The position numbers and the translations under genes were made by a program. A model generated the notes under the pieces. It saw only the letters and a program-made list of their open reading frames with translations, had not been told where the DNA came from and searched no databases. This document shows, piece after piece, positions 1-64,000 of a stretch of 64,000 nucleotides of DNA (position 1 is the first letter of the stretch; every line of letters begins with the position of its first letter). Location of the stretch: assembly GCA_963921275.4 (NCBI GenBank), contig OZ001293.3, forward strand, positions 480,001 to 544,000, written 5' to 3'. This stretch comes from an uncultured Hormoscilla sp. (GTDB lineage: Bacteria; Cyanobacteriota; Cyanobacteriia; Cyanobacteriales; Desertifilaceae).

Positions 1-551
1 GCTTCTTACCATATCCGTCCTACGTCTGCATATCCCAGGCATTACCCCAGGCGTTGGCTTCTTAGAACATCCTTCCTCTTCGCGGCTTGCGCTTTACATC
101 TAACTGGTCCAAATGGGGACAGCTCACGTGAGGTTACTTCGTTCCCTAATATCATTTCTCGATGCTTGTAGGCCCCTGCTATACCCCGGGAGTTCTTTGG
201 GTGCGATGCTGGCAATAGATGACTACCAACACTAACTACCATTTTCCCTTTTGGGCCAGCGTATAAGCCTTATTCCGCTGGTTCTATGTAACGAGGCTTT
301 AACAGGTTCGCTTGTTCTAACCATGAGCATCTTTCCTAGCGGCGTCACTGGGTTAGGCTGCCAGCTATCCTACATTTAAGTCCTAGCGGAGCACCACGGC
401 GATGTGACCCCGCAGCACTAAGGACCGGTAGTATCCTCGACCCCCCACACCTGGGGAGAGGGAATTTAACCCCCATGATAACCAGAGTTATCCGGCAAAT
501 GAAACCAGACCAGACTTCACCGTCGCCAGTTTACGCCTGAACGAATCGCAC
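1..551 (-). mobile_element. ORF-less group II intron, lineage A (5' part; runs off the window start), inserted sense in the glutaminase gene
   Basis: Minus strand begins GTGCGATTCGTTCAGG at 551; near-identical to 4874-5793 and 26007-26928; 5' exon ...TAGATG is the perfect complement of the loop CATCTA. Confidence 0.9.
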
Positions 552-1031
552 CATCTAAAACTAGATGGCAATCGGCGTTTTTATTCAGTCACGCAGGTTT
601 TCGCAGCGAGACGAACCATCTGTCCCCGGGAGTAGGGACATGAGGGCGATCGCCCCACTATTAAGCATGGGGTTGCGCGGGAAACCCTCATCTGCACGCA
701 GTTGGGCCAGGGAATTGAAGGGGCGATCGCTCGGTAACATGCCCACGTGGTCAAATACCCTTTCTGCACCCAACTGCTCTAACAAGTATAGCAAAACAAA
801 GGGCTTGACCGCACTCATTAACGAAAAAGACAGGGTCAGGTCTCCAGAGGTATAAATATCACCATTAACATTGCAGATATGCACGGCCAACCAGTCCGGC
901 TGAGCTTCAGCTAGCCCCGGGATATAATCTGGTAGTTGACCCCCCGATCGGGCATGAATTTGTGCTTGCATTACCCAGGCATCAAGTTGCGACTGAGTCA
1001 GGGACTGTAGTCCAGTTGAGGGTACTTTCAT
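552..1031 (-). pseudogene. glsA: Glutaminase, N-terminal part; frameshift/stop near 585, then interrupted by the intron
   Basis: GQLPDYIPGLA, FSLMSAVKPF, PFNSL and PRNPMLNSGAI motifs; only about 150 aa before the lesion. Confidence 0.85.
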
Positions 1032-1036
1032 CTTTA

Positions 1037-2155
1037 CTAATTTATCCCAACAATTTCTGGTAAGCCAGCAAATGCTTCGCCAACCGTTACATAGGGCTTA
1101 AGCTGAAACAGTTCTAACTCAGAACCATGAGTAGGCAGCGGTAAATGAATCATTCCCAGATCCTGGCGGCAACCGAGAAAGAACAAGCGACGCCGTAACT
1201 GGGGAGCCCCGAAATCCGCAGCCAGCAGTACACCCACCGATACATTATAGCCTAAATCCCCCATTTGATGCAAAATCTGTTGATAGAGGCTGCCGCCGCC
1301 CATCCCCTTCAGATTAGATACATTCTCCATCACAAAGAAGGGCGGATTTAACTGCTCTACAAACCGCAAAAACTCAAAGATCATTCTCCCTCGACAATCT
1401 TGTAAACCTCTCTGCTTGCCCGCCTGACTAAAAGCTTGGCAGGGCGGCCCTCCAAATACCAGATCGGGCCCTGCAACTGTACCAGATTTTTCCTGCCATA
1501 GACTTAATGGATCTTCTACAGCGGCAATGTCTTGTTCGAGAACGCAGACAGGAACCTGAAAAAAACCGCTTAAGGTAGCACAAGCATCTTGCCAACTATC
1601 GAGAGCAATGCGAATATCTATGCTGCCTGTATATTGGGCTCCAATATCCATTCCTCCCGCCCCACTGAACAAACTGAAAGCTTTCAGAGTCCGCCATCCC
1701 AAGGCCCGTGCAGCCTTAACCACCTGCTCGAACACGGCCTTGGCTAGAGGCACGGGTACGGCATTACCTACCTGAAGCTGCGTACTTGTTAGCGTCCCCG
1801 CAAATTTAACCTCATCGGGGAAGCCTTGTAAACGAGCTGCCTCTCGCACTGTAATGAAGCGGTTTTCGTAGGGGTGGACAAATTTATTGAAGATATAGCC
1901 CGTCACAGTCAAGGAGGGTCGATCGGGACCGACCCGAATCATTCTCAGGTTTGGTCCTCCCTTCCGGGTTGAGTCATGCTTAACGTAGAATTTAAAGCTC
2001 TCGTGCCAAAGCTCTTCGGGCAAATCCTGCATTTTTTGCCCGATTTTTAGAGCATCGATCCGCCTTTGCACATTGGCTCCCACGCGGCGAGCCACGTGAT
2101 TTGCCACAATTTGGCACGGAGTATTAGAATTGGAAGTTGCGTGCAATCCATTCAT
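1037..2155 (-). CDS. C5 cytosine DNA methyltransferase, circularly permuted (TRD-IX-X before I-VIII)
   Basis: VREAARLQGFPD and QVGNAVP precede LFSGAGG, GGPPCQAFS, ENV and QLRRR. Confidence 0.9.
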   Translation of the reverse strand: MNGLHATSNSNTPCQIVANHVARRVGANVQRRIDALKIGQKMQDLPEELWHESFKFYVKHDSTRKGGPNLRMIRVGPDRPSLTVTGYIFNKFVHPYENRFITVREAARLQGFPDEVKFAGTLTSTQLQVGNAVPVPLAKAVFEQVVKAARALGWRTLKAFSLFSGAGGMDIGAQYTGSIDIRIALDSWQDACATLSGFFQVPVCVLEQDIAAVEDPLSLWQEKSGTVAGPDLVFGGPPCQAFSQAGKQRGLQDCRGRMIFEFLRFVEQLNPPFFVMENVSNLKGMGGGSLYQQILHQMGDLGYNVSVGVLLAADFGAPQLRRRLFFLGCRQDLGMIHLPLPTHGSELELFQLKPYVTVGEAFAGLPEIVGIN

Positions 2156-3401
2156 CTCTTACATAGCTATGGGTGAACGTTATTATACCATCAAACAGAT
2201 TGTATAGATTTTTTTCTGGTGGTAAGTCAGCTACTTGCTGCGCTTTCCCCGTTTCGTCTAGCGTCCAGACAATATCCTGAAGATCGCGCAGGTACTCGTC
2301 ATAATGCCGCACCGCATGAATGTTGGAAAGCAGAGCGGTTTTAACTGTCATCTTACTTGGTTTAGGCTTCCCTGCCGCTGCTATCTTTAATACTTGATAA
2401 ATTCCCTTCTTAATGTCATCAGTTCTATCCATTCCCACACTAGATTTTCCATCGGAAACAGACTCTTAGCCCTTGCCACTCTTTCGACGCGGCCAATTTG
2501 AAGGTCTAGGCATGGGTTGCCCGCAAGCATTAGTCAACCAATATACTGGTTGAGGTAATATATTACTTGACCAGAGGTTTTTGTTATAGGCAGAATAAGC
2601 CATATGCCAATATTGGAAATAACGATAAAATAATTGCTCGTCTTCTCTGAGGACTCTGCCAATTTGCTGATAGGTCCAGGTGGCATAATTTTCTTTACCT
2701 TTGACCCCTAAATAAACCAGATCGTAGCCCCAAGTTCTTTCTTGTAGTTTCGGAAGCAGAATATGCAGTTCGGATGATGTCAGAAACGGATTGTTTGTAG
2801 CTGCATGTCCGCAAGCAACTAATTCGTCCTCATCTTCAATAGACTTTTGAACCTCAGCAGGAACTGCTAGGGCTAGTGTAGTAAGTGGAGCCGCTTTGAC
2901 TTCCGCAAGCAATACTATGTTTTCGGTTTCATCATGAATGATAACATCAACTGGTTCGCAACCATAATGAATAGTTAAATTGCGCGAATAAATGTTAAAC
3001 AAATGCTGGAGAAATACACAAAGCAAACGACTTGTAGTTTTGCCAATAATTCCAGATGGCAGTTTATTAGCTTGATGAAAGTAAAAGTTACCTTTAAGGA
3101 CGCATCGCGGGCAAGTGTTCGTGTAGGGGTAGAGCAAAAGAGGATACTCGTCGCCGGGACAATAAAGCCATCCATTATGAGCTAGTTTGGTATAATATTC
3201 GACAGCGACAATCAGGTCAAAGGCGGCGGCAAGTGAAAGACCAGGAGCGGTAGAAGTCTGTCTGGCATTGTCCAGAGCTTGTTCGATCGCGATTTGAGCT
3301 AAGGCTGCTTCGTGCGGATGTACTTCGAGCGCTTTTGCTTTTGCTAAAAGGTTTTCTATTCCCTCAATATTAACTGGCTCTGGCTGGTGGCTTTCATTCA
3401 T
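2124..3401 (-). pseudogene. Putative Type II restriction endonuclease with one in-frame TAA (2466-2468)
   Basis: ORFs 2466-3401 and 2124-2438 share a frame across one stop; PVDVII...AEVK PD-(D/E)xK-like motif; overlaps the MTase start. Confidence 0.7.
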
Positions 3402-4717
3402 TTATTTTCCTCCTTCAGGAATGCTGCTTTTCTCACTTTCAGTGACAATATCCGGGATTTCCGATGCGATCGCATCTGGAGATGGCAAAATCTGCCGATA
3501 AGGGCGATCGCCCCAGAGATAGTCACAGATCCAATGATATAGCACGGCGAGGCGGTTGCGGAAACCAGGTAGATAAAACCAGCGAACCCCTAAGCAAAGC
3601 AACCAAGGGAGAAAACCAGTCAAATTCAGTTTTCCCAACTTAGCCACCCCAGCATTACGCTTAATAATAGCCGCCCTACCAATATCTCGATCGCGTAGGC
3701 GTAGCCGTGTGCGCGCAGCGCAATCCTGAAAAGGTAAAGGATCTTCTCTCTTTAGCTGCAACAGGATGTTTTGGGCCACCGCAACTCCAAGTTGCTGCGC
3801 TGTCGGGGCAACTCCAATTAATGCTTGCCCTTCCAGTAAGCTTAGATCTTCAATAGCATAAACTTCGGGATGTTCTGGCAACTGGAGAGTAGGTTCGACA
3901 GCAGTAGGATCTCGAAAGTGAGCTTCCACCCCTGCTGTCCAGACGATAGTCGAGGCATTAATAATCGTACCATCTTCTAAATATACGGCATTGGCAGTAA
4001 CTTCCCTCACCCTGGCCTGCAAATGTATCTTCACCCCCAGTTTCCGCAGTTGCTTTTGTGCATACTCCCCCAAGCGCCTAGGCAGGTGCGGAAGTAAACG
4101 GTTTGCAGATTGCAAAATTATCACTCGCACCTGCTGCCAATCTAGATGAGGATAATCCTTCGCTAATGGACCTTTAATCAATTCCATCCAAGCACCTGCT
4201 AATTCTACACCTGCCGGACCGCCCCCACGATCGCAAAGGTAAGGAGTTGGGGGAGTTGCGCTGGATCCCGAAAAGCAACTGTCCGTTCAAAACAATGGAG
4301 AAAGTGGTTGCGTAGGGTGAGAGCTTCTGCTATAGTTGTCAATGGTAGGGTATTTTCTGCCGCACCAGGAACTCCGAGAAATTGAGATTGACTCTCTGTA
4401 GCTAGTACGAGGAAATCATAGGGAATTGTTGGCCCGTCGGTTTCCAGAACCCGATCGGTAAAATCAATCTGCTTCACTTCGGTCATGAGAAAATGAACAT
4501 TATTCTGTCGCCGTAATATCCGACGGATGGGATAGGCAATCAACTCTGGTGGCAGTTGCGCAGCCGCTACCTGATAGATTAGAGGCACGAAGCTGTGGTA
4601 GTTGTGGCGGTCAACTAGCAACACCTCGACGCCAGCACTAGCAAGCGATCGGGCGGCCACCAGACCGCCAAATCCTGCTCCGACAATTACGATGGGAGAA
4701 CCTTGGGATGCTGTCAT
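3402..4717 (-). pseudogene. Type II NADH dehydrogenase-like FAD oxidoreductase, frameshifted near 4210
   Basis: IVIVGAGFGG and VDRHNYHSFVPLIYQVA; second GxG motif broken at the frameshift. Confidence 0.85.
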
Positions 4718-4873
4718 TGTCTTTGTGAATGGGTGAGATATTCTAGTTTAAGATCTACAAGATGTTTTGATGGGGGCGCGATCGCATGACTGCTATTTTA
4801 CCGGATCTCGTTCCTGTCTAACAACTGACTGACAGGCGAGACAAGTCCTACCCAACTGACAACTTACATTAGT

Positions 4874-5793
4874 GGTCGGGGTCGAGCTGGGAATCACTCC
4901 CCAACCCTCCAAGAGCGGAACCGGACTTGCGACTTTCACCGCTGGGGCTTGTCCTTAGACATATTGGGTTACCCCGTATTCCCCTTACCCTCTGTAATTT
5001 TACCCCTTATGGTCAATCCTATTGGACCGTTAATGATTTCAGCTCCGGAAGGTATGCGCTGCGCGCACGCTGCGCGATCGCGGAGGGTAGTTCAGCAAAC
5101 CATTCTAGCCGCTCTTCTCTAACATTTCCCCATTCTGGCAATTTATCGGGGCTCTGAACTTTACCCGGCTGAGACTCTAGTCCATATTCATACTTTTGGA
5201 TTTCTCCTAAGTTTTGCGACGTGTTAGGGCTACTTTCACCAAAGGCTTCTTACCATATCCGTCCTACGTCTGCATATCCCAGGCATTACCCCAGGCGTTG
5301 GCTTCTTAGAACATCCTTCCTCTTCGCGGCTTGCGCTTTACATCTAACTGGTCCAAATGGGGACAGCTCACGTGAGGTTACTTCGTTTCCTGGTATCATT
5401 TCTCGATGCTTGTAGGCCCCTGCTATACCCCGGGAGTTCTTTGGGTGCGATGCTGGCAATAGATGACTACCAACACTAACTACCATTTTCCCTTTTGGGC
5501 CAGCGTATAAGCCTTATTCCGCTGGTTCTATGTAACGAGGCTTTAACAGGTTCGCTTGTTCTAACCATGAGCATCTTTCCTAGCGGCGTCACTGGGTTAG
5601 GCTGCCAGCTATCCTACATTTAAGTCCTAGCGGAGCACCACGGCGATGTGACCCCGCAGCACTAAGGACCGGTAGTACCCTCGACCCCACACCTGGGGAG
5701 AGGGAATTTAACCCCCATGATAACCAGAGTTATCCGGCAAATAAAACCAGACCAGACTTCACCGTCGCCAGTTTACGCCTGAACGAATCGCAC
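4874..5793 (-). mobile_element. ORF-less group II intron, lineage A (920 nt), inserted in the last sense codon of the decarboxylase gene
   Basis: GTGCG start; DV-like and DVI hairpins at the 3' end (...CTCGACCCCGACC); no RT ORF. Confidence 0.92.
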
Positions 5794-7020
5794 CAACCAG
5801 ACATAGACGGTTGTCACGAATGACAAACTCTTTCGGTATTGGTAGTCCATGCAGACTGCGGCTACGCTGCTCACGTAGGCACCCGATGCATTCAGGATCG
5901 CGCGATCGCCAACCTCTAGTCTTGCCATCTTTTCGTTAAGACAAAAATAATCTATCTCATAACAGATACAACCTGCGAGGTCATGCAGTAACATCGGTCC
6001 TTCTCTCAACGGGATCTGAGCAACTGCTGGACGCGGTGCCCAGAACATCAAGTTCCAAGCAGAGGTATCCAAAACAACAAGGCGATTCCCAGAAGGACGA
6101 TCGTCTGCTGCTTTGACTTCTGCAACCAGGTAGCCCGCCATCATCGTTAATAGCATTCCCGGCTCAATCACCAGCCGTACTGGTTGCTGGCGCTGGTCAT
6201 TTATGCGGGTAAGGGTCTTACCTACTCGATCCCAAACCCCTTGTGCGATCGGTCTTTGCATATAGAAGAGGTAAGTCCAACCGCCGCCGAGATTGATCGC
6301 TTCAACTGAGGGAAAGATTTCCAAGTAAGATACTAGCACATCGAGGGTCTGATGTAGATCTGCTTTTGAAAATTTTTCACCTTCATGAAGGTGAAGATGG
6401 ACTACCTCAAGCCCATGAGTTTGTATGAGGTCCTATAGACTGGGATCTAAAGGATCCACTCCAAATCTGCTCAACCTGCTGACTACATTCGTCCCCTTGG
6501 CATCTTCGGCCAAAGGAAGGCGAAGTCGAAGCCCGACTCTTTTGTTTCCGTTGTTTCCGTCAAGGCATTCGCACCAGAGACGCAACTGAGAGAGACTGCA
6601 CAAATCTGAAATCACGCCCTCAGTTGCCAAGCGCTTCAGGTCGGCAACTGAGAAGCCTGGTGCTGTAGAGTAGATTGGCGACAGCCCTGCTACAATGGCA
6701 GCATCTAGCTCTTGTATCGTCGAAATGTCTGCTCCCAGCCCAAGTTTAGCCATATGACGCAACACAGATGGGCAGCGGTTTGCTTTGACCGCCAAACAAA
6801 GATCGACATTGGAAATTTGTCTGAGGTCGTTTCGTAAAGCCGTTACAGTGTTAGTGATGGCATCTAGGTCGTACACAAGTGCCGGGGTGGGAATATCCCC
6901 GGCAATCTCTAACACTGTCTCCGGAATAGGTAGATGAATGTTCGTCCAATTTCTAAATTCTGCTACATCATCTCGCCACCAATCTTTGATTTCTTGGTTG
7001 CTATTGTCTTTGGCGCTCAT
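5794..7020 (-). pseudogene. PLP-dependent diaminopimelate/ornithine decarboxylase family protein (in-frame stop at 6433, frameshift near 5850; final GAC TAA lies beyond the intron at 4869-4873)
   Basis: TPALVYD, LAVKANR, SRFGV, INLGGG, IEPG, GCICYEIDYF and GAY motifs. Confidence 0.8.
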
Positions 7021-7063
7021 GCTACTATAAAAATGAATTTTCGTGATTTGTTTCTCGTTGCTG

Positions 7064-7794
7064 TCAGATAGATACCTTCTGGTAAACCATATATAGATCG
7101 TCGGGAGTTACCTCTTTCAACTTCAACCCTGCCCCCTTCATCGTCTCTTCTAGAAGTTGGCCGTGCAGCATTAAGAATTTATGGCGATCGCGAGCCAATA
7201 TCTCACCTTCTTTTTCGAAACGATAGTCAGTTTCCCAAAAGTACATTTCTTGATTCTCTAGGAAAGTGAGATGCTTTTGCTGAGCGTAAACCATGCCGTT
7301 ACCAATCTCTTGCTCGCCATCGGCATCGATTTCCTCTGCTTGAATGTTAATTACAAACAAGCCACCGTCAACTAAATGGCGGGCAATATTCTCGAACATT
7401 GTAACGCTGTCGGAAAAATTGGGCAGAAAACTGTATAAGTGGTAATCATTCCCAACCCGACATACACCTGCCGGGCCCCCATGGGAATAGATCCCATCAA
7501 AAGATTCTTGCAGGTCCATTGATAAGACATTACCTTCTACTAGCTTTGCCCGATTTCCCAAACGAGCTTTACCCGGTCTAACATAGCAGGAGTAAAATCT
7601 ATTCCAGTTATCTCATACTCGGGATCTAGTTCCAGCAGTTTTTCTACAACCAATCCCGTTCCTACCCCGATTTCGAGAAGTTTTTCCCGACCTTTGAGGA
7701 TAGAGTCGAGGGACTGAGCTGCTTTCGGATAGTCGTAATACACGCTCTCCACAGTGGTCTCATAATACTCGGCAATTTCATCGTATTTATTCAT
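7064..7794 (-). pseudogene. Class I SAM-dependent methyltransferase, frameshifted near 7565
   Basis: LLEIGVGTG, ITGIDFTPAML; two overlapping ORFs. Confidence 0.8.
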
Positions 7795-7828
7795 GGTCCT
7801 AGCTCTCCTCAAGCAATTTTTTTTGACA

Positions 7829-8302
7829 TCAATGTTCTTTCGCCAAGCGCTGCTCTCTATGCTGCGCGAGTTGGTATTTTGTCAATATATCTAAGGGCAA
7901 GTAAGCCGCCCCTCTAATTTTACCCAGGCAATCTTTGCTTTGACAAAGACAATCAAATTCTCTATCCATCGACCATTCCGTCGATGGATAGAAGAAAGTC
8001 AGTTCCTCGCCAATTTCAATTTTACTCAAGGCCCTCAACGAGAGATCGCTCATATCAAAAAATACATTGGGAGCGCAGCTATGATTGATATACTGCAAAA
8101 AATCCGGGTCGAGCATAATATGTTGGAGATCGCCAATTTGGACGGTTAAATAATTGGGGCAATATAGGATATTTTTTGCGCCAAATTTACATATAACCTG
8201 TCCGGGCATAAACTCGACGGTGGCTTGCAGGGATTTGCTCCCAGTTGTAGGGCACTCCCGGATCTCGGCCCATGATGCAACTTTTATAGTTTTTTCCGCC
8301 AT
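7829..8302 (-). CDS. SET domain protein with post-SET cysteines
   Basis: INHSCAPN, GEELTFFY, FDCLCQSKDCLG. Confidence 0.9.
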   Translation of the reverse strand: MAEKTIKVASWAEIRECPTTGSKSLQATVEFMPGQVICKFGAKNILYCPNYLTVQIGDLQHIMLDPDFLQYINHSCAPNVFFDMSDLSLRALSKIEIGEELTFFYPSTEWSMDREFDCLCQSKDCLGKIRGAAYLPLDILTKYQLAQHREQRLAKEH

Positions 8303-8493
8303 CTAGCTTTTCTCCAAGTCATCCTCTAATAGCGCTATAAAATAAAGGCACTTTTTCAGCTTACCGCATGTGACCGCAACCCGTTGCAGGCACTCTACCA
8401 CTATAAGGGGCAATCGCGCTCCTGTCAACATTACTGGACAAGTAATGAAGATCGATGGCAGTATGGTCGTAAGTCCTTTCAGGGTTGTCCCCC

Positions 8494-9441
8494 ATGAAAC
8501 CTCCCGTTTGGAAAATTACCCTTGTCTTGGCGATCGCCGTTTTGGCGATTTCCACTTCCGCTATTTTCAGCCGCTTGGCTTTTGAGGCTGCGGGCACCCG
8601 GGCCCTAGGGTTTAGCCTGGTACTGGCAGCCTCCCGCTTAACCCTGGCGGCCCTAATTTTGCTGCCCACTTGGGGTAAAGTCCGACTGAGCCAGCAATCT
8701 GCCCGGGCGATAGGGTTAGCTGTTGCCGCTGGCCTGTTTCTGGCCGTACATTTTCCCGCCTGGATTACCTCCCTGGGTTATACTTCCATTGCTGCTTCCA
8801 CGACTCTGGTGACTACTAATCCAATTTGGGTTTCTCTTCTTTCTTGGGTTTGTTTTCGGGAAAAAATTACCTCGACAAGTGCTACTGGAATTGCGATCGC
8901 CATTGCTGGGGGCATCCTGATTGGCTTTGGGGATGCTGGCAGCGGCGACCCGGGAAGCAATCCGATCTTGGGGGACTTTCTGGCTTTAATAGGGGCTTGG
9001 GCAATTAGCTTTTACTTGCTTCTCGGTCGGGAGGCCCAGCGTCAAGGGATAAGTCTGGGCGGCTATATGGCAGTTGCCTACAGTACTGCCGCTTTAGTTC
9101 TATTGCCAATGCCGTTCTTATTCGGCGGCACCTACGCGGGCCATTCTCCCCCAGTTTATTTCTATATTCTATTGATGGCGATTTTGCCCCAGTTGGTCGG
9201 CCACTCTGGATTGAACTGGGCTGTTCTCTGGATGTCCCCCACCTTGGTTACCCTCTCTATCCTCTTTGAACCCCTTGGCGCTAGTTTCGGAGGCTACCTA
9301 CCTCATCTTTGGCGAGGTTCCTACTATACAGGTATTTGCTGGTGCTGTTCTCTTGCTCGCAGGGGTGGCAGTTGTGGCGATCGGCCATGGAACTGGGAAA
9401 CCAAGGCACAAAAAAGAACTTTAGGGGCGGTGACGGCGTAG
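8494..9441 (+). CDS. DMT/EamA family transporter (probable frameshift near 9300 alters the C-terminus)
   Basis: Multiple TM helices, TSIAASTTLVTTNPIWV, LFEPLGA. Confidence 0.8.
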   Translation: MKPPVWKITLVLAIAVLAISTSAIFSRLAFEAAGTRALGFSLVLAASRLTLAALILLPTWGKVRLSQQSARAIGLAVAAGLFLAVHFPAWITSLGYTSIAASTTLVTTNPIWVSLLSWVCFREKITSTSATGIAIAIAGGILIGFGDAGSGDPGSNPILGDFLALIGAWAISFYLLLGREAQRQGISLGGYMAVAYSTAALVLLPMPFLFGGTYAGHSPPVYFYILLMAILPQLVGHSGLNWAVLWMSPTLVTLSILFEPLGASFGGYLPHLWRGSYYTGICWCCSLARRGGSCGDRPWNWETKAQKRTLGAVTA

Positions 9442-9539
9442 TGACGAAGCTGGGGATAATCTCATTGTCTCGGTGAATGCAAATGAGCGAGATATTCTAG
9501 TTTAGGATCTACAAGACGTTTTCATAAAGGCGCGATCGC

Positions 9540-10439
9540 ATGACTGTTATTTTACCTGCTCTCGTTCCTATCGGCTTTATCATTATCATTGGTTTCATCG
9601 CTGCTCGCACCTTGACCCTAGAGAAGCAAACCCTTTCTCAACTAGCCATCTACATCCTCTCACCAGCTTTAATTGTCTCCAACTTGTACAATACAACCTT
9701 GTCTGCCGAAAGCACCGCCCTTTTGATTGCTGGATTTGCAATTACCTCTTGGCTAGTTTACCTGACGAGTCAGGGATTGGGCAAACTCTGCAAATTATCG
9801 CCACCAGTCCAAAAAAGCCTGATTGCTAGCACTGTGTTTCCCAATACCGGAAATTTCGGTCTTCCTTTCATTACCTTTGCTTTAGGAGAAGCTGGACTGG
9901 AAAGAGCTATTGTCTGCCTGATAGCAGCCGCTATCATATTATTTTCCGCAGGTCCAGCCTTGATCGAGGGAGGTGGTTTTCTTGCAGGGGTGCGCTTAAC
10001 ACTCAAGCTGCCTCTAGTTTGGGCAATGCTGACCGGATTAATTCTACGACTTTTCGCTATCGAACTCCCCTGGCAGATGGATAAAGGTGTGGAAATGCTA
10101 GGATATGCATCTATCCCCATTGCCTTGGTGATTCTGGGCATGCAATTAGCTAGCACTCGCTTTGCTCTGGGCATTTATGAAGCGAGTGCTGCTGCCCTGC
10201 GCTTGTTAGTATCGCCTTTAATTGCCTATCTCGTCGGTCGCTATTTGCTGCACATGGATGGGTTAGATGTGCAAGTCTTGGTGTTGGATTTGGCCATGCC
10301 TACGGCAGTGAATACGGTCGTGTTAGTTACCGAGTTTGGGGGAGATGCTCCCCGTGCCGCCCGCACTGTTGTTGTTTCTACGCTGATGAGTTTTTTCACT
10401 CTCCCTTTCGTTCTGTGGGCATCGACAAACTTCGGGTAA
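9540..10439 (+). CDS. AEC (auxin efflux carrier) family transporter
   Basis: FPNTGNFGLP and AMPTAVN motifs. Confidence 0.88.
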   Translation: MTVILPALVPIGFIIIIGFIAARTLTLEKQTLSQLAIYILSPALIVSNLYNTTLSAESTALLIAGFAITSWLVYLTSQGLGKLCKLSPPVQKSLIASTVFPNTGNFGLPFITFALGEAGLERAIVCLIAAAIILFSAGPALIEGGGFLAGVRLTLKLPLVWAMLTGLILRLFAIELPWQMDKGVEMLGYASIPIALVILGMQLASTRFALGIYEASAAALRLLVSPLIAYLVGRYLLHMDGLDVQVLVLDLAMPTAVNTVVLVTEFGGDAPRAARTVVVSTLMSFFTLPFVLWASTNFG

Positions 10440-10487
10440 TTGCTTTTACGCAGTGCGCGTAGCGCTATGGTTAATGGTTAATTGCCA

Positions 10488-11087
10488 TTAACCTTTTCGG
10501 ATCGCCTGTAGGAATTCGTTCACCGCCTTGTATTGGTCGGGATGTCCGAGATACCGTTGCAACAGAGATAAATCTAAATCTGGCAGCAAGGTACTGCGAT
10601 CGACTTCTTCATACTCGCCCTCTCTCAAACAAAAGACCCTGAGTTGGTCTGATTTCCAGAACCAGATTTCAGGTACTTGCTTCGGTTTATATAACTCCTG
10701 TTTATCAATTGTACCACTCGTGAGTATGACTTCAATGACGATATCTGGAACTTGCTTGCGACTGCCAAAACTGTAAGCATCATCTGGTCTCCCAGATGCA
10801 TACCCAGGTTCGGAAATGGTAAAGCCCCCGAGAGCATAAAACTGAATGCCTTTCTCTCTCATGTATGCTTCTATCAGCAGGTTCAGAGTCCTTTTAATGT
10901 ACTCGTGTTCTGGGCCAATTGGTGACATGATTTCCAGCACTCCTCCTAAATATGTCAGTCTGACATTTCGGTTGTTCTCCAACTGTGCTGCTATTCCTTG
11001 GAACTGCTCCCAAGTGATGCCATTTAATGTGAGAATCTTTGACTCTACTGGCTGAATAGCTAGTTTTTATAACAAGTTTGTGGTCAT
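10488..11087 (-). pseudogene. Uma2 family endonuclease with an early in-frame stop
   Basis: LNGITWEQF, LEIMSP, PDIVIEV, VPEIWFW; TAA at codon 7. Confidence 0.75.
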
Positions 11088-11178
11088 TTTTTACCTTCCT
11101 TTTTAATCATTGTGGCTTTGGCTTCAACAACTAAAAGTAGTTGCCTAAGTTATAGCATTTATTTCATCCGCTCGACAA

Positions 11179-12543
11179 CTATTTGCTTTCATCTTCTCTC
11201 TGCAACCGCCAACCCGGTTTCACTACTTGACGCGATCGGGCAATAACTAAGGCATCATCCCCCACATCTTCTGTCACTACCGAACCCGCTGCTACCGTCA
11301 CGTCTTTCCCCAAGGTCACGGGCGCAACCAACACGCTATTGGAACCGGTTTTAGAGCGATCGCCTATTGCAGTCCGATGCTTTTTCACCCCATCGTAGTT
11401 AGCAGTAATCGTGCCAGCACCGATATTAACTCTTTCCCCTAACTCTGCATCCCCTAGATAAGCAAGGTGGGCCACATTGGTGCGATCGCCCACCAAAGTA
11501 TTCTTGATCTCGACAAAATTCCCCAGACGACAGGACTCTCCCACCTCCACGTGACCCCGCAGATGAGTATAAGGGCCAACACGAGTCCCCGCCTTGACCA
11601 CGCTATCAGTCACCACCGAGTACAGCACCGTGACATTTTCACCAATCTGACTATTCTCGATCGAGCTACCCGGTCCAATGCGACTCCCCGACTGAATCAC
11701 TGTATCGCCGCGCAGATGGGTTTGCGGTTCAATAATCACATCTGACCCGATGCGCACAGTATCATCAATGGTAATGCTATCGGGGTTAACCAGGGTCACG
11801 CCCTGGGCCATCCACAGATCCTTCACCCGGTCTTGCAAAATATCATAGGCTGTCGCCAACTGCTTGCGGTCATTGATGCCGAAAATCTCTTGATAATTTT
11901 CCACATCCATTGCCATCACTGGACGCATCAAGCTACAAGCATCCGTCAGATAATACTCCTGCTGGTCATTTTCCGACTGTAGCTGAGGTAGCACCCGTGC
12001 CAGCTGTTGCCAGTTGAAACAGTAGACCCCAGCATTAACCCGGCGATTTTGCCGCTGGGCCGCCGTGCAATCTCGGTCTTCAACAATTTGTTGCAGAAAA
12101 TTGTCCTGGTCGCAAAACACCCGACCGTATCCTTTCGGATTAGGAATCTGGGCAGTTAGAATAGTGGCTGCATTCTGACGTGCCTTATGGGTTGCCATCA
12201 GCTGCTGAATCGTTTCCGGTCGCAATAAAGGCACGTCCCCGTTCAGAACCACCAGATCGCCGGTGAAGTCCTGTAGGTGGGGTAATAATTGCTGAATGGC
12301 ATGACCAGTCCCCAACTGCTGAGTCTGTTCGACAAACTCCAGGTCGGGATAGTCAGAAAGGGACTGTTTCACCCAATCTCCCCGATAACCGACGAGCACC
12401 AGACGGCGCTGGACCGACAGCAAACGACTGCTGTCCAGTACCCGGGCAATGAGGGTACGGCCCGCCAGGGAATGTAAAACCTTCGGCAGTTGGGACTTCA
12501 TGCGCGTCCCCCGTCCAGCCGCTAGAATTGCTACTGCTACCAT
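11179..12543 (-). CDS. glmU: Bifunctional UDP-GlcNAc pyrophosphorylase / GlcN-1-P acetyltransferase
   Basis: [18 protein letters not shown], hexapeptide repeats, NYDG. Confidence 0.97.
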
Positions 12544-12737
12544 TGCTGCTCCACCAGTCACCGACTATATTGCTTCTCTATACAAGCATGCCTGCTTTTC
12601 CAGTGTCTCCTGGGAGCGCCTTGAGCACAAAAGAGGAGACACTGGACCGCAGTTGACTGTAGCGACCGCCAGCGCAAATGTCAAGTTATTTAAACTTTTC
12701 TCTCCTAATGGGATGGACCGATCGCAGGCTGCGGTAA

Positions 12738-13046
<309 letters not shown>

Positions 13047-13274
13047 AATCCAGCGCACTGACATCGGTTGGGGGAGCGAATGCTCCCCTGTTTTGTGCGA
13101 GAGCATCTCAATGCAAGAATAGCGCTCGGTCGCCCGTGTTGCGAAGAACGAAGCAATCCGCACTGCGTATAAAGAAACCCTGTTTTTACCCAAAACAGGG
13201 TTTCTGGGCTAGTGTATGTTTGGATAATTTAGGAGAGGAACTTGAAAAGACTCCCTTGTACGAGTTATCGATCG

Positions 13275-13412
13275 CTTTTTTGCCATATATCCAAGCTTTT
13301 TAGTCATATCTTCCAGCGTTTTTGTCACGTATAAGAGCATTTTTGCCATATTTGCCAGACTTTTGACCATATATCCAAGCATATTTGCCATATTTGCCAT
13401 ATTTGTGACCAT
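13275..13412. repeat. Degenerate 21-nt tandem repeat (TTTTGCCATATATCCAAGC-like, about 6 units)
   Basis: 21-nt periodicity; the minus strand reads as heptads MAKMLLY / MTKKLGY. Confidence 0.6.
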
Positions 13413-13726
13413 GTCTGCCTTCGGTCCAGTTGCGGTAGGGTGGGCACCGCCTAGAGCAGGGATAGGTTTTTTACATTTTGGTTTGTTTGAGGGGGTGAAG
13501 GGGTAAGGGAGTGAGAGGGTGAAGGGGATTTTCTGGTAAATATACGTAAGAGTTGTATGGCTGTTTGTGATAAGTGACTGCTCCTACTTTCTCACAAATC
13601 ACGTATTTGCGAGTTCCAGAGCCACTTGTGTCAGGCAGCCAGGGTAATGAGTTGATTCACTCGCCAACTTTTCCGACCCTTAACCTGACAGCTGCTCAAA
13701 TTTTGGCGGCAAAACTGTAACAAAAC

Positions 13727-14647
13727 ATGTATCGGCGAGAGGATTATGTTAGTAAGAAAACTGTGGAGGCGATGAAGATAATGTGGAGATTTAAGTCCAA
13801 AGCGGCTATGAGTTGGCGGTGTGCCCGGGGTAGTGCGAGTAGCGCTCCCCGGGTACACCGGACTGTCGGGATGCTTTGTTTGTGTGTTTTGCTAGTCGGG
13901 TGTGGTACCGAAAATCAGTCGGAGGTGGCCAAAACTAAACAGGTGCGATTAACCATATCGGTTGCTGCTAGTCTCACGGATGCGATGAAAGCGATCGCGC
14001 CCCTGTACCAGCAGCACAACCAGGCGGTTAATATCGACTATAACTTCGCCAGTTCTGGCAGTCTCCAGCGGCAAATTGAACAGGGGGCACCGGTTGATGT
14101 TTTTATCTCTGCTGCTGCCAAGCAAATGGATGCCTTGCAAGCAAAAGGACTTCTACTTGCAGATACTCGCAAAAATATCCTGCGCAACTCTATTGTGTTG
14201 ATCGTACCGAAAACTTCTGCGGCTATTTCTGACTTCCAAGATTTAACCAGCAGCAGGGTGCAGAAAATGTCGATCGGGAAACCGGAAAGCGTCCCCGCTG
14301 GCAGATATGCGCGGGAAGTCCTGAACTCGTTGGAAATGTACGATCGCGCTAAGGGTAAAATTGTTTTTGCCAAAGATGTCCGTCAGGTGCTAGCATATGT
14401 GGAAACGGGAAATGTGGATGGGGGGATAGTCTACCAAACAGATGCGAAAATCTCAGATCGAGTCAAAATTGTGGCGATCGCCCCGGAAAACTCTCATGCA
14501 CCAGTACTCTATCCGGTAGCGGTAATTAAAGACAGTAAAAATGCCGATAATGCTAAGAAATTCGTCCAATTTTTGTCGAGCGATGCAGCGGGGAAGGTGT
14601 TTGCAGAATATGGGTTTACTCGCGTCCAAGAGGTGAAGAGTGAATGA
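13727..14647 (+). CDS. modA: Molybdate ABC transporter substrate-binding protein (true start probably downstream)
   Basis: Lipobox LVGC, VAASLTDA, FASSGSLQRQIEQGAPVDVFISA, VPAGRYA. Confidence 0.93.
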   Translation: MYRREDYVSKKTVEAMKIMWRFKSKAAMSWRCARGSASSAPRVHRTVGMLCLCVLLVGCGTENQSEVAKTKQVRLTISVAASLTDAMKAIAPLYQQHNQAVNIDYNFASSGSLQRQIEQGAPVDVFISAAAKQMDALQAKGLLLADTRKNILRNSIVLIVPKTSAAISDFQDLTSSRVQKMSIGKPESVPAGRYAREVLNSLEMYDRAKGKIVFAKDVRQVLAYVETGNVDGGIVYQTDAKISDRVKIVAIAPENSHAPVLYPVAVIKDSKNADNAKKFVQFLSSDAAGKVFAEYGFTRVQEVKSE

Positions 14648-15487
14648 GCAATAATAGTAATACAGAAAAGATATATTTTGCTGCTGTAGGAGACGTTCAC
14701 GGTCACTTCTACACCATGCTCAACTTGCTGAACAGTTGGGAAACTGAGCATTGCCAATCTCTGGCCTTCGTGCTGCAAGTAGGAGACTTCGAGCCCCACC
14801 GTCACCTAGCTGATATGATGACAATGGATGCTCCCAACAAATACAAGAAAGTCGGTGAGTTTCCCAGTTTTTGGACGGGAAGCGCTACATTTACCCGTCC
14901 AATTTGGTTCATTGGTGGCAATCACGAACCCTACGGCTTTCTGGATCTTACTCCTGGGGGAGCAGAGATCGTATTGTCATTATCTCGGCAGAGTTGGTAG
15001 GGTGGAATTGGCGGGATTTAAGGTGGTTGGAGTTTCGGGCATTTATAAAGAAGAGTTGTTTGGCCAACCTCGTCCTCCCGTCACAGAAATTGACAATCGT
15101 TCCAATTCTGACTATATTGGTTTTATTGCCGCAGACATCGATCGGGTTCTATCCTATGGCAAAACCGATATTCTGCTGCTGCACGAGTGGCCTGCGGATG
15201 CGATCGGGCCAGAAGATCGAGAAAAGTTTGACCCTAGTTGGTACGGAGGGGGCAACGAATATGCTAGAATACTAGTAGAAGAATTACAGCCAAAATTAGT
15301 GCTGTGCGGACATGGGCACAAACGCTATCGTCGCTCAGTTTTTGGAAGCCAAGAAAAACCGAGTTACCTCTGCTGCTTAGGTAAAATAACCCAGGGTAAA
15401 GATGCGATCGCCGTTTTTCAGGCGACACCAGATGGAGAAATCATAGAAGTAACTGATACCAGTTTGCAAAAACAATGCTACAATTAG
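14644..15487 (+). pseudogene. Metallophosphoesterase resembling the RNA lariat debranching enzyme Dbr1; frameshift near 14973
   Basis: GDVHG, GDFE, APNKY, FIGGNHE, YLG, SGIYK, LLHEWP and GHGH are colinear with Dbr1 motifs as I recall them. Confidence 0.75.
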
Positions 15488-15694
15488 TTTAATTTTTTTG
15501 TTGCACAACTAAGGTCTAATAGGGGTTATTAATTGTTGATTGTTGACGGTTAATTGAAATCGTCATAAATTTTCAGATATAGATGTATGAACTATTTTAT
15601 ATCATTTGCGAGTATCATCCCTGTGCAACAATTTTATATTATTAGTCGGTTAAAACCTTCCTTTAGCTATGACGCAGGGGTTTGAACCCTCCCT

Positions 15695-15922
15695 CAATAC
15701 CTCTCGGTTAAGGATATAGGTTGTCATTGCGAGGGGGGGGTACCGTGGCGATATGCTTATGCTCAAGCGAGTTAACCCCCCCATCCCCGTCGCCCCCTAT
15801 GAGATGAAGATCGCTGCGGCCTAGTTGGTGAGATTGCTTCGGGGGGATCCAAGCTTGGATCCCTAAAATGTTTGTTTTGGTTCCTCCCTCGCTCCGGACA
15901 GATTGTTAACCGAGAAGTATTG
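15695..15922. mobile_element. MITE (IS4-like ends)
   Basis: TIR CAATACCTCTCGGTTAA / TTAACCGAGAAGTATTG; flanking duplication GAACCCTCCCT. Confidence 0.85.
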
Positions 15923-16096
15923 GAACCCTCCCTGTCTCCTGAGGAGACAGGGAAGGCGGGCTAACAGCGAAGTGAAAGAATTAGTTTTTTGACGGTAGAA
16001 TATATGAGATAATTAAGAAAAAATTAAATTATCCGGAAGGCAGTCAAAAAACATTGTTAAGAACGATAGGAATAGCCGAGTAGGAGTTAAAGTAAA

Positions 16097-18004
16097 ATGT
16101 GCGGAATAGTGGGCTATATTGGCACCCAAAGGGCAACAGAAATTTTGCTGACAGGATTGGAAAAACTGGAATATCGGGGTTATGATTCCGCTGGCATTGC
16201 CACAGTCTGGAAAGGTAAAATTGACTGCGTCCGGGCGAAAGGCAAACTGCACAATCTGCGAGATAAACTGGTTAATGTGGAAAACGCGGCCCAGATAGGT
16301 ATTGGACATACTCGCTGGGCAACCCACGGCAAACCTGCCGAACACAATGCCCATCCCCATACGGACATGGCCAGACAAGTGGCGGTGGTGCAGAATGGAA
16401 TTGTAGAAAACTATGCTTCGTTGCGTCAAGAACTAAAAGAAAAGGGATACGAGTTTCGTTCGGAGACAGACACGGAAGTTATCCCGAACTTGATCGCCGA
16501 AATTTTATCCACAAACTCCCCATCCACAAACTCCCCATATATATTTCTAGATGCAGTACGACAGGCGGTGAATAGACTGGAAGGGGCCTTCGCGATCGCG
16601 GTTCTGTCTGGGGACTATCCGGACGAATTAATCTTAGCGCGACAACAGGCTCCATTAGTGATTGGATTTGGGCAAGGGGAATTTTTCTGTGCCTCGGATA
16701 CGCCAGCTTTGGTGCCCCATACCCGGGCGGTGTTGCCCCTAAAAAATGGGGAAATGGCGCGTCTAACGCCTTTGGGAGTAGAGGTATATAACTTTGCCGG
16801 GGACAGGCTGAAAAAATATCCCTTCACTCTGAGCTGGAACCCCGTGCAGGTGGAAAAACAGGGATTCAAGCATTTCATGCTCAAGGAAATTCACGAGCAA
16901 CCAGGGGTAGTACGCAATTGTCTGGAGGCTTATTTGCAGACTGAGAAGCACCCCCAAGCAAGGGGTAATTCACCCATCGGCAATCCCGTAAATCTGGGTT
17001 TACCAGAAGAATTATTCCAGGATTTGGAGATGATTCAAATTCTGGCCTGTGGGACGAGTTGGCACGCGGGTCTCGTGGGCAAATACTTGCTGGAACAGTT
17101 GGCGGGGATACCGACGCAAGTGCAATATGCTTCGGAGTTTCGTTACGCGCCGCCGCCGATAACGGCAAATACCCTGACAATAGGGGTGACCCAGTCTGGG
17201 GAAACAGCCGATACTTTGGCAGCTTTGGGTATGGAACAACAGCGACGTGCGGATGGAGAAGCAAAATATCAGTCGCGCATCTTGGGAATTACTAATCGAT
17301 CGAAAAGTTCTCTAGCCCATATGGTGCCTCATATTATTAACACCCATGCGGGAATTGAAATTGGGGTGGCGGCTACAAAAACCTTTGTGGCCCAGTTGAT
17401 GGCCTTTTACTTTCTGGCTCTGGATTTGGCCTATCGGCGTCAGATTAAATCTATCTCGCAGTTGGAAGAAATTATCGATGGTTTGCGCCAGTTGCCCAGG
17501 GAAATTGAATTAATTTTGGAGACTCAGTCTCGCTACATTGAGGAGTTAGCTCGCGAGTTTAACGAAACTAAGTATTTCATCTTTGTGGGGCGAGGAATTA
17601 ATTTTCCTATTGCCCTAGAAGGGGCGCTGAAATTGAAGGAAATTAGTTATATTCACGCGGAAGGCTATCCCGCTGGGGAGATGAAACATGGCCCGATCGC
17701 ATTACTGGATTCTAAAGTGCCGGTGGTGGCGATCGCGATGCCGGGAAGCATTTACGAGAAAGTGCTCTCGAATGCCCAGGAAGCGAAGGCGCGGGATGCC
17801 CGTTTAATTGGGGTAACGCCGAAGGACGAGCCGCTTGCGGCAGAAATATTTGACGACTTGTTAGCAGTGCCGATGGTAGAGGAAATATTGTCACCAATCT
17901 TGACAGTAATTCCGCTACAATTATTAGCATATAACATTGCGGCGCTGCGGGGATTGGATGTGGATCAGCCGAGGAATTTGGCCAAGTCTGTGACTGTAGA
18001 ATAG
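16097..18004 (+). CDS. glmS: Glutamine--fructose-6-phosphate transaminase
   Basis: MCGIVG, GHTRWATHG, SQSGETADT-like motif, PRNLAKSVTVE. Confidence 0.98.
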   Translation: MCGIVGYIGTQRATEILLTGLEKLEYRGYDSAGIATVWKGKIDCVRAKGKLHNLRDKLVNVENAAQIGIGHTRWATHGKPAEHNAHPHTDMARQVAVVQNGIVENYASLRQELKEKGYEFRSETDTEVIPNLIAEILSTNSPSTNSPYIFLDAVRQAVNRLEGAFAIAVLSGDYPDELILARQQAPLVIGFGQGEFFCASDTPALVPHTRAVLPLKNGEMARLTPLGVEVYNFAGDRLKKYPFTLSWNPVQVEKQGFKHFMLKEIHEQPGVVRNCLEAYLQTEKHPQARGNSPIGNPVNLGLPEELFQDLEMIQILACGTSWHAGLVGKYLLEQLAGIPTQVQYASEFRYAPPPITANTLTIGVTQSGETADTLAALGMEQQRRADGEAKYQSRILGITNRSKSSLAHMVPHIINTHAGIEIGVAATKTFVAQLMAFYFLALDLAYRRQIKSISQLEEIIDGLRQLPREIELILETQSRYIEELAREFNETKYFIFVGRGINFPIALEGALKLKEISYIHAEGYPAGEMKHGPIALLDSKVPVVAIAMPGSIYEKVLSNAQEAKARDARLIGVTPKDEPLAAEIFDDLLAVPMVEEILSPILTVIPLQLLAYNIAALRGLDVDQPRNLAKSVTVE

Positions 18005-18163
18005 ATAACAGCCGCCCGCCCCCGCCGCCCCAACCCCGCCGCCCCCGCCGCCCCAACCCTAAAGGGTGGGGCTAATTGAACAAAGCCTGCCTGCGCAGGC
18101 TGAAGCAGGAATCAGGATATGATAATTAGGACGCATGTTAATGTAAGAAAGGAGTAACCGGTT

Positions 18164-18400
18164 ATGAAGGGAGCCATGAAGCCAGAACGAGAGGGCGATC
18201 GCATTTACAAAGGGCGCTTTGAAGAACTGAAAAGAGAGGTAATGATTGGAATAAAAGCATCGTCACGGGGTGAGGTAGTAGATGGAGAGACGGCAATTCA
18301 AGAAATTCGGCAGAAGCTCGATCTTCGTTGCCAAGAAGCGTCGGGAGAACATCCGAGGCGGCGCAGTTGGGCAAATTCCGGGGCAAGAAGCATTAGCTGA
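18164..18400 (+). pseudogene. ParD-like antitoxin C-terminal remnant
   Basis: YKGRFEELKREV...RGEVVDGE resembles cyanobacterial ParD tails; N-terminal RHH domain missing. Confidence 0.5.
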
Positions 18401-18851
18401 GGTGAGGCGACTGGTGGCGCAATGCTGAGGCGGTCTATCCTGAAGAAGGACCGGTGCAAGTAGCAGGTCAGCTTCTACCTGGAGAATGTTAAGATTCTTT
18501 GCGAAAAGTTGACAGTAGCAGAATTGACGGGTTAAAGTTGTGTTGATGCATCATAAGCCTGGGTAAAAACGCAGGAGAATATGTCTAGTTGGGGCTTGTT
18601 CAATGGCGGCGCAGTTGGGCAAATTCCGGGGCAAGAAGCATTAGCTGAGGTGAGGCGACTGGTGGCGCAATGCTGAGGCGGTCTATCACGAGAAGGACCG
18701 GTGCAAGTAGCAGGTCAGCTTCTACCTGGAGAATGTTAAGATTCTTTGCGAAAAGTTGACAGTAGCAGAATTGACGGGTTAAAGTTGTGTTGATGCATCA
18801 TAAGCCTGGGTGAAAACGCGGGAGAATAGGTCTAGTTGGGACTTGTTCAAT
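18357..18851. repeat. About 248-bp direct tandem duplication (18357-18604 / 18605-18851)
   Basis: Two near-identical copies beginning GGCGGCGCAGTTGGGCAAATTCC. Confidence 0.92.
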
Positions 18852-18900
18852 ATTTCAGCGTTTAATAGTCGGGAGAATTAAGATTCAGGAGGTCATTCCA

Positions 18901-20489
18901 ATGTCTGATAACTACTTCTTCATTGAAGATTTAATTTATAAGATAAAAATGGGTATAATTAGAATTCCATCTTTCCAAAGAGGTTTTGTTTGGGATCGGG
19001 ATAGAGTTCGCAACTTTATAGACAGTATATATAAAGGGTTTCCTTTTGGGTCCGTATTAATATGGCGAACAAAAACTCCCCTAAGAACAGAAAGAAATCT
19101 TGGGCCTTATAAGCTGCCTGATAACGAACCAGAATATCCGATAGATTATGTTCTAGATGGTCAACAAAGAATCACATCTATTTTTGGTATATTTCAGAAC
19201 AGTATAGATCTAGAAAAAAATGAGAATACTGATTGGACATATCTGTACTTTGAAATCAATAGTCAGGACTCTATTCCTTTTTGTTACCTAGAAAGTAATG
19301 AAGACCATGACATGCACAAATATTTTCCGTTAAAGTATGTATTTGACTCTCGTAAATACAGAAATGTTACTCGACATATAGAGGAAGAATATGCAGAAAA
19401 AATAGACGAGTTAGTTGATAAGTTTAAAAAAGCCAATATACCGATTTAACGCTTTGAGACGGAAGAAAGAAACTATGTCGCAACTGTTTTTGAAAGAATT
19501 AATCGGCAGGGTTTGGAATTAAATACATTTGAATTATTGTCAGTGTGGAATTGGAGCGAAGATTTCGACCTGCAAGAAAAGTTTCGAGAAATTTTAGAGA
19601 GACTAGAATACTTTGATTTCAACGAAAGCAAATCAGATTTGCTTCTCAAATGTTGCTCTGCTGTGATAAAAAATAGTGCAGATCCTAAAGATTTTTTAGA
19701 CATGCGTAGCGATGAAGTAAGAGAAAAATTTAATGAAATAAAAACAGGAATATTTAGAGCTATAGATTTTCTCGAAAAAGAGCTGAGAGTTTTTTCTTTG
19801 AAACTACTACCTATGGAAAATATATTAATCGTTCTTTCTTCTTTATTTGCTGCTTCCAAAAAGCAGCCAGATCCTATACATCAAAAGCAATATGAATGTA
19901 TAAATAAGTGGTTTTGGCGTTCATGCTTTTCTGAAAGATATGCGAGAGGAGGAAAAAATATTGAAGTAGATCTGAAGGAGATCCAGAAACTGAAAAATGG
20001 TCGGGATAGTGACCTAGGAGAATTTAATATAGATATAGATAAAAATTACTTTCTGCGGAATAATTTGAGAATGAATACAATTGCTACAAAAACTTTTATT
20101 CTTATATTAGCAGATAAGGAACCTTTGAATTTTATTCAGGAAAAAAAATATCTTTAGATAATGTTTTGTCCCAAGGTAACAGAAAGGAATTCCATCATAT
20201 TTTCCCTAAAGCTTATCTACAGGGCCTAAAGGAGTATAATGACAATCAAATAAACTGCTTGGCAAATTTTTGTATTCTTTCAAGAACAGACAATAACAAA
20301 ATTAAGGATCGTCCTCCAAGTGAATATATATCCGAAATATCTAAAGACAATCAAAAGAAAATATTGGAAAGTCATTTCTGTTTTGAAGTTATTAAGGAAC
20401 TATTAAAGAATGATTTTGAAAGTTTTCTATATCAAAGAGCAAGTTTACTTTGTAAAAGAGCGCGGGAGTTGTCACAACTGCCGAACTGA
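18901..20489 (+). pseudogene. GmrSD-like (DUF262 + HNH/DUF1524-like) modification-dependent restriction nuclease; stop at 19447 and frameshift near 20150
   Basis: IPSFQRGFVW, LDGQQR, FERIN, EFHHIFP...INCLANF; AT-rich. Confidence 0.8.
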
Positions 20490-20564
20490 AAAGTGAGAAA
20501 GGTAAGCGAACTTCCTGAAATTAGCTTAAAATAGACATAGTTGCCTAGCAATTGCTTTACTCCT

Positions 20565-21248
20565 ATGGTTGTAAGTACCATCATCGACCTACCCCCTCTC
20601 GAAAGCGGCGATCGCCTGACAAGGGCTGAGTTCGAGCGTCGCTACACCGCATCTACAGACATTAAAAAAGCCGAACTGATTGAAGGAGTTGTATACGTGG
20701 CTTCCCCCGTCCGCGCGAGAAGACATTCCAGGCCCCACGCAATGATAATCCATTGGTTGGGAGAATATTGTGTAGCGACACCTGGCGTAGATTTACATGA
20801 TAACGCCACTGTCCACCTGGATGCCAATAACGAGCCTCAACCCGATGCCTTATTGCGCATCGAACCAGAAGTAGGGGGCAACTCTTTCATAAGTGAAGAT
20901 GACTACATTGAGGGTGCGCCAGAACTGATTGCCGAAATTGCAGCCAGCAGCGCCGCCTACGATCTGAATGACAAACTCAATGCCTATCGTCGCAATGGCG
21001 TACTTGAATATATTGTCTGGCAAACCTATGAGAACAGAGTTGATTGGTTCGCACTGCAAGCAGGCCGCTACGTCCCGATCTTGCCCGATGATAATTCCAT
21101 TATCGCTAGTCGAGTCTTCCCTGGTTTGTGGTTGTCCGTAGAGGCCCTGCGCCAAGGCGATCGCCGGAAGTTAAAGGCCGTTTTGCAGTCAGGTTTGCAA
21201 ACAGAGGCGCATCAAGAATTTGTTCGAGTACAACTGAAAGCCTTGTAG
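20565..21248 (+). CDS. Uma2 family endonuclease
   Basis: LESGDRLTRAEFERRY, AELIEGVVY, EPQPDALL, GAPELIAEIA. Confidence 0.9.
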   Translation: MVVSTIIDLPPLESGDRLTRAEFERRYTASTDIKKAELIEGVVYVASPVRARRHSRPHAMIIHWLGEYCVATPGVDLHDNATVHLDANNEPQPDALLRIEPEVGGNSFISEDDYIEGAPELIAEIAASSAAYDLNDKLNAYRRNGVLEYIVWQTYENRVDWFALQAGRYVPILPDDNSIIASRVFPGLWLSVEALRQGDRRKLKAVLQSGLQTEAHQEFVRVQLKAL

Positions 21249-21257
21249 AGAAAGCCT

Positions 21258-21452
21258 TTAGTCCACTGGAAATTCAAGGCAGGCGAGAATGTCTTACTCT
21301 GTGAGTTCAGGAAAGTCCTCTAAAATCTCAGCATGAGACATTCCGGCTGCCAACCAGCCAAGCACGTCATAAACAGTGATACGCATACGCCGGATACAAG
21401 GCTTACCGCCTCGCTTATCCGGCTCAATTGTAATCAGGTCGCGATAGCTCAT
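21258..21452 (-). pseudogene. DUF433 family antitoxin-like protein, premature TAA
   Basis: Manual translation MSYRDLITIEPDKRGGKPCIRRMRITVYDVLGWLAAGMS...EDFPELTE*DILAC. Confidence 0.8.
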
Positions 21453-21501
21453 GGCCCATAGATGTTTAGGATCTAGTCTAGCTTAACACATCACGGCACT
21501 T

Positions 21502-21909
21502 ATGAATTTTGAACAGATTTGGCAGCAGTATGACTTTACCGAAGCTGAGTTGTTAAACATGGGTTGGCAACTCCCTGGCGATTACCTCCTGCATTTGAAC
21601 TATTATTGGGACGAATGGGGACAGGTGAGCGATCGCTCACGCCCCCTGACAGTAATTCTACTCGACTGCACTCGTCTCACCGTGCAGTTGAACCCGACGC
21701 GCCCAAAGTCAGGTTATCCATCTCACCTAGGAACCATCGTCGGTTGGGGCTTAGTCTCGCCGTCAGAGTGGTGGCTTCGTCAGCAACTTTCTGAGGACTT
21801 GTGGCTGCATTTGCGCTTTGAAATCGGTAGCGATAGCTTTATTGAAGCCCTCTGTCGTTCTCTAGCAGTTCAGCAGCAGGAATTTGCCCTTTCAGTTAGC
21901 AGTGCTTAA
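21502..21909 (+). CDS. Hypothetical protein
   Basis: 135-aa ORF with ATG start filling the intergenic space. Confidence 0.6.
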   Translation: MNFEQIWQQYDFTEAELLNMGWQLPGDYLLHLNYYWDEWGQVSDRSRPLTVILLDCTRLTVQLNPTRPKSGYPSHLGTIVGWGLVSPSEWWLRQQLSEDLWLHLRFEIGSDSFIEALCRSLAVQQQEFALSVSSA

Positions 21910-21935
21910 CAGCCTCAGATCCTACCCATGCTTGC

Positions 21936-22568
21936 TTAGTCATTAATTGCTAATTGACTGAGGCGTTTAAGAATGCTCAAAACCCGATACAAATCATTCC
22001 CGGGGTTGCGTAGGGAAAATTCAGCAGAAGTAGCGTATCGTGGTACTTCACCTTTGACTAATTTGATGAAAATGAACGTGCCTCCAGTGGCGATCGTGCC
22101 AAAGCAAGGTTTCTCTAGATCGGGGTTGGCCAGCATATAAGCTATAATTTGTGGGAGTCCAGCCTCGATCGAGAAGCTAGCCCGTTTGGACTCGATTACC
22201 ATTACCCACAATTGCTCTTGCAAAACTAGGGTGTCAATGCTACCCTTGATTACCACTTCTTCATCAGACACTGAAATCTCTATAGGATGTTCTGCTTTGA
22301 AGTGAAAAGGCGGAAGATAGAATTCCCCGATAAAGACAAGAGGGGAGACGATCGCTATGTTGACTGGCTTTTCGAGGAAAGGAGTTTTTCTAATCAAATT
22401 AAAATATCCAGCTTTTACCCGGTCTAACAGTTGTTTTTGCGAGTCGGTAATTTCTGGCAAGTTGTCTTGCCACTCGCGGAAAAATTGGTCATCGTCAACT
22501 AGCTGAAGGTGAAATATACGTTCTAAGTCGTCCAGGGTGACGTCTTTAGCTGAAATTGTTTCTGCCAT
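21936..22568 (-). CDS. HSDR_N-like / PD-(D/E)xK restriction endonuclease-like protein
   Basis: KGSIDTLVL...VIESKR...GLPQIIAYM, a typical cyanobacterial family. Confidence 0.75.
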   Translation of the reverse strand: MAETISAKDVTLDDLERIFHLQLVDDDQFFREWQDNLPEITDSQKQLLDRVKAGYFNLIRKTPFLEKPVNIAIVSPLVFIGEFYLPPFHFKAEHPIEISVSDEEVVIKGSIDTLVLQEQLWVMVIESKRASFSIEAGLPQIIAYMLANPDLEKPCFGTIATGGTFIFIKLVKGEVPRYATSAEFSLRNPGNDLYRVLSILKRLSQLAIND

Positions 22569-22647
22569 AGTTGTGATTTGTCAGATGTTATGAATTAATA
22601 GTCCGATCGAGGAATATTATTGTCTGATCGGGAATGGTGCTCCGACA

Positions 22648-22914
22648 TTAGGTATTTTCCTGCTGTATCCCATGCTTGTCAAGTGAAACAGGGGAAAAAT
22701 TTCCCCACATCTCGCGACGTGCTTCAGTGATATCTGCTGCTGTAATCTTAATTCCCAAGTCAGCACACAACCCTTTGATGCTGCGACGCGGGCGCGAATA
22801 ATTACTCTTTTGCACGAGAAACTCCGCAAAGTCCAACAATTACTGTTGTTTGTCTGGGGGCAATTGTAGCAGTTTTTCTAATACTGCTTGCTGAATGTCT
22901 GTGGTTTTTATCAT
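22648..22914 (-). pseudogene. DUF2281-like antitoxin with in-frame stop at 22840
   Basis: LEKLLQLPPDKQQ*LLDFAEFL...EARREMWGNF. Confidence 0.7.
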
Positions 22915-23014
22915 TTTGATTACCGCTGTCCCACCCAAAAACTCCGATCGCCCCGGCGGGGTAACTACTGCAAACAGTGGTAAGCTAGTTGAGGAGTTTT
23001 GTAACAATCGGACT

Positions 23015-24250
23015 ATGGCAAAGATCAACGATAACTACCTGAAGCTCAAAGCTGGCTACCTGTTTCCCGAAATTGCTCGCCGGGTAAATGCCTTTGCTCA
23101 GGCCAATCCTGATGCTCAGATTATCAAGCTGGGTATCGGCGACGTGACTGAACCCCTACCAGAAGCCTGCTGCACCGCCATGATGAAGGCAGTTCAAGAC
23201 ATGGGCGATCGGGCCACCTTCAAAGGCTACGGTCCCGAACAGGGCTACCCCTGGTTGCGGGCAAAAATTGCCGCTAGTGACTTCCAAGCCCGGGGATGCG
23301 ACATCGATGCTTCGGAAATCTTCATCTCCGACGGTTCCAAGTGCGACACGGGCAACATTCTCGATATCTTTGGCCATGATAATGCGATCGCCATTACTGA
23401 TCCCGTATATCCAGTATACCTCGACACTAACGTAATGGCAGGCAATACTGGACCCGGCAACGATGCAGGCAAGTATGAGGGTATACGGTATCTGCCCATT
23501 ACCGCAGACAACAACTTTACCGCCGAGATTCCCTCAGAGAACGTCGATCTGATTTACCTATGCTTCCCCAATAACCCTACTGGGGCAACGGCGACCAAAT
23601 CAGATCTGAAAGCGTGGGTAGACTATGCTAACGCTAATGGTTCGATCGTTTTCTTCGATGCCGCCTACGAAGCTTTCATCACAGATCCGGATCTGCCCCA
23701 TTCTATCTATGAAATTGACGGGGCCAAATCATGCGCGATCGAGTTTCGTTCCTTCTCCAAAAATGCCGGGTTTACGGGTACTCGCTGTGCCCTAACGGTA
23801 GTACCCAAGACCCTCACGGCGAAAGCAGCGGATGGTTCTGATGTAGAATTGTGGAAGCTGTGGAACCGCCGTCATTGCACCAAGTTCAATGGCGTATCAT
23901 ACATCGTGCAACGGGGGGCAGAAGCGGTCTATACTGAAGCAGGACAGGCACAAATCAAAGCATTAGTCAGTTTCTATCTGGAGAATGCTAAGATTATTTG
24001 TGCTAAATTAACAGCAGCAGGATTGAAAGTTTATGGCTGCGTGAATGCACCTTACGTCTGGGTGCAGACCCCTGCTGGTTTGTCCAGTTGGGATTTCTTC
24101 GATAAGCTGTTGCATAACTGCAATGTGGTAGGAACGCCCGGTTCGGGGTTTGGTGCCGCAGGGGAAGGTTACTTCCGCATTTCGGCGTTTAATAGTCGGG
24201 AGAATGTAGAAGAGGCGACGCAGCGGATCACCGAGAAGTTTAAAGTGTAG
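23015..24250 (+). CDS. dapL: LL-diaminopimelate aminotransferase
   Basis: [40 protein letters not shown]. Confidence 0.97.
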
Positions 24251-24317
24251 AGATTGGGGTGGGCGATGCCCACCCATCCATTGGCAGGCAATTCGATCTA
24301 TGAAATTAAAGTGATAT

Positions 24318-24644
24318 GTGATGTTAACCTGTAACTATCGTGTATTTCAAGAAGCAAACGGCGATTACATTATTCGGGAAGTATTCTATGCAGAGAATGG
24401 CTCGATTCTCGCCTGCACGGAAAATGCAGTTGAACCCTGGGGGCGATCGCCAGAAGAATTAGCCAAAGATATTGAGTCCTTCCAGGAAGCATTAATGCTG
24501 CCCGTATTAACTCTAGCTGATATTCCGACCGATCGAAGTTATCAGAAGCACGAGGGCAAAAACAACATCTCCCGCGAGCAACTCATGGCTGAACTCGGCT
24601 TAAGTCATCTATCACTAACGAGTCTTGGCGATGAAACATCGTAG
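24318..24644 (+). CDS. Hypothetical protein
   Basis: 108-aa ORF. Confidence 0.55.
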   Translation: MMLTCNYRVFQEANGDYIIREVFYAENGSILACTENAVEPWGRSPEELAKDIESFQEALMLPVLTLADIPTDRSYQKHEGKNNISREQLMAELGLSHLSLTSLGDETS

Positions 24645-24670
24645 TATGACAAAATCGGAACGGAGGTATT

Positions 24671-24874
24671 ATGAACGACAAACATAGCCAGATTTCGCCG
24701 ATACCCGAAGAATTTGCTAGCTATGAAGAAGCGGCAGACTTTTGGGATACTCACGACACGACCGATTATTTAGATAGCTTGGAAACCGTATCTCTAGAAA
24801 CAGTGGATCTGAAACGGCGACAGTTTGAAGTTGAGGTGGATGCCGACTTGATGAAAGTGAGGTGTGGGGGTTAG
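24671..24874 (+). pseudogene. CopG/BrnA-like antitoxin, truncated
   Basis: IPEEFASYEEAADFWDTHDTTDY motif. Confidence 0.7.
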
Positions 24875-24996
24875 TCAATTGGTTAACGATCTGCTGCGAT
24901 CGACTATTGGCGATGTTGCCCAAAAACCAGGTTGATGGTTTAGGTGTAGAAGAGGCGATGCAGCGGATTACCGAGAAGCTTAAAAGGAAGAGGTAG

Positions 24997-25167
24997 ATGC
25001 CTACTGACATGCAGTTAAAGTGTTTGTACCGAATTGGCTATCAACTAACATATGTGATGTTTCAGCCGATTCACCTTATTTGTGTTGACGAGCGCACTCA
25101 AAATCTATTCATCCTGGCAGGTAACAACGAAGAAATTGAATTTGAAGTCACCGGGGAGGTACTGTAA
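24997..25167 (+). CDS. Small cyanobacterial protein (DUF6888-like, 56 aa)
   Basis: Manual translation MPTDMQLKCLYRIG...DERTQNLFILAG; GAGG RBS; overlaps the next ATG. Confidence 0.6.
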   Translation: MPTDMQLKCLYRIGYQLTYVMFQPIHLICVDERTQNLFILAGNNEEIEFEVTGEVL

Positions 25168-25371
25168 TGAGTAAAATTGAGTATGTGACAATGTCGGACC
25201 AGCAGTTAAGGCAATACTTTCTCGAACATCGTGACGATCTGGCGGCACTCGAAGCTTACCTCGATCGCCGCCAGATCGCGATCGACTGAAGTCATAACAA
25301 CCGCGAACGACCCCGACTTTGATGCCAAAATCATAGCTGCAATTCGTCAGCAGATGAGCGATAATATTTAA
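25167..25371 (+). pseudogene. DUF6887-like small protein, frameshifted near 25275
   Basis: MSDQQLRQYFLEHRDDLAALEAYLDR. Confidence 0.55.
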
Positions 25372-25829
25372 TCAAGCAAAAACTCAGGGTCGAGACTTTC
25401 TTCTGGGGAAAAAGTCGCCGACATTGGCAAAGTATCCAGGGGTAAACCAGTCTCTAAAGCGGCTAACTGTCTGGCATCAAAATAACATTCATCAAATACT
25501 TCCAGGAAGTAATTTTTCAGACTAGGACTATCTTGAAAGGCTTTTCTCAAGCGCCGACGATGTTCAAAAATAGTTGCCAGCCAGCTATTTGAACGTTTTT
25601 CGACCTGATATTGATACTTAAGGAGGTGCATCAATAGCACAACCAAATTGCTTTCTAGCGCCCGTCGTTCTCTTTTTCCCATATCTGTGAGTTCTTCAAT
25701 GAGATTAGCAATATCTAACTCAGCAAATTTACCTTGCTGCAACTGCTTAACCGTCCCTTGCAGCCAAAGATAGTAGTCTCGATCGTAAAGGCTGGAATGA
25801 CCAGTTGTTATGATTCGGGATACCGTCAT
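25368..25829 (-). CDS. DUF29 family protein
   Basis: LYDRDYYLW, LIEEL.DMG, HLLKYQYQ, DSPSLK. Confidence 0.92.
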   Translation of the reverse strand: MTVSRIITTGHSSLYDRDYYLWLQGTVKQLQQGKFAELDIANLIEELTDMGKRERRALESNLVVLLMHLLKYQYQVEKRSNSWLATIFEHRRRLRKAFQDSPSLKNYFLEVFDECYFDARQLAALETGLPLDTLPMSATFSPEESLDPEFLLD

Positions 25830-26003
25830 ATGTTCAACTTCTTAAGCGACCAAAGTTTGGCTACATTATAGCAGTAAAATTGGATTGGCGATCGGCTTGC
25901 CAGAAACCGGGTTGCGAAAATTAAACAAATCTTAACAAGCCCAGTTGCACGAGGTACAGATTTACGGTAGAATCAAAGAGCAGTAAATTTCAACTAAGTG
26001 GTG

Positions 26004-27117
26004 ATGGTGCGATTCGTTCAGGCGTAAACTGGCGACGGTGAAGTCTGGTCTGGTTTCATTTGCCGGATAACTCTGGTTATCATGGGGGTTAAATTCCCTC
26101 TCCCCAGGTGTGGGGGGTCGAGGGTACTACCGGTCCTTAGTGCTGCGGGGTCACATCGCCGTGGTGCTCCGCTAGGGCTTAAATGTAGGATAGCTGGCAG
26201 CCTAACCCAGTGACGCCGCTAGGAAAGATGCTCATGGTTAGAACAAGCGAACCTGTTAAAGCCTCGTTACATAGAACCAGCGGAATAAGGCTTATACGCT
26301 GGCCCAAAAGGGAAAATGGTAGTTAGTGTTGGTAGTCATCTATTGCCAGCATCGCACCCAAAGAACTCCCGGGGTATAGCAGGGGCCTACAAGCATCGAG
26401 AAATGATACCAGGGAACGAAGTAACCTCACGTGAGCTGTCCCCATTTGGACCAGTTAGATGTAAAGCGCAAGCCGCGAAGAGGAAGGATGTTCTAAGAAG
26501 CCAACGCCTGGGGTAATGCCTGGGATATGCAGACGTGGGACGGATATGGTAAGAAGCCTTTGGTGAAAGTAGCCCTAACACGTCGCAAAACTTAGGAGAA
26601 ATCCAAAAGTATGAATATGGACTAGAGTCTCAGCCGGGTCAAGTTCAGAGCCCCGATAAATTGCCAGAATGGAGAAATGTTAGAGAAGAGCGGCTAGAAT
26701 GGTTTGCTGAACTACCCTCCGCGATCGCGCAGCGTGCGCGCAGCGCATACCTTCCGGAGCTGAAATCATTAACGGTCCAATAGGATTGACCATAAGGGGT
26801 AAAATTACAGAGGGTAAGGGGAATACGGGGTAACCCAATATGTCTAAGGACAAGCCCCAGCGGTGAAAGTCACAAGTCCGGTTCCGCTCTTGGAGGGTTG
26901 GGGAGTGATTCCCAGCTCGACCCCGACCACAATCAAAGAACAAATCCTTGAGAAAATTGACCAGTTGCCAGAGTCAGCATTGCTGGAGGTATTGGAATTT
27001 GTGCGTTCTCTAAAAGCTAGGCACCAACCCCAGCTGCAGCAGAGTGATGCCTGGAAAGCTTATCTGGCTTCTAAGCAGGAAAGAAAGGAGGTATACCGTC
27101 GCCTTGCTAGTTCCTAA
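26004..27117 (+). CDS. DUF2281-like antitoxin split by an intron: exon 1 is ATG only (26004-26006), exon 2 is 26929-27117 (63 aa spliced)
   Basis: Removing 26007-26928 gives MTIKEQILEKIDQLPESALLEVLEFVRSL...; overlaps the doc-like gene. Confidence 0.8.
26007..26928 (+). mobile_element. ORF-less group II intron, lineage A (922 nt)
   Basis: GTGCGATTCG start, CTCGACCCCGACC end; near-identical to 4874-5793. Confidence 0.92.
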
Positions 27118-27489
27118 GTTTATTACCTAGATGAAGTATTGGCAATTCACGCCGATCAAATTGCCAGCTTTGGGGGTACTGCGGGCATCCGCGATCGGGG
27201 TTTGCTGGAGTCGGCCTTGGCTCAACCCCAAGCTACATTTGCTGGGGAACTCCTGCACCCAACGATCTACGAGCAAGCAGCAGCCTACTTTTATCACCTG
27301 GCAATGAACCATCCCTTTATTGATGGCAACAAACGGACGGCGTTTGCGAGAATGGATGCCTTTTTGCGGATGAATGGCTATGGTCTCAATATTACCGATG
27401 ACCGGGCTTATGACCTGGTGATGCAGGTGGCCAGAGGAACTCTGAGCAAGTCGGAATTGGCCAGCTTTTTAGAGGGGGCGATCGCCTAA
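27104..27489 (+). pseudogene. Fic/Doc (death-on-curing) toxin; apparent 1-nt frameshift near 27127 after a TTG start
   Basis: HPFIDGNKRTA motif, GIRDRGLLESAL; AAGGAGG upstream of the TTG at 27104. Confidence 0.8.
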
Positions 27490-27564
27490 TTCAGGCTACA
27501 ATATAGATGGTGGTGCCCCCCGATCGCAAATCACCAGTCACCAGTTTATTTGGAGACATTCCTA

Positions 27565-28128
27565 ATGGTACAGATCGTTTCTAAACCTTTAACACTGGCA
27601 GAGTTTCTGAAGCTACCAGAAACGGAACCCGCTAGGGAGTACATTGATGAAGAGATTATCCAGAAACAAATACCGCAAGGAAAGCACAGTACAATTCAAA
27701 CAGAACTGTCCGCTACTATCAATGCAGTTCTGAAGCGTCAGCGGATAGGACGAGCTTTTTGTGAACTGCGATGTACCTTTGGCGGACGATCGATCGTTCC
27801 GGATATATCTGTGTTTGTGTGGGAAAGAATTCCTCGCGACGATCGTGGTGAAATTGCCAATGTTTTCTCCCTAGCCCCTGACTGGAATATTGAGATCCGA
27901 TCCCCCGACCAGAGTCAGACGCAAATTCTCGAAAAAATTTTGTACAGCCTGGAGTTTGAAACTCAGATGGGCTGGGCGATCGATCCTAAGGAGCAAACAT
28001 TATCAGTTTATCGTCCGCAGCAGCGTCCGGAAGTATTTGACGAATCAGCCCAGCAGCTTCCCGTGCCATTCTTTGCTAGCGATATCCAACTGACTGTGGG
28101 AGAATTATTTGGTTGGCTGTTAGCATAG
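27565..28128 (+). CDS. Uma2 family endonuclease
   Basis: LTLAEFLKLPETEPAREYI, ELRCTFGGRSIVPDI, PDWNIEI. Confidence 0.88.
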   Translation: MVQIVSKPLTLAEFLKLPETEPAREYIDEEIIQKQIPQGKHSTIQTELSATINAVLKRQRIGRAFCELRCTFGGRSIVPDISVFVWERIPRDDRGEIANVFSLAPDWNIEIRSPDQSQTQILEKILYSLEFETQMGWAIDPKEQTLSVYRPQQRPEVFDESAQQLPVPFFASDIQLTVGELFGWLLA

Positions 28129-28602
28129 ACAAATATTACTTATTTGACAATAAGTAACAAAAAAACTAACATAATTCTTCTTGCTAGCGATAGGTCAACG
28201 AAACTTACCCCAGCAATGCGACAAGCTATGGCGATCGCGGAAGTCGGGGACGAGCAAAAAGGCGAAGATCCCACGGTGAACAAACTCAACAGATCGCTGC
28301 AGACTTGGGCGCTATCTGCCAGGTGGCTAAAAATCGCTCCCAGAGAATTCATCGAAACTCGCTGGGCATTAATTTTGCGAATGTAAAACTCGATTACTGG
28401 AGGCTCTGCCTCCCTCCGGTTCGTTCCCAGCCAGAGACTGGGAACTCCCATTGGGTGGGGCTACACAAACAACGCTGGCCTGCGCGGGCTATATTACAAT
28501 GCAGGAGATGCTCCCTAAGCAACCTCAGATAAACAGCATATCCTGAACAAGTTCGCTAGGCCCGAGAATGGAGATTAAGGGCTTGCGTCACGTGACTCTA
28601 TG

Positions 28603-28764
28603 GCAAAGTCACGCAACTTTATTGCAGAGTCACGCAACTTTATTGCAGAGTCACGCAACTTTATTGCAGAGTCACGCAACTTTATTGCAGAGTCACGCAA
28701 CTTTATTGCAGAGTCACGCGACTTTATTGCAGAGTCACGCGACTTTATTGCAGAGTCACGCGAC
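28603..28764. repeat. 21-bp tandem repeat AGAGTCACGC(A/G)ACTTTATTGC, about 7.5 copies
   Basis: Directly abutting units, no spacers. Confidence 0.95.
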
Positions 28765-28877
28765 AATCGTCTCGAAGGCAGCACCGATGTCTTGCTAGTC
28801 CCATGGAAACAACTGTGATGCCTGTGGCCCTATTCATCCTCCCACTCATCCTCCCACTCATCCTCCCACGGATACTC

Positions 28878-29543
28878 TCACGGATCGCCACTGAGTTTTT
28901 GATAGGCATTACGGGCAGCGGCCTTTTCTGCATCTTGCTTCTTTTTACCGGTACCCCTTCCATAGACCTTACCTTTGACGCAGGCCACAGCCCTAAATCT
29001 ACGTGCATGATCTGGGCCCGATTCATTCACAATTCTGTAGGTTGGCGTTATGCCAAAACGGGCGAGAATTAGTTGCTGAAACTGGCTTTTCTCATCCACG
29101 ACTTGCACAGCAATTCCATCGCCATCATTGATTATTTCTTGTATCAGGGGTTCAATAAAGCTGCGTACTCTGTCCAATCCAGAATCGAGATACAATGCAC
29201 CGATATACGCCTCAAAGGCATCGCTGAGTATGGTTTCTTTATTGCGCCTGTCTTTTTTGACACTGTGACCGAGGTACAGGCGATTTCTCAAACGAAACTG
29301 ACGGGCAAAGGTAGCCAACTGGGACTTGTCCACCAGTTTTGAGCGCAGGATTGTCATATCACCTTCGTTCATATTGGGATAGGTGCGATACAGCAGATCG
29401 CCGACGATCAAGCCAAGGACAGCATCCCCGAGAAATTCCAGCCGTTCATTATCGGGACAGTCGCGATGTTCGTTGGTGTATGATGAATGGGTCAAGGCAC
29501 GCTTGCGCAAGTTGCGATCGGTAATTTCTGGCAGTTTCATCAT
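28878..29543 (-). CDS. rnc: Ribonuclease III
   Basis: ALTHSS, NERLEFLGDAVL, DAFEAYIGALYLD, C-terminal dsRBD. Confidence 0.93.
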   Translation of the reverse strand: MMKLPEITDRNLRKRALTHSSYTNEHRDCPDNERLEFLGDAVLGLIVGDLLYRTYPNMNEGDMTILRSKLVDKSQLATFARQFRLRNRLYLGHSVKKDRRNKETILSDAFEAYIGALYLDSGLDRVRSFIEPLIQEIINDGDGIAVQVVDEKSQFQQLILARFGITPTYRIVNESGPDHARRFRAVACVKGKVYGRGTGKKKQDAEKAAARNAYQKLSGDP

Positions 29544-29695
29544 GTTCAGTGCAGGGTCATCAAAAAATCTGATACTATTTTAAGACAGGATAAGAGATTA
29601 TTGAGCATTAGACATCTTGCAAAAATTTATTTTTGCTCCGCAATAGCAATTTAGCAGCAATTTTAGCATTTCTGCAAGAGGTCTATTGGTCATTC

Positions 29696-30112
29696 TCAAG
29701 GCGATCTCAACAAAGCATTGAACCCTGCTTGGGTAAAATGTTTATCGTGGGTGAGAACATCCTTAATTTTCCGCTCCTGCATAATCAGCATAGAAGCGCA
29801 GTCGGTCAGACTGTAACCCTTGTCCATCCTTTTTTGATAGAACTCAAGTGCCTGACGGAATTGTTCGGGAGTTTGTGGGACAATTTATGTAAGGCGATCG
29901 TTTCGCAGTTCTACCGTGAGTTCGACAGCTATCCGACGGAAATAAGCTCCCCTTTCACAAAAATAGTTGAGCAACTCGGTCAGAACCATCTCACTGGTGA
30001 CCGCAGTAAAGACACCTAACTCCTGCAATAATACTTTTGTACGCTGATGTAAGTTACTGCTTCGATCGCCGATGGCAATGAGATAAGAGGTATCGAGAAA
30101 AATACGCCTCAT
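29696..30112 (-). pseudogene. PIN-domain (VapC) toxin with in-frame TAA at 29885-29887
   Basis: IFLDTSYLIA, VLTELLN; past the stop: DKGYSLTDCASM...VLTHDKHFTQAGF. Confidence 0.88.
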
Positions 30113-30789
30113 TCTTCTTTTGGTGCTCCATACATATAATGTTCAAAATTGCGAGCCAAATCCCTCGGGAGTTTAGCCCATTCTTCGTCGGGAACCCGCG
30201 CACCTATTTCCATGAGTCGTTTCCAGAGAGGTTTCTCTTCGGGCTCAAGGGAAATTATCTTACCGTTGTCAGTCTCATCAATCAGCAGGTGCTTCTCTTT
30301 CCGTGCGCTCAGGATCTCCAAGCTGGCGTCAATGTAGGCGTTAACAAGTTTAGCCGCCCAGGTCGGCAAACCCCGATCGCCTTGAAGATAATTGAGGGCC
30401 GCGATCGCCCCATCAATCGGCAAATCAAAAAAACTATAGTCGATCGCCTGCCAACTCCCGGTCGAATTCGGCTGGATACTCGTCGCCTGAGCAACTAAAC
30501 GGTATTGTAGCTGGCGCAGATAAAAGGCCACCTCACGCAGGTACTTTTCCTTGGCGTCCGGTCTACAAGCATCCTCGGGCAAAATAGATGAGGCCGCTTG
30601 CACTGCACCCTCCATCAAATTTGGGGCATTTTCAGCCAAATACTTAGCCCCAGCAAAGTAAGCCGCTGCCCGTTCCAGCCTTTGGGCAACCAGTTCCAGT
30701 TCCCGATCGTCCAGAAAACGACCTTGACCGGTAGCATCGACGATCGCTTCTCTGATTGTAGTTTCCATAGCACTTTTCCAATTCACCAT
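30109..30789 (-). CDS. Phycocyanin alpha-like (globin fold) domain fused to a VapB-type antitoxin tail
   Basis: N-terminal 160 aa colinear with CpcA (QGRFL, K-Y-LRE...YLR...Y.LVA, FDL, ALNY, NAYID); tail PDEEWAKLPRDLARNFEHYMYG; ATGA overlap with the PIN gene. Confidence 0.82.
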   Translation of the reverse strand: MVNWKSAMETTIREAIVDATGQGRFLDDRELELVAQRLERAAAYFAGAKYLAENAPNLMEGAVQAASSILPEDACRPDAKEKYLREVAFYLRQLQYRLVAQATSIQPNSTGSWQAIDYSFFDLPIDGAIAALNYLQGDRGLPTWAAKLVNAYIDASLEILSARKEKHLLIDETDNGKIISLEPEEKPLWKRLMEIGARVPDEEWAKLPRDLARNFEHYMYGAPKEE

Positions 30790-30828
30790 TTGAGTCTATT
30801 ATAATCAGAAGTTTTATAAACGCGAAGT

Positions 30829-30979
30829 ATGGACGTAAAAGCAGCAGTTGATTGGTACATGGAAGGTAAAATTAACATCGATGACTTGATTACCCACGTC
30901 ATGCCGATCGACCAAATTAATGACGCCTTTGAATTAATTGCACAAAGGCGAGTCTATCCGCACCGTTTTAACATTTTAA
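30829..30979 (+). pseudogene. frmA: S-(hydroxymethyl)glutathione dehydrogenase remnant (internal deletion of most of the gene)
   Basis: N-terminal MDVKAAV joined to C-terminal DWYMEGKINIDDLITH...ESIRTVLTF; lies upstream of fghA. Confidence 0.8.
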
Positions 30980-31172
30980 CAGCACAAAGGTTCGTTGTTG
31001 TACTTCAGCGCCAAGGTTCCCAATTCCTATGTTTAGCCCCTGCGCAGCGGAGGGGGCCCGGAGCGTGGGCTTTGTCCCTGTAGCCGCACCCCTCGTTCCC
31101 ACGGCTCTGCCTGGGAACGGGTGACGGAGATCGCGAATAATTTACAGCCCTGTTATTCCCCATTAGCAAATT

Positions 31173-32017
31173 ATGTCTACATCAGTCAACATTATTTCCG
31201 AACATGCCTGTTTCGGCGGCCAAGTCAGTTTTCACAGCCATCATTCGGAGACCTGTAACTGCGAAATGCACTTTGCAGTTTATCAACCACCCCAAGCAAA
31301 ATCAAAACCAGTGCCAGTCCTCTATTTTCTCTCTGGTTTAACCTCTACAGAAGAGAACTTTATCATGAAAGCCGGGGCGCAGCGGTACGCCGCAGAACAG
31401 GGGTTAATGTTAGTTATGCCAGATACCAGTCCGCGGGATACTGGCATACAGGGTGAAAACGACGAGTGGGATCTCGGTACGGGTGCAGGCTTCTACGTTG
31501 ATGCGACAATGGCACCCTGGGCGTCCCACTATCAAATGTACAGCTATGTGGTCCGCGAATTACCTGCAATCATAGCCGAAAACTTTCCAGCGATACCGGA
31601 AAAACAGGAAATTTGCGGTCATTCTATGGGCGGACATGGGGCCTTAGTCTGTGCCTTGAGAACCCAGAACAATATCAGTCACTTTCCGCTTTCGCCCCGA
31701 TCGCGGCACCGATGCGCAGTGATTTGGGACAGAAGGTATTTACCAATTACCTGGGTACCAAGCAGGAAACCTGGCGGGTTTACGATGCCAGCGAATTAAT
31801 CCTTACGGCTAAATATAGTCGTCCCATTCTGATCGATCAAGGAACGGCGGATGAATATCTCCCCCAACTGCTACCAGAAGTATTTTCCGAAGCTTGTCAA
31901 AAGGTCGGTCAACCCCTAACCTTACGCATGCAAGCAGGTTACGACCACGGCTACTACTTTGTCTCCACCTTCGTCGCAGACCACATCCGCCACCATGCTG
32001 CTGTCTTGTGCGAGTAA
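31173..32017 (+). pseudogene. fghA: S-formylglutathione hydrolase, frameshifted near 31660
   Basis: LSGLT, PDTSPR, GAGFYVDA, GHSMGGHGAL, GYDHGYYF. Confidence 0.9.
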
Positions 32018-33297
32018 AAGAAAAACGGCGATCGCCCTTTAGTCAAGCTTGGGGCGATCGCCTTTCTTCATCAGCAAGCTGCTGGTTCTGGCGCTGCTGC
32101 TGGTTCTGGTACCTCTTCCTTGGGCGGTTTTGGCTTCTTCTCAAACACTTGGATAGCTGCCTGGTCCCCCGCGTTACCAGGCGGGAGCCAGGTAACGAGG
32201 CCATTAGGGATAGGTTCTCCCATTTGGTTCTTGTCTTCCGGTAGGCTACTGGCCCGAGCGCCCTTGACAACAGGGTAAACGCACGCTTCGCTAAATTAGT
32301 ATCGAAGACTACAGACAAAAGTCTATACAATACTCCGGACAGTTTTTAGACCCTCAACACAAGGGTTGCAGCCCTTCGCGCCTTATTTTTTTCAATGTCT
32401 GCCCCAGGGCTAACTTGCCTAAAATTCACTATCGTGAAAGGCTGACGCTGCGATGCGCGACAAGGGGTACGGCGAGTAGCGCGACCGCCCGACTTGTGCA
32501 TCGCAAGGCTTGCAGCTACGTACAGCCAAAACGGTCCCATATTGAAATAGGGTAATCAGGAGCGATCTCCCCACCGTCTAGTCCTGAATCTCAATGATAT
32601 TGTAAAATTTAATATATGAACTTCATCACTCAGACATAAATTTAAAATTGTCTCATTGAATTAATTATGCTCACAACTAGGTTGCTGATACCATTTTGAA
32701 ACAAGGAAGCTACAGATGTCGAGCCCGTTCGTCAGTTCGACAATCTCAAATGAGATGACACAGCCGCCCCAAGCCCTACTGGCGGCAAACAACTACCTCA
32801 GAAGATTTACGTAATTTAGGTTACGTGCAATTATCTATCTAAAAATCTCGGATTTTGCGGTTTCGATTATTTTGCGAGCGGTTGTATTATTCAATCTAGA
32901 TGATCGAACCCCAAACCAAGAGCAATATGAGATGAGATATAATTCATACCTTTGGTCAGATCAGGCGATCGCCGAGCAGTTTTCTCATATCTACAATGTA
33001 GTGAGGGAATTTGACTTAAAAAGGCTAGATATGAAAAAAAAGCGCTGTTACCAGCGATGAGGAAATCTGCCAGAATAACCCTATACTTTATTGGAGAGAA
33101 ATTGTTGAGCAACTATGAGTCATCCGGCGATGTCTTCGGAGTAGTGCGAATACGATGTCCCCGGGGTAGTGCGTAAGAGCGCTGGGGACATTGAGCTCTC
33201 CGAAGACATCGAAGCGGTGGAGGGTATCACCAATATACGCAACCCGATGGACTTGTGGTAATTGTAAATTAACTTGCCGCAACAGGAATCAAGATCT

Positions 33298-33438
33298 ATG
33301 AAAGAAAAGGACAATGAAATGGCTAAAACTTGCAGCGCACCATTAAAACCCAACCCCTTCACAACCTATCGAGACCCGAAAACAGGTCGATGGGTTGTCG
33401 TAAACAGTGATACAAAAAATAAAAAGGCTAGCACGTAA
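33298..33438 (+). CDS. Small conserved cyanobacterial protein (46 aa)
   Basis: Manual translation ...PLKPNPFTTYRDPKTGRWVVV...; the motif resembles small cyanobacterial hypotheticals. Confidence 0.5.
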   Translation: MKEKDNEMAKTCSAPLKPNPFTTYRDPKTGRWVVVNSDTKNKKAST

Positions 33439-33668
33439 CTTAACGGTCACGCACAAGCTATGAAGTATGAAATATGAAAATCAAGTACCGTCTCCTTTAT
33501 CAGGTTAAAAGTCAAAAGCAAAACTATATTTAAATTTTTTAACCTTTGACTTTTAACTTTTGAGTTGATAAGTCGGGCGATCGGTCACCGGGTTGTTGTC
33601 AGGCCGGACATCGTCTTAACCCCAGGATCGACCCGGTTTCTACCGAATACTTGACCGATACTTTAGTT

Positions 33669-33893
33669 CTACAGGTTGTTGCTGGCATAAGCATCCATCC
33701 TGTAGGCAGGGGTGCGTTGGTTGTAGTCAGTCGGAGTACCTGTGACAGACTTAGCCAGCTGTTCAAACTTTTGAGAGTTCCAGTTCCGTTCGTGGATGGG
33801 CTTGGACTGTTCGCCCCGGAAGTAGGCTTGAGTACCGATAATGGAGCCTGCGAGCCAACCGACAATCAATAGAGCAATTACGATGGTCATCAT
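33669..33893 (-). CDS. Psb35-like single-helix PSII assembly protein, copy 1
   Basis: TM helix followed by GTQAYFRGEQSKPIHERNW; AGGAG RBS. Confidence 0.7.
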   Translation of the reverse strand: MMTIVIALLIVGWLAGSIIGTQAYFRGEQSKPIHERNWNSQKFEQLAKSVTGTPTDYNQRTPAYRMDAYASNNL

Positions 33894-34053
33894 TGTTTTT
33901 CTCCTGGTTCGGGATTCTGTAAACACATGTAACAACAAGTCAAGTTATGTAAGGGTGACTGAACGGGTAACTGTTTGTGATGTTTGTCACCCTTGCATAC
34001 AGAGATTCAGCGACGTTCTACGTGACTGATGGGAGTAGTAAAAGTGGATGGGT

Positions 34054-34284
34054 CTAGTTCGACAGGTTGTTGCTGGCATAAGCATCCATCCCGTAGGCAG
34101 GGGTACGTTGGTTGTAGTCGGTCTCCATACCCGTGACAGACTTAGCTAGCTGTTCAAACTCGGAGGAGTTCCAGTTCCGTTCGTGGATGGGCTTGGACTG
34201 TTCGCCCCGGAAGTAGGCTTGAGTACCGATAATGGATGCTGCGAGCCAACCGAATATCGATAGAGCAATTACGATGGTCATCAT
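34054..34284 (-). CDS. Psb35-like protein, copy 2
   Basis: Paralog of 33669-33893. Confidence 0.7.
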   Translation of the reverse strand: MMTIVIALSIFGWLAASIIGTQAYFRGEQSKPIHERNWNSSEFEQLAKSVTGMETDYNQRTPAYGMDAYASNNLSN

Positions 34285-34332
34285 AGTTTTTCTCCTTCAA
34301 ATTATGTCATCTTGATGTGCGTTGCTAATGGG

Positions 34333-34503
34333 TTAGCTGATAACCAATGCCGTCAACAGCAAAGAACCGACGAAGGTCATCGCTAGCAAGCCTTGCAGAA
34401 GGTAACGGCGTTGTTGCAGTCCGTCGGGATAGGAGCCATAGTACATTTTCGGCCCGATGGGATAGTTGTTGAGAATGCCGTTTTCGTTGGTTGTGGTGTA
34501 CAT
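34333..34503 (-). CDS. psb34: Psb34 / ssl1498-family protein, copy 1 (56 aa)
   Basis: MYTTTNENGILNNYPIGPKMYYGSYP...QQRRYLLQG plus TM helix; below the ORF-track cutoff. Confidence 0.85.
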   Translation of the reverse strand: MYTTTNENGILNNYPIGPKMYYGSYPDGLQQRRYLLQGLLAMTFVGSLLLTALVIS

Positions 34504-34623
34504 TGTTGCTTCTCCTTCTTCAAGCTTCTGTAAACAAATGTAACAACTTTTAAAGTTAAGTCAGGGTGACTTGACACTGAAATGCTTGTGATGTTAATCA
34601 CCCTTGCATACATAGAGGTGGAG

Positions 34624-34794
34624 TTAGCTGCACAGGAATGTAGTCAACAGCAATGAGCCGACGAAGGTCGTCGCTAGCAAGCCTTGCAGAAGGTAACGGC
34701 GTTGTTGCAGCCCGTCGGGATAGGAGCCATAGTACATTTTCGGCCCGATGGGATAGTTGTTGAGAATGCCGTTTTCGTTGGTTGTGGTGTACAT
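34624..34794 (-). CDS. psb34: Psb34 family protein, copy 2
   Basis: Same 171-nt ORF. Confidence 0.85.
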   Translation of the reverse strand: MYTTTNENGILNNYPIGPKMYYGSYPDGLQQRRYLLQGLLATTFVGSLLLTTFLCS

Positions 34795-34914
34795 TGTTGC
34801 TTCTCCTTCTTCAAGCTTCTGTAAACAAATGTAACAACTTTTAAAGTTCTGTTAGGGTGACTTGACACTGAAATGCTTGTGATGTTAATCACCCTTGCAT
34901 ACATAGAGGTGGAG

Positions 34915-35085
34915 TTAGCTGATAGCCAATGCTGTCAACAGCAAGGAACCGACGAAGGTCGTCGCTAGCAAGCCTTGCAGAAGGTAACGACGTTGTTGCA
35001 GCCCGTCGGGATAGGAGCCATAGTACATTTTCGGAGCGATGGGATAGTTGTTGAGGATGCCGCTTTCGTTGGTTGTGGTGTACAT
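34915..35085 (-). CDS. psb34: Psb34 family protein, copy 3
   Basis: Same 171-nt ORF. Confidence 0.85.
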   Translation of the reverse strand: MYTTTNESGILNNYPIAPKMYYGSYPDGLQQRRYLLQGLLATTFVGSLLLTALAIS

Positions 35086-35232
35086 GTTTGTTTCTCCTTG
35101 TCTGTCCTACTGTAAAGTAATGTAACAACTTGTAAAGTTATCTAACAGTGATCTGAAACCTATACAGTAGTGATCGATCTTAATCACATTTGCATACAGG
35201 GAAGCAGTGGCAGGTGGCGCGACCTCGTGGGG

Positions 35233-35403
35233 TTAGCTACAGGCCAATGCCGTCAACAGCAAGGAACCGACGAAGGTCGTCGCTAGCAAGCCTTGCAGAA
35301 GGTAACGGTGTTGTTGCAGTCCGTCGGGATAGGAGGCATAGTACATTTTGGGCGCGACGGGATAGTTGTTGAGAATGCCGTTTTCGTTGGTTGTGGTGTA
35401 CAT
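35233..35403 (-). CDS. psb34: Psb34 family protein, copy 4
   Basis: Same 171-nt ORF. Confidence 0.85.
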   Translation of the reverse strand: MYTTTNENGILNNYPVAPKMYYASYPDGLQQHRYLLQGLLATTFVGSLLLTALACS

Positions 35404-35426
35404 TGTTGCTTCTCCTTGTCTGTCCT

Positions 35427-35502
35427 TCTATAAAGTAATGTAACAACTTGTAAAGTTATGTAACAGTGACGTGACAGGGAAATTAGCGTGACATTAATCA
35501 CA
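35427..35502 (-). promoter_or_regulatory. HLR1 (RpaB-type) half-site array plus CRP-like palindrome; similar modules precede the other psb34 copies and psb35-like copy 1
   Basis: Minus strand GTTACATA-AC-TTTACAAG-TT-GTTACATT-AC-TTTATAGA; CGTGA-N6-TCACA at 35487-35502. Confidence 0.65.
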
Positions 35503-36195
35503 CTTACGTACATAGAGGCAGTGACGGGTGGCATGACTGATAGGAGTAGTAAAGGTAACAGTAGACTCAATGCAGGCACCCAAAGCTTCAGCGGTGCTGG
35601 CCAAAGCCTCTGCTTCTGCCGGCGTCGAGTGACCCCGATAGAGGACGGCCAAACCGCCAACTTTGAGAAATGGCAGGGCATATTCTAGGCAAACGGTAGC
35701 CGTTGCTACAGCACGCAGGAGGGCAAAGTCGTATTTTTCTCGATAATGGGGTTGTTGACCAATTGTTTCGGCTCTGCCGATCGCAGTGGTGGCATTCTCG
35801 ATGGCCATCTGTGCTAAGAGGGTTTGCAGAAATGCAATCTTTTTGCCGGTGGAATCGAGGAGGGTGAGTGAGGAGTGAGGAAAGGCGATCGCCACTGGCA
35901 ACCCCGGAAACCCCGCACCCGTACCAATATCGATCATCTGTGGATGATTGGGGGTTCCGGCATCATCGGTTAACAGAGGGGCGATGGGCCGCAAAGAATC
36001 CCAGAGGTGCTTCTCCCAAAAGGAGATCGGGTCGGTAATGCGAGTTAAATTGAGTTTAGCATTACCGGTCAGAATCAGTTGATAAAGGGATTGAAACAGT
36101 TGTTGTTGTTGTGATTCTGTTGGTTGCCAATGGAGAGTTTGCAGCCAAACATCGGTCATCTGGGGCAGCACTTGCTGTGGATGGGGTTCTGTCAT
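35494..36195 (-). CDS. rsmG: 16S rRNA m7G527 methyltransferase
   Basis: NLTRIT, KHLWDSL, IDIGTGAGFPGLP, RAVA. Confidence 0.95.
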   Translation of the reverse strand: MTEPHPQQVLPQMTDVWLQTLHWQPTESQQQQLFQSLYQLILTGNAKLNLTRITDPISFWEKHLWDSLRPIAPLLTDDAGTPNHPQMIDIGTGAGFPGLPVAIAFPHSSLTLLDSTGKKIAFLQTLLAQMAIENATTAIGRAETIGQQPHYREKYDFALLRAVATATVCLEYALPFLKVGGLAVLYRGHSTPAEAEALASTAEALGACIESTVTFTTPISHATRHCLYVRKCD

Positions 36196-36249
36196 GTTAT
36201 TAGTAAGGTTCGTAGTAAGCACGAAGCGTGCTTCCGGGGCGCGAAGCGC

Positions 36250-36918
36250 CTAGGGGGAACAAGCTTCCGGCGCGGCTGTGAGAGTTGCTGGTTCCACGGA
36301 GCGCAGTTCGCCGTGGTTAAGGCTCCAACAGCGGTCGGCGATGCTGACTAATTCACTCGGATCGTGAGTCACAATCAACATAGTCCAAGAATTTTTCAGC
36401 CTGGCCAAGAGGTTCACCAACTGCTGGCGGATAGAGTAGTCCAACCCAGCGGTAGGTTCATCCAACATGAGGGTATGAGGCTGACGAATTAGCTGCACGG
36501 CCAGAGCGATGCGTCGCTGCTGACCGCCACTGAGAGCGTGGGGGGGACGGTGCAGGGGTAGATCTTCGAGTCCTACTTCCGCTAGAGCTTGGCGAACTCG
36601 CTCGTACCCTAACTCGGGATGACCGAGGCGCAATTCTTCTAAAATGGTACTTCCACAGAAATGCCGCTCTGGAAACTGAAATACTAATCCTGCTAGCTGT
36701 TGCAATTCTTCGGGGGTGAGTTGCCGATCGCGCCATTTGATTTGACCAGCGGTTTGGGTGGCCAACCCTGCTAAAATTTCCATTAAGGTGGTTTTGCCAG
36801 AGCCACTCGGTCCGATAATTAGTCCCAACTGTTGGGGACTTAACTCCAGGTCGATCGACTTCAAGATCGCGGTGGGACTTGCAGCGGGGTGATAAACTAG
36901 ATTTCTCAGATAGAGCAT
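36250..36918 (-). CDS. ABC transporter ATP-binding protein
   Basis: GPSGSGKT, LSGGQQRR, LDEPTAGLD. Confidence 0.92.
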   Translation of the reverse strand: MLYLRNLVYHPAASPTAILKSIDLELSPQQLGLIIGPSGSGKTTLMEILAGLATQTAGQIKWRDRQLTPEELQQLAGLVFQFPERHFCGSTILEELRLGHPELGYERVRQALAEVGLEDLPLHRPPHALSGGQQRRIALAVQLIRQPHTLMLDEPTAGLDYSIRQQLVNLLARLKNSWTMLIVTHDPSELVSIADRCWSLNHGELRSVEPATLTAAPEACSP

Positions 36919-37255
36919 AATGACAAATAGGATTTTTTGGACTTAAGTCAGGGACATTCGCCCCTACATATAGTTGCTTGCGTCGTCGTCCAGCCGGAGA
37001 TTACTAGCGCTCCTAACGTCGCGCCGCTGCGCTAACGGGGGGGTCAACTCATATACAGCACAAGTTTAATCCCTCCGACCCCCCCGCAATGACAAATAGG
37101 ATTTTGCCGGAGATTGCTAGCTGCTGCCCGACCCCCCCTCGCAATGACAAAGGCGTCATCAATGCTCCCGATCGGGGGATAGATGTCTTCCCATACGATC
37201 ATGATTACACTAGGATTGATAAAGCCAGTGAAAGAGAACTCCGATCGAGCCCCAA

Positions 37256-38272
37256 ATGAGAGAATGGTTTGTTGCCCCCCGGCGGTTGTTTGGTGCCGCT
37301 GCTGCCACTCTGGTCCTGACTTTTAACCTCTGGGTGAGCCCCAGTCAAGCGGGAGACCCCTTTCGCCCTAACAGTCCCTATGATATGGGAGAGGAGACAG
37401 AAGCTGCTTTCAGATCGTTGTTTGAGTTGGGGAACTATTCCCAAGCTGCCGAGTTCCTGCGCCAGGCCGAAACTCAGGAGTCCCAGGAGCCCCTGACCTA
37501 TGCGATGATTGCATCTATGGCCTATGTCAAACAAGATTGGCAATCCCTCGGTCCCTATGCTACCAAAACTCGCGAGATGGCTGAAAATATCCTTGCTACT
37601 CAACCTTTGCGGGGCAATCTCTATATTGCTGTTGGTCATTTATTAGAAGGGGCTTATAATCTGGAACAGCAAGGTCTCGTCCTAGGTCTCCCCCAAGCCC
37701 TGCGTAAACTGCAATTAGTGTATAATTTTCTGGATAAGGCGTCCGCTATTGATTCGTCCGATCCAGAACTAAACTTAATTAAGGGATATATGGATTTAAT
37801 GCTGGCTATGGCTTTGCCCTTTGCTAACCCTGCTGACGCGATCTCTCGTTTGGACAAGTATGCTGCTCCCTCTGCTTTCGCTGACTGGGGGATAGCGATC
37901 GCCTACCGAGATTTGGATGATTACGAGAAGGCGAACGAGTATGCTGACATCGCCTTGGCGTCTGTCCCGAAACATCCTGAGTTACATTATCTGAAAGCCC
38001 AAATCTTAGTGAAGCTGGGCCAGCGGGAATTAGCCCAGGAATATTTCCAGACTGCTTTAGCCCGATCTCCGCAACTCCCCAAGGTGATTGTGGCCCAAAT
38101 GTTTTATGAATACTGCAAAAATAAAAGGAGGATTGATGGGATAAATCGCGATTGCGACGACCTGCGAGACCCGATTAAGGAGGATAATGATACCTGGTGG
38201 GGTCCAGAAAATTTACCTCAACTTTTCTGTTCTCATAAAATCGAGAATTGTTCAGATAACAATCAAAATTAA
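37256..38272 (+). CDS. Sll0314/Alr1548-like TPR protein
   Basis: Signal peptide, AGDPFR, PLRGNLYIAVGH, DPELNLIKGYMDL. Confidence 0.8.
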   Translation: MREWFVAPRRLFGAAAATLVLTFNLWVSPSQAGDPFRPNSPYDMGEETEAAFRSLFELGNYSQAAEFLRQAETQESQEPLTYAMIASMAYVKQDWQSLGPYATKTREMAENILATQPLRGNLYIAVGHLLEGAYNLEQQGLVLGLPQALRKLQLVYNFLDKASAIDSSDPELNLIKGYMDLMLAMALPFANPADAISRLDKYAAPSAFADWGIAIAYRDLDDYEKANEYADIALASVPKHPELHYLKAQILVKLGQRELAQEYFQTALARSPQLPKVIVAQMFYEYCKNKRRIDGINRDCDDLRDPIKEDNDTWWGPENLPQLFCSHKIENCSDNNQN

Positions 38273-38326
38273 CAATCTATATCATCCCGATCACAATTCT
38301 CCATTCACAATTAACAATTGGCAATT

Positions 38327-38788
38327 ATGCAAGTACAGTTTCGCGAGATCGATACTTTTGATTTATGGATATGGGTAGAGTTCAGTACGGTGCCCAGCGA
38401 GATGGAAAGGATGTACGTTGAAGAAGTATTTAACTCCTGGTTTTACTTGGGAAAATTGGGAGGGTTTAATGCGGAAAATCTTCAGGTGCAGGAGGAAGGA
38501 CTAGACCTGAGTTACATGGATTATGATGCTGAGGCGGGTGATGATACGATGATGGCCCTGATGCATAATATGGGAGATTTTGAGTATGAGGGTGTTTGGG
38601 GTCGTTGTTGGTTCGATCTGGGCACTAGTGATGCGATCGCCCTTGACGTTCTAATGAATGCGCTGTTACAATTTAGCAAGGATTATGTGCATATCGAAAC
38701 CCTGATCGTCGGCGGCGAAAATGGAGATTGGCCCATTCCTAAAGAACGTCATCAGCAGGATTTGGTTGAGGATGGTTATTATGTCTAA
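38327..38788 (+). CDS. DUF3531 family protein
   Basis: SWFYLGKLGGFNAENLQ, WGRCWFDLGTSD. Confidence 0.85.
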   Translation: MQVQFREIDTFDLWIWVEFSTVPSEMERMYVEEVFNSWFYLGKLGGFNAENLQVQEEGLDLSYMDYDAEAGDDTMMALMHNMGDFEYEGVWGRCWFDLGTSDAIALDVLMNALLQFSKDYVHIETLIVGGENGDWPIPKERHQQDLVEDGYYV

Positions 38789-39209
38789 ATCTGAGAAAAT
38801 TAGGGTGCTAGCTTTGGGGTTGATTAGAGATGGCGATCGCATTTTTATCGGCGAAAGCTACGATCCTGATCGGAAAAAACCCTTCTATAGGGCCATGGGA
38901 GGGGGGGTGAAGTTTGGTGAAACCAGCCTGGAGGCTTTGAAACGGGAATTTCAAGAAGAAATTCAGGCAGAATTAACTAACATTCGTTATCAGGGCTGTC
39001 TAGAAAGCATCTTTTTCTTCAAGGGAAAGCCCGGTCACGAAATTATCCAACTCTATGAATGCGATTTTGTTGACCCCAAGTTTTACCAATTGCAACAGAT
39101 CCCATTTACAGAAAAAAAGAAGCAAAAACTGGGGCTATGGGTGGAGATAGATAAGTTAAAGTCGGGTGAGTTGTATGTAGTACCGTCCCAGTTTTTAGAT
39201 TACTTATAA
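38781..39209 (+). CDS. NUDIX hydrolase
   Basis: GGGVKFGETSLEALKREFQEEI. Confidence 0.9.
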   Translation: MSKSEKIRVLALGLIRDGDRIFIGESYDPDRKKPFYRAMGGGVKFGETSLEALKREFQEEIQAELTNIRYQGCLESIFFFKGKPGHEIIQLYECDFVDPKFYQLQQIPFTEKKKQKLGLWVEIDKLKSGELYVVPSQFLDYL

Positions 39210-39661
39210 ATGTTACTTCACAGGAGGCCCGCCGGGGGTTGCAAACCCCCGGCTAACAGCTAAAGTCGGTTGAAAACCGACTAAAAAAATTGTCGGTTTC
39301 AGCGTAGGTTGGGTTGAGGAACGAAACAAAACATTCGCGATCGCATTCCATGCATCACATGGTGTAGGGGCACGGCATCGATAATATTTGGATATGAACC
39401 GAAATATATCTATTGCCGTGCCCAGGATGGATATTGCCGATCGCATGATGTGGTCGGGAACAGAAGGAAGCGATCGCATCCCATCCGGTCGGGGCACGGC
39501 GTATATAACATCACGATCGGAACCGATAATCTGCTGATGCCGTGCTCCTACAGTTGTCGTGCCCCGAATGGAAATTGACGATCGCATGTTATTTTACATC
39601 TTAATGCCAAAGGGCGATCGCGATCGGGCAATCCACGCACCCTACCGGATCTAATATAATA

Positions 39662-40673
39662 ACCTAAGTTGCGACCTATTAAAAAAAATATGAATTACCC
39701 ACTTAGACTTTACAGATATTTGGGATATTTCGTAGCTTTTGATACAAAATTATATTTTTTTTGTGCTAGACGGCGGGTTGGCTGTTTATAGGTTATAATG
39801 TACTAAAATAATAGTTAATTGCTGGGGGATGTAGATGATGGAAGATATGATTACAACAATTTTTGTTCTTTGTGACGAGCTACTAAAAGCGTTAAATATA
39901 AAAGAAGATCCACAAGTAAAAATGAACAATGCCGAAGTGATGACAGTCGGATTAGTTGCTGCATATTTTTTCGGAGGACACCACGATCGCTCTTGTCAAT
40001 TTATGGTCGAACACAAGTATATAAAAAATTTGTTAAGTAAAAGTAGGTTCAATCGTCGATTACACAATATTGAGGAACCAATTTGGATGTTTTTCTTCCA
40101 AGTTATAGCTCAAACATTTAAAGAACTCAATCCGGGTCAAGAATATATTCTTGATAGTTTCCCGGTGCCAGTATGTGATAATATTAGGATTGATAGATGC
40201 CAAATTTATAACAAGGAAGAATATCGAGGGTATATTGTTAGTAAAAAACGTTATTTTTATGGATTAAGAGTTCATATGTTGGTAAACAAAAATGGAAAGC
40301 CAATAGAATTTTATCTAGATCCTGGTAGTTATAATGATGTTAAAGTTTTGCAATCTTTTGGCTTTGACTTACCATCAAATTCAATAGTTTATGGAGATAA
40401 AGCTTATAATGATTATCAATTAGAGGATTTACTAAAAGAGTCGTCAAGTATAATGTTAAAACCTTTGCGAAAAAAGAACTCAAAAAGAAAAGAATATTCT
40501 TGTTTTGAATATATACAAAAAGTAACAAAAAAACAAGTTGAAACCTGTTTTAGTCGAATCACCAATTTGTTTCCCAAGTCAATTCATGCTGTTACATCTA
40601 AGGGATTAGAGTTGAAAATAATTCTCTTTATCATAGCTTTTTGTATCCAATTTTTATAGGTCGCAACTTGAGT
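39662..40673 (+). mobile_element. IS982-family insertion sequence
   Basis: TIR ACCTAAGTTGCGACCTAT / ATAGGTCGCAACTTGAGT; 7-bp TSD TATAATA. Confidence 0.9.
39835..40659 (+). CDS. IS982 family transposase
   Basis: SRFNRR, LDSFPVPVC, YFYGLRVH, YGDKAY, VETCFS. Confidence 0.9.
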   Translation: MMEDMITTIFVLCDELLKALNIKEDPQVKMNNAEVMTVGLVAAYFFGGHHDRSCQFMVEHKYIKNLLSKSRFNRRLHNIEEPIWMFFFQVIAQTFKELNPGQEYILDSFPVPVCDNIRIDRCQIYNKEEYRGYIVSKKRYFYGLRVHMLVNKNGKPIEFYLDPGSYNDVKVLQSFGFDLPSNSIVYGDKAYNDYQLEDLLKESSSIMLKPLRKKNSKRKEYSCFEYIQKVTKKQVETCFSRITNLFPKSIHAVTSKGLELKIILFIIAFCIQFL

Positions 40674-40733
40674 TATAATAGCTTCGGGATCTATCCACTC
40701 TGACCAGAGCCTACTCTCTACTCGGTGCCGACC

Positions 40734-41681
40734 ATGTCTCAAAATAACCGCAACTCTCATCCTATCTTTCTGATCGGGGCGATCGCAGGCATAATAGGTG
40801 CGATCGCAGGAGTAATCGGTACATGCATTGCTGTACTGACTTACCTGGACATCAAACCTGACGAGCTTATTCCTTCTGCTGTCATCCCCACCCCACCGGT
40901 TGACTGGGAAAAGGCGACTCTTGCCAAAACCCTCACCGGGCATTCAAACACTGTCAGGTCGGTCGCGATCAGCCCTGATGGCAAGACTTTAGCCAGTGCC
41001 AGTAATGACAATACTATCAAAATCTGGAGTTTGGAGACATTTCGAGAAATCGCTACCCTCACCGGGCATTCAAGCATTGTCTGGTCTGTGGCCTTCAGCC
41101 CCGATGGCAAGACTTTAGCCAGTGCCAGTTTAGACGATACTATCAAAATCTGGAGTTTAGAGACATTAGGAGAAATCGCTACCCTCACCGGGCATTCTTC
41201 CTCAGTCAGTTCCGTCGCGTTCAGCCCAGATGGCAAGACTTTAGCCAGTGGCAGTTTAACGACTATTAAACTCTGGAGTTTGGAGACATTCGGAGAAATC
41301 GCTACCCTCGCCGGGCCTTCTAACTGGATCCTGTCCGTCGCCTTCAACTCAGATGGCGATGGCAACACTTTAGCCAGTGGTAGTTATGACAAGACTATCA
41401 AAATCTGGAGTTTGGAGACATACCGAGAAATCGTTACCCTCACCGGGCATTCAGACATTGTCTGGTCTGTCGTGTTCAGCCCCGATGGCAAGACTTTAAC
41501 CAGTGCCAGTAATGACAATACTATCAAAATCTGGAGTTTGGAGACATACCGAGAAATCGCTACCCTCACCGGGCATTCAAACTATGTTTAGTCCGTTGCC
41601 TTCAGCTCAGATGGCAAGACTTTAGCCAGTGGCAGTGATGACAAGACTATCAAGATTTGGCGGGCAGGAGCAAGCAAGTAA
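40734..41681 (+). pseudogene. Membrane-anchored WD40 repeat protein, in-frame TAG at 41589
   Basis: TLTGHS...SVAFSPDGKTLASAS.D.TIKIW repeats continue past the stop. Confidence 0.85.
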
Positions 41682-41808
41682 AAGGAAAAATAGTATTCTC
41701 CTGTTGTGAGATTTTCTGCAACATTACTGAACATATCGTCAACATTACTCTGCTATCTAGAGCGCCAGGGAAACCCAACCAGCTTGGTGAAGTATGCAGG
41801 TGCCTCTA

Positions 41809-42206
41809 CAATACTTCTCGGTTAAGCGTCTTATTTGTCATTGCGAGGGGGGGGTACGTAGCGATTAACTTATGCTCAACTGAGTTAACCCCCCCTGAAG
41901 CAATCTCACCGACGACGCCGAAGCACTCTTCATCTCATACAGGACCTAACTTTTCCCGTTATCTTTTTGCAGGAAAAATTTGACGCTCTGAAAACCTTGT
42001 AAGCTCGTGAGTATTTCGCAATAGTTTAAATTTATTGCGAAATTTTTAAATCTTCAAACCCTTGCTATCAGGTGATTGTAGAACTTAGCAGGAAAAGTCA
42101 GATACAGGACGGGGGGATTGCTTCGGGGGGGATTGCTTCGAGGATCGACAAATAGTTTGTTTGAAAGCCCCCCTCGCAATGACAGATTATTAACCGAGAA
42201 GTATTG
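41809..42206. mobile_element. MITE (same ends as 15695-15922) containing a nested MITE
   Basis: TIR CAATACTTCTCGGTTAA; 10-bp TSD GGTGCCTCTA. Confidence 0.88.
41946..42101. mobile_element. Nested 156-bp MITE
   Basis: TIR CTAACTTTTCC / GGAAAAGTCAG; 9-bp TSD ATACAGGAC. Confidence 0.82.
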
Positions 42207-42280
42207 GGTGCCTCTATCATACTGGATCGGGCAGGAGTATGTTATCCTAGGAAGAGAAGATTCAGATGGAGGGATAGTTT

Positions 42281-43214
42281 ATGAAAATTAATTTTATTAA
42301 TTTAAAACATTATTTTACCTTAAAAAAATCTTTGGTTCCGAGCAAAGCAAGGAAATTCTCATCAGCTTCTTAAATGCTATGCTCTATGAGGATAAAGAGA
42401 CAATTTCTGATTTGACCATCATTAACCCCTATCAGGCTCCCCGACTGCGGGGACTCAAAGATACTTACTTAGATGTCAAAGCTCAGTTGGTCGATAACAA
42501 GACAGTGATTATCGAGATGCAGGTGTTAAATTTGGAAGGTTTTGAGAAGCAGATTTTGTACAATGCGGCTAAAGCTTATTCCATTCAACTAGATGCCAGA
42601 GAAGATTATACCCTGTTAAATCCAGTAATTGCTTTGACGATTACGGACTTTAACATGTTTGCGTAATTCTCAAAAGTCACTTCCAAATTTGTCTTGAAAG
42701 AAAAGTAATTTCTGAGCGATTACCCTGTTGATGATATTGAGTTGGTGTTTGTGGAATTGCCTAAGTTTAACAAAGAATTGGAGAACTTGGAGACCACAGC
42801 AGATAATGGCTTTATTTTCTCAAGACTGCCAGGAAATTATAGACAGTACCCGAGACAATGTCCTCAGTTCCGGAAATAAAGAAAGCCTTTGAAATTGCGA
42901 ATATCGCCAATATGAATGCCTCAGAATTGGAAGATTTGGAAAAACGGGAAATCTATATCCACGACCAGCGAAATGCGCTCAAAAAGGCAGAAAAAAAGGC
43001 CAAAAAAGAAGGTCGCGAAATTGGACTCAAGGAAGGTAAAGAAATTGGGATGAAAGAAGGTCGCGAAATTGGGATCCAAGAAGGCCAAGAAATTGGGATG
43101 AAAACATCTCAAGAGGAAATCGCTAAGCGGCTACTTGATGTTTTAGATGAAGAAACGATTAGTCTGACTACAGGACTCAGCCTTGAGGATGTGCAAAAGT
43201 TGAAACTAGATTAA
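42281..43214 (+). pseudogene. Rpn / PD-(D/E)xK nuclease family, copy 1 (frameshifts and three stops)
   Basis: Paralog of 43348-44259 with lesions. Confidence 0.9.
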
Positions 43215-43347
43215 TTTTCACGCTCGCCGCGATCTATTCTTAAATGTACAAACCAGGTTTTTCTCAAAATATGGTTTGTACATGATTATCAATCAAGAAT
43301 ATGTTATACTAGGAAAATAAGAGTCAAATGGAGGGATAGTTAAGTTA

Positions 43348-44259
43348 ATGAAGATTAGTTTCATTAATCCTAAGACAGATTTTGCCTTTAAGAAAATCTT
43401 TGGTTCCGAGCAAAGCAAGGAAATTCTCATCAGCTTCTTAAATGCTATGCTCTATGAGGGAAAAGATATAATTTCTGATTTAACCATCATTAACCCCTAT
43501 CAAGCTCCCCGACTGCGCGGACTCAAAGATACTTACTTAGATGTCAAAGCTCAGTTGGTCGATAACAAGACAGTGATTATCGAGATGCAGGTGTTAAATT
43601 TGGAGGGTTTTGAGAAGCGGATTTTGTACAATGCGGCTAAAGCTTATTCCATTCAACTAGATGCCGGAGAATATTATACCCTGTTAAATCCGGTAATTGC
43701 TTTAACTATTACGGACTTTAACATGTTTACAGAATTCTCAAAAGTCACTTCCAAATTTGTCTTGAAAGAAAAGGAATTCCTGAGCGATTACCCTGTTGAT
43801 GATATTGAGTTGGTGTTTGTGGAATTGCCCAAGTTTAACAAAGAATTGGAAAACTTGGAGACCATAGCAGATAAATGGCTTTATTTTCTCAAGACTGCCA
43901 GGAAATTAGAGACAGTACCCGAGACAATGTTCTCAGTTCCGGAAATCAAAAAAGCCTTTGAAATTGCGAATATCGCCAATATGAGTCCCTCAGAATTGGA
44001 AGATTTGGAAAAACGGGAAATCTATATCCACGACCAGCGGAATGCGATCAAAAAGGCGGAAAAAAAGGCCCAAAAAGAAGGTCGCGAAATTGGACTCAAG
44101 GAAGGTCGCGAAATTGGGATCGAAGAAGGCAAAGAAATTGGCATGAAAACATCTCAAGTGGAAATCGCTAAACGGCTGCTTGATGTTTTAGATGAAGAAA
44201 CGATTAGTTTGACTACAGGACTCAGCCTTGAGGATGTGCAAAAGTTGAAACTAGATTAA
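43348..44259 (+). CDS. Rpn family recombination-promoting nuclease, copy 2 (intact)
   Basis: NPKTDFAFKKIFG, YLDVKA, IIEMQV, FVELPKF, EG(R/K)EIG repeats, TTGLSLEDV. Confidence 0.92.
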   Translation: MKISFINPKTDFAFKKIFGSEQSKEILISFLNAMLYEGKDIISDLTIINPYQAPRLRGLKDTYLDVKAQLVDNKTVIIEMQVLNLEGFEKRILYNAAKAYSIQLDAGEYYTLLNPVIALTITDFNMFTEFSKVTSKFVLKEKEFLSDYPVDDIELVFVELPKFNKELENLETIADKWLYFLKTARKLETVPETMFSVPEIKKAFEIANIANMSPSELEDLEKREIYIHDQRNAIKKAEKKAQKEGREIGLKEGREIGIEEGKEIGMKTSQVEIAKRLLDVLDEETISLTTGLSLEDVQKLKLD

Positions 44260-44520
44260 TTTTCACGCTACGCTCGCCGCGATCTATTCTTAAATGTACA
44301 AACCAGGTTTTTCTCAAAATATGGTTTGTACATGATTATCAATCAAGAATATGTTATACTAGGAAAATAAGAGTCAAATGGAGGGATAGTTAATGAAGAT
44401 TAGTTTCATTAATCCTAAGACAGATTTTGCCTTTAAGAAAATCTTTGGTTCCGAGCAAAGCAAGGAAATTCTCATCAGCTTCTTAAATGCTATGCTCTAT
44501 GAGGGAGAAGATACAATTTC

Positions 44521-45458
44521 ATTAGGGGTCGAGCTGAGAATCACTTCTCAACCCTCCCGTATGGCTGCGCCACGCTGCGCGAACGGAACCGTGCATGCGA
44601 CTTTCACCGCACACGGCTACTGGGTATCAGGCCCAAATCATGGGTAGAATTACTAAGGATTACTCCCGTTGTCCCTTGCTACTTACACGTTTGCCCCTTG
44701 ATATTCATTCCTCATCCACAATATGGACGGGCCTATGACGTCTTAAGGCTACTTGCATCAGTAGTTTCCTAATATCACCGACCCGCGTCTGCGTATCCGT
44801 GGGCATTACTCGGCGTCTTCCGCATGCTCTTGTCCTGAAGGACACGGCTGGCGCTCCCGCAAGGGATACGGCATGCTCCAGACACCTTCGACGTCTGGAG
44901 CATGCTCTTGTCCTGAAGGACGCGGCATGCTCCAGACGTCGCCCAGGCATTAGCTTCTCGGGCCATCTCTCCCATACGTGGCTTGCGCTATGCGCTGCGC
45001 GCACGCTACGCGGACGCACATCTGACTGGTCCTGACGGACAGCACACGTAGGGTTACTTCGTTCCCCGGTATCATTTCACGATGTCTTTAGGCCTCACTT
45101 TACCCCGGCAGTTCTTTGAGTACGATATTGGCCCAAAATCAAAGAGCCAATACTAACTACTTCCCCTTTTGGGCCAGCGCTTAAAGCCTTATTTCGCTGG
45201 TTGATGGTTACGAGGCTTACATGAGTTTGCTTGTTCTGGCCATATACATCTTTCCTAGCGGAGTTGCCGGCTTAGGCTACCAGCTATCCTACATTTGAGT
45301 CCTCGCTTAACACCACGGCGATGTGGCTCCGCCGCATTGAGGACCGGTGTCACCCCCGCACTTGAGGGAGGGGAATTTAACAATAATGAGTACCAGAGTT
45401 TCTAGTTTCCTAGACTAGCGTTCCGTGTTTGACTACGTTAGGCTAGAACGAATCGCAC
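44521..45458 (-). mobile_element. ORF-less group II intron, lineage C (938 nt)
   Basis: GTGCG start; canonical DV TAGCCGTGTGCGGTGAAAGTCGCATGCACGGTTC; end CTCGACCCCTAAT. Confidence 0.92.
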
Positions 45459-46114
45459 ATTAGGGGTCGAGCTGAGAATCACTTCTCAACCCTCCCGTAT
45501 GGCTGCGCCACGCTGCGCGAACGGAACCGTGCATGCGACTTTCACCGCACACGGCTACTGGGTATCAGGCCCAAATCATGGGTAGAATTACTAAGGATTA
45601 CTCCCGTTGTCCCTTGCTACTTACACGTTTGCCCCTTGATATTCATTCCTCATCCACAATATGGACGGGCTTATGACGTCTTAAGGCTACTTGCATCAGT
45701 AGTTTCCTAATATCACCGTTCCCCGGTATCATTTCACGATGTCTTTAGGCCCTCACTTTACCCCGGCAGTTCTTTGAGTACGATATTGGCCCAAAATCAA
45801 AGAGCCAATACTAACTACTTCCCCTTTTGGGCCAGCGCTTAAAGCCTTATTTCGCTGGTTGATGGTTACGAGGCTTACACGAGTTTGCTTGTTCTGGCCA
45901 TATACATCTTTCCTAGCGGAGTTGCCGGCTTAGGCTACCAGCTATCCTACATTTGAGTCCTCGCTTAACACCACGGCGATGTGGCTCCGCCGCATTGAGG
46001 ACCGGTGTCACCCGCACTTGAGGGAGGGGAATTTAACAATAATGAGTACCAGAGTTTCTAGTTTCCTAGACTAGCGTTCCGTGTTTGACTACGTTAGGCT
46101 AGAACGAATCGCAC
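45459..46114 (-). mobile_element. Lineage C intron, second head-to-tail copy with an internal deletion of about 281 nt
   Basis: Same ends; lacks the segment equivalent to 44781-45061. Confidence 0.9.
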
Positions 46115-46989
46115 TGATTTAACCATCATTAACCCTATCAAGCTCCCCGACTGCGCGGACTCAAAGATACTTACTTAGATGTCAAAGCTCAGTTGGTCGA
46201 TAACAAGATAGTAATTATTGAGATGCAGGTGTTGAATTTGGAGGGTTTTGAGAAGCGGATTTTGTACAATGCGGCTAAAGCTTATTCTATTCAACTCGAT
46301 GCTGGAGAAGATTATACACTGCTGAATCCAGTAATTGCTTTGACGATTACGGACTTTAACATGTTTGCGGAATTCACAAAAGTCACTTCCAAGTTTGTCT
46401 TGAAAGAAAAGGAATTCCTGAGCGATTACCCTGTTGATGATATTGAGTTGGTGTTTGTAGAATTGCCCAAGTTTAACAAAGAATTGGAAAACTTGGAGAC
46501 CATAGCAGATAAATGGCTTTATTTTCTCAAGACTGCCAGGAAATTAGAGACAGTACCCGAGACAATGTCGTCAATTCCGGAAATCAAAAAAGCCTTTGAG
46601 ATTGCGAATATAGCCAACATGAGTCTTTCAGAGTTGGAAGATTTGAAAAAACGAGAAATCTATATCCACGACCAGCGAAATGCGATCAAAAAGGCAAAAA
46701 AAGAAGGTCGAGAAATTGGGATCGAAGAAGGCAAAGAAATTGGCATGAAAACATCTCAAGTGGAAATCGCTAAACGGCTGCTTGATGTTTTAGATGAAGA
46801 AACGATTAGTTTGACTACAGGACTCAGCCTTGAGGATGTGCAAAAGTTGAAACTAGATTAATTTTCACGCTCGCCGCGATCTATTCTTAAATGTACAAAC
46901 CAGGTTTTTCTCAAAATATGGTTTGTACATGATTATCAATCAAGAATATGTTATACTAGGAAAATAAGAGTCAAATGGAGGGATAGTTA

Positions 46990-47865
46990 ATGAAGATTAG
47001 TTTCATTAATCCTAAGACAGATTTTGCCTTTAAGAAAATCTTTAATTCCGAGCAAAGCAAGGAAATTCTCATCAGCTTCTTAAATGCTATGCTCTATGAG
47101 GGAGAAGATACAATTTCTGATTTAACCATCATTAACCCCTATCAAGCTCCCCGACTGCGCGGACTCAAAGATACTTACTTAGATGTCAAAGCTCAGTTGG
47201 TCGATAACAAGACAGTAATTATTGAGATGCAGGTGTTGAATTTGGAGGGTTTTGAGAAGCGGATTTTGTACAATGCGGCTAAAGCTTATTCTATTCAACT
47301 CGATGCTGGAGAAGATTATACACTGCTGAATCCAGTAATTGCTTTGACGATTACGGACTTTAACATGTTTGCGGAATTCACAAAAGTCACTTCCAAGTTT
47401 GTCTTGAAAGAAAAGGAATTCCTGAGCGATTACCCTGTTGATGATATTGAGTTGGTGTTTGTAGAATTGCCCAAGTTTAACAAAGAATTGGAAAACTTAA
47501 AGACCATAGCAGATAAATGGCTTTATTTTCTCAAGACTGCCAGGAAATTAGAGACAGTACCCGAGACAATGTCGTCAATTCCGGAAATCAAAAAAGCCTT
47601 TGAGATTGCGAATATAGCCAACATGAGTCCCTCAGAGTTGGAAGATTTGGAAAAACGAGAAATCTATATCCACGACCAGCGAAATGCGATCAAAAAGGCA
47701 AAAAAAGAAGGTCGAGAAATTGGGATCGAAGAAGGCAAAGAAATTGGCATGAAAACATCTCAAGTGGAAATCGCTAAACGGCTGCTTGATGTTTTAGATG
47801 AAGAAACGATTAGTCTGACTACAGGACTCAGCCTTGAGGATGTGCAAAAGTTGAAACTAGATTAA
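46990..47865 (+). CDS. Rpn copy 4 (intact)
   Basis: Paralog with a shorter repeat linker. Confidence 0.92.
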   Translation: MKISFINPKTDFAFKKIFNSEQSKEILISFLNAMLYEGEDTISDLTIINPYQAPRLRGLKDTYLDVKAQLVDNKTVIIEMQVLNLEGFEKRILYNAAKAYSIQLDAGEDYTLLNPVIALTITDFNMFAEFTKVTSKFVLKEKEFLSDYPVDDIELVFVELPKFNKELENLKTIADKWLYFLKTARKLETVPETMSSIPEIKKAFEIANIANMSPSELEDLEKREIYIHDQRNAIKKAKKEGREIGIEEGKEIGMKTSQVEIAKRLLDVLDEETISLTTGLSLEDVQKLKLD

Positions 47866-47923
47866 TTTTCACGCTCGCCCCGATCGTTTCCTGGTGAGGT
47901 TGGGTTAATGCACGAAACCCAAC

Positions 47924-48109
47924 CTACAGATCGCCTCCCGACCTTGCCTCTATTAGCTTTCGCGCCACATCCCGGGCTATTGACAAGGTTTCAGTAATGG
48001 TTCTTCCCTGTGCGACCAACCCTTGCAGATCCTCAGAGGTTGCCAGATAAACTCCTTCTGGTAGTTTTTCGATCTGGATATTCAGCAATCTTTCCATGTA
48101 GTTTTTCAT
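47924..48109 (-). CDS. HicB-like antitoxin
   Basis: LPEGVYLATSEDLQGLVAQGRTITET. Confidence 0.8.
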   Translation of the reverse strand: MKNYMERLLNIQIEKLPEGVYLATSEDLQGLVAQGRTITETLSIARDVARKLIEARSGGDL

Positions 48110-49132
48110 CTCTTACCCTCTCGTTACCCTCTCATCCTCTCGTTCCCAGGTTCTACCTGGGAATGATTATCTGGAGGCTCCCGCCTCCAATAAGCGCATC
48201 TGTGCTGATTGAAGTATCTCATGTCTTTAATCAAAATAGCCCGATCGCACCTGGAGGCTGAGCCTCGGGTTTGCGTTCCCAGGCCGAGCCCGGGAACGAG
48301 TTAATTAGTGCGATCGCACCTGGAGGCTGAGCCTCGGGTTTGCGTTCCCAGGCCGAGCCCGGGAACGAGTAATTTTGACAGATGATATTAGCTTGATGCG
48401 GTTTTGTTTCTTTTTTACAATTTTTTTAGTCGGTTTTAATCGACTTTAGCTATTAGCCGGGGGTTTGCAACTCCCGGCGGGCCGGCGAAGAGACAGAATT
48501 ATTGAATTTTTTTATTCTGTTATTTCCGCCGCGATCGCCTTACCAATTTCCAGAGAAGAAGTCGCCGCAGGGGAAGGGGCATTGCAAACATGGATAGCAT
48601 TTTGGCCCCGGACAATGAGAAAATCCTTCACCAGGGAACCATCGTTCTTTAATGCTTGGGCGCGGACACCCGCCTCAGAGGGAACCAAGTCTGCTGGGGT
48701 ACATCTCAGTTAGGCGATAAGTAATTATACTTAGTGCTTGTCTCCCTCAAAACGGTACATAATTTAGGCACTGTTGACCACCCTTGACCCATGAACTCCC
48801 AAAAGCAGGCTGAACTCCAGCAACATCTTGACGCGATTGCCGCGATTCTCTACCAGGAAGCCGACCCCACTGAACTCACCACCCTTGAAGGCATTGAGAA
48901 AAACGTTCGTGCGCTTGCCCAAGAACACGTCTGGCCTCAACTAGGAATTTTTTTATCAACACGGCGACTTCCCGCCGCACCGGAAAACAGCGCACCCTGA
49001 CCAGTATCCTGGGCAAACTAACCCTCACCACTGCTCAAGCCCAACAACTGCAAGTTAAACCGGGAACTCGTTGGAGTCCGTATGTGGAAAAATGTTGTTG
49101 GGTCGTCAGTGCCAATGCCTCTTACCAGAGAG

Positions 49133-50879
49133 CCGATTTTTCGGGCCGTCCGCGGACCATACAAGATCTCGCGATGCTGACTGGGGTGAGCATCTCCCAC
49201 AGTACGCTCCAACGCTTTGTTCAACGAGAGGACTGGTCTGAGGTAGTGCGATTCGTTCCGGCATAAGCCAGTAGGTGAAAGTCGGGTCTGGCTCTATCAG
49301 CCAGATAACTCTGGTTATCATGGGGGTTAAATTCCCCTTCCCCAGGTACGGGGGTCGAGGGTACTACCGGTCGGAGGTGCTGCGGAGTCACATCACCGTG
49401 GTGTGGAGCGAGGACTTAAATGTAGGATAACTGGCAGCCTAAGCCGGTGACGCCGCTAGGAAAGATGTTAATGGTTAGAACAAGCGAACCTATGTAAACC
49501 TCGTTAACCAGAACCAGCGGAAGAAGGCTTATGCGCTTGCCCAAAAAGGGAAATGGTAGTTAGTATTAGCTCTTGCCTCTGGCTAATAACGTACTCAAAG
49601 AACTCTCGGGGTATAGTAGGAACCTAAAAGCATCGCGAAATGATACCAGGGAACGGAGTAACCTCTCGTGAGCTGTCCCCATTTGGACAAGTTAGATGTA
49701 AAGCGCAAGCCACGAAGAGGAAGGATGTCCTAAGAAGCCAACGCCCGGGGTAATGCTTGTGGATATGCAGACGTAGGACGGATATGGTAAGACACCCTTG
49801 GGAAAAGTAACCTTAATGTCACAGAACTAGGAAGAAATTCCAAAAGTACGAATCTTGGATTCAAATCTTAGCCAGGTAAAGTTCAGAGCCCCTACGAAAA
49901 GCGGAAAGCAGAATGGGGAAGATGTTAGTAAAGAGCGGCGAGTATGGTTTGCTGAACTATCCTCCGCGAACCTTCCGGAGCTAAGTACTTAAACGGTCCA
50001 ATAGGATTGACCATAAGGGGTAAAATTTCAAAGGGTAAGGGACAACGGGGGTAACCCCCAGTAATCCTACTGATGACAGCAGCTTACCAACCAGTAGCCG
50101 TGTGCGGTAAAAGTCGCTCTTCAGGTTTCGCTCTTGGAGGGTTGGTACGTGAGTACCAGCTCGACCCCGACCAAGATAGCTGAACCGATTCAGGAGCTCA
50201 GCTTGGATGGCGGCATGATTCGCCTTCGTACCGATTTTTCGGGCCGTCCGCGGACCGTGGAGGGTCAACCTGGTGAGTGGCGAGAATACAAAGCCTTAAA
50301 TGTCCATGAGCAAGGCAGTGTGGCTTTCTTCAAGGATAATCAAGGGCTGCTTGAGTGGGTGAATGCCCAGCCCCTAGGGGCGCAGTTCACCGGTCTCGGA
50401 GATGGTCATGATGGGGTGTGGAACATTTTCAGTGGTATCGGGACACCAGAACAACGTATCGAAGTGCTCGATTGGTATCACCTAATGGAAAATGCCAATA
50501 AGGTGCAAGGGACACCGGCTCAATCCGATTTTTCGGGCCGTCCGCGGACCGTGCAGATCCGATTTTTCGGGCCGTCCGCGGACCGTGCACTCCTGTGGCG
50601 AGGGGAGACCCAGAGGGCGATTAGTTATCTGCGCCAACAGCAATGTCGGGGAGCCACAGGGTTGATCAACTACTTGAAGCACCATCAGACGCGCATCATT
50701 GACTACCAGGCTAGCCCTCCTGGCGTCGGGCCGCTGCGCGAACGGGCAGGCAGCTCGGCACTCGATTGGCTCTGGTCGGGTTGAGTCCCTGGTGAAACAA
50801 ATTGGGTTAAGGGTGAAATTACCGGGGGCACAATGGCGAGCCGAGAATGTGCCGATTTTTCGGGCCGTCCGCGGACCGT
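49133..50879 (+). repeat. Five copies of CCGATTTTTCGGGCCGTCCGCGGACC(G/A)T (49133, 50231, 50525, 50559, 50852)
   Basis: Identical short inserts within the transposase. Confidence 0.9.
49246..50172 (+). mobile_element. ORF-less group II intron, lineage B (927 nt), inside the IS transposase
   Basis: GTGCG...CTCGACCCCGACC; removal restores WSEV|KIAEPIQELSLDGG. Confidence 0.9.
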
Positions 50880-52079
50880 AGGTGTTGAAGCATCGCTGTG
50901 CCTACCTGAATGGCGCATTAGTTGCCTAATCAGACTCAGTAAATCCACTTTTGCTGAGTAAATATACTCATCGCCTAACTGAGATGCACCCGTCTGCTGC
51001 TTGCACTTCGGGAATCAACTTTTGCAAGCTGCGCACAAACGCTGCTTTACTCGCAGAACGAATCATTTCTTTAATTCCTTCTGCGGCGTACTTGCTTGTC
51101 AATTTCCAAAAGCCAGGGTATGTTATTACCTCCGCCAAGTCTCTGGGATCGAAATCTGTCTTTTTATAACCTTCCCGCTTCAGACTCAGAACTGCATTTG
51201 GTCCCGCGTGGATGCTACCATCGATCATTCTGGTAAAATGGACCCCCAGAAAGGGAAAGTCCGGATGGGGTACCGGATAAATTAAACCCTTGACTAGATC
51301 CCGTTTCTCTGGTATCAGTTCGTAATACTCTCCCCGAAAGGGCACGATCTTCGCCTCCGGGTCAACTTTACCTAATTTTGCCACCCGATCGCTATACAAA
51401 CCGGCGCAGTTAACGATCCAGCGAGTCGGAAAACTCCCCCGATTAGTTTCTAGCACTTGCGTGCTGCCTTTGTCAAGGATTTTCTCCACCTTAGTATTCA
51501 GACAAAGTTCCGCACCTTGTTCCTTGGCTATTTCCGCATATTTTTGACAAACTTGTCCATAGTCAACTATGCCCGCAGTTGGCACTTGGATCCCTGCTAT
51601 ACAGCTAACATGGGGTTCGATCGCCCTCACCTCGTCGCCGCTAATTTTGGTCACCGAGAGGCCATTTGCCAAACCCCGCTGATAGATATTTTCCAGGCGG
51701 ATCAGTTCCGACTCTTCTGTCGCCACAATTACCTTACCGCAAATCTCATGGGCAATGCCATGGTGCTGACAGAATTCTACCATCGATCGATTGCCGTCGC
51801 CGCAAAACTTAGCCTTAAAACTCCCCGGTTGATAATATATCCCAGAATGGATCACCCCGCTATTGTGACCGGTCTGGTGAACGGCCAGACTGGATTCCTT
51901 TTCTAACAATAGAATTTTAGCATGAGGATAGTGCTGACCCAATGCCATTGTCGCCGATAATCCGACTATGCCGCCACCGATAATAGCCAAATCGTACATC
52001 ATATCATATCCGTTTGAGCGACCACATCAAAAAGGGATCCGGGGGATCGGAAAGTATGTGCAATTACCCGAATTTGATA

Positions 52080-54252
52080 TCATTCGTAAAACTGGATTAT
52101 TTCCCCAAAATTTGCTTCACCGTATTCCACCCAGGCGATACAATTTCCGACGGCGTCGTACAATTCGATCGTATCTCCATGATTGCGCAAACTCATCGAG
52201 TCCGTGCGATTCGTTCTAGCCTAACGTGGTCAAACACGGAACGCTAGCCCGGTTTCATTAGCCAGGAACTCTGACCGCATGGGGGTTAAATTCCCCTCCC
52301 CCCAGGTACGGGGGTGACACCGGTCCTCGGTGCTACGAAGCGACATCATCGTGGTGCTAAGCGAGGACTCAAATGTAGGATAACTGGCAGCCTAAGCCGG
52401 TGACGCCGCTAGGAAAGATATCCAAGGTTAGAGCAGGCAAACATGTGCAAGCCTCGTTATAAGGAACCAGCGAAATAAGGCTATATGCGCTGGCCTAAAA
52501 AGGAAATGGTAGCTAGTATTAGTTTTAGACTCTGGCTAATATAGTACTCAAATAGCTCCCGGGGTATAGTGTGGACCTAAAGGTATCGCGAAATGTTGTT
52601 AGGGAACGAAGTAACCTCTCGTGTGCTGTCCATCAGGACAAGTTAGATGTTAAGCGCAAGCCACGGGGGGAGGGATGGCCCAAGAAGCGAATGCCCGGGG
52701 TAATTCCTGGGATAACATCTACAGTAATGTAGATGATGCTGGGTAGCCAGCGCTGACGTGGGTCGGTGATACTAGGAAGCTGCTGGAATGAGTAATCCTA
52801 AAAAGCCACGGAACTAATCCGAAACGCAAGTGGAGGATAAGGTATGGATAACTGGTAAAACTGACTTGAAAATGGTGATACTAACGGTTATCAGAACAAC
52901 CACTCGCTAAACCAGGAAAGGGAAGAAAAGACAGGCGGCAAGGGCTAACGGAAGTAATTCCTATTAAGTCTACCTATGAAAAGGGCCTAGTACCCAGTAG
53001 CCGGATGCGGTGAAAATCGCAAGTCCGGTTCCTCAAGGGAGGGTCGGGAAGCGATTCCCGGCTCGACCCCATCCAGACTCGATCTAGTCACCCGAAACCG
53101 CTTCACTTCCCCGGAGGCGATCGCGCCATCAAGTGGTTCCGCCCCACTATAGCTATCGCGCATTTCCCAACCTGTCAAGTCGATCGCTTCGGAACTAATA
53201 TTTTTCAACTCCACCCATTCCTTACCTTCATCCCGCCCGCGAGGGTCTGGTAAAGCCGCATAGATGGCGATCGGGCCATTTTTCTTTCCGAGCGTGCTAT
53301 CCGATCGTAGCACGCGGGGCACATTTCCCATAAATATCGGGAAAAACGAGCGAATATAAACACCTTTGCTGCCATCTAGTTCCGTATTTCTCAACAGCAC
53401 TAACTTATAATTAGCATCATCAAGGGTCGTGCGCTGACTATCCTCTCTCAGCATACCACACAAGCTTTCATAATACATCACCGTCCCCATTGCTATTTCG
53501 CATTCCGGACTCGTGCCCACAAAGAACCCACTCTCTTCCTTAAACAGTTTTGCGATCTGGTTTACCTGCTTATCCGCGTAATTCCACTCCATCTGTAACG
53601 TGACCATCCTAGGATTTTTCGCCCCCGCGTCTCCTTGCCGATAATACTTATAACCCCAATAATTTACTCGCTTCTTTTTCTCATCCAGGTAAAATTTAAT
53701 CCACGAATGATACCCCGATACTTTTCCCTGACTTACCTCCTCCCTGAATCCTTGATAATACCTGCCTTCCCCCACAAATGTATGTTCAAACCCCGACGCA
53801 TATTCAGTCCCATTTCCATAGTAATAGTTAGTATAGGGCTGAAACCAAATTTGGTACAACTTTTCTCGAAATTATAACTCCGATAGGTTAATCCTCAAGT
53901 CCTTGCCGATGTAATCAAAGGCGATCGCCATCGGTTCCGTTGCCACGATCGCATCCATAAACTCATTAATTTCCCTCGCTTCTGCCTCCGTCATCTCCTC
54001 CGTTCCTCTGGTGCTGATCACATAATTATCCAAAAGTCTCATAAAACTTTTATAAGTTGGCCCGCCAAACTTCTCCTCATTTACCCGATAGAAGAGAGGA
54101 CGATCTGCCAGAGTGCGATCGCCCGAAGCTTGCACCTGTTCGTCCAGGAGAATATCAGCATTTTCATTCTCCCATTCTCCCGACTCCTTGCGAGATGATA
54201 CGGATAATTGATTGCGATCTCCGTCCCAAAGCCTTTGATAAATATCGCTCAT
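52080..54252 (-). pseudogene. EndoU/XendoU-like endoribonuclease fused to a lamin-tail domain; in-frame stop at 53872 and an antisense intron
   Basis: LLDNY, SGFEHTFVGE, SGYHSW, FFVGTSPECE; LTD EWVELKN...IDLTGW, completed by LRNHGDTIELYDAVG beyond the intron. Confidence 0.82.
52204..53074 (+). mobile_element. ORF-less group II intron, lineage D (871 nt)
   Basis: GTGCG start; canonical DV TAGCCGGATGCGGTGAAAATCGCAAGTCCGGTTC; end CTCGACCCCATCC. Confidence 0.93.
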
Positions 54253-54347
54253 TCATCCAACCTCCTAAGCAATTCACAACTGACAACTAACAACTGACAA
54301 CATCCAAATCTAGTAGAATCGATGGTGGGCAATGCCCACCCTACATG

Positions 54348-55370
54348 CTAACGAAACATGCTGCTGACCGAACTATCCTCATGGATACGCCAGATCGTCT
54401 CCCCGAGCAAATTAGCTACCGAAAGTACAGTTAGTTGTGCAAACCGTTTTTCCTGTGGCACTGGAATAGTATTAGTCACGATCACCTCTTCAAACACAAC
54501 GCTAGAGAGGCGTTCAATTGCTGGAGGGGAAAAGACAGCATGAGTCGCACAGGCATAAACCTGACGTGCCCCCACTTCCCGCAGCATCCTAGCACCTTCA
54601 CTGATTGTACCAGCGGTATCAATCATATCGTCTACCAAAACAGCAGTTTTTCCCTTTACATCCCCAATCACATTTAAAACTTCCGCCACATTGTGAGATT
54701 GGCGTCGCTTATCAATGATTGCCAGAGGTGCATCATCTAGCTTTTTAGCAAAAGCTCTCGCTCTTGCTACCCCACCCACATCCGGGGAAACCACTACAAT
54801 ATCAGATAGTTGCTTGCTAGCCAGATAATCCAGCAGGACGGGAGAGCCGTAGACATGGTCGAAAGGAATATCAAAATAGCCCTGGATCTGGGCTGAGTGC
54901 AAATCCATCGCCAGAACTCTACTGGCTCCAGCTTCTACAATCAGATTCGCCACTAGCTTAGCAGTAATCGATTCCCGCCCAGCCGTTTTGCGATCGGCCC
55001 TAGCATAGCCATAATAGGGCAGCACCGCCGTAATCTGACGCGCCGAAGCCCTACGGCTAGCATCAATCATAATCAGCAATTCCATCAAGTAGTCGTTGAC
55101 TGGAGAGCAACTTGGCTGTATTAGGTAGACATCGCAGCCTCGGATTGATTCTTGAATTTGCACGTAAATCTCGCCATCGGCAAAGCGTTTGCGAATCATC
55201 GGTCCCAAATCTAAGCCCAGGTAGCGAGCCACCTCTTGAGACAGAGGAACATTAGCCGAGCCAGAAAACAGCCGCAGACGGTTATTATCGCTAATGGTTG
55301 GTATAGTCGGCGGCATAGTCAAGGTTGCAGAACGGATCACAATAGTGCCTCGAAGCGCATTCATCGCCAT
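54348..55370 (-). CDS. prs: Ribose-phosphate pyrophosphokinase
   Basis: FADGEIYV, PYYGYARADRK, VVSPDVGG, VDDMIDTAGT. Confidence 0.97.
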   Translation of the reverse strand: MAMNALRGTIVIRSATLTMPPTIPTISDNNRLRLFSGSANVPLSQEVARYLGLDLGPMIRKRFADGEIYVQIQESIRGCDVYLIQPSCSPVNDYLMELLIMIDASRRASARQITAVLPYYGYARADRKTAGRESITAKLVANLIVEAGASRVLAMDLHSAQIQGYFDIPFDHVYGSPVLLDYLASKQLSDIVVVSPDVGGVARARAFAKKLDDAPLAIIDKRRQSHNVAEVLNVIGDVKGKTAVLVDDMIDTAGTISEGARMLREVGARQVYACATHAVFSPPAIERLSSVVFEEVIVTNTIPVPQEKRFAQLTVLSVANLLGETIWRIHEDSSVSSMFR

Positions 55371-55537
55371 CTTATCATGCTCGCTCTTATAACATGCTCT
55401 CTGATTTTTCTGATATTTTTATATTTATGTGAAGCGCACCGGTTACAATTATTCAATATTTCTTAAGAGTTGTGAACTGCTGCCCGCTAACTTTGTCTAG
55501 CATATGCATGTCATATTTTTACGCTAAGGATCGGCTT

Positions 55538-55996
55538 ATGAGTCTGAAAGACCGCATCACAGAGGACATCAAAACGGCTATGAAGTCCAAGGATAAAGTC
55601 CGTCTGGAGACAGTCCGCAGCATTAAAAAGCTGCTATTGGAAAAGGAAGTCAGCGTCCGCCCTCAAGGTCAAGAGGCCCTGACGGAAGCCCAAGAACTGG
55701 AAGTGCTGGCCCAGCTAGCTAAACAACGGCGGGAGTCGATCGCACAATACCGCCAAGCGGGCCGCGAGGACTTGGTGGCACAAGAATCTCAGGAACTGGC
55801 AATCATCGAGGAGTATCTACCGCGCCAGCTGTCTGATGAGGAGGTGGCTGCCATTATCGATGAGATTATTGCCCAGGTGGGTGCTAGTTCTCCGAAAGAT
55901 ATGGGCAAGGTGATGGGACAGGCAATGCAGCAACTGAAGGGTCAAGCGGATGGCAAGAAGGTACAACAGTTGGTGAAAGCTAAGTTGGGGGGCTGA
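55538..55996 (+). CDS. GatB/YqeY domain protein
   Basis: KQRRESIAQY, EEYLP.QLS, DMGKVMG. Confidence 0.92.
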   Translation: MSLKDRITEDIKTAMKSKDKVRLETVRSIKKLLLEKEVSVRPQGQEALTEAQELEVLAQLAKQRRESIAQYRQAGREDLVAQESQELAIIEEYLPRQLSDEEVAAIIDEIIAQVGASSPKDMGKVMGQAMQQLKGQADGKKVQQLVKAKLGG

Positions 55997-56176
55997 GTTC
56001 CTTCCCCTTGCCCGGGCCAGTTAGCACCAGTTGGCAATCTCGACTTTCGATCCGTTGTATGTTACTCTGAATGGTCAGGGATGGCGATCGCCCGTTCGGC
56101 ACCAGACTGGCGATTGCCATCCCCCCACCCCTATGGCGGTGGGGCTACTCGAATATCACCCGCCTTACCTATTTAT

Positions 56177-58127
56177 ATGTTCAAGTTCAAAAAAATCCTC
56201 GCGCTTATCGGTCAAACAGCTTTAATCGGTTTAATCTCATTAGGATTGACAGAAATCGCCTTCCGAGTATACAATAAAATTAACCCCAGTTTTATTTTCT
56301 ACGATCGGTCATACAATCGCTTTCGCGGCAAACCCAAGGCCCTGGACTATGATTTCACCTTAAACTCAAAGGGGTTTAAGGATGTTGAATTTAACCAGAA
56401 AAAATCTTCAGGTATATACCGCATATTAGGGATAGGCGATTCCTTTGCTTATGGAGTGGTTTCGTATCAGTACAATTACTATACTCGCGTAGAATAAAAA
56501 CTGAATCAACGAGAGAAAAAATTTGAAATCATTAATATGGGGATTCCCAACTTGGGGCCGAAAGATTATCTCTCAATTTTGGTGAATGAAGGATTGGAAT
56601 TAAATCCAGATATGGCGATCGTCAGTTTTTTCATTGGCAATGATTTTTCCGATATGCAACCTACCAGAAGCCTATATTCATATGTAGCCTCATTTATTAA
56701 GTTTGCGATCGACCTGCAGAAAAGCTATGAAGGACGGCAGATTCACGGAAATATGGTATATGAAGATGACCGACCGAGTATGGAGGCAGAAAAATTTTTG
56801 GAAATCCAAATCAACAGAAGCTATATTCACCTAAAGCAAAATGAATATTTCGAGAATCAGCTCAAGTCAGCAGTCAGTTATTTAAGCAAAATCAAGGAAA
56901 TATGTGATGCCAAAAATATTGATTTTTTGGTAGTAATAATTCCTGACGAGTTACAAGTAAACGAAAAATTGCAATCTCAAGTAATTCAAGCATTAGAATC
57001 TCATCCAGATAATTTTGATTTTACACTACCAAATCGATTGTTGTCTCGGGAACTGGAAAGTGAAAAGATTGAATATCTAGACATGTTAAGTGAGTTGAAG
57101 TCGGTTTCTCAATCGAAAAGAGTTTGTGCGATTCGTTCTAGCCTAACGTGGTCAAACACGGAACGCTAGCCCGGTTTCATTAGCCGGGAACTCTGACCGC
57201 ATGGGGGTTAAATTCCCCTCCCCCCAGGTACGGGGGTGACACCGGTCCTCGGTGCTACGAAGCGACATCATCGTGGTGCTAAGCGAGGACTCAAATGTAG
57301 GATAACTGGCAGCCTAAGCCGGTGACGCCGCTAGGAAAGATATCCAAGGTTAGAGCAGGCAAACATGTGCAAGCCTCGTTATAAGGAACCAGCGAAATAA
57401 GGCTATATGCGCTGGCCTAAAAAGGAAATGGTAGCTAGTATTAGTTTTAGACTCTGGCTAATATAGTACTCAAATAGCTCCCGGGGTATAGTGTGGACCT
57501 AAAGGTATCGCGAAATGTTGTTAGGGAACGAAGTAACCTCTCGTGTGCTGTCCATCAGGACAAGTTAGATGTTAAGCGCAAGCCACGGGGGGAGGGATGG
57601 CCCAAGAAGCGAATGCCCGGGGTAATTCCTGGGATAACATCTACAGTAATGTAGATGATGCTGGGTAGCCAGCGCTGACGTGGGTCGGTGATACTAGGAA
57701 GCTGCTGGAATGAGTAATCCTAAAAAGCCACGGAACTAATCCGAAACGCAAGTGGAGGATAAGGTATGGATAACTGGTAAAACTGACTTGAAAATGGTGA
57801 TACTAACGGTTATCAGAACAACCACTCGCTAAACCAGGAAAGGGAAGAAAAGACAGGCGGCAAGGGCTAACGGAAGTAATTCCTATTAAGTCTACCTATG
57901 AAAAGGGCCTAGTACCCAGTAGCCGGATGCGGTGAAAATCGCAAGTCCGGTTCCTCAAGGGAGGGTCGGGAAGCGATTCCCGGCTCGACCCCATCCACAA
58001 ACCTCAAGATACCCACTGGAATATTGCCGGAAACGAGTTGGCAGCAGAAATGATTTATAATATCTATCAGAGAATGCCGAATTATGAATACATTATTGAT
58101 TACGGGAACGGATACGGATGCTGGTAA
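56177..58127 (+). pseudogene. SGNH/AlgX-like hydrolase; in-frame stop at 56495 and a sense intron at 57126-57996
   Basis: NSKGFKD, IGDSFAYG, FIGNDF; spliced KRVYKPQDTHWNIAGNELAA. Confidence 0.82.
57126..57996 (+). mobile_element. ORF-less group II intron, lineage D (871 nt)
   Basis: Nearly identical to 52204-53074. Confidence 0.93.
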
Positions 58128-58779
58128 GACTGTGCTGACAACTTGTCTTGCTGCTTACTGGCAAACCTATTATCCCGATCGCAGTTGGGGAATAATGAAA
58201 CCAATTCAGGCGGGAAAGGGCGATCGGGAACTATACAGGGAGTTATTTTCCCTAGACTTATCCCCAGAAGAGATAACACCGCTATATTTCCAGACGCCAG
58301 TAGCCCCACCCATAGCGGCCCAGCGAGAAGGAAAACTGATAGAATTGGCAAAAGTATGGCAGACATTTAACAGCCTGCAACAGAAAAAAGATTGGTTGTT
58401 AGTGGAAGCCTTAGGAGGGTTAGGTTCTCCGGTAACGGAGGAACTGACAGTGGCAGATATAGCGAGAGATTGGCGGTTACCGGTGGCCTTAGTGGTGCCA
58501 GTCAAGCTAGGGGCGATCGGGCAAGCGGTGGCCAACGTTGCCCTAGCCCGCCAGTGCGAGATTGAGATCGAAGGTATAGTCTTGAATTGTATCAACCCAT
58601 GTTCGGACGAACAACTTGCGGACTGGACACCCATTGACCTAATTGAGTCTCTAACCTACAGGCCAGTTTTAGGAATTTTACCTCATCTGGCGGACCCCAA
58701 GGACTTAACAAAACTAGCTCAAGTTGCCTCAAATCTAGATTTAGAAAGATTGCTTCGGGGTTCGTATTCGGGTTCGTAG
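58084..58779 (+). CDS. bioD: Dethiobiotin synthase
   Basis: ITGTDTDAGKT, KPIQAG, VEALGGLGSP. Confidence 0.95.
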   Translation: MNTLLITGTDTDAGKTVLTTCLAAYWQTYYPDRSWGIMKPIQAGKGDRELYRELFSLDLSPEEITPLYFQTPVAPPIAAQREGKLIELAKVWQTFNSLQQKKDWLLVEALGGLGSPVTEELTVADIARDWRLPVALVVPVKLGAIGQAVANVALARQCEIEIEGIVLNCINPCSDEQLADWTPIDLIESLTYRPVLGILPHLADPKDLTKLAQVASNLDLERLLRGSYSGS

Positions 58780-59068
58780 TAAGCACAAAGCGTGCTTCGG
58801 GGTTCGTATTCGGGTTCGTAGTAAGCACAAAGCGTGCTTCCGGATCGCAAGGACTAAAGTCCTTACTAGGAACTATTTTAAATTAACAATACAAAACTAG
58901 CTCAAGTTGCCTCAAATCTAGATTTAGAAAGATTGCTTCGGGGTTCGTATTCGGGTTCGTGGTAAGCACAAAGCGTGCTTCGGGGATTCGGGTTTGTAGT
59001 AAGCACAAAGCGTGCTTTCGGATCGCAAGGACTTTAGTCATTACTAGGAACTATTTTTAATTAACAAT
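58708..59068. repeat. About 183-bp tandem duplication of the bioD 3' end, REP-like spacer and sbcD 3' end
   Basis: ACAAAACTAGCTCAAGTTGCC at 58708 and 58891; TTACTAGGAACTATTTT at 58863 and 59041. Confidence 0.85.
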
Positions 59069-60318
59069 TGCTGGACAAACTCGTAAATATTTTCTACAGG
59101 TTGGTTATTGAGTACCCGATCTTTTATATCGATCAGGGCTTTAGCAAACTCGGGTGCCTTTTGACTATAATAGACATTAGCCGCTAGCAAATCTTCAAAC
59201 ACCTGGAGTTCAATTTCAGACTTGGTGGGGGCCCGGTCGCCCGCCAGCATAGGCGTTTCATACTCAGTACCAGTAGCATCATACTTGAGTAAAAATATCA
59301 GCGCCTCGCACTCGCGATGCAGCTGCTGTCGGAGCGATCGCACGTTCAGGTCAAGGCGATTAAACCCCAACTGACCGAAGATGCGCAACTCGACGATCGC
59401 CTGTTGAGTTTTCCCTTGCTGAGCGACTGCTTGCACCTTTGCTAGAGCCGCTGCTTCCAATTCTACCAGAGTTTGCTGCTTATTTACTTCTAAGTTGAGG
59501 CGCAAGATCGATCGCTGATAATAATCTTGTTTCAACTGGGCGTTAATTCCCCGTTTGTCTATCTCCACCAGATAGACTCCCCGTGGGTTTTGCCCTTGAC
59601 TTTCCGCAATGCTATTAGCCTCTACGGAACCGGGATTAAAAATCCAACCTTCTGCAGTATAATGCTTGTGGATGTGACCCAGAGCCAGATAATCTACACC
59701 CGCATCTTTGAGTGGTAATAAATCTTGGTAGCGCAAGGCCCCTTCATAACGGGCAATCTGACCCTCTAACCCGTGATGAAATATCATGACAGTATGCTGG
59801 GGGCTCCCAGGCAACTGCCCGATTGCCGCTGCCAGTTGGGCGATCGCCTGGGGGGCCGCCGCACCGTACCACCGAGAGCCCAGAACCCGCACCCCGCAAT
59901 CTAAATCTATATAGCCACCAGTTTTCGTCTCTGGCGTCCACAGGTCATAAATTGCAGCGATCTCAATAGCAGCTTCATTAGGTTCGAGCAAAATCAACTT
60001 TTCCCAATCTGCCAGATAGCGCAGCCAGCTACTTTTGGTACCATAGGGCTGGTTATCGTGATTTCCTTCAATGGCCAACACAGGAATACCCGCTTCCTTG
60101 AGCATATCTAGACAGACCTGGGCATGATTGAGGGTAGCTGGCAGAATCTGCCGATGTTCAAACAAGTCACCAGCAATCAGCACAAAATCCACCGCTTCCC
60201 CCACAGCGTACTTTTCCAAAGCATCCTGAAATGCCAGAAAAAAGTCTTTCGTCCGCTCAGCATTATCGTAGCGGTCAAAACCCAGATGCACATCGGCCAC
60301 ATGTAGAAATCGGGGCAT
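59044..60318 (-). CDS. SbcD/Mre11-like DNA repair exonuclease
   Basis: HVADVHLG, IAGDLFE, EGNHD, ALGHIH, NPGS. Confidence 0.92.
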   Translation of the reverse strand: MPRFLHVADVHLGFDRYDNAERTKDFFLAFQDALEKYAVGEAVDFVLIAGDLFEHRQILPATLNHAQVCLDMLKEAGIPVLAIEGNHDNQPYGTKSSWLRYLADWEKLILLEPNEAAIEIAAIYDLWTPETKTGGYIDLDCGVRVLGSRWYGAAAPQAIAQLAAAIGQLPGSPQHTVMIFHHGLEGQIARYEGALRYQDLLPLKDAGVDYLALGHIHKHYTAEGWIFNPGSVEANSIAESQGQNPRGVYLVEIDKRGINAQLKQDYYQRSILRLNLEVNKQQTLVELEAAALAKVQAVAQQGKTQQAIVELRIFGQLGFNRLDLNVRSLRQQLHRECEALIFLLKYDATGTEYETPMLAGDRAPTKSEIELQVFEDLLAANVYYSQKAPEFAKALIDIKDRVLNNQPVENIYEFVQQLLIKNSS

Positions 60319-60733
60319 AATTAATTCAAAATTCAAAATTATTAACCCTATAAATAACGTTTTTTATCCTGTCCGATTAAATACCCATCCATAAAATTTT
60401 ATCACCTGTAGGTTTGGTTGAGGCACGAAACCAAACCTGTTATTGGGTAACGCGAGACATTGGTGAAGTTTTAAAAATTTTATGGGTAATTACCCACACA
60501 TGATATTATTTGTTAGTTGTTAGTATAATAATGCTATCACAGAACACAGTAACAAAATCTTATAATGTAATCTAGCCCGCCTGCGCGGGCGAAAGTTTGT
60601 CTAGCCCCACCCCTCGTTCCCACGGCTCTGCCTGGGAACGGTTGAGGGCCTGGTAGCTAATAATTGATTAGATCGTGATAGTTCTGCTTACATACGCCTA
60701 AAATCCGCTTGTCGTTCTCACTCACTGAGGGAC

Positions 60734-61840
60734 TTAGCTGGCGATATATTCCCGCACGATCGAGCGATGGCGACGCAGGTGGTTAATTGCTTGACGCTCT
60801 AGCTGGCGTACCCGTTCGCGACTGAGACCCATGCGTTGGCCCACCTGGGAGAGGGACAGTTCGTAACCATCTACCAGACCAAAGCGCAAGCTCAGAACTT
60901 CCCGTTGCTGGGGAGTCAGATCTGCCAAGAGTTGATTTATGTCTTGGCGCAGAGATTCCTGAGTCGTGTAGATCTCGGGGGAAATCCCGTCATCTTCCAG
61001 CAGGTCGGCCAATTCCGTGTCCTGGTTATCCCCAACCCGGATATCCAGAGAAATAGGTTGACGTGATATAGTCAGGTATTCCCGGATTTGACTCGGTTCT
61101 AATTGCAGTGCTTCGCCAATCTCAGCGGGAGTAGCTGATCGACCCAGTTTCTGGGAGAGTTCCCGCTGCATTTTCTTGATCTTATTGAGCTTTTCGGTAA
61201 TGTGGATCGGTAACCTTATGGTTCTAGCTTGCTGGGAGATCGCCCGGGTGATTGCTTGACGAATCCACCAGTAGGCGTAGGTGGAAAACTTATAGCCCCG
61301 AGTCGGGTCAAATTTTTCCACACCTCGTTCTAGACCTAGGGTTCCTTCCTGGATCAGGTCCAGAAATTCCATGTTCCGCTTCTGGTACTTCTTGGCGATC
61401 GCCACTACCAGGCGCAGATTTGCTTCGATCATCTTTTGCTTGGCCCGCTGGCCCTGCTGCATTACCTCATCGACGTCCTCCTGCTCGGAGAGCATCCCCT
61501 TTTCTTTGAGCGCCCCCACCCACTCCTCTTTACTCGCCGTGCGCTCCAGTTTTTCTTCCAGAGCAACCTTCTCCATCAGCATCCACATCATTTGCTGCAC
61601 CTGCTTCCCGTAGACAATTTCTTGCTCGTGATTCAGCAGCGGAACCCGACCGATTTCATGCAGGTAGATCCGGACTATGTCAGTGGTGTACATGGGTTTT
61701 TTGGCCGCCTTGCGAGTGGTGGTTTTTGTTTTGCTTTTTGTTTTTGCTTTTGCTTTTGCCATAGCTGCCCACTCGTCCTCCGTAACACCGTTTGTAAATA
61801 CTTCCATATTCCCTACCTTGCTTAGTAGACCTGGCATCAT
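60734..61840 (-). CDS. Group 2 RpoD-like sigma factor
   Basis: YLHEIGRVPLL, ANLRLVVAIAKKY, DLIQEG, YKFSTYAYWWIRQ, SRERVRQ. Confidence 0.95.
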   Translation of the reverse strand: MMPGLLSKVGNMEVFTNGVTEDEWAAMAKAKAKTKSKTKTTTRKAAKKPMYTTDIVRIYLHEIGRVPLLNHEQEIVYGKQVQQMMWMLMEKVALEEKLERTASKEEWVGALKEKGMLSEQEDVDEVMQQGQRAKQKMIEANLRLVVAIAKKYQKRNMEFLDLIQEGTLGLERGVEKFDPTRGYKFSTYAYWWIRQAITRAISQQARTIRLPIHITEKLNKIKKMQRELSQKLGRSATPAEIGEALQLEPSQIREYLTISRQPISLDIRVGDNQDTELADLLEDDGISPEIYTTQESLRQDINQLLADLTPQQREVLSLRFGLVDGYELSLSQVGQRMGLSRERVRQLERQAINHLRRHRSIVREYIAS

Positions 61841-62414
61841 AGATGCTTCTTTATATCTTTATGTTTCCCTGTTTTTCCGGATAAATCACAGGTTGTCCAT
61901 TTTTTCTATGGCTGCGCCACGCTGCGCGATCGGACCCCTGATCCCTTTAATCACCTCTGATTTCCCCCACTGGCTGCGACCATCTCATACTCCGGAGCGA
62001 GTTTGATTTATTTTTATCCTAATCCGGATATTTCGATCTAAACTGTGACCGGGGTCATCCGTTTTTTTGAGCTGGTGGCATTAATTTTTACCGCCATAAT
62101 TGCCTTACTTCCCGAATGTTATACCTACTTCTATGATGCCCCACCCACTGCCAGATGACCCTTTGCAGCCAATAGAGAAAACCGAACTTGTTTGAGATTA
62201 CTTGCTCTGGAAAGTCATCCTCCTAGTAGCGTCTTTTACCTACATCGCTCTTAGTACCCCACTAATAATGAATACAGTTTGAATCTAATATATTCTACAT
62301 TGGGGAAAAAATCAACCTCCTTCAGGCCAAGAAAATAAACAATCATGTATGGCCTGTATTATATCATAATCAGCAGCGTAGGACAAGTCTCGCCTGTCCG
62401 TGCCGGTGGGCAAA

Positions 62415-64000
62415 TCAGAAGCCGAGGTCTTCTAGGGCTTCGGCAGCGGCGGCAAATAGGGCCTCATCGGGCAGATCGGACCAGGCAGTTTCGCCAATTT
62501 CGCGGTAGAATTTCTGGTCGTAGGGACGGGTCTGCATGACTACCGGCATGGGAACAGCATGGCCCAGAATGAGGGCTTGCTGCTTGGAATCGAGTTTGGC
62601 CAAAACGGAACGCAAATTACCTCCTCCAGAAACACCTGTGAATATCGCCTCTATATCTTTTTCGTCATTGAGTAGGGCAGTTATGCGAGTGCCAATTTGA
62701 GACATGACTTCTTTATCGATGCCCGAGGGGCGCTGATCTATCACCAGTAGGGTCACGAAGTATTTCCGCATTTCTCGGGCGATCGTGCCGAAGATGGTTT
62801 GACTGGCGATACTGGGATCTAGGAAACGATGGGCCTCTTCGATGGTGATTACTAGAGGACGGGGGCGATCGCCGGGATTTTTGGTCTGTAAGAACCTGTC
62901 GGCTTTGCGGACGTAAGCATAGTGGATGCGGCGGGTAATCATATTGGTGGCCAACATATAAGAGATGAGGTTGGACTGAGAACCGAATTCCACTACTACA
63001 TGCTTGCCAGCGTCCAGGGACTCCAAAATCTGATCTATATAATTGTGACCGCTGAAGTTACGCAGGTATTTCAGACCCGTCAAACGATTCAGTTTCCGCT
63101 GCAAGGCCGCAATCGAGGTTTTGCTGCCATTGTTTTCTTTACAAAATTCCTCGATATCCAGGTTACTCATTTCCAGCAACTGGACTATCCAATTGTCGCC
63201 AAAATGATTCCGCAACAGCAGGGCACTGTCCAGGCTAGCTTCCGAGAGATTTAACTCCCTTTTGACCAAATTTAGGTCTTCAACTTCAATTTGATTGAAG
63301 CCGAGGTACAATTCTTGAGCATCTCGGATGCCTCGCCGTCTTGTCGATTCCGGATCGAGGGTGTAAACTATCACTTGGCCGGGAAATAGCTGCCGCAAGC
63401 CCTTGGCCGTGGCGAAGGATTTCCCTTCACAAACTGCTTCCCACCCATATTCCGAGTGCATGTCAAAAATTAGATTTACAGCCACTTGCTTGCTGATGAT
63501 CCCAGATAGCAGCAGGCGGGCGAGAAAGGATTTTCCCGTACCTGATTTCCCAAAGATGCCATTACTCCGTTCCACAAATCTGTCTAAGTCGATACAGACT
63601 GGTACGTCCATATCAATTGGTTTCCCGATCGCGAAGTTGCGGCGTCCGGGGTCATCTTCCCAGCCAAATACGGCCCGAAAGTCATATTCTGAGGCATCAT
63701 ATACTTGGCTGAAATGGCTGGGAATGGTCTTGACTGGCATTAAATCTAGGTCGATGCTGGTTTGGGCCTGAAAAGATGCCAGAGGGTATTTGCCATTTTT
63801 CCCCTGGACAAAATTATCTTTTTCCCCCATCTTGGGGGTGAACATTAACATTGGAGTGAGATAGATCGTGCCATAAGTGCTGCTTCCGGCCAGGACTTCC
63901 TGCAATAAGCTATTGGACGGTTCGGGGGGGTTGGCGATAATTCTGTTGCTAGAAGTCCCTAGGGCTACGTCTGTGACTAGACAGAAAAACCGCGACCTCC
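62415..64000 (-). CDS. HerA-like (DUF87) ATPase/helicase, 5' end beyond the window
   Basis: GKSGTGKS, IFDMHSEY, IEEAHRF, AREMRKY, DQRPS. Confidence 0.9.
   Translation of the reverse strand, partial: RSRFFCLVTDVALGTSSNRIIANPPEPSNSLLQEVLAGSSTYGTIYLTPMLMFTPKMGEKDNFVQGKNGKYPLASFQAQTSIDLDLMPVKTIPSHFSQVYDASEYDFRAVFGWEDDPGRRNFAIGKPIDMDVPVCIDLDRFVERSNGIFGKSGTGKSFLARLLLSGIISKQVAVNLIFDMHSEYGWEAVCEGKSFATAKGLRQLFPGQVIVYTLDPESTRRRGIRDAQELYLGFNQIEVEDLNLVKRELNLSEASLDSALLLRNHFGDNWIVQLLEMSNLDIEEFCKENNGSKTSIAALQRKLNRLTGLKYLRNFSGHNYIDQILESLDAGKHVVVEFGSQSNLISYMLATNMITRRIHYAYVRKADRFLQTKNPGDRPRPLVITIEEAHRFLDPSIASQTIFGTIAREMRKYFVTLLVIDQRPSGIDKEVMSQIGTRITALLNDEKDIEAIFTGVSGGGNLRSVLAKLDSKQQALILGHAVPMPVVMQTRPYDQKFYREIGETAWSDLPDEALFAAAAEALEDLGF

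Follow-up and report, generated by a model that had tools for sequence, protein, structure and literature searches.

The closest described system is that of Thermosynechococcus elongatus, in which six families together comprise 28 intron copies and 17 of these lack an ORF (Mohr, Ghanem & Lambowitz 2010, PMC2882425). The sections of that report cited here demonstrate experimentally the retargeting of these introns, the action of driver IEPs on ORF-less introns and insertion into mobile elements. The top count in the cited part of the survey by Miura et al. 2022 (PMC8919778) is the 101 group II introns of Arthrospira platensis, like the present host a cyanobacterium with a heavy load of CL-type and ORF-less introns. 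Introns nested in introns are known from a Trichodesmium twintron (PMC4649490) and from a plant mitochondrial "hypermobile intron invading itself" (PMC7049729), as described in the excerpts used here.

We analyzed a window of 64,000 nucleotides of a cyanobacterial chromosome, the whole stretch of DNA introduced above, together with the genome that contains it. We conclude with considerable confidence that its introns are non-autonomous group IIB elements of one large family, proliferating in the chromosome, presumably by means of a reverse transcriptase (RT) supplied in trans. The parallel with Thermosynechococcus drawn by the first-pass annotation is apt, since the TeI3 (ORF-less) and TeI4 (ORF-containing) IIB1 introns, as treated in the cited sections of PMC2882425, constitute the same kind of system. 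In both cases the ORF-less IIB introns form one group, their families differ in EBS, EBS/IBS pairing at insertion sites is good, and IS elements and other introns (twintrons) are invaded; mobilization is by the IEPs of related introns in T. elongatus and, as we infer, likewise in trans here.

Inventory of introns in the window

ORF-less group IIB introns number exactly eight in the window and belong to four lineages (A, three copies; B, one; C and D, two each). BLAST loci and 5' ends thus bear out the count and the lineages of the first-pass annotation; the BLAST loci include no further intron fragments in the window, and 6,665 intron-matched bases make up 10.4% of it. All eight elements start with GTGCGATTCGTT and so open, as had been read, with GTGCG, the conserved 5' end GUGYG of group II introns. 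The size range of 870-940 nt first given holds for seven of the eight, C1d being 656 nt long. Boundaries below were corrected by an EBS3/+1 analysis and an empty-site joint.

Intron A1 (lineage A): 1-551, minus strand; the 5' 551 nt of the element, cut by the window edge (full element 935 nt, 479617-480551 of the contig); guides EBS2 284-288, EBS1 216-221, EBS3 181.
Intron A2 (lineage A): 4874-5793, minus strand, 920 nt; guides EBS2 5528-5532 (5/5 with exon CTATG), EBS1 5460-5465, EBS3 5425 (T, with A at +1).
Intron A3 (lineage A): 26007-26928, plus strand, 922 nt; guides EBS2 26270-26274, EBS1 26337-26342, EBS3 26377.
Intron C2 (lineage C): 44521-45458, minus strand, 938 nt; downstream partner in a head-to-tail pair with C1d.
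Intron C1d (lineage C): 45459-46114, minus strand, 656 nt; head-to-tail with C2.
Intron B (lineage B): 49246-50172, plus strand, 927 nt; guides EBS2 49507-49511 (5/5 with CTGGT), EBS1 49574-49579, EBS3 49614.
Intron D1 (lineage D): 52204-53074, plus strand, 871 nt; DV/DVI 52996-53072; guides EBS2 52460-52464, EBS1 52527-52532, EBS3 52567.
Intron D2 (lineage D): 57126-57996, plus strand, 871 nt; DV/DVI 57918-57994; guides EBS2 57382-57386, EBS1 57449-57454, EBS3 57489.

Five copies lie in the sense orientation. A1 interrupts a glutaminase gene, with positions 1-117 of the Pfam Glutaminase profile upstream and 140-286 downstream; A2 interrupts a lysA-like decarboxylase fragment 26 codons short of its end; A3 sits right behind the ATG of a 62-codon antitoxin-like ORF, after which comes a Fic/Doc gene (27139-27489); B occupies an ISKra4-family transposase gene; and D2, which differs from D1 at one position, splits a 252-codon ORF (56537-..-58127) whose family was not recognized. 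The other three are antisense: C1d and C2 in a copy of a PDDEXK_2 (Rpn-like) gene, and D1 in a XendoU plus lamin-tail-domain gene (53075-53859 and beyond, minus strand), which is thereby cut off from its final 41 codons.

Domain I guides and ribozyme structure

The first-pass annotation held that one variable loop pairs with the last six nucleotides of the 5' exon, and each pairing proves correct when re-read from the sequence: A1 with TAGATG (6/6), A2 with TGGTTG (5/6), A3 with GTGATG (4/6), B with GAGGTA (6/6, one G-U), C1d with AAATCA (6/6) and lineage D with GAGTTT and GAGTCC. The 5' exon of C1d also offers an IBS2, GATGG (5/5). C2 is the exception; the "5' exon" in its case is the 3' terminus of C1d, its EBS1 pairing is 0/6, and its 5' flank holds no IBS match. 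Folding 44 lineage representatives into a consensus puts the variable loop at the tip of a domain I hairpin, all eight stem pairs of which show compensatory changes, and a blind genome-wide scan that compared all alignment columns with all exon offsets returned this loop as the best partner of exon positions -1 to -6 (0.87 paired, against a background of ~0.6). The loop therefore maps to EBS1. The same scan placed EBS2 against positions -13 to -9 (0.82 paired, with the same background).

Covariation with the 5' exons persists across the genome. Among 281 unique-flank copies there are 47 EBS combinations; with one copy taken per combination (n = 47), guides pair with their own exons at 5.21/6 (EBS1) and 4.11/5 (EBS2), against 2.65/6 and 2.26/5 with the exons of other lineages, and none of 10,000 permutations reached the observed pairing for either guide. 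The pattern is far beyond chance. A third column lies 35 nt downstream of EBS1; it varies in step with exon position +1 (A:T 27/28, C:G 7/7, T:A 10/13, G 0/3) and is EBS3. Domain I thus carries EBS1 (6 nt), EBS2 (5 nt, ~67 nt upstream of EBS1) and EBS3 (1 nt), and the claim that each lineage is retargeted by its EBS1 stands for EBS1 but not for EBS1 alone, as EBS2 and EBS3 retarget too. Pairing of the first 3'-exon nucleotide (IBS3) by an EBS3 apart from EBS1 assigns the introns to subclass IIB; subclass IIA instead uses delta-delta' beside EBS1.

The consensus fold comprises 135 pairs, 97.4% of them canonical. Compensatory changes occur in 72 of the 135, against 12-19 in controls with the 3' partners slid, and this argues for a six-domain group II structure kept by covariation, in a fold predicted from the same alignment that was then scored. 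Domain V is less uniform. In its canonical form it spans about 34 nt with an AGC triad, a 2-nt bulge and a GNRA loop, and it precedes a domain VI that has a bulged A. Only D1 and D2 among the window copies pass the RF00029 gathering score of 40 (44.4 bits); C1d and C2 give partial matches below it (38.6 bits), their DV/DVI being recognized by eye, and A1-A3 and B have no Rfam match at E<=1. The Rfam models for domains D1-D4 give no match at E<=1. Thirteen of 13 domain V pairs are canonical in lineage D, 10 in B and 7-8 in A1-A3; the DV/DVI ends first reported are accordingly right only in part, being recognizable in D and C, whereas domain V departs from the canonical form in A and B, which is expected to impair catalysis. 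C2 has a canonical domain V, and an insertion separates it from DVI. Genome-wide, 272 of 331 ORF-less copies have at least 12 of the 13 canonical pairs, and all ORF-less copies have DVI and an A nine nucleotides from the 3' end.

Copy number, insertion contexts and recency

Intact intron 5' ends number 451 in the genome (of 460 hits of the 5'-end HMM, 451 begin no later than model position 3). Of the 346 paired elements that they yield, 326 fall within the ORF-less size range (740-1100 nt); intron sequence totals 531 kb, or 7.55% of the genome. The first-pass density of about one intron per 8 kb holds in the window (eight per 64 kb) but is not unique to it: it is about twice the genome mean, and 10 of 108 genome bins hold at least eight introns. 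Exact 5'-end motifs number 408 here and 91-117 in three same-genus genomes; the latter are of similar order to the 101 introns of A. platensis, and the present 408 motifs and 451 intact 5' ends amount to about four times that figure, with the qualification that counting methods differ (cited part of PMC8919778). Against 28 copies in six families in T. elongatus (cited sections of PMC2882425), the system is of a known kind on a larger scale. This is the most intron-laden bacterial genome that we could find described in the literature searched.

Most copies have unique flanks (120 of 137 in lineage D, 64 of 74 in E, 14 of 17 in B and 14 of 14 in A). Within open frames of at least 120 codons lie 151 of 290 unique sites, 60 of the 290 being antisense, with orientation called from open frames rather than gene predictions; removal from the host mRNA by splicing is impossible for these antisense copies. 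In T. elongatus, by contrast, the cited sections place few copies in genes. Another intron encloses 26 of the 326 ORF-less copies, and copies of lineage D have themselves been invaded by lineage D, at D position 768/769, on at least four occasions. Nesting of this sort recalls the Trichodesmium and plant examples in the portions cited above, although here it represents only some of the hundreds of insertions that a non-autonomous family has made.

The 137 copies of lineage D differ by 0.24% on average. Contigs of relatives (runs X5, X6 and X9, ~5-6% divergent) join 57125 to 57997 exactly, lacking the 871 bases of D2 with no extra and no shared letters, and those of X5 and X9 likewise skip D1 with a 3-nt ambiguity; both are therefore precise empty sites. 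Although X5 is an RNA run, its source is a relative that has neither D1 nor D2, and a DNA-type run contains the identical joint, which therefore reflects empty sites, not splicing. The claim of recent mobility is upheld by these empty sites and by the identity of 61 of 136 D copies to their consensus; that of insertion into unrelated genes in both orientations, without target duplication, also stands.

It is quite improbable that the copies are inert relics of old mobility and segmental duplication, with no current trans-mobilization. Mean copy differences of 4.3% in A and 2.5% in B, the non-canonical domain V of both, the ~282-nt internal deletion of C1d (from the end of DI to DIII) and the 17 of 137 D copies in duplicated contexts would fit such a history. 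Against it, 61 of 136 D copies equal the consensus and lineage D occupies 120 different flanks, D1 and D2 are missing from close relatives, the 5'-end motifs far outnumber those of the same-genus genomes, and 15 RT frames are still open. Even in lineage A, seven CATCTA copies with the altered domain V are 99.3-99.7% alike at seven different unique sites.

Reverse transcriptases and the route of spread

The window lacks an RT gene, as first noted: none of the 75 GIIM and 93 RVT_1 matches from a six-frame search of the whole genome falls in 480001-544000. Elsewhere there are 73 RT-like open frames, 23 of at least 540 aa and 15 of at least 591 aa (591-609 aa), with a TeI4h-like RVT_N+RVT_1+GIIM+HNH architecture. 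One 609-aa frame scores 356 bits against TIGR04416 (cut-off 300), and its closest PDB match is the TeI4h RT (6ME0_C, E 1.2e-113). A search for the RT-bearing parent found no near-identical one; every RT-bearing intron falls outside the single group that the ORF-less copies make up, and only the DI core and DV/DVI can be aligned (72-89%), so there is no close parent and any RT involved would need to work on rather distant RNAs. The best tblastn match of an RT to the 44 representatives has E 0.68, whereas TeI3 retains clear ORF remnants according to the cited sections of PMC2882425. Non-canonical domain V in some lineages is a further difference from the T. elongatus introns described there, and the present host is not established as a thermophile.

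This distance from every RT-bearing intron, and protein-free self-integration by a group II ribozyme reported in the cited part of PMC11754743, would suit mobilization by a retron, DRT or DGR type RT, or reverse splicing and repair independent of RT. We regard either as very improbable, because nearly all strong RVT_1 matches of the six-frame search, taken collectively, accompany GIIM within group II introns and related IEPs are the documented route for splicing and mobility of IIB1 ORF-less introns (cited sections of PMC2882425). Spread at the DNA level by transposase or recombination, with exon complementarity a by-product, is barely credible: ISKra4 and PDDEXK_2 (Rpn-like) genes lie beside or around introns B and C, and tails 96.7-98.6% alike where DI is ~85% alike show that modules are exchanged between lineages and that recombination between copies does occur, but the elements lack terminal inverted repeats and target duplications, the empty-site joint is exact, compensatory change maintains the ribozyme helices, and covariation at three separate guides over 47 combinations is left unaccounted for.

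Mobilization in trans by a group II RT thus remains the preferred reading. Each copy carries a ribozyme (5' GUGCG, domains I-VI, branch A nine nucleotides from the 3' end) with three domain I guides, and the excised RNA would reverse-splice into DNA where exon positions -13 to -9, -6 to -1 and +1 pair with them. An RT/maturase, presumably acting in trans since the family lacks any ORF, would then copy the inserted RNA into DNA; likely suppliers are the 15 open frames of 591-609 aa, in distant ORF-containing introns elsewhere in the chromosome. New lineages probably arise by guide mutation (47 EBS1/EBS2 combinations), and modules are also swapped between them. Pairing is tolerant (mean 5.2/6 and 3.8/5), so copies land in unrelated genes in either orientation, IS elements and other introns, as well as beside resident copies. 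A rather improbable extension is a division of labor in which both the protein and part of the catalytic RNA come in trans: A and B, with broken domain V, could spread using domain V or whole active RNPs from the canonical copies, of which there are over 270.

The standard model traces spliceosomal introns to group II introns that invaded a host genome, and to our knowledge bacterial examples of such invasion are small, with tens of copies. Here a cyanobacterial chromosome of free-living size holds several hundred, about half in open frames and many antisense, which makes it possible to test directly what an intron swarm costs and how it is tolerated and controlled. Since the Rfam DV/DVI model sees some lineages only and the D1-D4 models none, genomes of this kind will end up with hundreds of split or truncated "genes" in their annotation. 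Retargeting rules can be studied on the 47 EBS1/EBS2/EBS3 combinations that occur naturally on a single ribozyme scaffold, a ready data set with relevance to thermostable or compact targetrons. If the division of labor were true, it would represent a step, in a bacterium and across a whole chromosome, towards splicing that is fragmented, trans-acting and spliceosome-like.

Window elements and their hosts

Repeat finding, reading of the copies and motif positions recover eight intron elements in the window, and the four lineages (A to D) to which the first-pass annotation had assigned them stand with small corrections. All eight start with GTGCGATTCGTT and end with ...GCTCGACCCC plus 4 nt; they occupy 10.4% of the window, and a genome BLAST with all four lineages adds no intron fragment there. 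Element length is 871-938 nt, so the annotated size of 870-940 nt describes most copies but not the upstream C copy, C1d, which measures 656 nt and lacks ~282 nt from the end of domain I to domain III. Only part of A1 falls inside the window; its full genomic length is 935 nt. The three A copies are 99% alike, B is single, the two C copies lie head to tail, and the two D copies have one difference. Excising each intron in silico restores open frames, whose families were named by family scans.

Window introns: coordinates (strand); host and orientation; pairing of the exon partners IBS1 (-6..-1) and IBS2 (-13..-9) with the domain-I guides EBS1 and EBS2; base at +1 (IBS3)
A1: ..551(-); glutaminase gene, sense; IBS1 6/6, IBS2 3/5, +1 A
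A2: 4874-5793(-); lysA-like fragment, 26 codons before its end, sense; IBS1 5/6, IBS2 5/5, +1 A
A3: 26007-26928(+); immediately behind the start codon (ATG) of an antitoxin-like ORF of 62 codons that precedes a Fic/Doc gene, sense; IBS1 4/6, IBS2 4/5, +1 A
C2: 44521-45458(-); with C1d in a PDDEXK_2 gene copy, antisense; IBS1 0/6, IBS2 none, +1 G
C1d: 45459-46114(-); as C2; IBS1 6/6, IBS2 5/5, +1 G (against EBS3 = A)
B: 49246-50172(+); ISKra4 transposase gene, sense; IBS1 6/6, IBS2 5/5, +1 A
D1: 52204-53074(+); XendoU + lamin-tail-domain gene, antisense; IBS1 5/6, IBS2 3/5, +1 A
D2: 57126-57996(+); 252-codon ORF of no known family, sense; IBS1 6/6, IBS2 3/5, +1 A

The glutaminase gene hosting A1 (window 552-1031(-), G000:C1:479174-479616 on the source chromosome) also has its frame broken beside an A5 run, ~35 nt before the 5' splice site: its N-terminal ORF ends at 585-587, and the junction-crossing frame begins just past 589-591. 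Either the gene is a pseudogene or the homopolymer was misassembled. A3 precedes a putative toxin-antitoxin pair (26929-27489), the 62-codon ORF followed by a Fic/Doc-family ORF; the former matches the VapB family weakly (22.9 bits; cut-off 60). Because A3 lies between the ATG and the second codon of the antitoxin-like ORF, splicing would be required for that ORF to be translated. The tandem C introns sit between units of a fourfold repeat (42275-47994), antisense in one copy; each ~1 kb unit encodes a PD-(D/E)XK 'transposase' (PDDEXK_2, Rpn-like), with full copies at 43348-44259 and 46990-47865, a partial copy at 46193-46861 and one disrupted copy.

Other repeats in the window comprise a clean array between ORFs at 28587-28761 (8.3 copies of the 21-nt unit GTCACGCAACTTTATTGCAGA, 96% matches), a 291-nt tandem repeat at 34346-35518 (3.9 copies, 84%) and, at 40929-41660, 5.8 copies of a 126-nt repeat, which is the WD40-type repeat of the ORF at 40725-41591. 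A 247-nt direct duplication (97%) spans 18357-18851, with a third partial copy, 65% alike, 5 kb away at 23943-24103; a weak CRISPR-DR28 match at 18079-18102 (E 0.61) was discarded, there being no array and the adjacent repeat being this duplication.

The Rfam DV/DVI model, for domains V and VI, scores above its gathering threshold for D1 and D2 only, bearing out the annotated DV/DVI ends for these two copies; the C copies give partial matches below threshold, and A and B give no match at E<=1. The D1-D4 Rfam models match nothing in the window. None of the genome's 75 GIIM and 93 RVT_1 six-frame matches falls in the window, which agrees with the earlier reading that it holds no reverse transcriptase (RT) gene. 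All features that define ORF-less IIB introns and could be tested are present in the window introns, with domain V of lineages A and B as the sole caveat.

Guides, targets and the 3' splice site

Domain I of 326 ORF-less copies was aligned, and each column was scored against each exon offset for five-base pairing. In this blind scan, the top partner of exon positions -1..-6 is the variable loop singled out by the first-pass annotation (0.87 paired). A second signal, ~67 nt upstream of that loop, pairs with -13..-9 at 0.82 and corresponds to EBS2; the remaining combinations of column and offset lie near 0.6. The conserved loop AAATAAGGC was considered as EBS2 and rejected, as it does not vary with the exons; the true EBS2 lies ~10 nt upstream of the AAATAAGGC hairpin. 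The consensus fold, built from 44 lineage representatives, puts the EBS1 hexamer in the terminal loop of a hairpin with compensatory changes in all 8 stem pairs, so that the fold and the blind scan both uphold its identification as EBS1.

Pairing was then scored with one copy per EBS combination, giving 47 combinations among 281 copies with unique flanks. Pairing with the copy's own exon averages 5.21/6 for EBS1 and 4.11/5 for EBS2, against 2.65/6 and 2.26/5 with the exons of other lineages, and the observed sums are reached by 0/10,000 permutations. The covariation of loop and 5' exon first noticed in the window thus holds genome-wide.

At the 3' end, 120 unique D flanks show that the base after ...CCCCATCC is variable (A 73%) while all bases before it are invariant; the consensus target of D reads CCTTA at IBS2, GAGTCT at IBS1 and A at +1. 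One domain-I column covaries with this base across lineages (A:T 27/28, C:G 7/7, T:A 10/13; 0/3 where +1 is G), which identifies the base as exon +1 (IBS3) and the column as EBS3. Contig joints provide independent confirmation of the splice site. Contigs of three public runs join 57125 to 57997, with exactly the 871 bases of D2 missing and with no extra and no shared letters; two of the three also skip D1, with a 3-nt ambiguity from a repeated TCC. The relative in these runs is ~5-6% divergent from the window. Since one run is of DNA type, the joints are empty sites rather than spliced RNA. A search of public runs returned no RNA data set of the source strain, and X5, a metatranscriptome, is uninformative on splicing, as it holds the relative without D1 and D2. 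Contigs of X5, X6 and X9, from a coral metatranscriptome and sponge metagenome, are ~94-95% identical to window 49000-58600 over several kb, which indicates that such samples house a close relative lacking the D1 and D2 insertions. For intron B, a joint in run X1 (side 30, 'between: not known') was set aside because of its duplicated IS context.

The genome-wide swarm, its variant domain V and its RT genes

The genome-wide copy count proposed in the first-pass annotation, made with HMMs for the terminal 120 nt on each side, yields 451 intact 5' ends together with ~400 intact 3' ends, all chromosomal, from which 346 elements were paired; these form 63 clusters at 90% identity. Intron-related sequence amounts to 530,958 of 7,034,909 bases (7.55% of the genome). 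With 8 5' ends against a mean of 4.18 per 64 kb, the window is one of the richer regions (>=8 in 10/108 bins). Lineage D has 137 copies, lineage E, found outside the window, 74, B 17 and A 14; BLAST against the genome finds only ~3 of C. Mean pairwise difference is 0.24% in D, 0.96% in E, 2.5% in B and 4.3% in A, and 61/136 D copies equal the consensus; by these two D values, lineage D is very young. Exact matches to a 13-nt motif of the 5' end number 408 in the source genome. Three genomes of the same genus have 92, 117 and 91, and a fourth, fragmented one has two; the reversed control gives 0. RF00029 was abandoned for ranking 151 genomes of the phylum: with 29 candidates scored per genome, its counts saturate (at least 29 in the source genome, 29 in G109 and 28 in G163) and give no copy numbers.

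Domain V has at least 12 of 13 canonical pairs in 272/331 ORF-less copies; A1-A3 have 7-8/13, because the 5' strand and ~25 nt upstream have been replaced, and B has 10/13. Among the DV-altered copies, the seven with EBS1 CATCTA occupy seven different sites and are nevertheless 99.3-99.7% alike; they moved after the change in domain V had arisen. Sub-lineages with a domain I only ~85% alike have altered 110-nt tails that are 96.7-98.6% alike, and the canonical tail is likewise common to several lineages; 3' modules are thus exchanged between lineages. Either the variant domain V would work with the maturase, or catalysis would come in trans.

Group II RT-like open frames of at least 250 aa number 73, with 23 of at least 540 aa and 15 of 591-609 aa. 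One 609-aa frame contains RVT_N, RVT_1, GIIM and HNH domains and a YADD motif, scores 356 bits against TIGR04416 (cut-off 300), and has the T. elongatus TeI4h RT as its best solved relative (6ME0_C, E 1.2e-113). RT-bearing introns are ~2.4-2.5 kb, roughly 60 copies aligning over >1.5 kb. Several RT ORFs carry an antisense lineage D copy at a common fixed position and are thereby shortened to 486 aa.

The ORF-less lineages have only the domain-I core and DV/DVI in common with the RT introns (72-89%), and tblastn of the RT reveals no convincing ORF remnants in domain IV (best E 0.68). In a midpoint-rooted domain-I tree, read without branch support values, the longest internal branch parts all 44 ORF-less representatives from all 39 RT-bearing introns. 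The search for an RT-bearing parent, raised in the first-pass annotation, therefore produced no near-identical candidate. The ORF-less introns are an old, non-autonomous family that, we infer, depends on a distant RT-bearing sister group as SINEs depend on LINEs.

Nesting, tandems and comparison with known introns

By a crude measure from open frames of at least 120 codons, without gene calls, 290 unique ORF-less sites divide into 91 sense, 60 antisense and 139 in none, against 681, 623 and 696 for 2,000 random positions; lineage D alone has 37 sense versus 31 antisense. Intron sequence adjoins at least one flank of 53/326 copies, 26 are cleanly nested in another intron, and true tandems are also present. 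Lineage D has inserted into its own copies at least four times (e.g. G000:C1 1326652, 4742825, 5180973 and 6030547), at position 768/769, where D contains a good match to its target (CCTATTAAGTCT|A); the products are self-twintrons. The second commonest +1 base for D is G (17/117). At the 5' junction of a resident copy, IBS2-IBS1 stays intact and the G1 of that copy takes the +1 place, where it can wobble-pair with EBS3 = U; a further insertion into such a junction would account for tandems, the upstream member being the newer. The upstream flank of C2 is the 3' end of C1d, and the C pair fits such a scheme because IBS1 and IBS2 are perfect for C1d and absent for C2.

In T. elongatus, introns proliferate by EBS divergence, driver IEPs (intron-encoded proteins) mobilise ORF-less introns, and insertion also occurs into mobile elements and introns (PMC2882425); this kind of element is already known. 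Copy number here is roughly 15-fold that of T. elongatus and ~four-fold the largest count given in the text of a 2022 survey (101 introns in Arthrospira platensis; PMC8919778). In a literature search that covered few subscription journals, no bacterial genome described as carrying several hundred group II introns came to light. What is new is a matter of degree, namely the copy number, the 47 target specificities and the frequent insertion in open frames; new as well are lineages with a variant domain V that keep spreading.

Follow-up and report, generated by a model that had tools for sequence, protein, structure and literature searches.

A phycocyanin-alpha-like domain joined to a putative PIN-linked antitoxin tail in Hormoscilla and other filamentous cyanobacteria

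Introduction

Phycobiliproteins are known as the subunits of the light-harvesting machinery of cyanobacteria. The locus described here raises the question of why a gene whose product begins like phycocyanin alpha (CpcA) should end exactly where a gene for a PIN ribonuclease toxin begins, and of what such a protein might do. The locus lies in a stretch of 64,000 nucleotides from an uncultured Hormoscilla sp., referred to below as the window. The features of the locus, all on the minus strand, are as follows.

30109..30789 (-): fusion antitoxin gene, 226 aa from the first ATG
30274..30768 (-): phycocyanin-alpha-derived, globin-like head, residues 8-172, recognized by PF00502, TIGR01338, AlphaFold2 with Foldseek, and comparison of alignment columns
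30541..30543 (-): TAC (Tyr) at the position of the bilin-binding Cys84 of CpcA, from comparison with CpcA columns
30235..30273 (-): linker, residues 173-185, predicted to be disordered, with pLDDT below 50 at model residues 165-178
30112..30234 (-): conserved C-terminal tail of ~41 residues (KPLW...NFEHYMYGAPKEE), a presumed PIN-binding module recognized by its linkage to PIN genes
29696..30112 (-): PIN (VapC-like) toxin pseudogene of 138 codons, recognized by PF01850, with an ATG that overlaps the antitoxin stop
29885..29887 (-): in-frame TAA at PIN codon 76, which is Glu in intact congeners, from comparison with orthologues

Results

Organization of the locus

Counted from its first ATG, the fusion gene encodes 226 amino acids. 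The true start is likely the ATG at 30768 (M8, METT..., 219 aa), which is the start of the gene callers' version (P0001) and the ME.. position at which all of the distant relatives begin. Linker and tail account for 55 residues of extra length beyond CpcA. At the other end of the gene, the stop codon TGA (30109-30111) and the ATG of the PIN gene (30110-30112) overlap in the four letters ATGA (30109-30112), as an initial annotation of this DNA had already pointed out, and by this overlap the two genes are predicted to be translationally coupled. Neither a promoter nor an operator was conspicuous: promoter-like sites number three against 2.6 expected, and the counts from promoter and terminator scans are at chance level. 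In one metatranscriptome library, contigs of a relative that are 85-95% alike cover parts of both the fusion and the PIN gene; these contigs, which come from a library that possibly also holds DNA, contain the joint between tandem copies of the fusion gene.

The module is flanked by core genes: rnc occupies 28878-29543, and 30829-32017 contains an adhC/esterase pair that is decaying. Also close to the fusion and PIN genes are a Doc-type module and Uma2 genes.

The head of the fusion protein

The initial annotation described the 226-aa reading frame as collinear with phycocyanin alpha, and both a profile scan and structure prediction recover the phycobiliprotein domain and fold. PF00502 (Phycobilisome) is the sole Pfam domain of the protein and is matched with an E value of 1.7e-12 and 48 bits, against a cut-off of 22.2, over residues 15-156 (profile positions 2-151 of 155). 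Among NCBIfam models, the best for the head is phycocyanin alpha (TIGR01338; 7e-19, 68.4 bits), ahead of CpeA and ApcB, at a score far under the equivalog cut-off of 269.45 that marks CpcA proper. An AlphaFold2 model built with 11 relatives (mean pLDDT 74.9) is all-helical, with a disordered segment at 165-178 and three short helices in the tail, and its top matches in a Foldseek search of the PDB are C-phycocyanin chains (160-163 residues, 29-36% identity, TM(target) ~0.6, E ~1e-6, probability 1.00). By family HMM and by its modelled globin-like fold, the head belongs to the phycobiliprotein superfamily.

Alignment with the CpcA proteins of relatives gives 32-40% identity and collinearity over ~155 residues. 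Relative to 28 CpcA sequences, the head has kept the hydrophobic core and the X-Y hairpin (A8, I9, A12, Q15, R17, F18, E23, L24). In the same comparison it has Tyr for Cys84, a substitution that the initial annotation had likewise read from the codon at 30541-30543, Glu for D87, Gly for W128 and Ala for Y129; the CpcA loop 65-72 is deleted, and many surface residues that are invariant in CpcA are altered. Most of the pocket residues that we take to be bilin contacts are changed in the head. Fifteen fusions were compared in this way, a set termed alpha-type that includes one beta-type row (L084), and among them Cys84 is retained in 27%. Asp13, which is invariant in the 28 CpcA sequences and presumably takes part in a salt bridge between alpha and beta subunits, is retained in 0 of the 15.

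The genome contains 16 matches to PF00502. The fusion is the only one of these within the window, in keeping with the earlier remark that no beta subunit gene is near, and the true cpcBA genes are at 3.39 Mb (G000:C1), so that the fusion gene stands outside the cpc operon. In a phylogenetic tree the alpha-type fusions fall beside CpcA with weak support (69/85), and a CpcA origin is argued from the ranking of HMMs and folds instead. On these comparisons, the head reads as a pigment-less paralogue of CpcA in which the bilin site has been lost.

A tail linked to PIN genes

The C-terminal tail is far more widespread than the head that precedes it here. A search of 1.84 billion representatives returned 693 proteins at E <=0.001, most of which match residues ~176-226 only; these proteins are 44-313 aa long and end in the tail, which some of them have in two to four copies. 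By itself, the tail has no match in Pfam (best E 0.059, to an unrelated glycosidase), none in NCBIfam, and 0 matches at E <=10 in a sequence search of the PDB.

The tail had been called typical of small antitoxins encoded upstream of PIN genes, and gene neighborhoods bear this out. At 58 loci in species-representative genomes, a PIN gene of the same subfamily, defined by a custom HMM made from 8 seeds, lies directly downstream of 43 of 61 tail-bearing reading frames, which is an undercount because the PIN gene of L096 was missed by the distance rule. Thirty-three of the 43 PIN proteins are full length (at least 130 aa) and 10 are fragments. At 10 loci of other cyanobacteria, a PIN-like reading frame follows 9 of the 10 tail-bearing frames, usually with a 4-nt overlap. 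The genome studied here itself has a further such pair (L018), in which a second PIN of the subfamily is accompanied by a tail-bearing antitoxin of its own. Heads of several other kinds are joined to the tail, including DUF2281-like and HicB-like domains, an unknown domain of ~300 aa, and an HsdS-like specificity subunit of 554 aa that is found in Microcystis, Spirulina and Pseudanabaena, and the tail occurs outside the cyanobacteria too. From this gene linkage, the presumed role of the tail is to bind and block PIN RNases of one subfamily. If so, it is a widespread, unannotated PIN-binding module that could be used to find antitoxins with unusual heads, such as the HsdS-like protein of Microcystis.

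A possible head dimer

The reading that we favor, and consider probable, is that the locus is a VapBC-like module with a phycobiliprotein-derived dimerizing head and a PIN-blocking tail, of which the toxin is dead in this genome and the antitoxin is left as an orphan. Under this reading, the ~41-residue tail would bind and block the PIN RNase, and the pigment-less CpcA paralogue would stand in for the usual N-terminal domain that binds DNA and dimerizes. The head would form a homodimer through the retained X-Y hairpin and the surface of helices A and E, and would in this way present two tails to a PIN dimer. Binding of DNA or of an operator by the head is unlikely, given that it is acidic (pI 4.9; 4.5-5.2 among fusion heads).

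A homodimer of the head was modelled three times from two copies of residues 1-168 of the 219-aa form, with scores of 0.69, 0.69 and 0.72, whereas the highest of three controls scored 0.01. Of proteins with solved structures, 20 of 30 known as pairs of one chain attain the mark set for this score, as does 1 of 23 known as single chains. The runs share at least 85% of their contacts, with a partner pLDDT of 81 or more. The modelled interface is symmetric, is made up of residues 5-48 and 82-98, and places the X-Y hairpin against helices A and E, which is the surface through which phycobiliprotein subunits come together in the alpha/beta monomer. Across 11 fusions, interface positions are more conserved than the rest of the head (0.61 vs 0.47, Mann-Whitney p 0.003). 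Because the interface is the classical alpha/beta-monomer surface, the dimer score may stem from the model's memory of solved alpha/beta complexes, and the model speaks for a retained interface without telling self from CpcB as the partner.

A CpcB partner would be expected if the head paired with host CpcB in place of CpcA and entered the rods or free alpha/beta monomers, so that antitoxin and PIN would be tethered or stabilized there and released when the rods are dismantled. The retained interface, which in the model is of the alpha/beta-monomer type, would suit such docking, as would the bilin Cys that is kept in fusions P0013 and P0015 and at a beta-type locus, L135, which adjoins CpeS-like and HEAT lyase-like genes. 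There is also a precedent, since a cpcF mutant is reported in which chromophore-less apo-CpcA assembled with holo-CpcB into phycobilisomes (PMC4143364). Set against this are the loss of Asp13 in all of the fusions, the change of many surface residues that are invariant in CpcA, and the position of the gene outside the cpc operon, and we consider docking of this kind quite improbable.

Decay of the toxin and recurrence of the fusion

With X in place of the stop, the PIN frame matches PF01850 (E 1.9e-10, residues 4-131), and the closest solved relative of the intact PIN is VapC20 (E 6.9e-6). The initial annotation had judged the toxin to be disarmed by an in-frame TAA at 29885, and comparison with orthologues agrees, as this codon, the 76th, is Glu in intact congeners. 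The TAA is also present in contigs of two runs of one study, X2 and X4. Contigs of X4, the second sample of that study, cover 29600-30217 with 0 differing letters; those of X2, also identical, are possibly the source of this DNA. To judge from its sequence, the toxin of this genome is disarmed by the nonsense codon and the intact antitoxin gene is an orphan remnant.

Of 41 related genomes, all 5 of Hormoscilla have the full-length fusion and none of the 36 others does. The PIN gene beside it is intact (138 aa) in two of the five (G004 and G002) and is broken in three different ways in the others, namely by the TAA at codon 76 here, by a frameshift near codon 55 in G003, and by a stop at codon 107 in G001. 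When a profile of 11 fusions was run against 401 sampled genomes of the phylum, full-length matches were found in two (the genome studied here and G275), and ordinary CpcA proteins matched only profile positions 1-~155, with E values of 1e-36 to 1e-49. Full-length fusions make up 8 of the 58 loci from species-representative genomes, a scan that added Microseira, a Coleofasciculaceae MAG, UBA11372 and a Leptolyngbyaceae MAG, and overall the fusion occurs in at least 5 other filamentous cyanobacteria beyond Hormoscilla. An intact PIN gene follows the fusion at L077, L079, L082, L083, L084 and L135, as it does in G004 and G002. In G275 the PIN is 95 aa long with an internal in-frame deletion, and no PIN is found beside the fusion in L081/Microseira.

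Two congeners carry tandem copies of the fusion, A and B, with ~75% identity to each other. In G004, a spacer of 94 nt follows copy A; it contains the initial 56 nt of a PIN gene (87.5% identical) and, after these, a second occurrence of the upstream 'TATAATAGA' region, and this content indicates that the whole module was duplicated and that the first toxin was then deleted. Pairwise dN/dS values between orthologues, which derive from small counts, lie at 0.21-0.59 in the head and at 0-0.28 in the tail. The fusion is thus found in several genera rather than in this genome only, with head values in the range expected under purifying selection. One exception to conservation is copy A of G003, in which the conserved Trp of the tail has been lost.

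An antitoxin that outlives its toxin could have a role of its own, either in cross-neutralizing paralogous PINs or in guarding against incoming modules (anti-addiction). All 5 congeners have an intact fusion and 3 of them a broken PIN, copy A of G004 is intact despite the 56-nt PIN remnant that is all that follows it, dN/dS is below 1, and the L018 pair supplies a second PIN of the subfamily in the genome. Decay of the toxin before the antitoxin is, however, the expected neutral order, because loss of the antitoxin first would be lethal. Furthermore, copy A of G003 has lost the tail Trp, and the small divergence among copies means that intact frames may simply be young. We give such a role little credence, and regard the fusion in this genome as the orphaned half of a VapBC-like module.

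Alpha-type and beta-type heads

Five further tail-bearing proteins match PF00502 (P0021, P0026, P0030, P0047 and P0063). In a tree with the genome's own phycobiliproteins these are beta-type, forming a clade (99/99) inside CpcB/CpeB (100/98). A downstream PIN gene is present at each of the beta-type loci L084, L135 and L136, the one at L136 running off its contig, and L135 keeps the beta Cys motif ATCLRD. A tree of 34 PIN sequences groups the PINs beside alpha-type and beta-type fusions in a single clade of 9 (SH-aLRT 94) that includes two with small antitoxins. It follows from this common clade that, within one lineage of tail and PIN, the rod phycobiliprotein head is of the alpha type at some loci and of the beta type at others. 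Five other genomes with a fusion were checked and each has one fusion tail, and therefore no pair of alpha and beta fusions is present in them. A beta-type profile gave no match at E <=1e-58 in the 401 genomes, a search that had no positive control and is uninformative.

A third alpha-type set (P0019, P0154 and P0054) has a different C-terminal module. In G390, a gene of this set is followed 5 nt on by a gene for a retropepsin-like aspartyl protease. Searched against Pfam, the C-terminal pieces of P0019, P0054 and P0145 gave only a sub-threshold hint of DUF5678 (E 0.009). The presence of both head types in one lineage, together with this third set, would be odd if a dimerizer alone were needed, and alpha and beta heads on one tail and PIN, plus a third set with another partner, point to some feature that may be specific to phycobiliproteins.

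Antitoxins must be labile, phycobiliproteins are conditional substrates of Clp through NblA, and viral NblA has a literature of its own. The initial annotation accordingly cast the head as a decoy or degron, such that NblA, whether made by the host in starvation or by a phage, would hand the antitoxin to ClpC-ClpP for destruction and free the PIN RNase, with dormancy or abortive infection as the result. Several observations are consistent with this. The alpha-type and beta-type rod heads share one clade of tail and PIN, some fusions keep the bilin Cys and adjoin lyase genes, two nblA genes in the genome score over the Pfam cut-off, and apo-CpcA can join CpcB in phycobilisomes, as reported in the study cited above (PMC4143364). 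However, alpha-type fusions no longer have the bilin pocket or loop 65-72, and the tail also goes with heads that are unrelated to phycobilisomes. In a docking paper, the modelled position of NblA is the groove of phycocyanin assembled as (alpha-beta)6, and cross-linking of NblA to the beta N-terminus is cited (PMC11477984); both of these reported sites may be absent from an alpha-like homodimer. In addition, neither the fusion nor the PIN matches any PADLOC defence model, and relatives of the two were not found in the viral contigs searched. What has stood of the earlier interpretation is the chromophore-less, CpcA-derived domain, the antitoxin-type tail, the coupled PIN and the disarmed toxin; the decoy or degron role gained no support, and we consider it unlikely.

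A more general form of these ideas would be that rod phycobiliprotein domains, repeatedly built into PIN antitoxins and in one set encoded beside a retropepsin-like protease gene, tie the antitoxin, in its stability or its location, to the phycobilisome, so that dismantling by NblA and Clp, in starvation or by way of phage NblA, would free the RNase. We hold this to be unlikely, an estimate that takes NblA-driven release and docking to CpcB or rods together. If true, it would describe a toxin-antitoxin switch that is wired to the turnover of the light-harvesting apparatus. What triggers chromosomal toxin-antitoxin modules is a long-standing question, for which phycobilisome degradation is an obvious candidate signal here, and alpha and beta heads within one PIN lineage provide a concrete system in which to ask it.

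Discussion

Type II toxin-antitoxin modules with modular antitoxins are already known, and it is the phycobiliprotein head that is new. A search of the full-text literature found no description of a fusion between a phycobiliprotein and an antitoxin, subscription papers lying outside its coverage. As the head of an antitoxin, a pigment-less paralogue would put the phycobiliprotein fold to a new use.

Of known systems, VapBC is the closest in organization. As in VapBC, the PIN gene is directly downstream with an ATGA overlap, the C-terminal part of the upstream gene's product travels with a PIN subfamily, and the PIN has VapC20 as its nearest relative of solved structure. The differences are that the head here is an acidic phycobiliprotein domain and not a RHH, AbrB, HTH or Phd domain, that the tail has no match in Pfam, NCBIfam or the PDB, and that the toxin is broken. 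With CpcA the head shares its predicted fold, collinearity over ~155 residues, and the residues of the X-Y hairpin and core. It differs from CpcA in having neither Cys84 nor loop 65-72, in the added linker and tail, in its location outside the cpc operon, and in scoring 68 bits where 269 mark the family. Antitoxins with DUF2281-like, HicB-like and HsdS-like heads have tail, PIN subfamily and gene order in common with the fusion, the difference being that the head is here a paralogue of a light-harvesting protein, alpha-type at this locus and beta-type in sister loci. Finally, in integrated-decoy sensors, such as the plant NLR-ID proteins and fused toxin-antitoxin sensors of which CapRel is an example, a copy of a host protein that is targeted by pathogens or stress is built into a switch for death or dormancy. 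By analogy, the copy of a host protein inside what may be a dormancy switch makes these sensors a possible parallel for the fusion between phycobiliprotein and antitoxin.

Duplication and Decay of the Module

In the Hormoscilla congener G004, fusion copies A and B are arranged in tandem, and the spacer between them (L077 3161-3254) holds the first 56 nt of a PIN gene together with a second copy of the TATAAT-like region found upstream. This spacer records a duplication of the module with subsequent deletion of the toxin. Short tail-bearing proteins of 89-104 aa were also seen (loci L085 and L087; proteins P0018 and P0025), and these look like alpha-type fusions, the form with a CpcA-like head, that carry an internal deletion. 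Downstream of the L085 protein there is only a 47-aa PIN fragment, and inspection of L087 found no PIN downstream of its short protein, indicating modules in decay.

Beside the fusion in the window, a class III alcohol dehydrogenase-like gene (30829-31083, plus strand) survives as an 84-aa remnant with a large internal deletion. The same gene is whole in G004 at 369 aa (L021 352-1461), and the contigs of a relative have ~960 extra letters at this site. The adjoining PF00756 esterase gene (31173-32017, plus strand) is divided between two overlapping frames that cover profile positions 1-139 and 130-250, and looks like a frameshifted pseudogene.

Other Features of the Window

In a second toxin-antitoxin-like pair (26863-27489, plus strand), the first ORF encodes 84 aa and matches DUF2281 below threshold, and the second encodes a Fic/Doc protein of 116 aa (PF02661, E 2.6e-19). 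A span of 8 kb takes in two Uma2-family genes:

20541-21248, plus strand, Uma2-family putative endonuclease gene (PF05685)
27550-28128, plus strand, Uma2-family putative endonuclease gene (PF05685)

At 28568-28800, a 7-residue unit (HATLLQS...) recurs about eight times whichever of the three forward frames is translated, and also in one reverse frame, so the spacer past rnc contains a 21-nt tandem repeat. A related repetitive stretch is found in a congener (L024 1-297).

Other Phycobiliprotein-like Loci

On one metagenome contig (L135 562-3528), a beta-type fusion, with a CpcB/CpeB-like head, retains the bilin Cys motif and is accompanied by an intact PIN. Two genes stand immediately ahead of it, one HEAT-repeat lyase-like and one CpeS-like, and the neighbourhood also includes a second CpeS-like gene and one that is ApcA-like. 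G000, the genome that holds the window, encodes an ApcA-like protein of 233 aa (G000:C1:4859705-4860166; L007 1399-2100) whose last 30 residues match the beginning of CpeS (E 3e-4). It may be the product of read-through into a lyase gene or of fusion to one, and a homologue is found upstream in L135. G000 also contains two very diverged paralogues that group together on a long branch:

G000:C1:4181384-4181794 (L012), Cys-less PF00502 paralogue, 168 aa
G000:C1:711561-711929 (L015), Cys-less PF00502 paralogue, 153 aa

In G390, a 342-aa alpha-type phycobiliprotein-like protein with internal repeats (L204 1117-2603) has a C-terminal module that differs from the fusion tail and gives a weak DUF5678 hint; 5 nt beyond it lies a gene for a retropepsin-like aspartyl protease (PF13650, E 5e-13).

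The Antitoxin Tail on Other Heads

Tail-bearing proteins of ~300 aa occur in non-cyanobacterial MAGs (L095, L104; P0068, P0096, P0111). They share a conserved N-terminal domain that has no Pfam match, and at L095 a PIN lies downstream. In Microcystis (L116 977-3063), the fusion's tail ends a protein of 554 aa that resembles a type I R-M specificity subunit (Methylase_S; PADLOC mad5/Specificity_I) and is directly followed by a PIN of 137-140 aa, an arrangement also present in L114, L117-L119 and L125. The L116-type protein is a putative HsdS-headed antitoxin.
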